Part shown: positions 1 through 64,000 of the stretch, piece by piece
Numbering within the stretch: the first letter of the stretch is position 1
How the letters are laid out: every line of letters begins with the position of its first letter
Assembly (NCBI GenBank): GCA_963765495.1
Contig: CAVXWP010000007.1
Coordinates: 352,001 to 416,000, forward strand
Direction: 5' to 3'
Length of the DNA stretch: 64,000 nucleotides
From: Blastocatellia bacterium
Lineage (GTDB): Bacteria > Acidobacteriota > Blastocatellia > UBA7656
Notes under the pieces: model-generated
What the model was told of the DNA's origin: nothing
The model's database searches: none
The model's input: the letters and a program-made list of their open reading frames with translations, nothing else
Program-made: the position numbers and the translations under genes

Positions 1-334
1 CCACGGCCGGGCCGTGTATGCGAGCGATGATCGGCTTTGGCAGTCTTCGCATCGCGAGAATTGTCGGGTTTGTGCGGTCGCGCAGAGCCGAGGTCACATC
101 GAATTGTGTGATGTCGGCTTTGCTTGTGGCTTCAAGGTCTGCACCCGCGCAGAAGGCCTCTCCGATGCCTGTGAGGATGACGACTTTGCTCTCATCGGTA
201 AACGAGCGATTGATTTCCTGATGGAGCAACTGAGTCGTTTCCGTATCAACCGAGTTTCGCCGTTCAGGACGATTGATGGTAATTTGCTTTATGCCTTCAC
301 TGAGGCTGACCAGTAGTTTATCGCTTGCGGCCAT
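1..334 (-). CDS. Enoyl-CoA hydratase/isomerase (crotonase family), 3' end outside the window
   Basis: Not in the ORF track. Manual translation from ATG at 334 gives MAASDKLLVSLSEGIKQITINRPERRNSVD...KVVILTGIGEAFCAGADL, a typical crotonase N-terminus. Confidence 0.85.
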   Translation of the reverse strand, partial: MAASDKLLVSLSEGIKQITINRPERRNSVDTETTQLLHQEINRSFTDESKVVILTGIGEAFCAGADLEATSKADITQFDVTSALRDRTNPTILAMRRLPKPIIARIHGPAV

Positions 335-458
335 ATTGTGCCCCTTTCTGTTGTTGGTTAGCAATTTATGCGGGTTGCGTTATTCTCTTACAAAGTCGCC
401 GGATTTGCAATCAAGAGTCGATTGTCTTAATATCGCACCGCTCACCAGTGGAAGAGGT

Positions 459-564
459 ATTCGTGATACGTGATTTGTGATGCGTGACTTTCAGGCAGTT
501 GCCCCGCAACAAGCGGATTGCAAATCTAACAAATCACGCATCAGGAATCACGTATCACGTATCA
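459..564. repeat. Heptamer inverted-arm element (NNCGTGA x4 / TCACGNA x4)
   Basis: Left arm ttcgtga tacgtga tttgtga tgcgtga (459-487), ~45-nt spacer, right arm tcacgca tcaggaa tcacgta tcacgta (533-564). Confidence 0.85.
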
Positions 565-582
565 TCAATAAGGAGCGGGCCA

Positions 583-2721
583 ATGAAGAGAGCACTACTT
601 ATCATCATCGCCTTTTCGCTAATGTCGCCGTTTGCCGCGCGGTCTGTAGCCACGACCGGCGCAAGCGACACAGCGACGATCTATCGTGACGAATACGGCA
701 TACCTCATGTCTTTGCCGATACGCTCGAAACGGCAGCCTTTGCCGTAGGCTATGCTCAGGCCGAGGACCGGCTGGAAGAGTTATTGAAGAATTATCGTCG
801 CGCCGCAGGCACTATGTCTGAGGTGTTCGGCCCGGAGTATTACCGCGACGATTACATCCAGCGCGTGTGGCGGCACGAAGAGATCAGCCGCGAAAAATAC
901 AACGAGGTCAACCCGAAAATCCGCGCGGTCTTCGAATCCTTCCAGGAAGGCGTGAAGCTCTTTATGAAAGAGCACCCCGATCAGGTTCCTTCCTGGGCGC
1001 AGGAGATTCACCCCTGGGATATAGTGGCGCTTTCACGCTACATCATCTGGGGCTGGCCTATGGGTGAGGCGGCGGGCGAGTTGCAGAGGGCCGGAATAAA
1101 GCTCGACCCGATAGCCTATCACGGCTCGAATCAGATGCTGATAGCTCCGAGCCGTACGACTATGCACGCACCCATCGCGGTCATCGATCCGCATCTTAGC
1201 TGGTACGGTGAGTTTCGATTCTACGAGGTCAGAATCTATGCGGGCGACTTCAACGTCTCGGGCGTCTCGATACTCGGAGTGCCTATCCCGAGCCTCGGTC
1301 ACAGCCGCTATTGCTCGATTGCGATGACGACGGGCGGGCCTGATACCTCCGATGTCTATGAAGAAGAGATCAACCCTGCAAACCCGCGCCAGTATCGCTA
1401 TGACGGCAAGTGGCGCGATATGGAGGTTCGCAAAGAGAAGATCGGCGTGAAAAACGGCGATAAAACCGACTGGCGCGAGGTCGAGATCGAGTACACGCAT
1501 CACGGCCCGGTGGTCGCTCGCAAGGAAGGAAAGGCTTACACGATGGCCATTCCCTACATGAACGAAGTGAAACTGAGCGATCAGATTTACGACATGATGA
1601 TGGCGCACAATCTGGATGAGATGAAGAAGGCGATGTCCGAGCTTCAACTGATGTCTCAAAACGTCATGATAGGAACCGTTCAGGGAGACATCTATTATGT
1701 TCGCAACGGGCGCGTGCCGATTCGCGCAAAGGGCGTGGACCCGAGCAAGCCTGTGCCCGGCAACACATCGGCCACCGAATGGCAGGGGCTTCATAAGTTT
1801 TCGGACCTCGTGCAGATTACAAATCCGCCCTCCGGCTACATGCATAATTGCAATGTCACGCCGTTTGGGATGATGAAAAACAGCCCGCTCACGCCCGAAA
1901 AGTACGCCGACCACCCTTACCTCTACAACGCCACGCGAGACTATCCGCGTCATCAGCGCGCGGAGATGATGACCGACCTGCTCGACGCGGCTACCAGGGT
2001 AAACGAGCAACAGGCCATCGACATCGCCTTCAGCCCGCAGGTGTGGCACGCAGAGACGTGGCAGCAGGCATTAAAGACGGCCTGGGAGAAATCGCCGGAA
2101 TCTGCCCGTACTGCCGATACAAAAGAGGTCTACGAGTTGATAGAAAAATGGAACCGTCGCAGCGATGCCGACTCCGAAGGGGCTCTTGCCTTCTACGCTT
2201 TCAAGAAGGGGCTTGGCCCGGAGCTGGCCAAAGAAGTCACGCCGCCCGCGACCGTTTCCGGCGAGCAGATGACGGCGGCCCTCAAGAGCGCGGCCGAATG
2301 GCTCAAGTCAAATTTCGGATCGCTTCACGTCCCCTACGGGACGTACTTTCGCGTAGGCCGGGCAGAGGGCGACAAGACCTGGCCCGTTGGAGGCGGATCG
2401 CTCAACGGCGGACAGAACAACGTAGGCATGGCCACGCCTCGGGCGATCTCTTTCGGAGAGGTTGGAAAAGTGATGGTGGGCCGTGGCGGGCAGACTTCTA
2501 CACAGATAGTGATACTGACCAATCCGCCAAAGTCCTATGCCATCATCCCGCTTGGCGAAAGCGATCACAAGAATAGCGGTCACTGGGACGATCAGGCCGA
2601 AAAGCTGTTTAGCAAGAGCAAAGTGGCCCCGACTTACTTTATGGACAAGAAAGCGTTGATGCAGCACGTTTCGGCAAAGAAAGAATTGAAACGCGCGGCA
2701 GCCTCACAGGCCGGACAATAA
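583..2721 (+). CDS. Penicillin acylase family (Ntn-hydrolase, S45) protein, secreted
   Basis: AAGGAG RBS before ATG 583; signal peptide; [11 protein letters not shown] and GYAQAEDRL motifs; autocatalytic GSN(Q) motif; DPHL. Confidence 0.9.
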
Positions 2722-2736
2722 ATCACTTGCTGACCG

Positions 2737-2782
2737 GAGATGGGAGATTTGGGATCTCAAATCTCCCATCTCAAATCTCAGA
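2737..2782. repeat. Heptamer palindromic element (GAGATKK / CTCMMAT), possible terminator
   Basis: gagatgggagatttggga-tctcaaatctcccatctc is a near-perfect palindrome, followed by extra atctcaa units, just after the acylase stop. Confidence 0.75.
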
Positions 2783-2827
2783 GCGCACCCCCCGGACATG
2801 TTATAATCCTTGCCGGTATAGTTTGCG

Positions 2828-4153
2828 ATGGCCAATTTCACCGTAATTGAACCGATGTCGGCAGGCGATGTGATAGACCGCTCCGTGCGGCTCTATCGCC
2901 GCAACTTCGCCCCGCTCATCACCATAGTTGCCGTGCCTACCCTGTTCGGCTATCTGTCGTCGCTGATGTTCTGGTTTGGTCTGTTAGAGATGGAGGGCGA
3001 TGCCTCCTCAGGGTCCTACGCCATAGGGCTTGTGATGCTGCTGCTCGGCGGGCTTGGTTATCCTCTTTCGATGTTCATATTGCTTGTGACCTTTTCGGGG
3101 CTCTCTCGCGTCATAGGCGATCATTTGATGTTGAACGAGACGATCACCTTACGCAAATGTCTCTCTGCGGTTCGCCGCCGCCTCGGCGATATTACCTTGA
3201 TGGGGTTGCTTTCGATAGCCATTTTAGTGGCGCTCTACATAGCCTTTTCCATAATACTCTTTGTGTTGTTGATGATCGTAGGCGTGGTTGCGGGAATCAC
3301 CGCCACTCTCGGTCTGCCGCCCTGGATGATGTCGGTAGTGATGGTAGTCATAGTGCTGGTGGCGGTGAGTCTGGGTATTATAGGGATGTTGCTGGTCATT
3401 TCCCGCGTGATATTTTTGCCGCAGGTAGTGATGATCGAAGGCCAGGGGGCGGGCAATGCGCTCGGGCGCGCCATGCAGTTGGGGAAAGGGAATTGGTACA
3501 AGGTCGGCGCGATTGTGCTGTTCAGCTATTTCGTTTCAATATCGTTGCTTGCCGCGCTTACCCTGCCCGTGCTTTTCGCGCTGAATCTTATGGACATGGT
3601 GACAACGGAATTCATTTTCGGCCCCATCTGGAATGTGATCTATACGGCGTTCAATCAATTGACCAATCTGCTGGTGCTGCCTATCTGGGTAGTCTCTTTC
3701 ACTATGCTCTATTTCGACAGCCGCGTTCGCAAAGAGGCCTACGACATCGAATTGCTCGCGCAGGAAGTGGCCCCGGGGTTTTACTGGCAGCCCACAGTTC
3801 AACAGGCGGCATTCGGCTATCAAATGCCAGTGGTCGCGGGAACGGGGCGCGCCTATATTCAAACAAGCCCGCTCGGGCTGGCGGGCTACCGTCCGCCTCC
3901 CGCCCCTCCCCCCGTCGTGGCTCAACCGGCTGGGAGCGGAGAGGAAGACCTGCGACAAAAATTTGATCGCGCCGCCGCCGCGCTTGACCCGCCGGGCGAT
4001 AACATCCCGACCTCTCCGACAGACTCACAAACCGGGCAGGTCGGTTGTCGGAAGTGCGGTATGATGCTTGAGCCTGACGCGGGATTCTGTACGCGATGCG
4101 GCAGCCCGGCATCTACCCGGGCTGCCGAAGATCAGGAGAGGGAAGACGCATAG
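2828..4153 (+). CDS. Integral membrane protein (GPDPase-membrane-domain-like) with Pro-rich linker and C-terminal zinc ribbon
   Basis: Several TM helices, LYFDSRVRKEAYDIE motif, C-terminal CRKC...FCTRC. Confidence 0.75.
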   Translation: MANFTVIEPMSAGDVIDRSVRLYRRNFAPLITIVAVPTLFGYLSSLMFWFGLLEMEGDASSGSYAIGLVMLLLGGLGYPLSMFILLVTFSGLSRVIGDHLMLNETITLRKCLSAVRRRLGDITLMGLLSIAILVALYIAFSIILFVLLMIVGVVAGITATLGLPPWMMSVVMVVIVLVAVSLGIIGMLLVISRVIFLPQVVMIEGQGAGNALGRAMQLGKGNWYKVGAIVLFSYFVSISLLAALTLPVLFALNLMDMVTTEFIFGPIWNVIYTAFNQLTNLLVLPIWVVSFTMLYFDSRVRKEAYDIELLAQEVAPGFYWQPTVQQAAFGYQMPVVAGTGRAYIQTSPLGLAGYRPPPAPPPVVAQPAGSGEEDLRQKFDRAAAALDPPGDNIPTSPTDSQTGQVGCRKCGMMLEPDAGFCTRCGSPASTRAAEDQEREDA

Positions 4154-4158
4154 ATAGG

Positions 4159-5232
4159 ATGACAGGTCGGGTGATAAGTCGGGTGATAAGTCGGGTGATA
4201 AGTCGGATGACGGGGCCGATTGCAATTACATGGTTTTTGCTCGTAATCGTTGCCAAAGCGTCGGGCGCAAGCGATGTGCTCAACTATGAAAACCGGGTCT
4301 TTCGCGCGGGCGAGCAGGTGGAGCGCATAAAGACCGACAAAGAATACAGCGTAGAAGGCATAGACACCATAAAGCACCTGCTTCCGAGATCTGAAGATAT
4401 CAGGATGAATGATCAGGTGGTCGAGGTAAACAACACCTGGCTCTATGTTATGCTCGATTCCTACACGGCTGAAAGCGATCCTCAACAAAAAAAGGCAAAA
4501 CTTGACGAGGTGGCAGAACGCCTCGAAGCTCTCGACGAACATCTGCGCGCCGTTGTGAGTGAAGTTTCCGGTAATAAGGCGGCCAGCAAGTCGCATGAAC
4601 AGATAGAGCGGATACTTGCGCGCAGGGAGTATAAGCAAAAGAGCGAGAGCGCGATAGCGGCCTTTATAAGGCGAGTGCGGGAATCGGTCTTTGAATTTCT
4701 GCGCGACATGTATATACGGCTGGCCGAGGCATTGTTTGGGGAAGGCACACGCGCAAACTGGTTCTTTCGCGGATTGATAATTGCCGGGCTTGTTGTGCTG
4801 CTCGGTGTCGCCGTGCGAATGGTTATGGGGATCAAACGCGGCGAGAGACGAAAAAAGAAGCGTACGGTGCTTGGCGAAGAACTCGACTCCGATTTGACGG
4901 CGGCCGATCTTGCCAATGCCGCGACTGCCGCCGCGCGAGCCGGAGACTTTCGGACCGCGATGCGCAAGCTCTATATCTCGCTTCTTTACGATCTGGCCGA
5001 GCGCAATTTGATAGAGCTTGAGCCGAACGCGACAAATCGCGAGTACCTTGCCCGTGTCAGCCGCTATCCGGTGCTCGTCAAGCCTATGCTTTATATGACA
5101 GACCGATTCGATTACTTCTGGTATGGAATGTTTCCCTCATCGGAACAGGATTTTTCATCGTATCTTGAGAGCTATAAAGAGGCCATGGCAAGGGCGCGCA
5201 ATCTCGGCGAGCAGGCAGTTGCAACGGCCTGA
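4159..5232 (+). CDS. DUF4129 domain membrane protein
   Basis: TM segment followed by AARAGDFRTAMRKLYISLLYDL...ATNREYL...FDYFWYG; start probably ATG 4159 or 4207. Confidence 0.8.
   Translation: MTGRVISRVISRVISRMTGPIAITWFLLVIVAKASGASDVLNYENRVFRAGEQVERIKTDKEYSVEGIDTIKHLLPRSEDIRMNDQVVEVNNTWLYVMLDSYTAESDPQQKKAKLDEVAERLEALDEHLRAVVSEVSGNKAASKSHEQIERILARREYKQKSESAIAAFIRRVRESVFEFLRDMYIRLAEALFGEGTRANWFFRGLIIAGLVVLLGVAVRMVMGIKRGERRKKKRTVLGEELDSDLTAADLANAATAAARAGDFRTAMRKLYISLLYDLAERNLIELEPNATNREYLARVSRYPVLVKPMLYMTDRFDYFWYGMFPSSEQDFSSYLESYKEAMARARNLGEQAVATA
4166..4210 (+). repeat. 12-bp tandem repeat GTCGGGTGATAA x3.7 (encodes RVIS repeats)
   Basis: Read directly from the sequence at the 5' end of the DUF4129 gene. 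Confidence 0.9.
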
Positions 5233-5270
5233 AGACGATTGATTCATTAACGTTTTACAGAAACTCTGAG

Positions 5271-6038
5271 ATGGCAGACTTACACATTATTGCGGGTCCT
5301 CGCGCAGGCGAGACGGTCGCCCTCGATAAAAACAAAATCACGTTTGGGCGTCATTCGACCTGCGATTTTGTCCTGAAAGACAGAACCGTCTCTCGTCTGC
5401 ATTTCTATGTAGAGCGCACCGGAGACAAGTTTTTTCTGATAGATCAGGAGAGCAACAACGGCACTTTCGTAAACGACGAGCAGGTATCGTGGGTCGAGTT
5501 GAAGGATAAAGACAAAATCGAGGTCGGGATCTCTGTAATGATTGCCGAACTGCCTGAAAGACAAAAGCAACCTGTCGCGGAAAACCCTTCCGCGAAAAGA
5601 GAGCCCTCGTCAGCCGGCGGGGGGGTGCCGCGCTCGCCCTTCGATGCGGAGCACAAACGCACCTATCCGGGCGAGTATCTCGAAGGCATAGAGCTATTCA
5701 ACGCGGGGCGATACTTTGACGCTCACGAAATCTGGGAAGAGATATGGCTCCGCTCATCGGGCGCGACAAAGCTCTTTTACCAGATGCTTATACAGGCGGC
5801 CGTAGGACTGCATCATTACGAACGCGGCAACGCTCGCGGTGGGCGCGGTATGCACAAAGCCGTTGCGGGAAAGATCGGACAACTGCCAAAGATTTTTATG
5901 TCGCTCGACGTAGCAGATTTCTCGCATCAGTATAATCTTTTCTTTGCCGACCTGATCGAGCGTGACAATGAAGCCGCTCCTCCGACAGATCGGCCTCGAC
6001 CTTTCATCCGCCTGCTCGGCGGCAATGAGCGGCAATGA
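5271..6038 (+). CDS. FHA domain fused to DUF309 domain
   Basis: N-terminal FGR...VSRLH...SNNGTFVN (FHA); C-terminal GIELFNAGRYFDAHEIWEEIW...QAAVGLHH (DUF309). Confidence 0.85.
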   Translation: MADLHIIAGPRAGETVALDKNKITFGRHSTCDFVLKDRTVSRLHFYVERTGDKFFLIDQESNNGTFVNDEQVSWVELKDKDKIEVGISVMIAELPERQKQPVAENPSAKREPSSAGGGVPRSPFDAEHKRTYPGEYLEGIELFNAGRYFDAHEIWEEIWLRSSGATKLFYQMLIQAAVGLHHYERGNARGGRGMHKAVAGKIGQLPKIFMSLDVADFSHQYNLFFADLIERDNEAAPPTDRPRPFIRLLGGNERQ

Positions 6039-6050
6039 ACGGGCGAACAG

Positions 6051-7349
6051 GTGAATCAAGCGATGGATAAAAAATGTGAAGCGCTTGCCTCTTCGCTTGA
6101 GCGCGTGGTCGGGTCTGGCTTTGTCACAGCCAAACCGGCTCTGATGATTGACGGATTTCATCCATCATTTCTGGTCCGCCCGTGTTCAACCGAAGAGGCG
6201 ATGGAATGTTTGCATCTGTCGGGTGATGCGGGGAAGGCGGTTGTTCCGGCAGGTCTCGGGACATGGCTTGAATGCGGCAACCCGCTTCGCCGCGCTGATG
6301 TGGTCCTGAGTCTTGAGCGAATGAACCGGATCATCGAATACAGCCCGCCCGACCTCACCGTCACCGTTCAGGCGGGGCTGACGCTCGAAGAATTGAACAA
6401 TCGCACCCGGCAAGAGAGACAGTGGTTGCCGCTCGACCCGCCCGGAGCGCAATCCGCATCGCTAGGCGCAATCGCCGCGTGCGCGCAAAGCGGTCCGCTC
6501 AGGCTCGGCTTCGGCACTCCGCGCGATTACGTCATAGGGTTGAGTCTTGCCCATATTGACGGAAGACGGAGCAAAGCGGGCGGGCGAGTGGCAAAAAACG
6601 TAGCCGGTTATGATATGAACAAGCTCTATGTAGGGAGCTTTGGCACGCTGGCCGTCCTGACCGAAATCACTTTCAAACTGCGCCCTCTGCCCGAGCGTTT
6701 CGCCACGGTTTTGATAACTTCTCTTCCCACCCGTTCGCTTGCCGCAAGCGCCCGGCGCGTGCTCGATTCTGCGCTTTTGCCCGCCTCGATTTTTGTGACA
6801 AAGCGAGCGCCCGCCGAGATGCTTTCGGCCATGGGCACGGATCAGGCGTTGTTGATACGTTTCGCCGAAAGCGAGGCAGCGGTCAAACATCAGATTGAAT
6901 GGATAGGCGAGAACCTGGATAAAGAGGCGCGGGCGATTACGCTCGACGATGCGGAAGCCGGACGCGTCTGGGCGCAAATAGCCGATATCGACCTGCTTGC
7001 CGGAAACGCGCTGCGATTGAGCGTGCCTGTGTCGGCGGTCGCAGATTTATTTGAACGGGTGGTACAAATGGTCCCCGACTCTGTCGCGGCGATGGATGTC
7101 GGCACTGGTATAATAAGGGTGGCCTTTGATGCGGATGATCGGAAAGCCATTGAAGTGATAAAAAAAATCCGCCAGGATGCCCGATCTGCGGGCGGAACGG
7201 TTTTTATAGAGCGCGCTTCTATGGATGTGCGGCAAGAGGCGGATGCCTGGGGCGATGCGGGAGCGGCTCTGGGTCTGATGAAATCCTTGAAATCCAGTTT
7301 TGATCCCGGGTCGCTTTTGAACCCCGGGCGCTTTGTTTCAGGCATTTAA
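6051..7349 (+). CDS. glcE: FAD-binding oxidoreductase, glycolate oxidase GlcE-like subunit
   Basis: LPLDPP, SGPLRLGFGTPRDYVIG, GGRVAKNVAGYDMNKL, FDPGSLLNPGR; lies next to a glcF-like gene. Confidence 0.8.
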   Translation: MNQAMDKKCEALASSLERVVGSGFVTAKPALMIDGFHPSFLVRPCSTEEAMECLHLSGDAGKAVVPAGLGTWLECGNPLRRADVVLSLERMNRIIEYSPPDLTVTVQAGLTLEELNNRTRQERQWLPLDPPGAQSASLGAIAACAQSGPLRLGFGTPRDYVIGLSLAHIDGRRSKAGGRVAKNVAGYDMNKLYVGSFGTLAVLTEITFKLRPLPERFATVLITSLPTRSLAASARRVLDSALLPASIFVTKRAPAEMLSAMGTDQALLIRFAESEAAVKHQIEWIGENLDKEARAITLDDAEAGRVWAQIADIDLLAGNALRLSVPVSAVADLFERVVQMVPDSVAAMDVGTGIIRVAFDADDRKAIEVIKKIRQDARSAGGTVFIERASMDVRQEADAWGDAGAALGLMKSLKSSFDPGSLLNPGRFVSGI

Positions 7350-7365
7350 GATTTAATTAAATTTG

Positions 7366-8727
7366 ATGACTGCAACCACTAAAAGAATAGATGACAAAGA
7401 CAGGCTTGCCTCTATGCTCGAAGAGAACAGCGAGAAGCTGTTGACTTGCGTTCACTGCGGATTGTGTCTGCCTTCTTGTCCTACCTATCGCGAACTCGGC
7501 AACGAAAACGACTCGCCGCGTGGCCGGGTTTATCTGATGCGCGGGCTTGTAGAAGGCAAACTCCAGATGGGCGATGCGTTTATCTCGCACATAGACCTGT
7601 GCCTCGGTTGCCGGGCCTGCGAAACCGTATGTCCTTCCGGCGTTCCCTACGGTCATCTGCTTGAGGCGGCGCGCGTTGAGGTAGCCCGCGCCAAACGAGA
7701 GCGCCCTTCAATCAAAGAACGGGCCACAGAACGGGCAGCGAGCTTTATTTTGAATCGGATTTTCACAAGCCCACGCCTGCTTGGCGCGTTGATGAGCTTA
7801 GCCAGATCAGTGAGAGACACAGGGTTTGCGCGGCTCGCCTTTGATAATAATCTTGTGAGCGGAAGGCTCAGGCTCGCGCTCGCGCTTCTTCTTGCCAGCA
7901 GATCTCCGTTTGGGAACCGACAGGCGAGTGAACAGCGAATCGTCGAATCTGAAGCGGCAGCCGAAGGCACGCGAGTCGCGCTCTTGCGCGGCTGCGTTAT
8001 GGAAGGGCTGTTTCGAGAGGTCAATCGTGCTACCGAGCGGGTGCTTTCTCGCCAGGGGTGTGAACTCGTAGAGGCGGGCGGCCAGATGTGCTGCGGCGCG
8101 CTCCACGCTCACGCGGGCCAGATTGAGACGGCGAGGGAACTGGCCAGGAACAACATCAGGGCGTTTGCTGAAAGCGGATGCGAATTTGTGATAGTCAACT
8201 CGGCCGGATGCGGCGCGGCCATGAAGGAGTATGACGCGCTGCTTGCCGATGATCCTGAATATGCCGGTCAGGCGAAAGAGTTTGTCTCGAAGGTAAAGGA
8301 TGTTTCGGAATTTCTGATCAATCGCGGTCTCGCGGCCCCACAACACGGAATAAAACGGCGGATTACTTATGACGCGCCGTGTCACCTGATACACGCGCAG
8401 CGAATTGCCGAGGCCCCCGTTGATGTATTAGAGGCGATCCCCGGTCTGAGCATTATTGCGCTCAAGGGCGCGGAGAACTGTTGTGGCGGGGCCGGGATTT
8501 ACAACCTGCAACACACGGAGTTGAGCGCAAAGATACTGTCGGATAAGATCGGAAATATACGGGCAAGCGGCGCTCAAACGGTTGCGACAGCCAATCCCGG
8601 ATGTATAATGCAAATTGGCGCGGGAGCGTTGCTTGCCGGGCTGGATGTGGAGGTTGTTCATCCAATCGAATTGCTCGACGCCGCTTACGGCGAGAGTAAG
8701 GAAGGGCAGGAACTTTCTAAATCCTGA
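7366..8727 (+). CDS. glcF: Glycolate oxidase Fe-S subunit (4Fe-4S dicluster + CCG domains)
   Basis: CVHCGLCLPSCPTY, DSPRGR, CLGCRACETVCPSGV and two CCG motifs. Confidence 0.85.
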   Translation: MTATTKRIDDKDRLASMLEENSEKLLTCVHCGLCLPSCPTYRELGNENDSPRGRVYLMRGLVEGKLQMGDAFISHIDLCLGCRACETVCPSGVPYGHLLEAARVEVARAKRERPSIKERATERAASFILNRIFTSPRLLGALMSLARSVRDTGFARLAFDNNLVSGRLRLALALLLASRSPFGNRQASEQRIVESEAAAEGTRVALLRGCVMEGLFREVNRATERVLSRQGCELVEAGGQMCCGALHAHAGQIETARELARNNIRAFAESGCEFVIVNSAGCGAAMKEYDALLADDPEYAGQAKEFVSKVKDVSEFLINRGLAAPQHGIKRRITYDAPCHLIHAQRIAEAPVDVLEAIPGLSIIALKGAENCCGGAGIYNLQHTELSAKILSDKIGNIRASGAQTVATANPGCIMQIGAGALLAGLDVEVVHPIELLDAAYGESKEGQELSKS

Positions 8728-8766
8728 GTTTTGGAGCTAGATCGCGGGGTGAATGAATCACGATTC

Positions 8767-9210
8767 ATGCGAACAAGGGTTGCGATTCGATTTTTTTTCA
8801 TTTTAGCGGCAACGCTCACTCCGAGCGTTCGGGTCACGGGGCGTAGCCTCCAATCAGACGAATACGGGCCCGAGGTAAAATCCTTCCTCGAATACCTGCA
8901 TCACGAAGATATAGAACTGGAATTTCAGATACAGCGCAACGAGATTACGCGCCAGGGTTACAATCGCGCGAAAAACAAGATAATCATCCTCCGGCAGACC
9001 GTTCTCGGTATAGTCAAACAGACGGGGCAGGATGTTGTGCCTGAATTACACGTGGTCGCCTCCGACGAGCTTTATCAACTGATCGGAGACGAAGCTTCGG
9101 CGCTCAAGAGTGTGAAGAAGGGAGAGATCGTGCACGAACGTTGGCGCTTGATAGGCAAGGTAAGTCGCGGAGAGGTCTATTATATCTTCGAGCGCCTGCC
9201 CCGAAGCTGA
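8767..9210 (+). CDS. Hypothetical secreted protein
   Basis: ORF with a signal-peptide-like N-terminus (MRTRVAIRFFFILAATL); no family recognised. Confidence 0.65.
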   Translation: MRTRVAIRFFFILAATLTPSVRVTGRSLQSDEYGPEVKSFLEYLHHEDIELEFQIQRNEITRQGYNRAKNKIIILRQTVLGIVKQTGQDVVPELHVVASDELYQLIGDEASALKSVKKGEIVHERWRLIGKVSRGEVYYIFERLPRS

Positions 9211-9471
9211 CGCGGGGCCGGGGGCCAGGGGTCAGGGGCCGGGGTGTCGGGTTCATATCCGCGAAAATCCGCCCGATCCGCGTCATCCGCGGCCTATTTC
9301 AAGTATTCTAACCTGCATGTTGAAAATCTTTATGATTCTACGAATTCGATTGCCAAACGTCATCATCTGAAAAGATTTGATATTACTGATTAAACCGATT
9401 AATAAGTTTCGCTTTTATCAGGCTCTTTCTCAACTCAACCCCGCCCCCTGACCCCTGGCCCCCGGCCCCCG
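9211..9471. repeat. G-rich heptamer inverted-arm element (CRGGGGY / RCCCCYG) enclosing a 46-bp dispersed repeat and an AT-rich spacer
   Basis: Left arm cggggccgggggccaggggtcaggggccggggtgtcgggtt; right arm aaccccgccccctgacccctggcccccggccccc. Confidence 0.85.
9257..9302 (+). repeat. 46-bp dispersed repeat copy 1 (ATCCGC units x4 + CTATTTCAA)
   Basis: Near-identical copies at 17670-17715 and 53059-53104. Confidence 0.9.
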
Positions 9472-9484
9472 ATTGACTCAACTG

Positions 9485-9512
9485 TTGACATTCAGCCGAT
9501 AGATTGTAATAT
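9485..9512 (+). promoter_or_regulatory. Sigma70-type promoter of pilT
   Basis: TTGACA (9485-9490), 16 bp, TAATAT (9507-9512). Confidence 0.6.
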
Positions 9513-9630
9513 CGAAGCAGGTTTGCTGGACCCCCTCCGAGCAGTGACTAATCGGATTGCCCCTTTATCGCTGACCTCAATAATCATTTAATAAGGGGCT
9601 GGCCAAACGCCCTCCCAGGAATTTCTCGCA

Positions 9631-10785
9631 ATGTCTACGATAAACTTCTCGCAGGTTATACAGCAGATGCTGGCCGTATCAGACAAGATTTCCGATCTCA
9701 TATTTTCGCCCGGACGTCCGCCTCAGGTAGAGTTGATCGGCAAGCTTACTCCGGTCAAGGTGGACGGTATGGAGATGCTCACGCCCGCGCACACGGCAGG
9801 CGTGGCAAAAGCATTGATAGGCAATAACAAGAATGCCGAAGAGTCTCTGGAAAAACACGGCTCGGCTGATCTCTCTTTCAGTCTGCCGGGCATGTCGCGG
9901 TTCCGCGTAAACATATTCAAACAGCGTGGAACTCACGCCATAGTAATGAGAGTCGTGCCCGACAAGATACCTTCCTTCGAGGATCTGCTTCTGCCGAAGC
10001 AGTTGAAAGACATTGCCGAATTGAAAAACGGCATCGTGCTGGTCACGGGGCCTACGGGATCGGGTAAATCTTCTACGCTTGCGGCAATAATTGACCTGAT
10101 CAACCAGACCAAGTATTACCACATAGTTACTATCGAAGACCCTGTGGAATTTATGCATCGCCACAAGAACTGCACGGTGCATCAGAGGGAGTTGCACTCC
10201 GATACATCGAGTTTCGCCTACGCGCTGAGAGCGGCGCTGCGCCAGGCACCGAAGGTGATACTGGTCGGAGAGATACGTGACCTCGAAACCGTTGAGGTGG
10301 CGCTCGAAGCCTCAGAGACCGGCCACCTCGTGCTCTCGACCCTGCACACGACCGATGCCGTCAAGACCGTCGAGCGATTGATAGGACTCTTTCCAAAGAG
10401 CCAGGAGCATATAATCAGATTGCGGCTCTCGGGCGCTTTCAGGTTTATCGTCTCGCAGCGGCTTATGCCGCGCGCAGATAGTCAGGGCCGCGTCGCCGCT
10501 ATTGAAATCCTCCGGTCAACGGCGCGAACTCGCGATTATATTGAGAAAGGCGAGCGCGAAGGGAAGTCGCTATATGATGCCATGCGAGACGGCAATCTGG
10601 ACGGAATGCAGGTTTTTGATGCGGAGATAGAACGAATGATTCGCACAGGCATGATCACAATGCAAGACGGACTTGCCTATGCAACCAATCGCCAGAATCT
10701 TATGCTTCAGCTCTCGGATGTCGGCGGCAGCTCGATTGGTGAGATGCTGGGAATGAAAGGCAATACTTCTGATCTTATTAGCTGA
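9631..10785 (+). CDS. pilT: PilT/PilU family type IV pilus retraction ATPase
   Basis: RFRVNIF, GPTGSGKSST, TIEDPVE, ALRQAPKVILVGEIRD, TGHLVLSTLHT. Confidence 0.92.
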   Translation: MSTINFSQVIQQMLAVSDKISDLIFSPGRPPQVELIGKLTPVKVDGMEMLTPAHTAGVAKALIGNNKNAEESLEKHGSADLSFSLPGMSRFRVNIFKQRGTHAIVMRVVPDKIPSFEDLLLPKQLKDIAELKNGIVLVTGPTGSGKSSTLAAIIDLINQTKYYHIVTIEDPVEFMHRHKNCTVHQRELHSDTSSFAYALRAALRQAPKVILVGEIRDLETVEVALEASETGHLVLSTLHTTDAVKTVERLIGLFPKSQEHIIRLRLSGAFRFIVSQRLMPRADSQGRVAAIEILRSTARTRDYIEKGEREGKSLYDAMRDGNLDGMQVFDAEIERMIRTGMITMQDGLAYATNRQNLMLQLSDVGGSSIGEMLGMKGNTSDLIS

Positions 10786-10805
10786 GATACCCGGATACCT
10801 CGCTA

Positions 10806-10928
10806 TGATGCGTGATGCGTGATGCGTGATGCGTGATTCGTAATCGGTGGTTTTTGTGTAGCCCGCCTGTAGACGACAATTTTTGAGCCTGGTTAATCAC
10901 GCGTCACGCATCACGCGTCACGCATCAC
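10806..10928. repeat. Heptamer inverted-arm element (TGATGCG x5 / CGCRTCA x4)
   Basis: Left arm 10806-10843, ~52-nt spacer, right arm 10896-10928; directly after the pilT stop. Confidence 0.9.
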
Positions 10929-10994
10929 TCCATACCTTTTATTCAAGTTCACTTGTGCCGAAGTCTTGCGGTATGATTTAGGCTTACAGGGATT

Positions 10995-11660
10995 ATGCGA
11001 CCGACAATCATTTCCATATCGGGCCTATCCTCAAACGTCGGCAAGACCACGCTTCTTTGCAATCTGTTGAAATGCTTGCCAGGGGCAGAGGCGATAAAGG
11101 TCTCGCGGGGGCATTACCGTTCGTGCGGCAAGAACCCGGAAGCCTGCTGCATCAGCCCTATGCTTGGCGAAAATCCCCTGGTCCTCAGCGGGTCTGCTGA
11201 GACCTGCGTGCCTGGAAAGGACACCGGGCGATACTGGCAGGCAGGGGCCACAGGAGTCCACTGGGTCATCTGCACAAGCGAGCAGGTCGAGGAGGGGGTT
11301 GGCATCGCCTTGAGCCGCACGCGGAGCTCTCACGTTTTTATCGAAGGGACCAGCTTTCTGAAATTCATCCCGGCCGATTATTCGATCATGGTCGCATGTC
11401 TCTCTATGACCGAGATCAAATCATCTGCCGCGCGGGTTATGAACAAGATGGATGCTGTATTTGTGAGCGGGTCTGATCGCGGCCCTGGCGTATTTGAAGA
11501 ACTGCAAAGCCGCGTGAGTAAGCGAGGTTATACTTTGCCGTCGGTGCCTCTATTTTTCGAAAGTAACCTGAACCACCTGGCTGACGAGATCAAACGTATC
11601 CACAAAGGGCGGTTATCGGCAATTTCCTGCGAATCGGCGCAACCCACCTTTTTAGTGTAG
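10995..11660 (+). CDS. P-loop NTPase of unknown function (MobB-like) with Cys-rich insert
   Basis: GLSSNVGKTT Walker A, AIK, CGKNPEACC, GKDTGRYWQAGA, FIEG. Confidence 0.65.
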   Translation: MRPTIISISGLSSNVGKTTLLCNLLKCLPGAEAIKVSRGHYRSCGKNPEACCISPMLGENPLVLSGSAETCVPGKDTGRYWQAGATGVHWVICTSEQVEEGVGIALSRTRSSHVFIEGTSFLKFIPADYSIMVACLSMTEIKSSAARVMNKMDAVFVSGSDRGPGVFEELQSRVSKRGYTLPSVPLFFESNLNHLADEIKRIHKGRLSAISCESAQPTFLV

Positions 11661-11692
11661 TGCGAGCGAACCTTTTTCTGTTCTCGATCAGC

Positions 11693-11998
11693 TTATTGAT
11701 TGAGGAGCGACAGCAAATCGCTTTCAATCTGCTGATCGGTTAATTCCTGCTCGATATAGAGGTTAAACCGTCCCGCTGCAAGCAAGCTGATGAATACTTC
11801 CTGGGTGAGTTGATCGAAATCAACCTGAAGGTCCGGGGTCGCCGAACGGATAAAGGTGAAGAGCCTCTGCCATAAGGCTTCCGCATCTTCAGCGATTAAC
11901 AATTCTCGCCAGCCTCGTGCGTGTCCCGGGGCCTGTTTGGGGGACACTCGCTCACGGCTGACGCGCCGGGCAACGTATGTGAGGGCTTCGGTTGCCAT
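11693..11998 (-). CDS. Small hypothetical protein resembling ECF sigma region 2
   Basis: AGGAG RBS upstream; LWQRLFTFIR...DFDQLTQEVFISLL resembles the sigma2 DAEDLxQEVF motif. Confidence 0.55.
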   Translation of the reverse strand: MATEALTYVARRVSRERVSPKQAPGHARGWRELLIAEDAEALWQRLFTFIRSATPDLQVDFDQLTQEVFISLLAAGRFNLYIEQELTDQQIESDLLSLLNQ

Positions 11999-12230
11999 TG
12001 CGCCACTCCTATTGAAAATGATTAAGTCTCGCCTATAATTAAGACGGAATGAAAGGTTTCCGTAATTGATTGATTGTCCATCCGCCCTTGGAGCAATGGA
12101 AGAATATCGTAACCTCGATTTTTATTCAAGAGGCATTTGGCAGACCCTGATCAATTTTATTCAAGCATCAAGGAAGAAGCAGGCGATTTAATATTTTAAT
12201 CCAACGGGGCAAGAAACCGAGGACCATTGC

Positions 12231-12599
12231 ATGACTTATACGTCCGGCATCTTAAACTACAAAACAAGTTATTTGGATCGGAGGACGAGCGTGCTTGAAC
12301 GCAGAAGAGTACGAAGGTTCAAAGTCGAATGGGATGTAACCGTAAAGGGTCAGGACATAACAGGTGCATCCCTGGATGAAGTGGGAAGGCTGGAAAACCT
12401 CAGTTCGGGAGGAGCTTTTTTATATCTCACAAAGTGCGTAAAGGTCGGCACTCAACTGGATGTCTGGATCAAGGTTCCTTTCAAGAGAGAGAACTGGATG
12501 AAATATTCAGCCGAAGTGGTAAGGGTAGAAAGTTTACCACAGAACTTCGGCGTGGCTATGAAGTTCGACTCTGCCCGGCCAGCATTCGTTGTTAAGTAG
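12231..12599 (+). CDS. Single-domain PilZ protein
   Basis: ERRRVRRF (RxxxR) and NLSSGG (D/NxSxxG) c-di-GMP motifs; AEVVRV...GVAMKF. Start may be GTG 12291. Confidence 0.85.
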   Translation: MTYTSGILNYKTSYLDRRTSVLERRRVRRFKVEWDVTVKGQDITGASLDEVGRLENLSSGGAFLYLTKCVKVGTQLDVWIKVPFKRENWMKYSAEVVRVESLPQNFGVAMKFDSARPAFVVK

Positions 12600-12739
12600 T
12601 CTCCCTATCTCAGGTTAAGGGCGGGCATTCTATCGCCGCCAGTCGTTTTCTTACTTTATCAGTAATTCAAAGCTGTGATAGCAAGCAGTAAGCGTGAGCC
12701 GTCTCCGCGCCTGCTCCAAGTGTGTAACCGCAGGTCTGC

Positions 12740-13291
12740 TCAGGCAAAATGGGTATTTCGCGCCTGAAGCTGGCGGATGCGTTCTTTCAATCGCTTCAGC
12801 ACATCTGCCTTTTCATCTTTCGAGGCCGTCTGGCGAAGCTCTTCAACAAGCTCGTCTATCTCTATGGCGAGCACGCGGCTCTTATCTTCGGGTTGTTCGA
12901 CCGCGCTGTCTGTCTGAAACGCCGATAATCTGCCGAAGAACTGTTCGAGGGCTGCCCAGAAACTCTCGATGTGGATAGGCTTTTCAAGACAGCAATTTGC
13001 TCCGGCCGATTCGGCCTCTACCAGCATCATAGGCCCGCACCCGCTGATGACTATAATGGGCGTGGATTTTATCGGATCATCGCCTCTCACGCTTGTGATG
13101 AAATGTAGACCGCTCTTTCCGGGCAGAACTATATCGGTAATTATGAGGTCGGGCTTTATCCGGCGGGCCATTTCAAACGCCAGCTCCGCGTTCGATGCTG
13201 TGTTGACGGTGTAACCCTTGAGTCGCAGCAACTCGGCCATCGGCTGCTGAGTATCAAAATCATCCTCGACCACCAGCACAGTTTTCGGCAT
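12740..13291 (-). CDS. Response regulator (receiver domain + short helical tail)
   Basis: GAGGA RBS; MPKTVLVVEDD, LIITDIVLPG (phospho-Asp), ISG, LEKP. Confidence 0.85.
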   Translation of the reverse strand: MPKTVLVVEDDFDTQQPMAELLRLKGYTVNTASNAELAFEMARRIKPDLIITDIVLPGKSGLHFITSVRGDDPIKSTPIIVISGCGPMMLVEAESAGANCCLEKPIHIESFWAALEQFFGRLSAFQTDSAVEQPEDKSRVLAIEIDELVEELRQTASKDEKADVLKRLKERIRQLQARNTHFA

Positions 13292-13455
13292 AAAAATATC
13301 CTCGATGAATATGGTCCTGCAGAGGGAAGAGAAAACGGAGTCTGTCGGGCACGTGCGTGGGTGAGGTGCGATCACGTACTCGAAGTCAATCTTAGCTTCA
13401 GGCGCTCATAAGCGCAATGATTACTTTGACATCTGCCGATCGTATCACGGCTTCG

Positions 13456-13485
13456 TTGACAGCCCTTGTGCGACTTTCGTAAACT
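13456..13485 (+). promoter_or_regulatory. Sigma70-type promoter of ruvA
   Basis: TTGACA (13456-13461), 18 bp, TAAACT (13480-13485). Confidence 0.55.
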
Positions 13486-13514
13486 CAAGAGCAGCCGAGA
13501 ACGGGGGGCCGAAT

Positions 13515-14129
13515 TTGATCGCGCAACTATCAGGCAAGTTAATTCACAAACAACCGAATAGTATAATCCTGGACGTGGGCGGGGTCGGTTATGACGTGAC
13601 GATACCGCTTTCCACGTTTTATGAGCTTGGCGATATCGGCACAGATGCATCGCTAAAGATTCACACGCACGTCAGGGAAGACCTCATACAATTGTTCGGA
13701 TTCTGGACGCTGCGCGAAAAGGAACTCTTTCTGCGGCTTACGAGCGTGAGCGGCATCGGGCCAAAGCTTGCAATCACGATGCTATCGGGGATGCCCGCGC
13801 CCGAGCTTATCCCTGCCATCAGGACTAACGATCTTGGAAGACTGACGGCAATACCGGGCGTGGGTCGCAAGACCGCAGAGCGCGTAGTCGTGGAGCTTCG
13901 CGATAAGCTCGCGGCATTATCGAGCGAAGAAGCCGATGTAGAATTTACCGCCGCAAGCCGGGCTGGCACAACCGAAACCGACATCAGAGACGACACGATT
14001 GCCGCGCTGATCGCGCTCGGCTACCCGCGCCCCGTGGCTGAAAAGGCTGTCACGACGGCCTTGCGCGAAGACGGAGGCCGGGCAATAGAGGATGTATTGA
14101 AGAGATCACTCAAGCGGCTTTCGCGTTAA
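13515..14129 (+). CDS. ruvA: Holliday junction branch migration protein RuvA
   Basis: DVGGVGY, HVREDLIQLFGF, VSGIGPKLA, IPGVGRKTAERVVVELRDK, ALIALGY. Confidence 0.95.
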   Translation: MIAQLSGKLIHKQPNSIILDVGGVGYDVTIPLSTFYELGDIGTDASLKIHTHVREDLIQLFGFWTLREKELFLRLTSVSGIGPKLAITMLSGMPAPELIPAIRTNDLGRLTAIPGVGRKTAERVVVELRDKLAALSSEEADVEFTAASRAGTTETDIRDDTIAALIALGYPRPVAEKAVTTALREDGGRAIEDVLKRSLKRLSR

Positions 14130-14331
14130 GCAAAAAAACAAAAACTGTAAATCAATCAATTTACAGGGCTAACATTTTTGCAATAATTTTTTGATCGAAA
14201 AATGGTCTGCCGGGGCAGGTTTATCATTGCTTTTTTAGATGTGCTTCCATATAATCGGGCGGCATTAAGAGGTCACAACGATCAAGCCCCGCAGTAAAAG
14301 TAGTAATCTGGGCAGAACAGGAATGTGGTAG

Positions 14332-15069
14332 ATGCTGGCTGAATCTGCAAATGTCAATCCTATGTCGTGTGCCGTGTGTGGAGGCACCGGATGGGAGTTT
14401 GTAGAAGGCAGAGGCGTCCGCCAGTGTGAATGTAAGCGAACCGCTCGCGCCGATCTCTTAATCTCTCAGGCCAGAATACCCACAAGATTTCTTTCGTGCA
14501 GCTTTGAAAACTTCAACCCCGTGTGCCCGTCATTGCATCGCGCGTTGATGAACACGCGCAAGTTTGTCGAAGAGTACCCTCTGGTTGAAGTTGGTCTGCT
14601 CTTTTTAGGCAGTTGCGGAGTAGGGAAGACTCATCTGGCCGTTGCGGCTCTCAAAGAGATCATCAAGAAGGGCATACCGGGTCTCTTTTATGATTTCCGC
14701 GATCTGCTCAAAGAGATTCAGGACAGCTATAACCCGACCACTCACACCTCGGAACTCAAGATACTCTCTCCGATATTTGAAGCCGACATCCTGATTCTGG
14801 ATGAACTCGGAGCAAGCAAGCCAACCGAGTGGGTGCAAGAGACAATCACCCACATTATCAACAAGCGCTATAACGAAAAGAAGGTCACAATCTTTACCTC
14901 CAACTATCTGGATATGCCTATCGGAACAGCCTATGACGAGACGCTCACCGAGCGCGTAGGCGTTCGCTTGCGTTCGCGGCTGCACGAGATGTGCAGGCTT
15001 GTGATGATCGAAGGCGACGATTACCGAAAGATAATCAAGGACAATCGCGGCACGCGCTTCTCTTCTTAA
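14332..15069 (+). CDS. DnaC/DnaI/IstB-like AAA+ ATPase with N-terminal Zn-binding motif
   Basis: CAVCGGTG...[37 protein letters not shown]. Confidence 0.85.
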
Positions 15070-15095
15070 TATTTCCAACAAACAACGCAAAAGAG

Positions 15096-15154
15096 GCCAC
15101 GAATTTACACGAATCATCACGAAATATTCGTGTTTATTTGTGTGAATTCGTGGC
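15096..15154. repeat. 10-mer inverted-arm element (CACGAAT.. / ATTCGTG..) between convergent genes
   Basis: gccacgaatttacacgaatcatcacgaaat / attcgtgtttatttgtgtgaattcgtggc. Confidence 0.85.
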
Positions 15155-15166
15155 TAAATCCAATTG

Positions 15167-15946
15167 CTATTTGCCCTTGAAGTCCGCCTTGCGTTTTTCG
15201 ATGAATGCGCGAACGCCTTCTTCTTTGTCTTCGCTCGAAAAACAGAGCGCGAAAAGATCGACCTCGGCGTCAAGCCCTTCCTTCATGTTCAATCGAGCGG
15301 CGTTCTTGACGGATGCTTTAGCCATGGCGAGCGCTACGGGGCTCATCTCGGCAATCTTTTCAGCCATCTCCATAGTCTTCGCCTCAAGTTCTTCGGGCGC
15401 AACAACGTAATTTACCAGGCCGAGCCGTTCGGCTTCCTCGGCTGAAATCATATCGCCTGTCAAGATCAGCTCCATCGCTTTGCCTTCGCCGATGAGTCGC
15501 GTCATGCGCTGAGTGCCGCCGCCGCCGGGAATTATTCCCAGCTTGATTTCAGGCTGGCCGAGCCTCGCTTTAGATGAAGCGATGCGGATGTCGCAGGCAA
15601 GGGCCAGTTCGCACCCGCCCCCGAGCGCGAATCCGTTTATCATGGCGATGACGGGTTTGGGAAAATCTTCTACCGCGTCAAAAGCCCGGCGACCTTTCAT
15701 AACCGCGCGCTGTTTTATCGCAGTCATCCCCGCGAACTCATTTATGTCTGCGCCCGCGATAAATGCCTTTTCGCCCGCGCCTGTGATGATGACGACTCGC
15801 ACTTCATCATCGCGCTCAAGCTCGTCGAAGGCGGTCAGTATCTCTTCACGCGTGCGAATGTTCAGCGCGTTCAACTTGTCGGGACGGTTTATGGTCACTA
15901 TGGCCACGCGGCCACGCCTTTCAATCAAAACATTTTCTAATGCCAT
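15167..15946 (-). CDS. Enoyl-CoA hydratase (crotonase, PaaF/Crt-like)
   Basis: NRPDKLNAL, FIAGADI, GGGCELALACD, GQPEIKLGIIPGGGGTQR; both catalytic Glu present. Confidence 0.9.
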   Translation of the reverse strand: MALENVLIERRGRVAIVTINRPDKLNALNIRTREEILTAFDELERDDEVRVVIITGAGEKAFIAGADINEFAGMTAIKQRAVMKGRRAFDAVEDFPKPVIAMINGFALGGGCELALACDIRIASSKARLGQPEIKLGIIPGGGGTQRMTRLIGEGKAMELILTGDMISAEEAERLGLVNYVVAPEELEAKTMEMAEKIAEMSPVALAMAKASVKNAARLNMKEGLDAEVDLFALCFSSEDKEEGVRAFIEKRKADFKGK

Positions 15947-15967
15947 CTTCGCTCCTTCTGTGAAGTC

Positions 15968-16822
15968 TTATTCCCATTTATAAAAGCCTTCGCCCGATTT
16001 CTTGCCAAGCTTGCCTTCGGCAACTTTGCGTTTGAGCAAGTCGGGCGGGCGAAATACTTCCGAACCAAGTTTGTCGAAAAGGTATCGGGCTATGTTCAAT
16101 CGAATATCGAGCCCTACGAGATCGGTCAATCTGAGCGGTCCCATCGGGTGGTTGTAGCCAAGCGCCATCGCTTTGTCTATGTCTTCTGCGCTTGCTACGC
16201 CCTGTTCGAGCATGCGGATCGCTTCGAGCCCGAGCGCGACTCCGAGCCGACTCGTTGCAAACCCGGGCGCATCTTTTACCGTGATGGCTTCTTTGCCCAT
16301 GCGCGCCGCAACATCGAGAGCCGCAGTCAGAGTTTCCGAAGAAGTTTCTGGCCCGACCACTACCTCGATGAGCTTCATAATATGGACGGGATTGAAAAAG
16401 TGCATGCCGATCACTCGGTCTGCGCGCCTGCTCGCCGAAGCGATTGATTCTATGCTCAACGAAGAAGTGTTTGTAGCAAAGATAGCGGCAGGTTCACACA
16501 CGCGATCCAGATGCGCGAAGAGTTCGCGCTTGGCGTCGAGTTTTTCGATGATCGCTTCGATTACAAGGTCGGCCACGTCCGCCGCATCTTCGATGCTGGC
16601 CGTAGTCCGAATCCTCCCGAGCGCCGCCTGCATCTCTTCTTCTGTGACCTTGCCGCGCTCTATGCCTTTTTTCAGATTGGCTTCGATCTGAGCCTTCCCT
16701 CGCTCGACAAGCTCGGCGCTGATGTCGGTCAGCGCGACTTCAAAACCGGCCTGCGCCGCGACCTGCGCGATGCCGTGTCCCATTGTGCCTGCGCCTATCA
16801 CTGCTATCTCTTCAATCGCCAT
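15968..16822 (-). CDS. 3-hydroxyacyl-CoA dehydrogenase (PaaH/Hbd-like)
   Basis: GAGTMGHGIA, IEAIIE, ATNTSSL, GMHFFNP, HPMGPLRLTDLVGLD. Confidence 0.92.
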   Translation of the reverse strand: MAIEEIAVIGAGTMGHGIAQVAAQAGFEVALTDISAELVERGKAQIEANLKKGIERGKVTEEEMQAALGRIRTTASIEDAADVADLVIEAIIEKLDAKRELFAHLDRVCEPAAIFATNTSSLSIESIASASRRADRVIGMHFFNPVHIMKLIEVVVGPETSSETLTAALDVAARMGKEAITVKDAPGFATSRLGVALGLEAIRMLEQGVASAEDIDKAMALGYNHPMGPLRLTDLVGLDIRLNIARYLFDKLGSEVFRPPDLLKRKVAEGKLGKKSGEGFYKWE

Positions 16823-16834
16823 CTTTCAAACCTT

Positions 16835-17614
16835 TCAAAACCTTGGCTCTCGCTTTTCGATAAAGGCATTCAACCCTTCGGCGGAATCTTCAATCGCGAA
16901 ACAATCCTTCTGTGCGCGGGTTTCGTAATCAAGCATCTCATCGAAGCTCGTGTTCATGCTCTTGTAGATTGCCCGTTTTATCATCGCGAGGATTCGCGGC
17001 GAGTTTCTGATCAATCGCCGGACCATCTGATTCGTAGCTTCTTCGAGCAGGTCAGGCGGCACGACTACATTGACCAGTCCTAACCTCTGAGCATCGAAGG
17101 CGCTTATGACATCGCCGCTCATCATCATCTCGCAGGCGACGGCGGTCCCCGCCAGACGTGGAAGAAAGAACGTGCCGCCCCAATCCGGGTGCAGGCCCAG
17201 CCGGATAAAGGTCTCGCCGAAGCTCGCCTCTTCGCTGGCAACACGGATATCGCAGGCGAGGGCAAGGTTGATGCCGCCTCCGGCGGTCGGGCCGTTGATT
17301 GAAGCGATAACCGGCTTTGGCAACTGCCGTATCTTGCTGACCACGTTGCGGGCGGCCTCAAGCACGCGATCAAGCGATTCGCTGTCGCCCGTATTTCTTA
17401 CCTGCGCAAGAAAACGCACATCTGCGCCCGAGCAGAAACCTTTGCCCGCGCCCGTGATAACCACTGCGCGCGTATCGTCGTCCTCGCACTGACAGAGGGC
17501 TTCATAAATCTCTTCGCGCATCGAGCCGACGAAGGCATTCAATTTCTCAGGGCGATTGAGAGTGATTCGCGCAACCGCGTCTTTCTTTTCAAAGATGATA
17601 TTTTCAAAAGCCAT
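16835..17614 (-). CDS. Enoyl-CoA isomerase/hydratase (PaaG-like)
   Basis: FCSGADV, AGGGINLALACD, GLHPDWGG (Asp in place of the catalytic Glu, as in PaaG-type enzymes). Confidence 0.8.
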   Translation of the reverse strand: MAFENIIFEKKDAVARITLNRPEKLNAFVGSMREEIYEALCQCEDDDTRAVVITGAGKGFCSGADVRFLAQVRNTGDSESLDRVLEAARNVVSKIRQLPKPVIASINGPTAGGGINLALACDIRVASEEASFGETFIRLGLHPDWGGTFFLPRLAGTAVACEMMMSGDVISAFDAQRLGLVNVVVPPDLLEEATNQMVRRLIRNSPRILAMIKRAIYKSMNTSFDEMLDYETRAQKDCFAIEDSAEGLNAFIEKREPRF

Positions 17615-17669
17615 TCATAAATCTCAAAACAACATGCTGGAAAACACGAACCATGCGCGTAAGCACGTA

Positions 17670-17715
17670 ATCCGCGAAAATCCGCCCGATCCGCGTCCGT
17701 CCCGGCCTATTTCAA
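17670..17715 (+). repeat. 46-bp dispersed repeat copy 2
   Basis: atccgcgaaaatccgcccgatccgcgtccgtcccggcctatttcaa. Confidence 0.88.
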
Positions 17716-17759
17716 ATTCCCAATTCATGCAGTTAACCGACAACTCTACAGACCCGACA

Positions 17760-18542
17760 TTACTCGCCCTTAAACTTCGGCTTTCTTTTTTCACGAAATG
17801 CTTTCACGCCTTCGCGATGATCTGCGGTCTTAAGCAGCACGCTCTGGCCGAGAGCTTCGAGCATGCGCCCGGTTTGAAAATCGCTCGTGACCGAGTGCCA
17901 CAACAATCGCTTGGCAAGCCCAAGGGCTTCGGGCGCGCGGGTCAGCAGATGCTCGGCCATCCGGCGGGCGTGGTTCATCAACTCATCGTGCGGGACTACG
18001 CGATTGACGAGGCCGATGCGCTCGGCTTCCTCTGCGGTTATCATATCGCCGATAAAGATAAGCTCTTTCGCCTTGCCGTAGCCGATAAGTTTCACAAGCC
18101 GCGAACAACCGCCCGCGCCCGGTATGAGCCCGATGTTGTTTTCGCGGAAGCCGAACCGCGCCCGGTCGCTTGCTATGCGGATGTCGCAAGACAAAGTGAT
18201 CTGCAATCCGCCGCCCGTACAGGGTCCGTTTATGGCGGCAAGCACCGGCTTTTCGATCAATTCCAGCTCATCGAAAAACTGCGTCAGCCGGTGATTTTCA
18301 GCGCGAAACCGAGCCGTATTCCATTCGCGCTCGAAATACTCTATGTCGCCGCCCGCGGAAAAAGCGCGGCCCGCGCCGGTCAATATCACAACGCCTATTT
18401 CATCATTGGTCTGAAGCTCTATAAACAGGCGCGAGAAGTCATCGCGCATATCTTCATTGATAGCGTTCAGGCGGTCGGGCCTGTTCAAAGTGATAGTCGC
18501 TATCCGGTCGCTCAATTCAAAGGTGATAGTTTTGTATTCCAT
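17760..18542 (-). CDS. Enoyl-CoA hydratase/isomerase family protein
   Basis: NRPDRLNAI, FSAGGDI, GGGLQITLSCD, FRENNIGLIPGAGG. Confidence 0.88.
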   Translation of the reverse strand: MEYKTITFELSDRIATITLNRPDRLNAINEDMRDDFSRLFIELQTNDEIGVVILTGAGRAFSAGGDIEYFEREWNTARFRAENHRLTQFFDELELIEKPVLAAINGPCTGGGLQITLSCDIRIASDRARFGFRENNIGLIPGAGGCSRLVKLIGYGKAKELIFIGDMITAEEAERIGLVNRVVPHDELMNHARRMAEHLLTRAPEALGLAKRLLWHSVTSDFQTGRMLEALGQSVLLKTADHREGVKAFREKRKPKFKGE

Positions 18543-18556
18543 CTGCTTGTTGCGCA

Positions 18557-32010: not shown

Positions 32011-33420
32011 TTGACAAATTTTTTACAGATGGCTATCACATTCGCCCTGGTTCTGGGGGGAATGGTCGTAATTCATGAATTTGGTCATTTTATCGTGGCA
32101 AAATTTTTCGGTATTCGCGTTGAAGCCTTCAGCGTGGGTTTCGGGAAACGGTTATGGGGATTTCGTAAAGGTGACACTGATTACAGGTTAAGCCTGATCC
32201 CTCTGGGCGGTTACGTCAAGATGGCCGGAGAGAATCTGGATGAACAGGTCACGGGTGCGCCTTACGAATTCATGTCCAAGCCTAAATGGCAGCGTTTCTG
32301 CGTGGCCGTAGCCGGGCCTGTGATGAATATCCTGACGGCGATTGCCATACCCGCCGCGATGGCGATGATCTATTATGAGATGCCGGCTTTCGAGGGTCAC
32401 CCGGCGGTCGTTAATGCTGTTGAGACAGGTTCTCCGGCTGAAAAGGCTGGTATAGAGCCGGGCGATTTGATTGTAAGCATCAACGGTCAGGAGACTCCTA
32501 CCTGGCGCGATGCCGAGGACCTGGTACTGGTCAACCCCGACCAGGAAGTGCCTGTGGCGGTCAAGCGCAATGGAGCTACAAAAGAGCTGAATTTACACGT
32601 CGGGACGTTTCAGGTCGAATCGGAAAAGATTGGATACGCGGGATTCAGACCCGATCCGGGGCCTAATGCGAAGATAGTCGTTCAAGCCGTTTCACCGGGC
32701 GAGCCTGCCGCAGAGGCGGGTCTGAAGCCCGGCGATCAGATCGTCGCCGTCAATGGTACCCCGGTCGAGCAGAGTTTCTACGGCGAACAGAGGGTGATTC
32801 AGGCCATAAGAACCAGCAACGGTCAACCCATAACACTTACAGTGAAACGCGGCGATGAAACGCTCGATATTCAAGGCACCCCTCGGATGAATGAAGGCGA
32901 TTTACGTCTTGGGTTCTCGCAGCAACTGGAAGGCGAAGAAATGATAGTCGCGCGATTGGGTCCATTCGCCGCGATCAAATATTCGGTTGATATGAATGTG
33001 CGGATACTGCGACTGACGAAGACGGCAATCGCCCAGATTTTCGTAGGGCAACGATCAGCGCGCGATACGCTGACCGGCCCGGTCGGCATATTCAAGCTCT
33101 CAGGCCAGGCTGCCGAACAAGGTGCCGGATCGGTCTTTCGACTAATGGCCATACTTTCGCTCAACTTAGGTGTATTCAACCTCCTGCCCATACCAGTCCT
33201 CGACGGCGGGCTCATCTTCATGCTCCTGCTTGAGGCTTTGCTCGGGCTGTTCGGCCTGTCGCTGACCTTGCGGATCAAGGAAAGAATGATGACGGTTGGG
33301 TTTGTGATGTTGATGTTGCTTATGGGATTTGTGATCTTTAATGATATCTCGAAGCTTATCCCGAGCCGCAGCGCACCACAACCGCAGGCGGAACAACAAG
33401 CGCCTGCCACCAGTAAGTAG
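32011..33420 (+). CDS. rseP: RIP metalloprotease RseP (two PDZ domains)
   Basis: HEFGH, IPLGGYVKM, AGPVMN, NLLPIPVLDGG; GAGGAG RBS before TTG; usual dxr-rseP synteny. Confidence 0.93.
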   Translation: MTNFLQMAITFALVLGGMVVIHEFGHFIVAKFFGIRVEAFSVGFGKRLWGFRKGDTDYRLSLIPLGGYVKMAGENLDEQVTGAPYEFMSKPKWQRFCVAVAGPVMNILTAIAIPAAMAMIYYEMPAFEGHPAVVNAVETGSPAEKAGIEPGDLIVSINGQETPTWRDAEDLVLVNPDQEVPVAVKRNGATKELNLHVGTFQVESEKIGYAGFRPDPGPNAKIVVQAVSPGEPAAEAGLKPGDQIVAVNGTPVEQSFYGEQRVIQAIRTSNGQPITLTVKRGDETLDIQGTPRMNEGDLRLGFSQQLEGEEMIVARLGPFAAIKYSVDMNVRILRLTKTAIAQIFVGQRSARDTLTGPVGIFKLSGQAAEQGAGSVFRLMAILSLNLGVFNLLPIPVLDGGLIFMLLLEALLGLFGLSLTLRIKERMMTVGFVMLMLLMGFVIFNDISKLIPSRSAPQPQAEQQAPATSK

Positions 33421-33477
33421 TCACCAGTAAGTAGTCACCAGTAAGTAGCCACCAGTAAGTAGCCACCAGTAAGTGGC
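33408..33477 (+). repeat. 14-bp tandem repeat CACCAGTAAGTAGY x5 spanning the rseP stop codon
   Basis: Copies start at 33408, 33422, 33436, 33450 and 33464. Confidence 0.92.
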
Positions 33478-33734
33478 CGGCCACAGAAGCCGGAAATTGT
33501 ATTCGAGCAAGTGGGATAGAATTTGTTTGACCCGATACGGATTATAGCCTCGCTGCAAAATTTATTATTGATCTGACCTGTGGCGAGACTTATAATCCGT
33601 GTCGGAGTTGGCCCTCACCGACCAAGTCCCGAATCTTTTAATCAAATTTACAGCCCCTACACGATACTTCCTGCCCCAAGAATCACAGTTGTAATGCAAG
33701 TCATTACTGGATGTGTGTCTGTCGAGGTCCAAAA

Positions 33735-35393
33735 ATGAAGCAAGTTTCCCTAACTTTAGCACTAATTTTATGCTCAATAGTGCTTGTCCCTCACAACGAA
33801 GTTCATTCGCAAAAGCTGGTCACGCCTGCCGGGCGATATGCCGCAAATCAGTTGTTGGTCAAATTCAAGGCAGATGCCGGACAGGAATTTGTCCCCTCTG
33901 AAGCCATAGATGAGATGTGGTCGAGGAACGGTATTAAGGCTCACTCTTTGAAGGTTGCACTTCGAGACAATCTCTACCTCGTCAAGCTTGATGATGGAAC
34001 ATCGGTAGAGGACGCGATTGAGCGGGCGGCGGCCGATCCGCGTGTCGAGTATGCCGAACCGGATTTTCTCTTATATCCCGCGACGACTATGCCTAACGAT
34101 GCCCTGTTCTCTCAGATGTGGGGATTGATGAACATAGGTTTAGGCGTAGGCAAGCCCGGTGCCGACATCAGCGCCACTCGCGCCTGGGACCTGACCACAG
34201 GCAGCCCGGATGTCGTAGTCGCTGTCATAGATACGGGCGCGGACCTGTCGCATCCCGACCTTGCTCCGAATGCCTGGGTGAACACTCGCGAAGTTGCGGG
34301 CAACGGCGTAGATGATGACAACAACGGCTATGTTGACGATATAAACGGATGGAATTTCAGGTCGAATAACAATCGCTATTTCGATGATCCCCAGGGCGAT
34401 TTTCACGGCACTCACGTATCGGGCACGATAGGCGCTGCGGGCAATAATGGTATCGGAGTGGCCGGAGTGGCCTGGCGCGTGAAGATCATGTCGCTCAAGT
34501 TCATCGGCAAAGAGAGCGGCGCAACATCAGATGCCGTGAAGGCGATCAATTATGTGATAGATCAAAAGAAGCGAGGCGTAAACGTCCGCGTCATCAACGC
34601 AAGCTGGATTGGGGCCGGGACGTCGTCGTCTTTGCGTAAGGCGATCACGGATGCGGGCGCTGCGGGCATTCTTTTCGTAGCCGCTGCGGGTAACGGCGGT
34701 GACGATCATCTTGGCGACGATATGGATCGCGTACCGGATTATCCCGGTGCCTGGGGCGGAGAGATTGACTCGCTTATAAGCGTTGCAGCCCTGGATAGAG
34801 CCGATAAACTCGCATCCTTTTCCAATTATGGTCACAGCAACGTGAACGTCGGAGCGCCCGGTGTTGAGATACTCAGCACGCTCCCCGGAGGCGGATACGG
34901 GTACGCGAGCGGGACTTCGATGGCCACGCCTCACGTAGCCGGCATAGCTGCGCTCTTGTGGGCAAGTGATTCATCACTCAAGCCTTCTCAGGTCAAACAG
35001 CGAATCATTTCGACCAGCACGCCCGTCTTGGCCCTTGCATCGATTGTGTCGAGTTCCGGTCGCGCAAACGCTTACAACGCGTTGACCCGCACCTTCGAGC
35101 CGCCAGACGGCCCTCAGGTAGCTTCGGTGAATACGAACAAGAAATGGCTGACCGTCAATGGCATCGGCATTGTGCGAGGCGAAACCGTTGTCGAAGTCAA
35201 TGGGGTGGCGCAAACGGGCAAGACGAAATACATTAACACATATTCGCTTGCAGACGGTTCGCCTACGCGGTTCAAGGTCAAGCTTGGCAAGACGGGTATG
35301 AATTCCAGTATCCCTGTCGGCACACAAGTCACCGTCACCTTGTTCGATCCGGCCACAGGCAGGCGGTCGGCTCCTTTCTTTTATGTCAGATAG
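33735..35393 (+). CDS. S8 subtilisin-like serine peptidase with prodomain and C-terminal Ig-like extension
   Basis: Signal peptide; VAVIDTG, HGTHVSGTIG, GTSMATPHVAG catalytic triad. Confidence 0.92.
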   Translation: MKQVSLTLALILCSIVLVPHNEVHSQKLVTPAGRYAANQLLVKFKADAGQEFVPSEAIDEMWSRNGIKAHSLKVALRDNLYLVKLDDGTSVEDAIERAAADPRVEYAEPDFLLYPATTMPNDALFSQMWGLMNIGLGVGKPGADISATRAWDLTTGSPDVVVAVIDTGADLSHPDLAPNAWVNTREVAGNGVDDDNNGYVDDINGWNFRSNNNRYFDDPQGDFHGTHVSGTIGAAGNNGIGVAGVAWRVKIMSLKFIGKESGATSDAVKAINYVIDQKKRGVNVRVINASWIGAGTSSSLRKAITDAGAAGILFVAAAGNGGDDHLGDDMDRVPDYPGAWGGEIDSLISVAALDRADKLASFSNYGHSNVNVGAPGVEILSTLPGGGYGYASGTSMATPHVAGIAALLWASDSSLKPSQVKQRIISTSTPVLALASIVSSSGRANAYNALTRTFEPPDGPQVASVNTNKKWLTVNGIGIVRGETVVEVNGVAQTGKTKYINTYSLADGSPTRFKVKLGKTGMNSSIPVGTQVTVTLFDPATGRRSAPFFYVR

Positions 35394-35403
35394 CCGCGCA
35401 TAA

Positions 35404-35458
35404 GCGTCTTTGCGTCTTTGCGAGCAATAGTTTTCGCAAAGACGCAAAGTTCGCAAAG
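35404..35458. repeat. 8-mer inverted repeat element (GCGTCTTT / CGCAAAGA)
   Basis: gcgtctttgcgtctttgcga ... tcgcaaagacgcaaagttcgcaaag after the subtilase stop. Confidence 0.8.
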
Positions 35459-35625
35459 CACACTCAAACTCTCTCAAATATTTTTGTGACTCGCCACAGT
35501 CAGGTTGTCGCATGAACATCAGAGTGTATTGACTGGCTGACCTTCATTGTCAACTTGCTCTCCACATAATCCGACGCCTCTGATAAACTGCTGAATCAAA
35601 TTCTGCGAACCGGGAGATTGCGCGA

Positions 35626-35958
35626 ATGAATGAAAGCAAGACCGCAGCGCCGACCGATGCGCTTATTGCCCTGATTAAATCTTCGCTTACGTCGGAAGGA
35701 AATCAAGCGTTCGGACAGGTCGTGCTCTACACAACATTCGGCGTTGTGCGCGGGCACATAAGCATATCTTTTGGCCAGGGGCTGGCGGGCAAAGAAGTGA
35801 ATCGATCGCCTGACACCTCTCTCCGTCTTGATGTGATCGAACTCAACGATGTCAATGTAGAGCATTATTCGAATCATCTTCCAACGGCCAGCTTCGACCG
35901 TCTGTATGTGCGGCTGATTGATATTCAGGGGTTTGCGCTTGTTGGAAAGCCTGCGTAA
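35626..35958 (+). CDS. Hypothetical protein
   Basis: GGGAG RBS; globular-looking 110 aa; no family recognised. Confidence 0.6.
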   Translation: MNESKTAAPTDALIALIKSSLTSEGNQAFGQVVLYTTFGVVRGHISISFGQGLAGKEVNRSPDTSLRLDVIELNDVNVEHYSNHLPTASFDRLYVRLIDIQGFALVGKPA

Positions 35959-35981
35959 AGTTCTCTGCCCGCGCTGCCGTT

Positions 35982-38696
35982 TTACTTTACCCTCATTACT
36001 ACAAGAGTCAGATCATCGTGTTGCGGTCTGTCGCCTACCCAGTCGCGGACGCTTGCAACGATACGGTCGGTCATTTCTGCCGCCGACAGCTGACCGTCCG
36101 TCGATATCATGGTTTGCAATCTAGCTTCCCCAAATTCCTCGCCTTCCGAGTTGAGCGCTTCCGTCACGCCGTCCGTGTAGGCCACAAGCAAATCCCCGCT
36201 GCTCATCTGTATGGCCTCCTGTTCATAATTGCAACTGTAGAAGGCTCCGATCACCGGGCCACCCGTGGTCAGCAGGCTGACTTCTCTTGAATCCCGGTCA
36301 GCCTTTGCCATCGCCATGCTAGTTCCGGCATCAGTCGAGGCGGCCATTTTTTGTCCCGCGCCTTGCGCCTTTATAGCCGTTTCCGCTCGCACAAGCATGG
36401 GCGGGTTGTGCCCCGCGTTTACGTAGGTCAGCACGCCGGTCTCCTGTTCAAACTGAGCGTAAAAGAAAGTCGCATAGCTGTTTGAATCCGTAGAAACGTG
36501 AAGCAAACGGTTCATGGAAGATACCAGCTCCACGAGTTTGCCGTTCACCGAAGGGGCCTGGCTTCTGAGCGAAGCCTGAACGGTTGACATCAAAAGTGCC
36601 GCCGAAATGCCTTTGCCCGCCACATCGGCTACGGCGATGCCTACCCTGTCCTGATCGAGTAATATGAAATCATAGTAATCGCCGCCGACCCCGCGAGCCG
36701 GATGGCAGATGCCCGAAAGATCGAGCCGCTCGACCTGTGGAGGTCGATCTGGAAACAACCTTCTCTGTACGGCGGTCGCGATATCGAGTTCGTGTCTGAG
36801 CCGCTCTTCTTCGGCGATCTCGCGAACCAGTTGCGAATTCTGAATGGCGAAAGCCATCTGCCACGCCACGGCCATCAAGAGGTTCCTGTCTTCACGCGAG
36901 AAGGGCAGGTCTCCGAGACGCGGACCTAAAGAGACTATGGCGAGCAACTGGTCTTTCATCGCGACCGGCAGCAGTAAAGCCGAGCGCACACGGGTGAGCG
37001 CCTTGCGTTCCTGCTTGCGGGCCTCGGTGGCAGCCGCGTTGTGCGGCGCTCGTGGTCGCGGCCATACGACAGGGCCTTCCTGATCCATAGTGATCGGCAT
37101 CTGGGTTTGCATCAAACGCGCCACGATGATTCCTTCACGAGGCAGAAAAAGAGATCGGTCTATATCGGCAGTGCTCTCGCCGTGATCGGTGAGTTGAGAA
37201 GAGATCGCGCAGGTATAGTTGTCCGACTCTTCACCGTGCAAAAATATGGTCACATTCTCTATGTGAAGAGCGATTTGAATTCTGGCCACCGTAAGTTCGA
37301 GCAGTTGCTTTACGGTCGTCACCGTGCGCATTGCCTGTCCGAGGTCTGAAAGCACCTGATGCGCGTCATAGGCTTCACGAAAAAAACGACGGTCAATGAT
37401 CGGCATTACGCGCTGGTTGACAAACGTCAGCAGCAATATAGCTATGGCGGTCGCTCCCATCGTGACTATGATGTCTGCGCGATTGCCCAGTTGGTCTATT
37501 GCCGCCATCCGGCTTCCGGTGAGCAGAAAACTGAGCAGCGTAAATACAACCAGCGCCTGGATGATTATGAATCCGCGCGAGACTAGCAGGTATCGCACGC
37601 CGCGCCGCAAAATGATCCTTATCGGAATGACCTGATGGCGGACTATGGCGTAGGCGAAAGAGAGCGGGAACAACGGAAACGCAAAGAACGCGATGACGCT
37701 CAACCAGCGCGATAGCGACGGGTTTTCATTCGGCAGATTGAACAAAAAGGCCAGCCCCACAAACAGCGACATAGGCAGAAAGCCCGCGATGCATCCGGCC
37801 ACGACCACGCGCATCTTTCGCCGCGATGCCCTGCCTGCCTCTCGATAATTGATCAGCAGAGACATCAGCCCCCCGGCGAAATAGGCTATTCCGAGGACCG
37901 TCAGCAATCCATTAACCCATGGAAAGCCGTCACGCAGATGAGCGGCTCGCTCCGGCGCAACGGCTGCCAGGACATTCAGCACAGCCAGATAAGGGAAGAC
38001 CGTCACGAGGTGCGGCAGGTAAAGATAAAACTCGATCTTTGGAAATTTGCGGACAAGCGATGACGGCTCCGGGAATATCAGAAAAAAGTGAAAGAATACG
38101 GGGTAGAAAAATAGGGCTATCAGATGTATAGCCAGCATTATGGGAACGAGCCACGGGCTGACACCGGCAAACGAAGGAACGGTTGCGGGGGGCACAAAGA
38201 TAAATGTGGCGAACATGAAAGCGAGCAATAATGCCTGCTTGTCAAAAGGCTTGAGCAGAAATACCGCAAAGCCTGTGATAAGAAAGATAGCCGGTATAGT
38301 CACGGCCAGCATCGTAACGAGGCTCAGGGGCACCGACGCGGCGCGAAGCGTGTATCGATACTCCTGGGTGCCCCGGCGTATCGTGATCGTGTAGGGATCG
38401 ACTGATTCAAGCTTGCGAATCGCTTCGAGCGCCAGAGCGCCGGGCGTGATTGGCTGGCCGTCCATCTCTATGATCTCGTCGCCGTTTTCAAGGACGGCGG
38501 CGGGGCCCTTCGGGTCCACCTGCGTGATTATTATGTGACCGTTGCGTAAGGTAGGAGACCATCCTTTTTCGCTTGTGTGGGCAGGTGTGGCGAGCAACCT
38601 GTAGGTCATCGCTCCGGCGTAGACAAAAAGCAGGCCGAAGAAGAGGATTCCCAGAATTAATTGTAAGCGCTTCGACATACTTTTATACCAAAACAT
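35982..38696 (-). CDS. Membrane SpoIIE/PP2C phosphatase (PDZ - multi-TM - GAF - PP2C)
   Basis: PDZ-like VDPKGPAAVLENGDEII; many TM helices; IDRRFFREAYD; VGGDYYDF, ADVAGKG, NAGHNPP, YTDGVTEA, HDDLT. Confidence 0.9.
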   Translation of the reverse strand: MFWYKSMSKRLQLILGILFFGLLFVYAGAMTYRLLATPAHTSEKGWSPTLRNGHIIITQVDPKGPAAVLENGDEIIEMDGQPITPGALALEAIRKLESVDPYTITIRRGTQEYRYTLRAASVPLSLVTMLAVTIPAIFLITGFAVFLLKPFDKQALLLAFMFATFIFVPPATVPSFAGVSPWLVPIMLAIHLIALFFYPVFFHFFLIFPEPSSLVRKFPKIEFYLYLPHLVTVFPYLAVLNVLAAVAPERAAHLRDGFPWVNGLLTVLGIAYFAGGLMSLLINYREAGRASRRKMRVVVAGCIAGFLPMSLFVGLAFLFNLPNENPSLSRWLSVIAFFAFPLFPLSFAYAIVRHQVIPIRIILRRGVRYLLVSRGFIIIQALVVFTLLSFLLTGSRMAAIDQLGNRADIIVTMGATAIAILLLTFVNQRVMPIIDRRFFREAYDAHQVLSDLGQAMRTVTTVKQLLELTVARIQIALHIENVTIFLHGEESDNYTCAISSQLTDHGESTADIDRSLFLPREGIIVARLMQTQMPITMDQEGPVVWPRPRAPHNAAATEARKQERKALTRVRSALLLPVAMKDQLLAIVSLGPRLGDLPFSREDRNLLMAVAWQMAFAIQNSQLVREIAEEERLRHELDIATAVQRRLFPDRPPQVERLDLSGICHPARGVGGDYYDFILLDQDRVGIAVADVAGKGISAALLMSTVQASLRSQAPSVNGKLVELVSSMNRLLHVSTDSNSYATFFYAQFEQETGVLTYVNAGHNPPMLVRAETAIKAQGAGQKMAASTDAGTSMAMAKADRDSREVSLLTTGGPVIGAFYSCNYEQEAIQMSSGDLLVAYTDGVTEALNSEGEEFGEARLQTMISTDGQLSAAEMTDRIVASVRDWVGDRPQHDDLTLVVMRVK

Positions 38697-38749
38697 GGAA
38701 TATATCACAGGCGGACGGGGCGGCTAAAGATTCCGGGAAGATGCGCTAA

Positions 38750-38779
38750 TTGACACGCCCTCATGCGTGTTGTTACGAT
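38750..38779 (+). promoter_or_regulatory. Sigma70-type promoter of the kinase gene
   Basis: TTGACA (38750-38755), 18 bp, extended -10 TGtTACGAT (38771-38779). Confidence 0.55.
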
Positions 38780-38824
38780 AATCTGCTGAAAGACCTTTCA
38801 GCCTGCACCTGGAGATAATTGAGG

Positions 38825-40927
38825 ATGAAGCGATGCCCTTCCTGTAAACAAGAGTTTGAGGAGCATCTGCTTTTCTGTCCGCACGACGGACAGGCGCTCG
38901 CCAAAGAAGTCATAGAAGATAGCCTGGTCGGCACACTCTTCGACGATAAATACCATATTGACGCGAAGATCGGACAGGGCGGAATGGGGAAAGTCTACAA
39001 GGCCACCCACGTCCATATGGATTACGAAGTCGCTCTCAAGGTTCTCCACCAGCATCTATCCTCCGATCAGACGGCCGTAAAACGATTCCGGCAAGAGGCC
39101 CGCGCAACCGCTCAGATACGACATCCCAATGCCGTCGCCGTGACCGATTTCGGAGTCACAAAAGATACGGGCACAGCCTATCTGGTCATGGAATTTCTGG
39201 AAGGCTCCGACCTGAGAAAGAGAATAAAAGAGCAGAAAAGGCTCGATCTGGAAGAGAGCTTTATAATAATCCAGCAGGCGTGTTCGGCATTATACGCGGC
39301 CCATTCGAAAGGCATAATCCATCGCGATCTCAAACCCGATAATATCTGGCTCTGCACTTCGGCCGAAGGCATATTGCAGGTTAAGGTGCTCGATTTTGGG
39401 ATAGCCAAGCTCAAATTCAAAGCCGATACGGGAACTCTGACGCAGGACGGCATGATAGTCGGAACGCCCTATTACATGTCGCCTGAGCAGTGCCGGGGCG
39501 AGGAACTCGATGCGAGGTCAGACATATACAGCATCGGGGTCATCCTCTATGAGATGCTGACCGGGCAGGTCCCGTTTCATGCTCCTACGCCAATGGGCAT
39601 CGTGCTCAAGCACGCTATGGAAGCGCCTCAACCGCCTCACGAGTTGCGCCCGGACCTTCCCAACGAGATAGAAGCAGTCATCCTAAGACTGCTGAATAAG
39701 AAACGCGAAGATCGTCCGGCATCGGCAAACGAGCTTGTGCAGGAATTTGAGGCCGCTATTTACAGGGCCGGAATAGACCTCAGGATGATGGAGACAAGCA
39801 CGCCCCAGTCTCCGTTTGCGGCGACGCTTCATCCGCCGGTTTTTACTACGGGCGGAGGCGAGTCCGCGCAGCGGACAAGGCCCGGCCAGTCTGCCGACAC
39901 CGCCGGAATGGATGACGGTCAATCGGGCAATGCGGGGATGGTTGTCAACACGACCGCGCCCGTTGCACAAAACTCCGCGCCGTATCCGGCCACCGTGTTA
40001 TCTCAACCCGGGCAAGAAGTTTTTTCACAGCCATCGGCCACACCCTGGCCCGCAAATCAGGCTCAGGGGTCGAGCGTGATAGCTACGGGGCGGCGGGCAA
40101 ATTTCGCGCTCTTGTTTGGTGCTATCGCTGCCGTTGCGATCATCGGGTTGATAATCGCCGTCATCATCTGGACTCAACGAGTGCCTGTAAGCAAGCCCGA
40201 ACCGTCAACGGCTGGAACAACTTCTCAGCCGGTCATAAAAAAAGAGACACCCCCGCCTGCTCCCCCCGAAGGAATGGTCTATATCCCCGGCGGCAAATTT
40301 ATAATGGGCTACGACAAAAGCAGCGAGCCTTCGGAAAAACCCGAGCACGAAATGGAGGTCGCGCCGTTTTTCCTCGACAAGTATGAAGTGACGGTCGAAG
40401 AGTATTATCGGTTCATCAAGGCGAGGAATCGTCAAGCGCCCGAAAACTGGTCCGACGACTGGAAAAACGGCTATTTCAAACCGGGGGAGGCGCGGTTGCC
40501 CGTGACCGAAGTAAGCTGGTTTGACGCCAAGGCATATGCCGACTGGGCAGGGAAGCGGCTGCCGACCGAATCCGAATGGGAGTATGCCGCTCGCGGAACC
40601 GATAAGAAGCTCTTTCCGTGGGGCAATGAGTTCAACGCGAAGTTCGCCAACGTGGGCACAGCAAAGCCCTCGCCGGTTGGCAGTTATAGCGAGGGCAAGA
40701 GCGTCTTTGGTGTTTATGATCTTGCCGGAAACGTAGCCGAGTGGACCGATTCGGATTCGCTACCCTATCCGGGCAGCAAGGTTGATCCTTTGCCCGGCAA
40801 GATAGTGCGCGGAGGCAGTTTTGCCAAGCCCGTAGTCTTTGCCATGGCAACAAGCCGCGCCGCCTTTCTTCAGGACCGCGTCAGCACGGACCTCGGTTTT
40901 CGCTGCGCGATGAATGTGCCTCAGTAA
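38825..40927 (+). CDS. Hanks-type Ser/Thr kinase with TM helix and extracytoplasmic FGE-sulfatase (SUMF1) domain
   Basis: GQGGMGKVY, VALK, HRDLKPDN, DFGIAK, GTPYYMSPEQ; TM; RLPTESEWEYAARG, LAGNVAEW, LGFRC. Confidence 0.93.
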   Translation: MKRCPSCKQEFEEHLLFCPHDGQALAKEVIEDSLVGTLFDDKYHIDAKIGQGGMGKVYKATHVHMDYEVALKVLHQHLSSDQTAVKRFRQEARATAQIRHPNAVAVTDFGVTKDTGTAYLVMEFLEGSDLRKRIKEQKRLDLEESFIIIQQACSALYAAHSKGIIHRDLKPDNIWLCTSAEGILQVKVLDFGIAKLKFKADTGTLTQDGMIVGTPYYMSPEQCRGEELDARSDIYSIGVILYEMLTGQVPFHAPTPMGIVLKHAMEAPQPPHELRPDLPNEIEAVILRLLNKKREDRPASANELVQEFEAAIYRAGIDLRMMETSTPQSPFAATLHPPVFTTGGGESAQRTRPGQSADTAGMDDGQSGNAGMVVNTTAPVAQNSAPYPATVLSQPGQEVFSQPSATPWPANQAQGSSVIATGRRANFALLFGAIAAVAIIGLIIAVIIWTQRVPVSKPEPSTAGTTSQPVIKKETPPPAPPEGMVYIPGGKFIMGYDKSSEPSEKPEHEMEVAPFFLDKYEVTVEEYYRFIKARNRQAPENWSDDWKNGYFKPGEARLPVTEVSWFDAKAYADWAGKRLPTESEWEYAARGTDKKLFPWGNEFNAKFANVGTAKPSPVGSYSEGKSVFGVYDLAGNVAEWTDSDSLPYPGSKVDPLPGKIVRGGSFAKPVVFAMATSRAAFLQDRVSTDLGFRCAMNVPQ

Positions 40928-41011
40928 TCAAAAAACTATTGAAATAACCCGTCTTTGCCTCGATAATCCACGCCATACTAAATCAATTCGCCCTCGGAAA
41001 GAGGTCTGGCC

Positions 41012-41545
41012 TTGAAGAAAGAGCATCTTTTGATCGGAGTGATAACGTTTCTCACTCTCTCAATCACCGTCGTAGTCTTCGCGCAACTGAGAAACATTTC
41101 GCGAGAGCGAACGCCAAAGCTGACCACCGACGATGTGAAGAGCGGGTCACCTCCCGCGGCGTCTTCGCGCGGCCCGGTAGAACCGGCGAGCGGCAGCATA
41201 AGCTGGCAAAGAGATCTCTCTCACGCGCTCAATCTTGCCAATGCCGAAGGCAAGGTAGTGGTAGTTGATGTTTATACGGACTGGTGCGGCTGGTGCAAGA
41301 AGATGGATCAGGTCATCTACACCGATGCGACCGTCGTGGGGCTCAGTCGCCAGGAGATCTTTCTAAAACTCAACGCGGAAGATGGCGGACAGGGCGAGCA
41401 ATTCGCCCGCCAGATGGGCGTCAGAGGATACCCGACCACTGTGGTCTTAGACAGCCGGGGCCGCAAACTCGATTTGGCCAGGGGCTATCTTGGATCACCG
41501 CAGAACTTCATCAGATTTGTCGAGAACGCGCGAGCCGCCAACTAA
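41012..41545 (+). CDS. Membrane-anchored thioredoxin-fold protein
   Basis: N-terminal TM/signal; TDWCGWCK; GVRGYPT. Confidence 0.85.
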   Translation: MKKEHLLIGVITFLTLSITVVVFAQLRNISRERTPKLTTDDVKSGSPPAASSRGPVEPASGSISWQRDLSHALNLANAEGKVVVVDVYTDWCGWCKKMDQVIYTDATVVGLSRQEIFLKLNAEDGGQGEQFARQMGVRGYPTTVVLDSRGRKLDLARGYLGSPQNFIRFVENARAAN

Positions 41546-41552
41546 CTCAAAA

Positions 41553-41659
41553 TGATGCGTGAACCGTGATGCGCGATGCGTGATGCGTGATGCGTGACCC
41601 GGAGATTGGCAAGTACCTGTTAACAGCCATTTGCCTGAAAATCACAGATCACGCATCAC
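41553..41659. repeat. Heptamer inverted-arm element (TGATGCG x6 / ATCACRS x3)
   Basis: Left arm 41553-41597, right arm 41641-41659; same unit as 459-564 and 10806-10928. Confidence 0.85.
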
Positions 41660-41819
41660 CCTTGATTTTATTGCGATTTTCTAGCTATTGACCTGCCGCC
41701 TTGAACCAGGCGGCCCGGATGATATAATGACCGCCTGTGGGTCGTATTGCCCTGATGCCCGGTCGCGCCCCAGGCTGTAATCTTTGTTTTCTCAGCAGGT
41801 TCAAATACAAGGGAAGCTT

Positions 41820-42437
41820 ATGAAAAGAAGTTGGATTTACATCATAACGATCACGGTCTTATTAGCCTTAGCAGTCCCTGATGCGTTCTCTTTGCAAAGA
41901 TCGCGTTCGAGTCGAAAGTCAAGCACGAGCGCCAAAAAGAAATCAAGCGCCCGCAAAAGCACAAGTAAGAGTAAAACCAGTAAGAGTAAAAGCCGCAGCA
42001 AGAGTAAGCGAAGCACCTCGGCCAGGCGATCAAGCAGTCGTCGCGGCAGCAAGATTTCCCGCCGCAAGGGAAGAGGACGCACTACAGCGCGCTCGCGCCG
42101 AAGCCGTAGCACGAGGACTGCCAGGGCTTCTTCTCCTGCTCCGACCGTCAGCAGGGTTCCAACCGAGCGTGTGATCGAAATTCAGAACGCGCTCTCGAAG
42201 GCCGGTTATTTTGAAGGCCCGGCTTCGGGCGAATATGATGATACAACCGTAGGCGCGATGAAGCGATTCCAGGCGGCCAATGGGATTCAGGTAACCGGTC
42301 GGCCTTCGGCTCACGCGCTCAAACTGCTCGGAGTCTCGAAACGCAACACCAGCAATTATGCGGTCCCGATAAAGAAAACACCTGTCAACGAAAAGAAGAA
42401 GGAAGATGCGCAGCAGGGAAGACAGTCTCCAAACTGA
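41820..42437 (+). CDS. Secreted peptidoglycan-binding protein with Ser/Lys/Arg-rich low-complexity N-region
   Basis: Signal peptide; basic S/K/R tract; IQNALSKAGY..G.YDDTTVGAMKRFQAANGIQVTG (PG_binding_1). Confidence 0.85.
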   Translation: MKRSWIYIITITVLLALAVPDAFSLQRSRSSRKSSTSAKKKSSARKSTSKSKTSKSKSRSKSKRSTSARRSSSRRGSKISRRKGRGRTTARSRRSRSTRTARASSPAPTVSRVPTERVIEIQNALSKAGYFEGPASGEYDDTTVGAMKRFQAANGIQVTGRPSAHALKLLGVSKRNTSNYAVPIKKTPVNEKKKEDAQQGRQSPN

Positions 42438-42622
42438 AACCTTTACGGTGACACTATCGCAACAGGCGCGTGTGCGTTATAATAGGATTTCAAACAAGAG
42501 CTGACAGTTAAACAGCCGGAAGAGTTTTTAGAGTATTTGCGAAAGTGTTTTGGCTCCCCCCTCAGGGAGATTATCCCTCACAATATTTGCTTTGTTCATT
42601 AAAAATGTACAGGGATTGAAGT

Positions 42623-42823
42623 ATGCCGGAAGAATATTTCAAAGAACGTCTGCGCGCCCAGGAAGACGAGATTGAATCTTTGCGCGCAATTTTTGAGACG
42701 GCTCGCCAGCGCGGCAACAAGAAACTGATGGGCACATCGCGTAAGCGGCTGGAGATGGCCCTGCGTATGCGCGAAACTTATCAGCGAATGCTCAACCGCG
42801 AAGGCACCCAGGCCGAAGCCTGA
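42623..42823 (+). CDS. Small helical hypothetical protein
   Basis: AGGGA RBS, upstream TATAAT near 42478 and downstream hairpin; coiled-coil-like 66 aa. Confidence 0.6.
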   Translation: MPEEYFKERLRAQEDEIESLRAIFETARQRGNKKLMGTSRKRLEMALRMRETYQRMLNREGTQAEA

Positions 42824-42832
42824 TTCTAAACC

Positions 42833-42878
42833 CTGAGCGGTGCGCGACTACAGTAATCACAATCGCGCACTCGCTCAG
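42833..42878. terminator. Hairpin between convergent genes
   Basis: CTGAGCG-GTGCGCGA ... TCGCGCAC-T-CGCTCAG inverted repeat. Confidence 0.55.
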
Positions 42879-42886
42879 AACAAGGC

Positions 42887-45295
42887 TTAATTCTTGCCTC
42901 CTATCCGCACGCGCAAACCCGCGCTGAAATTCAAGCGGTAGGCCGGGAATCCGAGTATCTCCTGATAATCGTCGTTGAGCAGATTCTCTACACGCGCAAA
43001 CACGGCAACAGACCGCGTCAAATTGTAAGCGCCTGCCCCGTTTAGCTTCGCGTACCCGTCGTTGAAAATAGGCCGTCCCGAAAGATCGAATCTCGCGCCC
43101 GATATTGGATCAACATCCCTGCGATTGCCCACCAGTGAACCGTCAAATGTGATGTCAAACCGCTGATCGGTCCAACTGATTTCAAACGTCCCCGAGTGGC
43201 GCGGTCTGCGCGTAAGCGGGAGCCCCTGTTCAGGGCTGAGCGCGTCGGCCGCGCGTTCCAGCCGCGTCCTCAGATAGGTATAGCTTCCCTGCACGCGCAA
43301 TCGAAGCAGCGGACGCGCAGCCGCGATCAATTCGATTCCGCGAGCCGATGCCCTCTCGATGTTGATGAAGTTTGTTAGCCTGCCGTCGGCAAGTCTTACC
43401 GGGCCAAACGTAACAGGGTCAAAGACGAAGTCAATCACATCGCGAAAGCGATTGTCGAAATAGGTCAATTCCACGCTCGCCCGCCGCCCGAAAAATTCCT
43501 GTGAAGCGCCCAGGTCAAAGCTTGTGGTGCGCTCTGGATCGAGGCCGGGGTTTCCAAGGAAGAAGATACTGGGGCTGAAGGCTTCATCAAGCCTGGGCTC
43601 TTTTATGCCGGTCCCGAAACTTGCCTTGAACCTGGTAGCGCCAAATACCTCATCTTCACCGGGCGCGCGCGCGAGCACCGAAACGGCTACATTAGGATTG
43701 GCCGTAACGCCGAACCCTACTTCACCGACAGGCGCGCTCGAATCAATCGAAGCGAGCGCCGCGCGAAAGTCTTCCGGCACGCTGCCCGTATTGCGCTCTA
43801 CGCGTATGCCCGCCGTTACAAACAGGCGACTGTGCCACGCGGCCTGATCCTGCACGTAAAAGCCGAGGTTGTTTCTGTCGGGCGTTACGCGGCTGAAATC
43901 ATCCGTAAAGACGGCCGATTCGTGTTCGAAATCTATTCCCCCGGTCAAAACGTTTGAGCCCCCGAGCGCCGCGATTGTCTGGTAATGAATCCCTGCGCGT
44001 TTCTCGTGATCGTGGAAGGTGAAAGCGAAATCAGGTCCAAAGAAACTAGATGAAGGCGGCGTGTTGGGAAGCGTCAAATCCTGCGCCACGGGGTCGAAGC
44101 TGAAGCCTTCGAACTCCGAGTAGATAAACCGCGCCGTATTATGCCACCGCGAGGTGGTCTTCAAATCCAAAGTGGCCGATGTAGCAATGTCGCGGTGCTT
44201 TTGTCTCTGGTCGGGGTCGGCAAACAGTATCGCGGTAGGCCCGGAGACGCCCAGCGTGTTGTTGTTCAAACGGGTTGTGACGCGAAGCTCTGCATCGGGC
44301 GAGAGCCGAAACCCGAGATTGACTGATGCCGAGCGGTTTGTGTAGTCGCTGTTTTGAAAACGCCCGTCGGTATGTTGAAACCCGAAACTTGCCGAATAAT
44401 CGAACCACCCGGCGAGCCCCGAAAGCCGCGCCGTCTCGCGGTGAAAGGCAAAGCTGCCGCCTTCGCCTGACATCTCGAGTTCGGGCACCCTGGTCGAGCC
44501 GCGAGCGGTAAAAAGTTGGATTACGCTTGTCATCGCGTCCGAGCCAAACAGTGCGCTTCGCGGCCCGCGCACTACTTCAAGGCTCTCGACATTTTCAGGA
44601 GTAAGCGAGGCAAAATCGAAGGCTCCTCCGGCGGAATTTACCGGCACTCCGTCAATCAGAACCTTGTTGTAATCCGATTCGCCGCCTCGCGCAAAGATCG
44701 AAGTGATGTCGCCTCGCCCCCCAGATTGCGCGACTATAAGGCCGGGAACCATCCTCAACGACTCCGATACGAGCGTTTGATTGGCGAGTCTCAAATCCTC
44801 GCCTCCGATAACCGTGACCGCGCCTCCAAGCTCATCCGTAAGCGCGGCAGTCCTCGTAGCCGAAACGACTATCTTATCCGAGATAGCTGCTACATCGAGC
44901 CGCACCTCCACGTTTTGAGTTTGCCCCGCGCCGACAGAGACGGTGATTTTTTCAGGCTGAGAAAACCCGGCAACTTCGGCCAGCAGACCGTAATCGCCTG
45001 CGGCTACATTTGAAAAGGCAAACCGGCCTTCATCGTTTGCGCGAGTCTGATATGCAATCTGTCCGGTTCGATCCCGCAAAACGACGCGAGCGTCCGCGAT
45101 CTTCGATCCCGAAGGATCAACGACGTTTCCCTCGACACGCCCGCTTTCAGATGCGATGGCCAGAGAGAAGCCGGGTGTAGCAAGCAGTAAAATAACGATC
45201 AGCGCCCCGGACGTGATCGATAGGCAGGAGCGTAAGAAAGGGTGCAGGCATCTGGCAATAATATTCGATGAGATATTCGGTAAGATTTTCGACAT
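42887..45295 (-). CDS. btuB: TonB-dependent receptor, BtuB-like (cobalamin), with N-terminal carboxypeptidase-regulatory-like domain
   Basis: IVVSATR, RGGESDYNKVLIDGVP, LEVVRGPRSALFGSDA, NPGLDPE, ENLLNDDY; directly downstream of a B12 riboswitch. Confidence 0.85.
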   Translation of the reverse strand: MSKILPNISSNIIARCLHPFLRSCLSITSGALIVILLLATPGFSLAIASESGRVEGNVVDPSGSKIADARVVLRDRTGQIAYQTRANDEGRFAFSNVAAGDYGLLAEVAGFSQPEKITVSVGAGQTQNVEVRLDVAAISDKIVVSATRTAALTDELGGAVTVIGGEDLRLANQTLVSESLRMVPGLIVAQSGGRGDITSIFARGGESDYNKVLIDGVPVNSAGGAFDFASLTPENVESLEVVRGPRSALFGSDAMTSVIQLFTARGSTRVPELEMSGEGGSFAFHRETARLSGLAGWFDYSASFGFQHTDGRFQNSDYTNRSASVNLGFRLSPDAELRVTTRLNNNTLGVSGPTAILFADPDQRQKHRDIATSATLDLKTTSRWHNTARFIYSEFEGFSFDPVAQDLTLPNTPPSSSFFGPDFAFTFHDHEKRAGIHYQTIAALGGSNVLTGGIDFEHESAVFTDDFSRVTPDRNNLGFYVQDQAAWHSRLFVTAGIRVERNTGSVPEDFRAALASIDSSAPVGEVGFGVTANPNVAVSVLARAPGEDEVFGATRFKASFGTGIKEPRLDEAFSPSIFFLGNPGLDPERTTSFDLGASQEFFGRRASVELTYFDNRFRDVIDFVFDPVTFGPVRLADGRLTNFINIERASARGIELIAAARPLLRLRVQGSYTYLRTRLERAADALSPEQGLPLTRRPRHSGTFEISWTDQRFDITFDGSLVGNRRDVDPISGARFDLSGRPIFNDGYAKLNGAGAYNLTRSVAVFARVENLLNDDYQEILGFPAYRLNFSAGLRVRIGGKN

Positions 45296-45341
45296 GGAAA
45301 TTCTCCTTTTCCGCGAAAGAGGTTTTTCCTCGGATTGCTCT

Positions 45342-45535
45342 GCGGGTCTCCTGACTTAGCGCCTCGTCCCTTGAAATCTCAAATCTCAAATCTGAAATCT
45401 CAAAGAGGCTCCTACGCCGACGCCTTCCCACCACGAACGGGCAGTGGCATTGATGTCGGTTTCGTTGCGCATCACAGTTGCGCGACAGTGGCGGACTCTC
45501 ACCGCCTTCTCCGCTTCGGGCAACCCAGATTGGCA
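45342..45535 (-). ncRNA. Cobalamin riboswitch upstream of the TonB receptor
   Basis: Minus strand GGCGGTGAGAGTCCGCC-ACTGTCGCGCAACTGT ... GCCACTG ... GGGAAGGC ... AAGTCAGGAGACC. Confidence 0.88.
45371..45404. repeat. Heptamer tandem (AATCTSA x4) inside the riboswitch
   Basis: ttgaaatctcaaatctcaaatctgaaatctcaaa; same unit as 2737-2782. Confidence 0.85.
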
Positions 45536-45562
45536 AATAGCAAAGACCTCAATTACCGGCGA

Positions 45563-46405
45563 TCATCTTTCGCGTAGGAGTTGACTGCCGATTGTCGAGG
45601 GCTGGTCATTCACTTTCAGGTCGTTCACTTTTAGATCGTTCACTTTCAGGGTGATGCGAGGGGCACCGCTTGCCGGATTCACATCAACCAACAAATCCGT
45701 ATCAAAGAGCGTGCGCAGACGCGTTTCGCTCAAGACTTCTCGCGGCTCTCCGCATGCGAGCATCTCGCCCGCTTTCAACATCAGTATGCGAGTCGCAAAC
45801 TCGGCCGCCAGATTCAATTCGTGCGTCACGACGAGGGCCGACATCTCGCCCGCTGCGGTCAGGTCTTTCACAAGCTTGAGCATCTTCACCTGATGCGATA
45901 TGTCGAGGTTGGCTACCGGCTCGTCAAGCACAAGCAGGCGCGGGCGCGAGGCAATGGCTCGGGCAAGCATCACACGCTGTCGCTCTCCGCCCGATAGCTC
46001 GCTCACAAGACGAGTGGCAAACCCGTCGGTTTCGGTCAACTCCATAGCCCTTATCGCCTCGCGCACATCGGCCTCGCTTTCAAAGCCGATCAACCGCCCC
46101 TGCGCGAACCGGCCCTGCAATACAAACTCAAGCGCCGTGAGCGGAAACCTCACCGTAGACTCCTGCGCGACATAGCCGATGAGTCGCGCCACTTCGCGTC
46201 GAGCGAGAGCCTTCAGATTTCGCCCGTTGATTGAGACGCTGCCCGCGTCGGGCGATAAAATCCTTAGAATTATCTTGAGCAGCGTGCTCTTGCCCGAACC
46301 GTTCGGACCAAGCACCGCGAGCAATTCGCCCTCGCCCATTTCAAATGAAACACTATCGAGCACCCTCTGCCCGTAGCTAAAACTTATCTCTCTTACTTCG
46401 ATCAT
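45563..46405 (-). CDS. btuD: ABC transporter ATPase, BtuD/FecE-like
   Basis: GPNGSGKST, LSGGERQR, LVLDEP, VTH; C-terminal LKVND x3 from a 15-bp tandem repeat (45604-45648). Confidence 0.85.
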   Translation of the reverse strand: MIEVREISFSYGQRVLDSVSFEMGEGELLAVLGPNGSGKSTLLKIILRILSPDAGSVSINGRNLKALARREVARLIGYVAQESTVRFPLTALEFVLQGRFAQGRLIGFESEADVREAIRAMELTETDGFATRLVSELSGGERQRVMLARAIASRPRLLVLDEPVANLDISHQVKMLKLVKDLTAAGEMSALVVTHELNLAAEFATRILMLKAGEMLACGEPREVLSETRLRTLFDTDLLVDVNPASGAPRITLKVNDLKVNDLKVNDQPSTIGSQLLRER

Positions 46406-46467
46406 AATCAGGTTACAGGTGACGGGTAACACGTTTGCGCGAAGTCTCGCCGCGTCACCGCGTCGTT

Positions 46468-47520
46468 TCAACTGGTTCGTCTGAGCAAATAGACAAACAC
46501 AGGCGCGCCGATCAGCGCGGTTATAACGCCTATGTGAAGCTCGCGCGGCGCAATCACGGTGCGGGCCACCGTGTCGGCGAGCAGTAAAAATATCGCGCCC
46601 ACAAGTGCTGATGCCGGGACTACGAGCCGGTTGTCGCTCCCGCCCGCAAGCCTTATCGCATGCGGAATTATCAATCCCACAAAGCCGATCACCCCGCTCA
46701 CGGCGACGGCTGCGCCTGTGATGAGCGAGGCTGCCGCGTAAACGGCGATCTGCACTCGCCCTACTTCAACGCCCAGCGCGAGAGCCTCCTGCTCACCGGC
46801 CATCAGGAGGTTGAGACTGCGCGCATTCATATAAATGATCGCGATGCCTATGGCGACAAATATCGAGATGAGCGGCAACAGCCTCGCCTCTCCGCTCAAA
46901 TCGCCGATCAACCACGAAAAGACGCTTCGCAGTCTCGAATCCGAGGCCGCCGTAAGTAAGAAGATTACTACCGAAGAGAGAAAGGCGTTGATGATGATGC
47001 CTGCCAGTATCAGCCGTTCCGATGAACTGCCCTGCCGACTCTGCCCCAATAAGTAGACGGCCGCGATGGTTGCGACCGCGCCTATGAAAGCCGCAAGCGG
47101 TCGTCCCACGGGTATCTGTTCGGCAAAAACCGTGGCGGCAATCGCGCCCAGAGCCGCGCCCGTCGAGACTCCGAGAATATAAGGATCGGCCAGAGGGTTT
47201 CTGAGTAATGCCTGATATGCCGCGCCCGCAACGGCAAGGGCCGCGCCCACGACCATTGCCATCAGGACGCGAGGGAAGCGAATATTTGCGATGATCGTCT
47301 GCTGTTCGGGCTTCACATCGGCGGCGTGCCCGGTGATTTCCGATGCCAGTATCTTCAATATCGAGGATAAACTGACGTGCTCGCTGCCTACGGCCAGGGC
47401 GAGAGTCGAAAGAAGCACAAGCAACACGAGCAACACGATGAGCGTGACGACGAGCCTTCGGGGAGTGAGGCGCTCACGCAACCGAACCTGTGTCTTTTCT
47501 ATTGCTGTTACACTCATCAT
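46468..47520 (-). CDS. btuC: ABC transporter permease, BtuC/FecCD family
   Basis: IRFPRVL, QALLRNPLADPYILGVSTGA, SGVIGFVGLIIPH, GAPVFVYLL. Confidence 0.88.
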   Translation of the reverse strand: MMSVTAIEKTQVRLRERLTPRRLVVTLIVLLVLLVLLSTLALAVGSEHVSLSSILKILASEITGHAADVKPEQQTIIANIRFPRVLMAMVVGAALAVAGAAYQALLRNPLADPYILGVSTGAALGAIAATVFAEQIPVGRPLAAFIGAVATIAAVYLLGQSRQGSSSERLILAGIIINAFLSSVVIFLLTAASDSRLRSVFSWLIGDLSGEARLLPLISIFVAIGIAIIYMNARSLNLLMAGEQEALALGVEVGRVQIAVYAAASLITGAAVAVSGVIGFVGLIIPHAIRLAGGSDNRLVVPASALVGAIFLLLADTVARTVIAPRELHIGVITALIGAPVFVYLLRRTS

Positions 47521-47548
47521 TGTATTGCTTTGTCCTTTGTACAACAGA

Positions 47549-48451
47549 CTAAGGGCAAATCCTTTTAGCCATCTCATCAAGCCCTTCGATTATTCTTGGC
47601 CCGGGGCGGAGCAGCAAATTATCGTCAAGATGAAAGACTCTGCCCGATTGCGCTGCGGGCGTTTGTTTGAGCCGGTCGGGCAATTCGCCTTCTCCCGCCT
47701 GTAGGAAGATCACTTCGGGCTGGCGGGCAACGGCGGTTTCAAGACTGTATTGCGGATATTCGCTAGTTTCATCTTCGGAGATTGATTGCCCGCCTGCCCT
47801 GCTGACCAGATCGTTTATGAATGTGTGGCCGCCCACGGTTATGAGCGGTTGGGTCCCAAGTATAAATAAGACTCTGGGCGGTTTGCAGGTTGCCACCCGA
47901 TTGTGAATCTCTTCGAGGCGCGCGCGCATCTTTCCCACCAGTTCATTTGCGCTCTCGCTTGCGCCTGTAAGCTCGCCGATGCCAGCAATTGTTGAGAGAA
48001 CACCTTCGACATCTCGCGGATTGCTGACATATATAGGGATCGCCATCTCGTCCAGTTTTCGCACGAATTGCTCAAGCTGGCTCGCCGTAGAGGCGATGAC
48101 CAGATCGGGTTTGAGCGCGACGATCTTTTCCAGACCCGGGCGCATCGTGTCACCGACTATCTCTTTTTGTCTGGCTTCGGGCGGGTAGTCACAGAAGGAG
48201 GTCACTCCGACAACGCGGTCGCCGAGGCCGAGCGCAAAAAGCGTTTCTGTGATCGAAGGCGCAAGCGATACGATGCGTTGCGGATACGGCGTGACCTTGA
48301 CTTTTCGGCCAAGCTCATCGGTAAAGACGCGAGCGTCTGCGGGGGAAGCCTTCTGAGGCGCGCAGGAAGAGATAAGACTCAGTGATATTGCGATCAACAA
48401 GCGAGACAAAACGGGACCGCCCAACCTTGATGCGAGCCGGAATTTCGGCAA
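47549..48451 (-). CDS. btuF: Cobalamin-binding lipoprotein, BtuF-like (start uncertain, 48451 or 48409)
   Basis: Lipobox LISSC; RIVSLAPSITETLFALG, VGVTSFCDYP, LLRPGPRIIEG. The ORF-track start 48697 lies inside the riboswitch. Confidence 0.85.
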   Translation of the reverse strand: MPKFRLASRLGGPVLSRLLIAISLSLISSCAPQKASPADARVFTDELGRKVKVTPYPQRIVSLAPSITETLFALGLGDRVVGVTSFCDYPPEARQKEIVGDTMRPGLEKIVALKPDLVIASTASQLEQFVRKLDEMAIPIYVSNPRDVEGVLSTIAGIGELTGASESANELVGKMRARLEEIHNRVATCKPPRVLFILGTQPLITVGGHTFINDLVSRAGGQSISEDETSEYPQYSLETAVARQPEVIFLQAGEGELPDRLKQTPAAQSGRVFHLDDNLLLRPGPRIIEGLDEMAKRICP

Positions 48452-48616
48452 CGCTTGCGGCGAGTGTTTACCACTGGAGATGGAGGGTTGAGTATCGCGC
48501 AAATGAAAAAGCTCCTGCCGACCCTCTCCGCGCGGCGGGTCGAGCAGGAGCTTTGCTGTATACTCCCACGCGCCTTGCCCTCTCACGCGGAAGGCAGTCG
48601 GCTGTTGACGCGCTCT

Positions 48617-48832
48617 GGGCAGGTCTCCTGGCTTAGCTTCCGGCTGCGCTGCAAAAGCTTGCTGCAAAAACTTGCTACAACAACCTTGCGCACCCAATCG
48701 CCGGCGGCCTTCCCGATCTCGGACCAGTGACCCGTTTGCCGACGAACTATGGAAGCATCACAGTGGCGGGACCGCGCGGGAATCTCACCCGCTTCCCTAT
48801 TCTCCCCGAACTTGAAGCCCGGGGCACCCACA
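48617..48832 (-). ncRNA. Cobalamin riboswitch upstream of btuFCD
   Basis: Minus strand GGTGCCCC...AATAGGGAAGCGGGTGAGATTCCCGC-GCGGTCCCGCCACTGT ... GTCACTG ... GGGAAGGC ... AAGCCAGGAGACCTGCC. Confidence 0.92.
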
Positions 48833-48940
48833 GCTTGAATGCTTTTATACTAGCATCCCGAAACTCGAACCTAGCACGCCCGCCGGAGTTGAGTCAAATC
48901 GAAACCATAAGCTGTATTTGTTCAACAAGAGAGCGGAGGG

Positions 48941-49006
48941 GCCACAGAGACACAGAGCCACAGAGAAAAAAACAGAAAGAATTTTGTGTCTTTGTGCCTC
49001 TGTGGC
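48941..49006. repeat. 8-mer inverted-arm element (CACAGAGN / CTYTGTGN)
   Basis: gccacagagacacagagccacagaga ... ttttgtgtctttgtgcctctgtggc. Confidence 0.85.
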
Positions 49007-49146
49007 AATTCGCCTGCTTATCCACGAGCCCGGCCAAATTGACAACCGTTCGCCGAGGTTTTATCCTAGGCTCTTGATCGTTTCACACGGAACGCCGCAG
49101 AGACGCTTATTCTCTGCGGCTATATTTATTGGACATCAGTAAGAGT

Positions 49147-50355
49147 ATGATCAAACGTATAAACCTGATACTTGCCGTGCTCTGTATGGGCCATTTCGTC
49201 AACGACGCTTATTCGAGTGTCATCTATCCGCTCCTGCCTTTGCTCAAGACGAAACTCAACCTGACGACCTCGGAAGTATTCTGGCTCGCGCCGCTTTATG
49301 CCATCTCGTCCTCGCTCATGCAGCCGCTATACGGATTGCTGTCCGACCGATACGCGAGGCGTTTGTTTGCGGTCTTTGGTCCTGCGATTACTGCCACTTT
49401 CGTATCCCTGATCGGGCTGGCCCCGTCATACGGATTGCTCGTCGTATTGCTTGTAGCAAGCGGCATCGGCGTAGGCTCATTCCATCCGCAGGCGGCTGCC
49501 ATGGCTTCGGTCGCATCGGGCGAGCGGCGGCGCATTGGGCTGGCGATATTTTCAGCGACAGGCACAGTGGGCTTTGCATTCGGTCCGTTTGTTATCACAA
49601 GGGTCGTAGCCGCTTACGGGCTGGATAAGACCTATTACGTGATCGCGGTCGGATTATTGATGTCAATGGTGCTTTACCGCCTTTGCCCGCCGCTTGCGGC
49701 TCCGCGAAAACCCGAACCCGGCGCGGCCCGCATAAAATGGCAGGTGCTCACGGCGCTCAAAGCCGCCTGGAAACCGCTCTTGCTGCTTTACCTGATAACT
49801 GTCTTGAGGTCCGGGCTTCAAATGACCACGAACAACTATCTGCCCTTCCTGCTCAAAGAACGCGGATACGCGCTGACAGGCACGGGCAATGTCCTGACGA
49901 TCTTTCTGTTGTTGGGCGGGCTTGGCGGGCTTGTGGGAGGAATCCTTGCCGAGCGCATATCGGGTCGGGCTGTCACGCTGTATTCGGGTATGTTTGCCGG
50001 ACCGTTGATGATAGCCGCTTTCCTGACTACCGGACCCTTGAGCGTGATACTTCTGGGGCTCGGCGGATTTGTATTATTATCGACGCTTCCGGTCAACGTA
50101 GCGATGGCTCAAGAACTTGTGCCTGATCAGACAAGCACCGTGTCGGCCCTGATGATGGGAGCCGCCTGGGGCGTAGGGGCGCTCGCGCCTCCCGCGCTCG
50201 ATAATCTGGTTCCCGCGTATGGATTCAACAAGGTATTGATCTTTGCTTCCGCTGCCACGATGCTGAGCGCGGTATTCGCATACCTTCTGCCGCGCGAAGA
50301 GACTGGCCGCCGTCGCGTGATCGAAACCGAGCTTGCGAGTGTCGCGGGAGATTAG
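49147..50355 (+). CDS. MFS transporter (Fsr-like)
   Basis: GHFVNDAY, QPLYGLLSDR, SFHPQA, AQELVP; about 12 TM helices. Confidence 0.88.
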   Translation: MIKRINLILAVLCMGHFVNDAYSSVIYPLLPLLKTKLNLTTSEVFWLAPLYAISSSLMQPLYGLLSDRYARRLFAVFGPAITATFVSLIGLAPSYGLLVVLLVASGIGVGSFHPQAAAMASVASGERRRIGLAIFSATGTVGFAFGPFVITRVVAAYGLDKTYYVIAVGLLMSMVLYRLCPPLAAPRKPEPGAARIKWQVLTALKAAWKPLLLLYLITVLRSGLQMTTNNYLPFLLKERGYALTGTGNVLTIFLLLGGLGGLVGGILAERISGRAVTLYSGMFAGPLMIAAFLTTGPLSVILLGLGGFVLLSTLPVNVAMAQELVPDQTSTVSALMMGAAWGVGALAPPALDNLVPAYGFNKVLIFASAATMLSAVFAYLLPREETGRRRVIETELASVAGD

Positions 50356-50360
50356 AATAG

Positions 50361-51122
50361 ATGATAAACCTCTCGGGCAAGACGGCGATCATAACCGGCG
50401 CTTCGCGCGGAATAGGAGCGGCGACGGCGATAAAGTTTGCCGAAGCCGGGGCAAAGGCGCTCGTACTAAACTACAACCGGGACCGCGAAAGCGCGCGTCT
50501 TGTTGCCGCGAAATGCGAGCAACTTGGCGCTCGCGCCCTTCCTGTGCGTGCGGATGTTGCGCGCCCCGCCTCGGTTGAAAAGATGGTTAAAGGTGCGGTC
50601 GAGCGTTTCGGCGCGCTCGATATTCTGGTTGCAAACGCGGGCATATGGAAAAGGGCCGCCATCGAAGAGATGACCGAACGCGAATGGGACGAGACCATTT
50701 CGATCAATTTAAAATCGATCTACGCCTGCTGTCGGGCTTCGGCTCGCGCGATGATTCCGCGCCGCCGGGGAACGATAATCCTGGTTTCATCCACGGCGGG
50801 GCAGCGCGGCGAGCCGTTTCATTCGCATTACGCGGCTACGAAAGGCGCGATCATTTCGATGACCAAATCGCTTGCCCCGGAGCTTGGTCCTCGCGGCATA
50901 ACCGTAAATTGCGTAGCGCCCGGATGGGTGGCGACCGATATGACCGTTGATGCGCTCAACGATTCAAAACAGCGGCGCAAGATCAAAGAACTGATCCCCC
51001 TGGGCCGCGTGGCTACGCCGGAAGAGATAGCCGGGCCGATACTTTTTCTCGCATCCGATCTGGCAAGCCACATCACAGGCGAAGTGCTCAACGTCAACGG
51101 CGGCTCGGTCCTGTGCGGATAG
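50361..51122 (+). CDS. SDR family oxidoreductase (FabG-like)
   Basis: TGASRGIG, NAG, YAATK, NCVAPG, LNVNGG. Confidence 0.9.
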   Translation: MINLSGKTAIITGASRGIGAATAIKFAEAGAKALVLNYNRDRESARLVAAKCEQLGARALPVRADVARPASVEKMVKGAVERFGALDILVANAGIWKRAAIEEMTEREWDETISINLKSIYACCRASARAMIPRRRGTIILVSSTAGQRGEPFHSHYAATKGAIISMTKSLAPELGPRGITVNCVAPGWVATDMTVDALNDSKQRRKIKELIPLGRVATPEEIAGPILFLASDLASHITGEVLNVNGGSVLCG

Positions 51123-51156
51123 ATGAATCGACTGATTCGTGATTCGATCAACTACT

Positions 51157-52329
51157 ATGATTAAGCCCGGGCTTGAAGCACTTTTTGAATCCCGCCTGAA
51201 CCTGCTCGAAGGTTTGCGTGTCGGTCTGATAGCAAACCCGGCTTCAATCAACAGGGGGTTCGAGCACGCGGCCGATCTGTTTCACAAAGATGAGCGAATC
51301 AACCTCACCGCACTCTTTGGCCCGCAGCACGGCATTCGCGGCGAAACTCAAGACAACATGATCGAGTGGCAGACGTTTCGAGATGAACGAACGGGCCTGC
51401 GTGCTTATTCGCTCTACGGCAAAACGCGCAAACCTTTACCCGAAATGCTCGATGATTTGGACGCGCTCGTCTTCGATGTTCAGGACGTGGGCACACGGGT
51501 CTATACATTCATCTATACGATGGCGCTCGCGATGGAAGCGGCCCGCGAGTGCGGCAAGAAATTCGTGGTCCTCGACCGGCCCAACCCCGTAGGCGGCCTG
51601 CTGATCGAAGGCAATCTGCACGAGTCTGAATTCAGTTCATTTGTAGGCATGTACCCGATACCGATGCGTCACGCGATGACAGCCGGTGAACTTGCATTGA
51701 TGTTTAACCACGAATTCGGCGCAGATTGCGGGCTTGAAGTCGTGAAAATGCAAGGTTGGCGGCGCTCAATGTGGTTTGATGAGACCGGCCTGCCGTGGGT
51801 AATGCCTTCGCCGAATATGCCTACCATTGACACGGCGTCAGTCTACCCGGGAAGCGTGATGTTTGAGGGGACAAACCTGTCGGAAGGACGCGGCACTACC
51901 CGCCCATTTGAAATCATAGGTGCGCCCTTCATCAAGCCGCGCGCCTTGATTGAAGAGTTGAAGAATTTTCGCTTGCCCGGCGTAGTGTTTCGCCCGCTTC
52001 ATTTTCAGCCGACCTTTCATAAATTCGCGGGTTTGTTGTGCGGCGGCATCCAGATTCACGTCACCGACCGTCGGCTGTTCAAACCCGTCATCACAGCCGT
52101 AGCGATTATCAATTCTGTCAGGCGGCTCTACGCTGATGATTTTGCGTGGAAAGAGCCTCCCTATGAATACGTTTATGACAAACTGCCCTTTGATGTAATA
52201 GCGGGGAGCGCCCGCCTGCGTGAGCAGATAGAGGCGGGGCTCACTCCATCTGACATCGAAGCCGGATGGGGTGAGGACCTCGAAATATTCCGCGAACAGC
52301 GCAAACGGTATCTGCTATACGAGGATTGA
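51157..52329 (+). CDS. namZ: Exo-beta-N-acetylmuramidase NamZ (DUF1343) family
   Basis: [47 protein letters not shown]. Confidence 0.88.
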
Positions 52330-52407
52330 GAGCGGCGGCGCGTTTGTTGGTATTCTCCTCCACACACTATAATTGAATGACAGCGGGTAAGAGAGAGGCG
52401 GTGAAGG

Positions 52408-52989
52408 ATGGAAACATTGGATGAGCTTTTAGAGCGCGCCGAGCAATCTCACGGGCACATGTGCGCAGGTCAGGTGCTCGGGGTGAGAATGGCTATGCTT
52501 GGGTGCCGCGCCGTAGGCATCCACGATCCGCGCGGCGCAGACCGGAAGAAACTTCTTGTCTTTGTCGAGATAGACCGTTGCGCTGCCGATGCCATACATA
52601 CGGTCACCGGCTGTCGGCTCGGCAAGCGCACGCTAAAATATTTTGATTACGGCAAACTGGCCGCCACATTCCTGAACACGAAGACCAACGAAGCCATTCG
52701 CGTAGCGGCATTTGATACCTCCCGCGAAGCGGCTGACCTCGCTTTCCCAGAAATCGAAAACCGATACGAACGGCAACTGCAAGCCTACAAGATATTTCCC
52801 GATGAAGAGTTATTCAAAGTGGAACGCGTAAGCGTAACTTTGGAGGAACAGGATCAGCCGGGGAGGCCCATTTCGCGGGTATTTTGCGACGACTGCGGCG
52901 AAGGCATAAACGACCGCCGCGAGGTCACGCGCGATGGTCGAACTTTGTGCCGGGCCTGCGCGGGCGAAGCTTACTTCAAACGAATTTAA
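52408..52989 (+). CDS. FmdE family protein with C-terminal C4 zinc finger
   Basis: [30 protein letters not shown]; CDDCGE...CRAC. Confidence 0.85.
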
Positions 52990-53058
52990 TCAGCGCAGGA
53001 TTACAAATTGAATAAATCACAAGTTGAATAAATCAGACGACCTGCCTTTCATGATCAG

Positions 53059-53104
53059 ATCCGCGAAAATCCGCCGCATCCGCGTCATCCGCGGCCTATT
53101 TCAA
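53059..53104 (+). repeat. 46-bp dispersed repeat copy 3
   Basis: atccgcgaaaatccgccgcatccgcgtcatccgcggcctatttcaa, between convergent genes. Confidence 0.9.
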
Positions 53105-53125
53105 TTTCGCTATTTTATATACTGG

Positions 53126-54463
53126 CTACAAAATCTGTTTGTGAATGAATTTCCTGGCATCCGGCCCGGTGTAGGCTTCAACCGTTTGCCCGCTGCCCGC
53201 GAGTTTGTACTTATAGGTCACAAGCCCTTCAAGCCCAACCGGGCCGCGCGGGTGTAGCTTGCCTGTGCTGATTCCTACCTCGGCCCCGAACCCGTAGCGA
53301 TAGCCATCGGCAAATCTCGTAGACGCATTCAAGTAAACCCCGGCCGAATTCACTTCGGCAAAGAATCGCTCGAATGCCAGGTCGTCTTCGGTGATGATTG
53401 CATCCGTGTGGTGTGAGCCATAAATGTTGATGTGCTCGATAGCTTCTTCTATGCCGTCAACTACCTTGATAGCCAGAATCAAATCGCTGTACTCCGCGCC
53501 CCAATCCTCTTCACTGGCCCTCGCGTTACCGGCAACGCCAAACTCATCCGACGCTCGATCATCGCATCTCACCTCGACGCCCTTTGCCTGGAGCTCGGCG
53601 ACAATGCGAGGCAGAAAAGCGCTCGCCACCTCCCGGTTTACCAGAAGCGTTTCGACCGCATTGCAGGCAGCCGGATACTGTACCTTTGCGTCAATCGTTA
53701 TCTCGACGGCCTTTTCAAGATCGGCCTCGCGGTCAACATAGATGTGACAAATCCCTTCGGCGTGCCCGAGCACGGGTATCGAAGTGTTCTCCTGAACGTA
53801 ACGCACCAGCGCGTTTGAACCTCGCGGGATTATCAAATCTACAAAGCCCTCGGCCTTGAGCAGCGCCGTCACATCCTCGCGGCTTTCAAGCAGGACAAAC
53901 GCGTCTCGGGGGATGCCTGCCGCGACGGTTGCCGAGTGAATGCAATCGAAAAGCGCGCGATTGGAATTGCGGGCCTCGCGACCGCCCTTGAGCAATACTG
54001 CGTTGCCGCTCTTGAGCGCAAGCGCCGCGATTTGAGTGAGCGCGTCGGGGCGCGATTCGAACACCACGCCGATAACTCCTATGGGGCAGTTGACGCGATA
54101 GAGCCGCAGCCCCGCATCCAGCTCGGTCGCAAGAGTCACCCGGCCTACCGGATCATCGAGCGCCGCCACCTGCTCGATGCCCGATGTAATGTCGCGCAGT
54201 TTAGCCTGATCGAGTTTCAGCCGACGGTAGAGAGTGTCGGCCATCTCGCCCGATTCGACCAGTGGCCGCGCTCGATCAAGATCACGACTGTTTGCGGCCA
54301 GAATCTCTTCCGCACGTTCTTTGACTCGCAGGGCTATCGCTTTGAGCGCCCGATTTTTCTCTTCGGTAGTGAGCCGGGCGAGTTTACCCGAAGCCTTTCT
54401 GGCTGCCTTCGCGGCTTCGATCACCGATTGCGTGTTTGCGGTTTCAAGTCTTGATTTCATCAT
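53126..54463 (-). CDS. proA: Gamma-glutamyl phosphate reductase
   Basis: PIGVIGVVFESRP, IIPRGS, ACNAVET, NASTRFADG, GAEVGISTGKLHPRGPVGL. Confidence 0.95.
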   Translation of the reverse strand: MMKSRLETANTQSVIEAAKAARKASGKLARLTTEEKNRALKAIALRVKERAEEILAANSRDLDRARPLVESGEMADTLYRRLKLDQAKLRDITSGIEQVAALDDPVGRVTLATELDAGLRLYRVNCPIGVIGVVFESRPDALTQIAALALKSGNAVLLKGGREARNSNRALFDCIHSATVAAGIPRDAFVLLESREDVTALLKAEGFVDLIIPRGSNALVRYVQENTSIPVLGHAEGICHIYVDREADLEKAVEITIDAKVQYPAACNAVETLLVNREVASAFLPRIVAELQAKGVEVRCDDRASDEFGVAGNARASEEDWGAEYSDLILAIKVVDGIEEAIEHINIYGSHHTDAIITEDDLAFERFFAEVNSAGVYLNASTRFADGYRYGFGAEVGISTGKLHPRGPVGLEGLVTYKYKLAGSGQTVEAYTGPDARKFIHKQIL

Positions 54464-55698
54464 CCGTGCCTGTCGAGAAAAGCTATGTTGTCGCGTGTGA
54501 TGAGCGCGTCGTAACCGGGTTGCTCGATCAACTCTTCGATCTTGTCTGAACGCTTTCCAGTAATCCTGCGCGCCTCTTCGCTCGAATAATTCACCATGCC
54601 GCGAGCAAACTCTCTCTCTTCTTCATCGAGCAAACTCACAACGTCGCCGCGAGCGAATTGTCCCCGGACTTCGAGCACGCCTGCCGCCAGCAGACTTGCC
54701 TTGCGGTCTTTGAGGGCGCGTCGCGCGCCTTCGTTCAAAACGAGAGCCGCCTTTACGGTCGTGGCGAATGCTATCCAACGCCTGCGCCCGCGCAATCCCG
54801 CCTGCGGCAAAAAGATCGTTCCCACCCGTTCACCCGCAAAGATGCGCTCCAAAACGGCAGGTTCCTTGCCGCTCGCGATTATTGCCGCGCAGCCTGATCG
54901 CGTAGCGATCTGCGCCGCCTCAAGCTTTGTCTTCATCCCGCCGCGCCCGGGCTTTGCGCCTTTGCCGTAGCGATCCTGGGCAAGCGCTTCTATTTCCGGC
55001 GTGACCTCTTCGACCACGTGAATGAGTTTTGGTTCTCGCCCCTTGCCGGGCGCGGAAGTGTAGAGCCCTTCGACATCCGTGAGCATCACAAGCAGATCGG
55101 CTTCGACCTTGTTTGCTACGAGAGCCGACAGCTTATCGTTGTCGCCAAAGTTCACCTTGCGATAAGAGGTCTCGCCTTCGGTTTCGATTTCGGCGGTCGA
55201 GACGGGATCGTTTTCGTTGATTACAGGAAGCGTGCCAAGCTCGAATAATTTCAGAATGGCGCTCCGCAGATTCAGGTAGCGGCGGCGGTTTGAGAAATCC
55301 TCTTCGGTCAAAAGCAATTGCGCCACGGTTATGCCGAACCGCTCGAACCCGTCTGAATAGAGGGCCATCAGTCGGCTCTGGCCTACGGCGGCGCATGCCT
55401 GCTTGAGCGGCAGAAGCTCAGGCCGCAGGCCAACATTCAAACGCTCCGCGCCAAGCCCCACCGCGCCCGAAGAGACAAGCAGGACTTCGCGCCCTGATTG
55501 CTTGAGATCGGCTATCGCTTCCACAAACGAGTAGAAGCGACTGAGCGCAAGCCCGCCTCTCTCTTTCATCAAAACTGCCGTGCCCAGTTTGATTACTATC
55601 CGCCGCGCCTGAGCGATGACGGGGAAGTGTTCTGTAATTGATGAGCCGGATTTCATAACAGACGAAAGCCCTCTATTCCAATCCAATAGCTCTTTCAA
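54460..55698 (-). CDS. proB: Glutamate 5-kinase with PUA domain (start 55698 TTG or 55656 ATG)
   Basis: VIKLGT, VSSGAV, AAVGQSRL, INEND, FGDNDKLSA, GGMKTKLEAA, PUA domain. Confidence 0.95.
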   Translation of the reverse strand: MKELLDWNRGLSSVMKSGSSITEHFPVIAQARRIVIKLGTAVLMKERGGLALSRFYSFVEAIADLKQSGREVLLVSSGAVGLGAERLNVGLRPELLPLKQACAAVGQSRLMALYSDGFERFGITVAQLLLTEEDFSNRRRYLNLRSAILKLFELGTLPVINENDPVSTAEIETEGETSYRKVNFGDNDKLSALVANKVEADLLVMLTDVEGLYTSAPGKGREPKLIHVVEEVTPEIEALAQDRYGKGAKPGRGGMKTKLEAAQIATRSGCAAIIASGKEPAVLERIFAGERVGTIFLPQAGLRGRRRWIAFATTVKAALVLNEGARRALKDRKASLLAAGVLEVRGQFARGDVVSLLDEEEREFARGMVNYSSEEARRITGKRSDKIEELIEQPGYDALITRDNIAFLDRHG

Positions 55699-55904
55699 GC
55701 CTGCGCGCCCTTATGCACCAGATTGCACGCGGCGCAGTTCTCGCACTCGACGATCTTTTCTTCTTCTTCGGGGTCGTAAAAAATCGTGCACGCATCCTCT
55801 TTGCAACTGCCGCAGGTCCATCGGACCGCTGGCAACTCGCCGTGAATGAGCTTGATTACTTCGCCTTCGACCTCATATTCATAATCGCCCGATTCCACAA
55901 TCAT
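55695..55904 (-). CDS. Small acidic zinc-ribbon protein
   Basis: GAGGGAG RBS; CGSC...CENC; stop overlaps the proB start region. Confidence 0.65.
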   Translation of the reverse strand: MIVESGDYEYEVEGEVIKLIHGELPAVRWTCGSCKEDACTIFYDPEEEEKIVECENCAACNLVHKGAQA

Positions 55905-55970
55905 TGCACAATCTCCCTCGCGCGATTATAACGGCTCGCGCCTGAATTATGCGAGATGTGCGAAAAAAAA

Positions 55971-56036
55971 TTAGACAGGGTTAACAAGATTCAACAAGAT
56001 TTTTTTAATCCTGTTGAGCCTGTTAATCCTGTCTAA
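55971..56036. repeat. 9/10-mer inverted-arm element (ACARGATT / AATCCTGT)
   Basis: ttagacagggttaacaagattcaacaagatt ... aatcctgttgagcctgttaatcctgtctaa. Confidence 0.85.
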
Positions 56037-56063
56037 AATGCCCGCTGATTATGCCGCGTCCGT

Positions 56064-59000
56064 TTATCTGAGTCTCATGCTTGGATCGCCAAACAGAATA
56101 TACGACAATCGCACATCGGGATCAGCGACTGCGGCTTTTGCCCTCCGGGCGGCCTCGCCAAGCGTAATCGGCTGCCGCGTCATACTGTCGCTTGAAAAGA
56201 TCAGCCTCAACATCTCTCGATTTGCTGCCGCCTGTGATTCCGCCCCGGTCTCACCCGATGAAGCCCAGACGGCCACTGCGCCTCCGTGCTCCGCTTTCAT
56301 CAATGATTCGGCCAGAGAGTCTACCGACGGGTCCTGAAAATAGCCGTTCAGACAGGTCATATCCAGAAACATCGCCAGATTATTCTGATTCACAAGCAGG
56401 CGCGCATCGGTTGATTCGAGCAGATTTCCCCGCCACAGATTCACCGACCCATGCCCGAGATAATTGACGACAGTCTGTCCTTGATTGATTCCATCCAGCA
56501 ACATTCCTTTGGCCGTTTGAGGGTCCAGCCCTGATCGCTTGATCTCCTGAACCCGCAGGTAAGAGGGCAACATAGCGCGCAGCCCGGAACTGGCACCCTC
56601 GAAATCGAATACATCGTTTGAGTCGGCTACGAGCAGGGCTGATCGAGATGACCCGCTCCTTTCATAGGCGATGATCTTGCCTGCCATCAGCGCCGCTTCA
56701 TCGGATGTGCGCGCGGGCAATCGGCCTACGCTCAAATCCGCCAGCCCGTCGTTGTTAAAGTCGGCCAGCCAGTCGTCGGACGCCGTTTCCAGGAATTCCG
56801 TATCTATCAACTTCGACGGCACAAGGTCCCAGTTCCCGTATCCCAGATAGTTTCTCGCGTCGAAACTGGCGTCTGCGGCAAACATCACAAAGCGCGGTTT
56901 TCTCTTCCAGTTTGTCGAAGCAAAGGCGAGGAAATCCTTTATCGCCTGTGGCGTCTTGTGCCCGTAGCTGAACTCATCGTAAACATCCTCTATGTCAACC
57001 AGAGCCACCACCAGCTTCTGACTTTGTCTCAACGTTTTGAGCGGTTCAAGACTGGCAAAGAATTCCCGGCGGGTGATGATGATGAAGTCGGCTCCGTTTG
57101 ACGCCTTTTTCCAGTTCGACGGCTGATTGGCCGTGATGGCGGCTGGGGACTCAACCCGGTCTTCCGCGATTGCCAGTAAAGTTCGCACTGATGAGCCGGG
57201 CGCTCTAAGCGATATCGAGTAGCCGTCAATCGCTTTTTGAATCGCCGCGCTCAGCGCCTGTGGCGCGTTCGGGTCGGTGATGTCAACAACGCGAATCTGT
57301 GAATTGCTAAACCCGCTTATGGTCACGCTCTGATTGCCCTGCGCCGTAAATCTGAGCGCGTCATCTTCGGCCTTGTATGTGTGCGAGTAGGTGAGGCGAA
57401 CATAATCAACAAGGCTCACGTCGCCCGCGTCTGATTGAGATATTAACGACACTTCGTTGTGACCCTCGGAAAGCATCCCGGCAGAAAGTTGGAACCTCGC
57501 TATTTCGTGCGCTCTGCCGTTGAACGACATTACGCCGACTACGGCTCCATTGACCGTAACACTGACCTGATGAGGCAACAGCGTGACGCCCTGGACCGCG
57601 ACCTCCAACACGGCCGATGCGGACGTATCAAGGCGCTGCAAGACAAGCGATTGATCGACAGGCTGGCTCGCAGTTATGACCGGCCCGAAGAAGTTTTCCT
57701 GCTCTCCGTTTTTCAGAGAAGAGAAGTAGATAGTCCTGTCCCTGCGCTCGATGGTGTAAGAGAAACTGCCCGAACCAACCGGCTTGACCGAGCCTTCGAG
57801 CGTAGCGATTCTATCGCCGAATTGAGAGCCGCCCACCAGCCAGTAAACGCGAGTATCGGTTGCCGGTGTATCGAGCCCCTGACCATAAAACTCTACCGTG
57901 TCGGACGGATCAAATCTGGCGTCCTCCTGTCCCTGTACGATGATCGGCAGTTGACGTCCGTCAACGAATAGCTGGAGTAAACGCGGATCAACATTTGGAT
58001 CAAGACCCGCTCGAACGAGGTCAGGCTGAGTGAGCCTGTACCAGCCTTCGTGATTGACACTCAGTTTTATGGCCGACCCGGAAGCCAGCCCGGATTGAAT
58101 CGAATAATCTTTCGCCCCCAAAACATTGGCGCTTGATTCAACCTGTCGCGACAGCCCCACAAGAGGCCGGGCCTCTCCGAGCGTACTGAGGAAAGCGGCC
58201 TGACTTCGCTCCGGCGGACGTTCGTCACCCGTCTTAACAGGCGCGAGGGGGCCGTGAAGCGAGCGTTTGCCGTTGATGTCAATGTCTTCCAGATAATAGA
58301 GCGCGTCCTGTTTACTATCAGGGGAATTATCCCACCACGAATAAACGCGCCCGGCTGTCAGGGGTGGCGACCCTATCACAAGAGCAGACCCGGCAAGCAT
58401 CTCAGGTGTTACCCTCGTCATCTGTCCCCCCTGCTGACGATAGATGTTGAAGCCGAGATTATCTGCCTCAAATCCGGTCTGCCACAGGAGATATACGCCC
58501 TTGTCATAGCCGGTCGCGGTGAACGCATCTACCTTCGCCGCCGTTGGAGTGCTGACGGTGAAGTTGCCGTTTGTAGTCGTGGTGGTGACGGCAGGTGGGC
58601 CGCTCCCAAATTCCGTGAAGAACCAGTTGAGCCCGCTCATCTGTCCCTGTGTCCCTACCACATCGAACCTCAATATTATCAGCGTCTGCTGCCCTGTGAA
58701 TATCAGCGGATTCTGGAAATCCACTACCAACCGCAGCCTCCCGGACACCCCCGTGTTCTCTGTGACGACCCCGGTCGATGAGACCGTCCCTGTCGTGTTG
58801 AATGAGGGCGAATGTGGAACCAGCACGCTGGGATCGAAACTGATCTCGATTGTGTAGCCCAAAACGAAATCGCCGTTTGTGAGAGTGCCGTTAACCATGA
58901 CCGGGATAGAGACATCAGTAGAACCGGGAGGAGCAACGACACTGGGCAAAGAGAGGGCAAGGTTAGTGGCCGAAGGAGCCTGACTCTTCTGAAATGAAGC

Positions 59001-62000
59001 AGGATCAGGAGCAGCGGGAGTCCAGTTGCCGTCAACATCTCCGATCAGCAAGGCATCGTAATCCTGGTTTGTTTGATTTGAAACAAGCGAGGGATAACTC
59101 CTAGAGGCGGGAGAGAATTTCCAGGAGCCGGTGATGCCAGTGGTAGAAAGTTGAGCGACAAATCTGCGAAGGAAGCCAATGTCCTGGCCGCCGAGCGAGC
59201 CGTTGTTATCTGTATCGCCAGCGATGGATTGGCAGGGAGTGGGGGTATCGATGCCGGCGGCGAGGCGGCGGAGGATACCGATATCCTGAGCGGAGATGCC
59301 GGAGACGGCACCGGTTTTGGAAGGAGCAACGGTGTAAGGGCCAGTGCCGAGGTCATCGAGTTGATAGAAGCCGGAGGCGTTAGTAGAGGTGGAAGCGGAA
59401 GGGGAACCGCTGGTAGTCTGGACGGTGGCGTTGGGGACTTTCTTTGAGTTGTCGATGCAATAAGAGATCGTCCCTGATATTGAGTTAGCGACCTCCGGGC
59501 TTTCGACCTCAATTATCGTAATGGCCGTGTTGTCGCTCAGTTTTCCACGAGAGTCTGTGACTCTCAATTTCGCTCCGTACTCTCCCGCCGCATCGTATGT
59601 GTGCGAGATCGTAGGCGAGGCCTGAGTCACAGGCGCGCTGCCGTCACCGAAATCGAATGTGTAAGAGAGAACCGTATCGCACATATCGGAATCGCTTGAA
59701 GCCGAGCCGTCGAAATTCACCATCAGCGGCGCGGTCCCTGTCGTCGGCGTGGCAAGCATGCTGGCGATTGGCGCGGTGTTTGGCTGGCAGGAACGATTGC
59801 CCACCAGCGTATAACCTCCACTGGCTGTCGAATCAATGGTCGCAAGCAATACTCCGATTGTCTGCTGTGTTATTGCGTTGACATTGCCGAAAGTATCGCC
59901 CGGCGCGGGCGGGGGCAATGTGGCCGGAGGTGGAGTCAGATTGAATGTCAGCTTGCTGTTGGAAACGACTATGGTTATCGTGCCGTCGGCCGAGAAAGTG
60001 CTTTCGGGGTCGGCATCGCCGTCCGTTGTAAGCTGCCGCACGCCACCCGTCCCGATCATGGTGTGACCATACTTGAATGTGACGCCAGTCGGGTTGCCGG
60101 TGTCATCCGAATTCATGCTGACGAAGTATTCGGTCCCGCTTGCCCGGCTGAAAAAGATCGTCCAGCGAGCTTGCGGCGGAACGACAGACAGGTCAGCCAC
60201 TTTCATCGTGAAGACAAGCTGATTTGTGCACTTATTCAGAAACGGCTCGCCGATGGATATCTGTCGAATATCGAGTTGAGGCGTGGCGGGGTCGCCCGTT
60301 TGATCGCCTGCCGGATCGGTGGTTATCAGTATTCCGGGCAGGCTGCACGCATCGGGCGCGGGTGGCGCGGCCGTAACCTCTACCTCTCCGCAAAACACGC
60401 CTTCGCCTATGCTGTTCATAGCCGTTACGCGATAAAAATATTGCGTATTCGGATTAGCCGTAGCGTCGAGGTATCTCGGAGCGGACGGGTTGATTGAGGC
60501 GAGGAATGTCTCGCCTCCGCTGGTCGTTCCCCGATAAATTTTATAAGCCGTGAGCGGCGAGCCGCCGCTGTCAGGCTCATCCCACTGCACGGTAACTCCC
60601 TGGTTGTCTCTGGTGGCAGAGATGAGACGGGGCGCGGGTGGCGCAGCAGGCTCTACGGGATCAAAGGCCGCAAACAATCGACGCCCGCCCGATTGCCTTA
60701 TGATAGTCGCTTTCGAACTTCGGGAAGATGATGACGGGGAAGGCGGGTCCTGTAAGCATGCAGGCGATACGCAGCCATCGGCATAAGCCGCAAGCACACG
60801 CCCTTCTTTGTCAACCGCGATGTCATTGAAATCGAGCAGGTTGCGGTCATCGCCGCAGGTAGTCCCGCTCGTGCAGATCGAGCCTATCTGCACGGGGTCT
60901 GAGGGCGTGGCATCAACCAGAAAATACGAGTTGCCGCGATCATAAGTCGTGGCGATGTAGAAATGCCAGATGCCATGAAAATTATCCGCGTCCTGATAGT
61001 TGCCGCCCGTTGGCGTGCCTACGAATCCGAAGGCCGCGCGGTCCCCGTCACCTGCGACCGCTTCCGGGAATACGCAGTTTTGAATGAAACCGCCGCCCAC
61101 GTCCCTGTCTAACCATGTCTGCCCGCGATCTGTTGAACGCGCCATGTGCGGATGCCCGTCGCCGTTTTGATACCCGAAGTAGAGAGTGTTGTCTGAGCCT
61201 ATGCCCACGGAAGGGTCGGTGTCGCCCGGCGTGCTGCCCGGTACGGTTCGAATCGTCCATGTCAACCCGTTATCGGTAGAGACGGCTACGCCCTGCTCAC
61301 CGCTGCATCCCTTGTTAGGCACATACACGGTTCCATCGGGCGCTACCTTTACGTGACCGTGCAGACCGCCGCACTGCACAAGGCTCCACATGGGAACGCC
61401 TGCGCCAAAGGTCAATCCGCCGTCATCGCTGCGCGCAGCAAAGGCGGTGGCGGCATCCTGTGAAGCGTAATAAACCGCGTTGGGCGAGAGCGGATGAGGG
61501 GGCGGAGGCGGGGTGGCCGATTCGTTATAAGGACCGCCGCCTACCGTTTGATGATCTACGCCGGCGGGTACTCCCGCTCCTTGAGACGGCAACCACGTCT
61601 CTCCGTCATCGTCGGAGAAGGCGAGTATGCTGCCTGCCCCGGTCAACTGAGATTGAAAGACCCGGCCCGTTTGATGATCCACAAATCCGATTGGGTCGAG
61701 TCCGCCCACGCTTGTCTGCGGGCTGGTTTTGTCTTCCCAGAGCGCCCCCGCCGGTGATGAACAATCGTCAAAGCTCACACGCAATTCATTGACGTTAGCC
61801 GTAAAGAATGCGACGCCGCCCGTATTGACCGTGCCGTGTTTCAGGCTCGGCAGATTCGGATTCCAGTCAACGCCGATGGAAGGCTCGCCCGCTTCGTTCC
61901 CAAGCCCGGTCGGGTCGGGATAGTTCTTGTATCGGGGCGCGATTCCGGGCGGGGGAGGCGGAAGCTGTGGTAGCGGTTCGAGGCTGATCGTCCCGGTGAA

Positions 62001-62567
62001 ACTCTGACCCGCCGGAGCGAAGGGAACTACGCGAATCCTGTAGACGCCGTTGACCGGCTGAATATAGGCTACTTCCGGGTCGGATGAGGAAGCCGCCGTG
62101 GCGATCACGTTTTCCCCCGTATCTCCCTGAAGCACATAAACATCGAAATCGGCTGCCGAAACCGGCCACTGGGTTACTATCTTTACCCTGTGAGTTGATG
62201 GAGTAATGGGCGGGCTTACGGCTATAGTCAATGTGAAATCATCGCATTCAAGAGCCGCGTTACAAACAGGGGTTCCGTTGGCCTGCGCCGATGCGTTGGG
62301 CACGAAAAACGGCCCCGCAGTGTAGGTGACAGGGCCGCTGTTGTTTGTGAGTGTGCCGGTCGGGGGCGTGGCAGCTTCTACTCCTATGTCGAATAGCCAG
62401 GCACTAAATAATACCGAAGAACATAATATCAACAATACCAGACTCTGAACGAGCCTCGCCGTCTTCAGTCTTATGATTCGGTTTTTCAAGAGGTAGTATC
62501 TGATTTTGGTTATGTATTTTGAAGAAAGGCTTCTGGCACCGGAAAGCGAGGGCTTGCCCTGTTTCAT
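56064..62567 (-). CDS. Giant secreted modular protein: Asp-box beta-propeller, FN3, PKD, dockerin, cohesin, Ig-like domain and C-terminal C25 (gingipain/PorU-like) cysteine peptidase
   Basis: AAGGAG RBS; signal peptide; Asp boxes SDDDGETW, SDDGGLTF, STDNGLTW, STDRGQTW; FN3 W..P..GGSPLTAYKIY; PKD FDFGDGS; dockerin GDTDNNGSLGGQD; C25 VGRLP, NYLGHG, MTCLNG, LFGDP. Confidence 0.85.
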   Translation of the reverse strand: MKQGKPSLSGARSLSSKYITKIRYYLLKNRIIRLKTARLVQSLVLLILCSSVLFSAWLFDIGVEAATPPTGTLTNNSGPVTYTAGPFFVPNASAQANGTPVCNAALECDDFTLTIAVSPPITPSTHRVKIVTQWPVSAADFDVYVLQGDTGENVIATAASSSDPEVAYIQPVNGVYRIRVVPFAPAGQSFTGTISLEPLPQLPPPPPGIAPRYKNYPDPTGLGNEAGEPSIGVDWNPNLPSLKHGTVNTGGVAFFTANVNELRVSFDDCSSPAGALWEDKTSPQTSVGGLDPIGFVDHQTGRVFQSQLTGAGSILAFSDDDGETWLPSQGAGVPAGVDHQTVGGGPYNESATPPPPPHPLSPNAVYYASQDAATAFAARSDDGGLTFGAGVPMWSLVQCGGLHGHVKVAPDGTVYVPNKGCSGEQGVAVSTDNGLTWTIRTVPGSTPGDTDPSVGIGSDNTLYFGYQNGDGHPHMARSTDRGQTWLDRDVGGGFIQNCVFPEAVAGDGDRAAFGFVGTPTGGNYQDADNFHGIWHFYIATTYDRGNSYFLVDATPSDPVQIGSICTSGTTCGDDRNLLDFNDIAVDKEGRVLAAYADGCVSPACLQDPPSPSSSSRSSKATIIRQSGGRRLFAAFDPVEPAAPPAPRLISATRDNQGVTVQWDEPDSGGSPLTAYKIYRGTTSGGETFLASINPSAPRYLDATANPNTQYFYRVTAMNSIGEGVFCGEVEVTAAPPAPDACSLPGILITTDPAGDQTGDPATPQLDIRQISIGEPFLNKCTNQLVFTMKVADLSVVPPQARWTIFFSRASGTEYFVSMNSDDTGNPTGVTFKYGHTMIGTGGVRQLTTDGDADPESTFSADGTITIVVSNSKLTFNLTPPPATLPPPAPGDTFGNVNAITQQTIGVLLATIDSTASGGYTLVGNRSCQPNTAPIASMLATPTTGTAPLMVNFDGSASSDSDMCDTVLSYTFDFGDGSAPVTQASPTISHTYDAAGEYGAKLRVTDSRGKLSDNTAITIIEVESPEVANSISGTISYCIDNSKKVPNATVQTTSGSPSASTSTNASGFYQLDDLGTGPYTVAPSKTGAVSGISAQDIGILRRLAAGIDTPTPCQSIAGDTDNNGSLGGQDIGFLRRFVAQLSTTGITGSWKFSPASRSYPSLVSNQTNQDYDALLIGDVDGNWTPAAPDPASFQKSQAPSATNLALSLPSVVAPPGSTDVSIPVMVNGTLTNGDFVLGYTIEISFDPSVLVPHSPSFNTTGTVSSTGVVTENTGVSGRLRLVVDFQNPLIFTGQQTLIILRFDVVGTQGQMSGLNWFFTEFGSGPPAVTTTTTNGNFTVSTPTAAKVDAFTATGYDKGVYLLWQTGFEADNLGFNIYRQQGGQMTRVTPEMLAGSALVIGSPPLTAGRVYSWWDNSPDSKQDALYYLEDIDINGKRSLHGPLAPVKTGDERPPERSQAAFLSTLGEARPLVGLSRQVESSANVLGAKDYSIQSGLASGSAIKLSVNHEGWYRLTQPDLVRAGLDPNVDPRLLQLFVDGRQLPIIVQGQEDARFDPSDTVEFYGQGLDTPATDTRVYWLVGGSQFGDRIATLEGSVKPVGSGSFSYTIERRDRTIYFSSLKNGEQENFFGPVITASQPVDQSLVLQRLDTSASAVLEVAVQGVTLLPHQVSVTVNGAVVGVMSFNGRAHEIARFQLSAGMLSEGHNEVSLISQSDAGDVSLVDYVRLTYSHTYKAEDDALRFTAQGNQSVTISGFSNSQIRVVDITDPNAPQALSAAIQKAIDGYSISLRAPGSSVRTLLAIAEDRVESPAAITANQPSNWKKASNGADFIIITRREFFASLEPLKTLRQSQKLVVALVDIEDVYDEFSYGHKTPQAIKDFLAFASTNWKRKPRFVMFAADASFDARNYLGYGNWDLVPSKLIDTEFLETASDDWLADFNNDGLADLSVGRLPARTSDEAALMAGKIIAYERSGSSRSALLVADSNDVFDFEGASSGLRAMLPSYLRVQEIKRSGLDPQTAKGMLLDGINQGQTVVNYLGHGSVNLWRGNLLESTDARLLVNQNNLAMFLDMTCLNGYFQDPSVDSLAESLMKAEHGGAVAVWASSGETGAESQAAANREMLRLIFSSDSMTRQPITLGEAARRAKAAVADPDVRLSYILFGDPSMRLR

Positions 62568-62898
62568 GTAGGTTCTCCTTTAGCGGTCTGACATTTGTGA
62601 GATATGGAAAAGCATCTTTGACACATCCGCGGTGACCGACTGCGCCAAATTTCCTCGGAATCTATTCTTCAGACAAAAGCGACCTTGCCGGGAGCAATCC
62701 CCGTACCATCTTTAACCCGCTTCTCGACAGTCAGCAGGCGGGTGATTGGTATCTTTTACTATTTACAGTGATTTGTTTGCCCGAGGGGGAGAATTACCGA
62801 TCCTGTATGCTTTGCCGCAAGGGTAAGAAATTAGATAGCAGAAGAGGCTGTTCTGTATGATAAAAGGACTCTCGAATTGTCTTATTTTGTTTCAGTAA

Positions 62899-63006
62899 CC
62901 GTGACGCGTGACGCGTGATGCGTGAAAAGACCTAGAGAGAATTTACAGGATAAACAAGATTATTTTTCATCTTCTGAAATCTTGTTTATCCTGTAAATCC
63001 TCTCTA
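62899..63006. repeat. Orphan heptamer arm (CGTGAYG x4) followed by a 21-bp perfect inverted repeat of the ACARGAT class
   Basis: ccgtgacgcgtgacgcgtgatgcgtga (62899-62925); atttacaggataaacaagatt (62941-62961) / aatcttgtttatcctgtaaat (62978-62998). Confidence 0.85.
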
Positions 63007-63020
63007 AGAATCTCTCCGCT

Positions 63021-64000
63021 TTAGTGAAGCAAGATGGAATTCTTGGTCACCACATCGTTGTAAGATTCACATTCGCCGCTGGCGCACTGTTTGAGCAGGT
63101 CTTCGATCTTTTGCAGGAGTTGCGTGCTGAAATGATTCGGCTCGGCCTGCGGATGCGGCGGCGCGTAGTAATTGAAATAGCTCCGAATAATCAGGCTTCG
63201 GTTGTCTATCGGCAATGTCTTTACGTTTTCCACAAACTTGTCGAACGTCCCCTGTCGGAGCAAATAAAACTCTACGTTCGACACGTAAAAGGCTGAAACC
63301 TTCTCGTTTGTCTCTTTCAGATATTGTCCGATGGCTTTTAGCGCCGTGGGGCCTGACAGATCGCCGACGACCGGAATAATCAGGTCTTCATCTTCCATCT
63401 TCTTGATAAACTGAAAATCGTCTTCGGAGTTGAAATAATTCTCGCGGTTGCCTGAAAGATCGCGCTCCAAAAGCAGGTCTCTGTAGGTCGGATAGATCGA
63501 GCGAGGAGGTCGGTGATGGCTCGAGTAGCGTATGTCAAGCCCGGCCGTGAAGAAGGCTTTTTGAATGGTTTCGATGGTTTCGAGGTCTGTCGCCGAGAGT
63601 GCTATGCCGTATTTCTGAACATCGCGCCTTAGCTCTTTCGCCGTCTGGTCGAACAGTTTTGGATTCGACGGAGTGTTATCGATGTAATCTACTAGCTCCT
63701 GAATGGAGCGATTTTCCCATCCTTTGTTTTTCGGAAAAGGCTTGCCGAAAAACAGGCAGAGATATTCGATGCGATTGCGGGCGCGAGCAAACATTGCTTT
63801 GTATATCAGGTGTTGGAGTTGATTATCTCGGCGTATGTCTATGATGATGGCCTTATGCGGGCGAATCTTTGCAATGTAGGTGAAATTCTGATCGGGGCCT
63901 ACGCCCAGATAAACGCCGCCGCTCACGCCTATCTCGCGCAGTTTGCCGAGCACGTGCAGGTAAGAGGTTTCATTCGATATAAGGTTGTCGGAATCAAAGA
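63021..64000 (-). CDS. Conserved-looking hypothetical protein, 5' end outside the window
   Basis: Frame stays open to the window edge (FDSDNLISNETSYLHVLGK...GGVYLGVGPDQNFTYIA...FYVSNVEFYL). Confidence 0.75.
   Translation of the reverse strand, partial: FDSDNLISNETSYLHVLGKLREIGVSGGVYLGVGPDQNFTYIAKIRPHKAIIIDIRRDNQLQHLIYKAMFARARNRIEYLCLFFGKPFPKNKGWENRSIQELVDYIDNTPSNPKLFDQTAKELRRDVQKYGIALSATDLETIETIQKAFFTAGLDIRYSSHHRPPRSIYPTYRDLLLERDLSGNRENYFNSEDDFQFIKKMEDEDLIIPVVGDLSGPTALKAIGQYLKETNEKVSAFYVSNVEFYLLRQGTFDKFVENVKTLPIDNRSLIIRSYFNYYAPPHPQAEPNHFSTQLLQKIEDLLKQCASGECESYNDVVTKNSILLH

Follow-up and report, generated by a model that had tools for sequence, protein, structure and literature searches.

Heptamer-armed palindromic repeats in a Blastocatellia genome as probable ORF-less counterparts of PF05635 cassettes

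The window analysed here, a 64,000-nucleotide stretch of a Blastocatellia bacterium (contig CAVXWP010000007.1, positions 352,001 to 416,000), contains eleven sites with short tandem arrays of 7-mers, either followed by the reverse-complement array or standing alone. What kind of element combines many unrelated repeat units with a single period and a single polarity? The earlier note, made from the letters of the window, had listed these arrays and read them as the mark of a putative generating or recognising machinery, such as a non-autonomous mobile or RNA-processing element, and not of random slippage; the present analysis supports parts of this interpretation. Tandem Repeats Finder returned period-7 arrays at all 11 sites (459-487/532-564, 2754-2780, 9214-9244/9439-9471, 10806-10841/10896-10928, 20062-20090/20125-20157, 21634-21662/21681-21696, 26562-26592/26619-26647, 28273-28304/28334-28363, 41553-41597, 45374-45404 and 62900-62925), and the sequences were also read directly. 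The elements and their surroundings are as follows, with the strand given where one was assigned.

459-565: TGATWCG-type paired element, 19 nt before an ATG at 584, with AAGGAG between; fold z -8.7
2737-2782: short paired element, GGGAGAT/TGGGATC units, spacer 0, 16 nt past the stop at 2719-2721; fold z -5.7
9211-9472: GGGGCCN-armed element, beginning one base past the TGA stop at 9208-9210
10804-10928: TGATGCG-armed element, about 20 nt past the stop at 10783-10785; fold z -8.3
20058-20157: TGAGTTT-armed element flanked by two minus-strand genes; stop at 20168, distance 10 nt; fold z -9.2
21634-21706: mixed GGTGATC/GGGGTCA-armed element flanked by minus-strand genes; stop at 21711, distance 4 nt; fold z -6.2
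24761-30390, plus strand: rRNA operon, host of two elements (16S 24761-26315, 23S 26989-30121, 5S 30274-30390)
26484-26558 and 26653-26728, plus strand: tRNA-Ile and tRNA-Ala of the rRNA operon
26561-26652: TGAGGGA-armed element occupying the entire tRNA-Ile/tRNA-Ala spacer; fold z -8.1
28262-28372, plus strand: TGAGTTT-armed, ORF-less intervening sequence in 23S helix 45; fold z -11.1
41553-41659: TGATGCG-armed element, 7 nt past the TAA at 41543-41545; fold z -4.1
45324-45555, minus strand: cobalamin riboswitch, interrupted by a TGAGATT array between model positions 151 and 152
45371-45404, minus strand: solo TGAGATT array within the riboswitch
62897-62926: solo TGACGCG array without a complementary arm, with an unrelated 28-bp hairpin after it

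The 3' arm of the element at 41553 (about 41640-41659) is weak and degenerate, and the loop of the element at 9211-9472 contains a separate 130-bp dispersed repeat (9254-9387). All eight window elements that were folded form long stems (z -4.1 to -11.1), and none of 200 shuffles folded as well.

The suspicion that period 7 is non-random was borne out across the 7.30-Mb genome, in which a census of arrays with at least four copies and 85% identity gave 790 arrays of period 7 versus 1-53 for each other period from 4 to 15, an enrichment far above chance. Merged arrays number 1243 and strict inverted pairs (spacer <500 nt) 333; about 250 further arrays have a degenerate partner and about 300 are solo, and a complementary partner lies within 300 nt of 255 of the 579 unpaired arrays, against 3 in the control. 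As had been noted in the window, the G/T-rich arm is 5', here in 325 of the 333 pairs. The remaining eight mostly carry TAGGCAG units, in which G+T equals A+C and the stop-bearing strand is still 5', and the one truly reversed case is really two adjacent elements. (The polarity of a palindrome is independent of strand.) The once-per-unit Y-R-R triplet turns out to be no more than a stop codon in the majority of units: the 333 5' arms contain TGA in 223 cases, TAG in 47, TAA in 5, both TGA and TAG in 2 and none in 56. Stops occur in all three frames of 432 of 648 arms read entering the element, but of only 7 of 648 read leaving it. At least nine unit families coexist in the genome, and the two arms form a duplex of about 25 bp.

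Spacers, described earlier as non-conserved, are conserved within families in about a third of cases: 105 of 296 group into 28 clusters, each bound to one unit and with mean identities of 88-97%. Members of such a family have arms and a loop core (40-110 nt) in common but differ in heptamer number and lie between unrelated flanks. Relatives lack the elements at orthologous sites: both junctions around the window gene at 9631-10785 are without one in 11 of 11 relatives' loci, and of 80 metagenome orthologues 79 have nothing at the downstream junction (the 10804-10928 site), the single filled one carrying a different unit. No recent insertion was captured, since the nearest relatives belong to other genera, with nucleotide identities of 75-78% or protein identities of no more than 88%. 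Target-site duplications, which the earlier note had proposed to look for together with filled and empty sites, did not rise above the shuffled control. Neither the two Y1 transposase hits nor the eight reverse-transcriptase hits of the genome have adjoining heptamer arrays, the sole exception being an unpaired array at a distance of about 1.4 kb from the weaker of the Y1 hits. By their shared arms and loop cores and the empty orthologous sites, the elements behave as non-autonomous dispersed copies, as the earlier note had anticipated, and not as products of slippage or as terminators.

A gene-carrying counterpart does exist. The suggestion that PF05635 genes ('23S rRNA intervening-sequence protein') are flanked by 7-mer arrays proved correct for this genome: its four such genes, which lie outside the window as had been stated, each sit between inverted heptamer arms, the G-rich one being upstream in every case. 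Their units (GGGGCCN, TGAGTTT, TGAGGGA and GGATTTT) also arm 130 of the 333 ORF-less pairs. Of 28 cassettes from the same taxonomic family, 16 are flanked by arrays at both ends and 8 at a single end, and across 301 genomes of the phylum PF05635 occurs in 65 of the 66 in which period-7 TGA hits number 10 or more versus 101 of 235 others, in a tally that was made by hand, includes the unpublished genomes G053, G077 and G177 and is confounded by relatedness and genome size. Proteins from cassettes that have exactly the same unit in different genera share 67-81% identity, whereas the median is 45% where the units differ. The genome holds no PF05635 cassette for the TGATGCG/TGATTCG/TGATACG/TGATCCG group (130 pairs) or for TAGGCAG (44 pairs), and TAGGCAG-armed cassettes are found in three other genera. 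These two groups are the commonest in the genome. The loop cores of ORF-less elements have no similarity to cassette interiors, indicating that these elements are not simple deletion derivatives. PF05635 proteins are not known to have catalytic activity.

The earlier note had overlooked three contexts: two elements of its list are part of the rRNA operon, and a third interrupts the cobalamin riboswitch. The 28262-28372 hairpin stands in place of the short helix 45 tip and is identical in both rRNA operons of the genome, while the tip is short in all eight relatives' 23S genes that aligned across the site; similarly, the tRNA-Ile/tRNA-Ala spacer measures 94 nt here versus 22-42 nt in four same-family relatives. 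New for the window are thus-placed elements of two kinds: an intervening sequence without an ORF, found in helix 45 of each of the two 23S genes, and an element that fills the spacer between the two tRNAs. Intervening sequences (IVSs) are described as extended stem-loops that replace a small helix tip, and those of 23S rRNA are excised by RNase III in other bacteria (PMC4990558). The proposal of an RNA-processing element thus finds an anchor in the helix 45 insert, which is of the kind that RNase III excises elsewhere. The genome contains an RNase III gene.

Genes themselves are not entirely spared. Eight of the 35 GGGGCCN pairs, whose unit lacks a stop, lie in frame within conserved genes, including QueA, hydantoinase A, hydantoinase B and a radical SAM protein. 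In seven other genera this QueA loop is occupied by hairpin inserts built from other units, and in four there is no insert; decay of the hairpin at this site is seen in several genera. Only the stop-less family enters genes, and most copies are extragenic with stops in all frames.

The explanation that we consider most probable, with some reserve, is that the elements are palindromic repeats of MITE- or REPIN-like type, a family scattered over the whole genome, with heptamer-array arms, the ORF-less counterparts of PF05635 cassettes. They would spread by copying without duplication of the target site, the four-helix-bundle protein of the cassettes possibly recognising its own arms, and would persist because they do little harm. 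On this model, the 5' arm would stop translation in three frames from either direction of approach; the long, perfect RNA stem would probably be removed or cut by RNase III, by analogy with known intervening sequences; and, with the G-rich arm always first, the C-rich arm may never become accessible as single-stranded RNA, so that Rho loading would be avoided.

Placement bears on this explanation and on its strongest competitor alike. Stems start a median of +3 nt from the stop codon (interquartile range -3 to +9.5, n=375 gene ends), and in 89% of 235 tandem contexts the element is closer to the stop of the preceding gene than to the start of the following one, even with 100-330 nt of free spacer; of 70 convergent contexts, 45 have the two gene ends each within 15 nt of the stem, and divergent contexts are depleted (19 of 333 elements versus 785 of 5408 intergenic regions). 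More generally, landing sites are boundaries of functional units: past stop codons, between tRNAs or at the tip of 23S helix 45; stop-less families enter protein loops as well, in frame. Because harmless random insertion does not predict such tight placement at stop codons in long spacers, either targeting or function is needed. The alternative takes the elements as host-selected intercistronic RNA elements kept for a job at gene ends, such as RNase III processing of operon transcripts, 3' end protection, an all-frame translation stop or Rho shielding, with spread being secondary. Together with the hugging of stop codons, it would account for the near-invariant polarity, the three-frame stops confined to entry and the long, near-perfect stems (6330 of 6845 stem positions are Watson-Crick); the RNase III gene and the Correia elements of Neisseria, which are cut by RNase III in mRNA (PMC2649163), lend it further plausibility. 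However, the empty orthologous junctions imply that neighbouring lineages manage without the elements, copies also occur where no such job makes sense (at the helix 45 tip, inside a riboswitch and in frame within enzymes), and several genera have only a decayed hairpin at the QueA site. Loop cores are found both ways round with respect to the gene, and stem mismatches have no sense-strand G-U bias (171 vs 153, p=0.34), that is, no signature of selection for RNA folding in the direction of transcription. We therefore regard host selection as unlikely, with the proposed jobs sharing that assessment.

Ordinary terminators were also considered and rejected, given that only 20 of 375 gene ends have a U-tract behind the stem, no more than the background rate of 5.3%, and that copies lie inside the rRNA operon and a ribosomal-protein operon. 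Local replication slippage at such terminators, with arrays growing in place and no copying between sites, could explain the variable number of heptamers within a family, as between Coxiella strains (PMC4990558), and might turn over the units of the QueA site from genus to genus. It is nevertheless very improbable, and the earlier note's dismissal of random slippage holds: no period other than 7 is enriched, a handful of units appear over and over, in hundreds of copies, the insertions into rRNA, tRNA spacers and coding regions are not at terminators, and loop cores sharing 88-97% identity at unlinked sites already contradict it.

Least probable of all are G-quadruplex-forming regulatory repeats, as proposed for Xanthomonas GGGAATC and Nostoc GGGGAYT arrays; the Xanthomonas convergent inverted pairs have the same architecture (Rehm et al. 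2015, PMC4692102) and the GGGGCCN and TGAGGGA units contain G runs, but the required runs are missing from most families (TGATGCG, TGATTCG, TGAGTTT, TGAGATT, TAGGCAG and GGATTTT) and the duplex with the complementary arm would compete.

How, then, does the favoured family of dispersed palindromes relate to known systems? Rickettsia palindromic elements (RPE) sit in frame inside conserved protein genes and are translated as extra loops. The eight in-frame GGGGCCN copies resemble them, although heptamer-array arms, entry restricted to a stop-less family and a majority of extragenic, stop-bearing copies set the present elements apart. REPINs are not known to leave a target-site duplication, and none is seen above the shuffled control for the elements described here. 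As in REPINs with their RAYT transposases and in bacterial MITEs, inverted arms around a spacer form a long hairpin, hundreds of extragenic copies fall into families and a few gene-carrying elements have the same arms, while the REPIN arm is reported as a unique sequence of 20-25 nt and not a tandem 7-base array (PMC3116915, PMC10969869). In further contrast to REPINs, many unrelated units share one design and the associated gene encodes a four-helix-bundle protein, not a tyrosine (HUH) transposase; no paired element adjoins either Y1 transposase hit of this genome. Correia elements have TA duplications. They are described as dispersed, co-transcribed inverted repeats whose RNA hairpins are bound or cut by RNase III (PMC2649163), a fate that is likely, by analogy, for the hairpins here, and they differ in having unique terminal repeats and creating promoters. 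The Xanthomonas GGGAATC pairs and cyanobacterial STRR heptamers are likewise tandem and mainly intergenic; two Xanthomonas genomes are reported to have 186 and 183 G-rich arrays, of which 70-75 arrays or pairs per genome are convergent and inverted with each strand's G-rich array inward, the polarity seen here (PMC4692102). Those arrays are read as G-quadruplex elements of one unit type, as opposed to at least nine families, most of them quadruplex-incapable, and the portions of Rehm et al. 2015 drawn on here make no link to PF05635, rRNA intervening sequences, stop codons or copy families (PMC4692102).

The closest known system is the 23S intervening sequence, found in helix 45 or 25 of Salmonella, Leptospira, Coxiella and Campylobacter, in some cases with an S23p/PF05635 ORF. 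The 28262-28372 element is likewise a stem-loop exchanged for the helix 45 tip, and it shares tandem heptamers with the Coxiella insert, where three are reported and their number differs between strains (PMC4990558); stems of this kind also enclose the PF05635 genes of this genome. Unlike known examples, the helix 45 insert is ORF-less, its entire stem consists of tandem heptamers and it is one of several hundred copies, nearly all others being in mRNA and not rRNA contexts. The reading that we favour would make rRNA intervening sequences a special case of heptamer-armed repeats, whose gene-carrying versions code for a small PF05635 protein, and would thereby tie together several unexplained features of bacterial genomes.

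The seven-nucleotide period extends over the whole genome (7.30 Mb in 17 contigs, 54% G+C): a scan for tandem arrays of at least four copies at 85% identity, proposed as a check in an earlier note on this DNA, returned 790 arrays of period 7 against 1-53 for each other period between 4 and 15. A looser period-7 scan gave 1384 arrays, or 1243 once merged, in which the dominant units are TGATGCG, TGATTCG, TGAGGGA, GGGGCCN, TAGGCAG, TGAGATT, TGAGTTT, TGATACG, GGATTTT and TGATCCG. Within the window, positions 352001-416000 of contig 7, Tandem Repeats Finder recovered period-7 arrays at all eleven sites that the earlier note had listed, and the sequences were also inspected directly. The architecture ascribed to them (a tandem 7-mer array, a spacer and the reverse-complement array) holds at nine of the eleven, with 3-6 heptamers and spacers of 0-206 nt, whereas the other two are solo arrays:

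45371-45404, minus strand: solo array within a cobalamin riboswitch (Tandem Repeats Finder)
62897-62926, strand not given: solo array of TGACGCG units (Tandem Repeats Finder)

Right after the second of these, between two minus-strand genes, comes a non-heptameric inverted repeat of 28 bp that is almost perfect, at 62917-63000.

Counting neighbouring inverted arrays with a spacer below 500 nt as a pair, we found 333 such elements genome-wide, with a median spacer of 53 nt. The eight paired window elements that were folded form long stems, with z between -4.1 and -11.1 and none of 200 shuffles folding equally well in any case. Without gaps, the Watson-Crick arm reaches a median of 25.5 nt; when mismatches are permitted, Watson-Crick pairs make up 6330 of 6845 stem positions (stem boundaries come from a gapless Watson-Crick stem search, which replaced RNAfold with padded flanks, a procedure biased by chance pairing of the padding). 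Among the 579 strictly unpaired arrays, a complementary partner stands no more than 300 nt away from 255, compared with three for the non-complementary control.

The claim that the G/T-rich arm is always 5' describes 325 of the 333 pairs; the word "always" has to be given up for the remaining eight: most of these are TAGGCAG units, with equal G+T and A+C, and there the stop-bearing strand still comes first. True reversal was seen in a single case, which is a gap separating two adjacent elements. Because the polarity of a palindrome is identical on both strands, the G-rich-first order is a real property of the elements. The 5' unit carries TGA in 223 pairs, TAG in 47, TAA in five, both TGA and TAG in two and no stop in 56; since seven is not a multiple of three, three units suffice to close every frame with a stop. 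All three frames are stopped in 432 of 648 arms when read inwards from either side, but in seven of 648 when read outwards, a direction in which 548 have no stop. The stop-less families also place the G-rich arm first, and stops alone are therefore insufficient to explain the polarity.

The elements are placed strictly with respect to stop codons, as judged from gene calls made with a crude home-made caller (5425 genes, 86% coding). By context, 235 are co-directional, 70 convergent, 19 divergent, eight inside ORFs and one at a contig edge, against an intergenic background of 3832 co-directional, 791 convergent and 785 divergent. Across 375 gene ends, the stem begins at a median of 3 nt past the stop codon of the gene ending there (interquartile range -3 to +9.5), and in about one third of these cases the stop codon falls within the arm. 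The upstream stop is closer than the downstream start in 89% of the 235 co-directional contexts (medians of 3 versus 27 nt), a proximity that persists where the free spacer measures 100-250 nt (1 versus 136) or more than 250 nt (6 versus 331), and among convergent contexts 45 of 70 have the two stops no more than 15 nt from the stem. For annotation, it matters that genes take stop codons from the elements, that spurious N-terminal extensions arise from them and that they can merge or prolong ORFs.

The argument that these arrays are not the product of random slippage is borne out by their loops. Of the 296 spacers of at least 25 nt, 105 fall into 28 clusters, each with one unit and with mean identities of 88-97%, among them the following families.

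Loop-core families and their arm units
TAGGCAG arms: 67-nt core, 17 copies
TAGGCAG arms: 110-nt cores, 7 and 6 copies
TGAGGGA arms: 66-nt core, 8 copies
TGATKCG arms: ~41-nt cores, 12 and 7 copies

In a 12-copy alignment the core is conserved, the heptamers per arm number 3-6 and the flanks are unrelated; the orientation of the core relative to the neighbouring gene is mixed (9:3, 5:4, 2:2 etc.). The elements are dispersed copies with unit-specific shared cores and unrelated flanks, and they are lineage-specific. Flanking direct repeats, sought as target-site duplications, were at the level of the shuffled control. Long "spacers" of 783-1165 nt turned out to be ordinary genes between two different elements (e.g., panC-like and ribosomal protein genes). 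The loop of one GGGGCCN element also houses, at 9254-9387, a separate dispersed repeat of ~130 bp, at least seven other copies of which occur in the genome without heptamer arms (86-95% identical); GCGGAT-like short repeats stand at the left ends of the copies.

The nearest genomes belong to other genera, at 75-78% nucleotide identity, too distant for base-by-base comparison of recent insertions or of exact empty sites in an mRNA context. Four sites are filled here and empty in relatives: the two junctions of the gene at 9631-10785, helix 45 of the 23S rRNA and a tRNA spacer. At the gene, the proposed comparison of filled and empty sites found no array at either junction in 11 orthologous loci, and among 80 metagenome orthologues (at most 88% protein identity) an array directly follows the orthologous stop in one, with a different unit. 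The rRNA operon was delimited with Rfam and ARAGORN as follows:

24761-26315: 16S rRNA
26484-26558: tRNA-Ile
26653-26728: tRNA-Ala
26989-30121: 23S rRNA
30274-30390: 5S rRNA

The element at 26561-26652 wholly occupies the spacer between tRNA-Ile and tRNA-Ala, which measures 94 nt here versus 22-42 nt in four same-family genomes. The TGAGTTT-armed element at ~28262-28372 (plus strand) lies within the hairpin loop of helix 45, between positions 1218 and 1219 of the Rfam LSU model, where its 110-nt hairpin replaces the short tip seen in all eight relatives compared (from several families, several with a TTCG-type loop); metagenome rRNA contigs of other organisms have 16-39 nt where 28259-28378 stands here. 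It folds into a stable stem-loop (MFE -51.7 kcal/mol, z -11.1, ~32 paired positions), and both elements recur as identical copies in the two rRNA operons of the genome. The stretch 28262-28372 is a genuine rRNA intervening sequence (IVS), of the type that takes the place of an apical loop in helix 45 or helix 25, and it shares its arms with the dispersed elements and with cassettes in which such arms enclose a PF05635 gene. Its ~40-nt loop contains no S23p/PF05635 ORF, a feature of some IVSs only, the genome's four PF05635 genes being located elsewhere. IVSs are described as extended stem-loops that replace the helix 45 tetraloop and are excised by RNase III in Salmonella, Leptospira, Coxiella and others (PMC4990558); the same source reports three tandem heptamers in the Coxiella IVS, varying in copy number among strains, and calls the origin of rRNA IVSs unclear. 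By analogy, the elements described here may be processed by RNase III, the gene for which is present in the genome. A further expansion of the 23S gene, smaller than the IVS, follows just downstream of it at 28400-28470 (51 nt versus 18 in the Rfam model). The solo array at 45371-45404 separates model positions 151 and 152 of the cobalamin riboswitch that it interrupts. This riboswitch (45324-45555) is followed 3 kb away by another at 48601-48846, also on the minus strand, which overlaps a 13-nt tandem repeat at 48648-48689.

A profile search of the genome for PF05635 yielded four genes, none of them in the window, as the earlier note had said. They are on contig 1 (at ~725, 952 and 1071 kb) and contig 7 (~194 kb). 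Inverted heptamer arms enclose all four, the G-rich one being upstream, in agreement with the 7-mer flanks that the earlier note proposed for genes of this type, and gene-containing versions of the elements do exist. The cassettes use one unit each (GGGGCCN, TGAGTTT, TGAGGGA and GGATTTT), and ORF-less pairs armed with these four units account for 130 of the 333; the elements share arms with PF05635 cassettes. Beyond the arms, loop cores show no similarity to cassette interiors, and the match between the IVS and the TGAGTTT cassette is likewise confined to the arms; an origin of the ORF-less elements as deletion derivatives of cassettes was discarded. Among 28 same-family cassettes, arrays are detectable on both sides of 16, on one side of eight and on neither side of four, and TAGGCAG-armed cassettes occur in three other genera; the corresponding counts in a phylum-wide sample of 30 are 12, 5 and 13, one of the five one-sided cases being a masked-base artefact. 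Across 301 genomes of the phylum, including the unpublished G053, G077 and G177, a run of five TGAs at period 7 is found in at least one place in 128, and PF05635 in 166. By hand tabulation, the family is present in 65 of the 66 genomes with at least ten period-7 TGA matches versus 101 of the remaining 235, an association rather than a statistical test because the genomes are related to one another. Cassette proteins that have exactly the same unit in different genera are 67-81% identical, versus a median of 45% for different units, and in 17 of 35 cases the closest protein comes from a cassette with an identical unit. This pattern fits both a joint inheritance of protein and arms and a constraint on the unit sequence, and does not prove recognition.

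All eight elements inside ORFs are of the stop-less GGGGCCN type (eight of its 35 pairs). Read through in frame, they encode inserts of 40-60 residues rich in Gly, Pro, Ala and Arg. The inserts interrupt Pfam domains; host genes identified by Pfam from matches on either side are those for QueA, hydantoinase B, hydantoinase A and a radical SAM/DUF2344 protein. The QueA loop carries in-frame inserts of 120-171 nt in seven other genera of the same family, built from other purine-rich-first units (for example CAGGGAG, CAGGGGA and CAGGAGT), with a strong hairpin retained in some and decayed in others; QueA lacks an insert in four genomes, two from the same family and two more distant. A single surface loop of QueA (contig 13 of this genome, 68135-69301, and loci L190-L196 of the comparison) holds hairpin or heptamer inserts of differing units, in frame, in eight genera, and it is either a hot spot or the site of an old insert with turnover of its units.

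Elsewhere in the window, a 14-nt tandem repeat (GCCACCAGTAAGTA, 5.2 copies, 94% match; 14 is 2 x 7) lies at 33406-33478, at the end of the ORF 32011-33420, a 12-nt tandem repeat (GTCGGGTGATAA, 3.8 copies) lies at 4166-4210, at the overlap of the ORFs 2828-4153 and 4096-5232, and a very long ORF of 2167 aa occupies the minus strand at 56064-62567. On contig 2 (429831-431062), elements flank L16- and S17-like ORFs of a ribosomal protein operon.

The strict placement at stop codons speaks for either targeting or function. A sense-strand G-U bias is absent from the stems (171 versus 153, p=0.34), which argues against strong selection for an RNA fold in one direction. On these two grounds, we consider the heptamer elements to be probably selfish, and a host function, with which the placement at stops would also agree, to be unlikely. 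An account in terms of G-quadruplex heptamer repeats, of the Xanthomonas/Nostoc type, calls for at least three consecutive Gs in every unit, and only GGGGCCN and TGAGGGA have them (82 of 333 pairs). The elements are not ordinary intrinsic terminators, because TTTT within 12 nt past the stem is as frequent (20 of 375 gene ends) as in the intergenic background (5.3%), and copies lie inside the rRNA operon and a ribosomal-protein operon.

As selfish elements, they would be copied by a mechanism that leaves no duplication, no transposase having been found in association with them. The candidate partner of PF05635 type would be small, a four-helix bundle related to Avd, which serves diversity-generating retroelements as an accessory protein; PF05635 is, to our knowledge, a large protein family without a function. 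Tentatively, heptamer hairpins and PF05635 genes might form one widespread, REPIN-RAYT-like class of mobile element, as yet undescribed, in which the four-helix-bundle protein, in its putative role, would recognise its own arms and drive or protect the copying of both the cassette and hundreds of ORF-less riders, and in which transcription would impose the G-rich-first polarity, so that Rho does not load on a C-rich arm left exposed. If this is true, rRNA IVSs, the heptamer repeats of cyanobacteria and Xanthomonas, stop-hugging repeats and in-frame translated hairpins are one system. A literature search, with subscription journals and supplementary files outside its reach, found no publication in which heptamer arms, PF05635 and dispersed ORF-less copies are brought together, and none connecting heptamer arrays to PF05635 apart from a single Coxiella observation. 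One genome here joins three puzzles, namely heptamer repeats, the role of PF05635 and the origin of IVSs, and because an ORF-less IVS, hundreds of copies and four cassettes are built on common arm units, the three become one testable hypothesis.

Like MITEs, the elements end in terminal inverted repeats and are dispersed in many copies around a common core. Identically armed cassettes are possible autonomous parents, but the protein they encode, PF05635, is not a known transposase, and what lies between their arms bears no relation to the ORF-less cores. A single-copy Y1 transposase with its own repeats, as in the RAYT system, was not found among the two PF01797 matches in the genome: no heptamer array lies within 1.5 kb of the strong match, and near the weak one there is a single solo array, ~1.4 kb off. 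The elements showed no association with Y1 transposases or reverse transcriptases. REPINs and Correia elements are already published, as are the convergent inverted GGGAATC pairs of Xanthomonas and the over-representation of heptamers (PMC4692102); where it treats these repeats, the same article cites reports of heptamer over-representation in bacteria since 2007 and of STRRs since 1990, and states that no detailed heptamer-repeat study existed at the time of writing. Cyanobacterial STRRs agree with the present elements in both their period of 7 and their intergenic position. Rickettsia palindromic elements are palindromic repeats that lie in frame inside conserved genes and are absent from the orthologues, and the in-frame GGGGCCN copies resemble them, being likewise in frame within conserved genes and, in QueA, missing from some orthologues.
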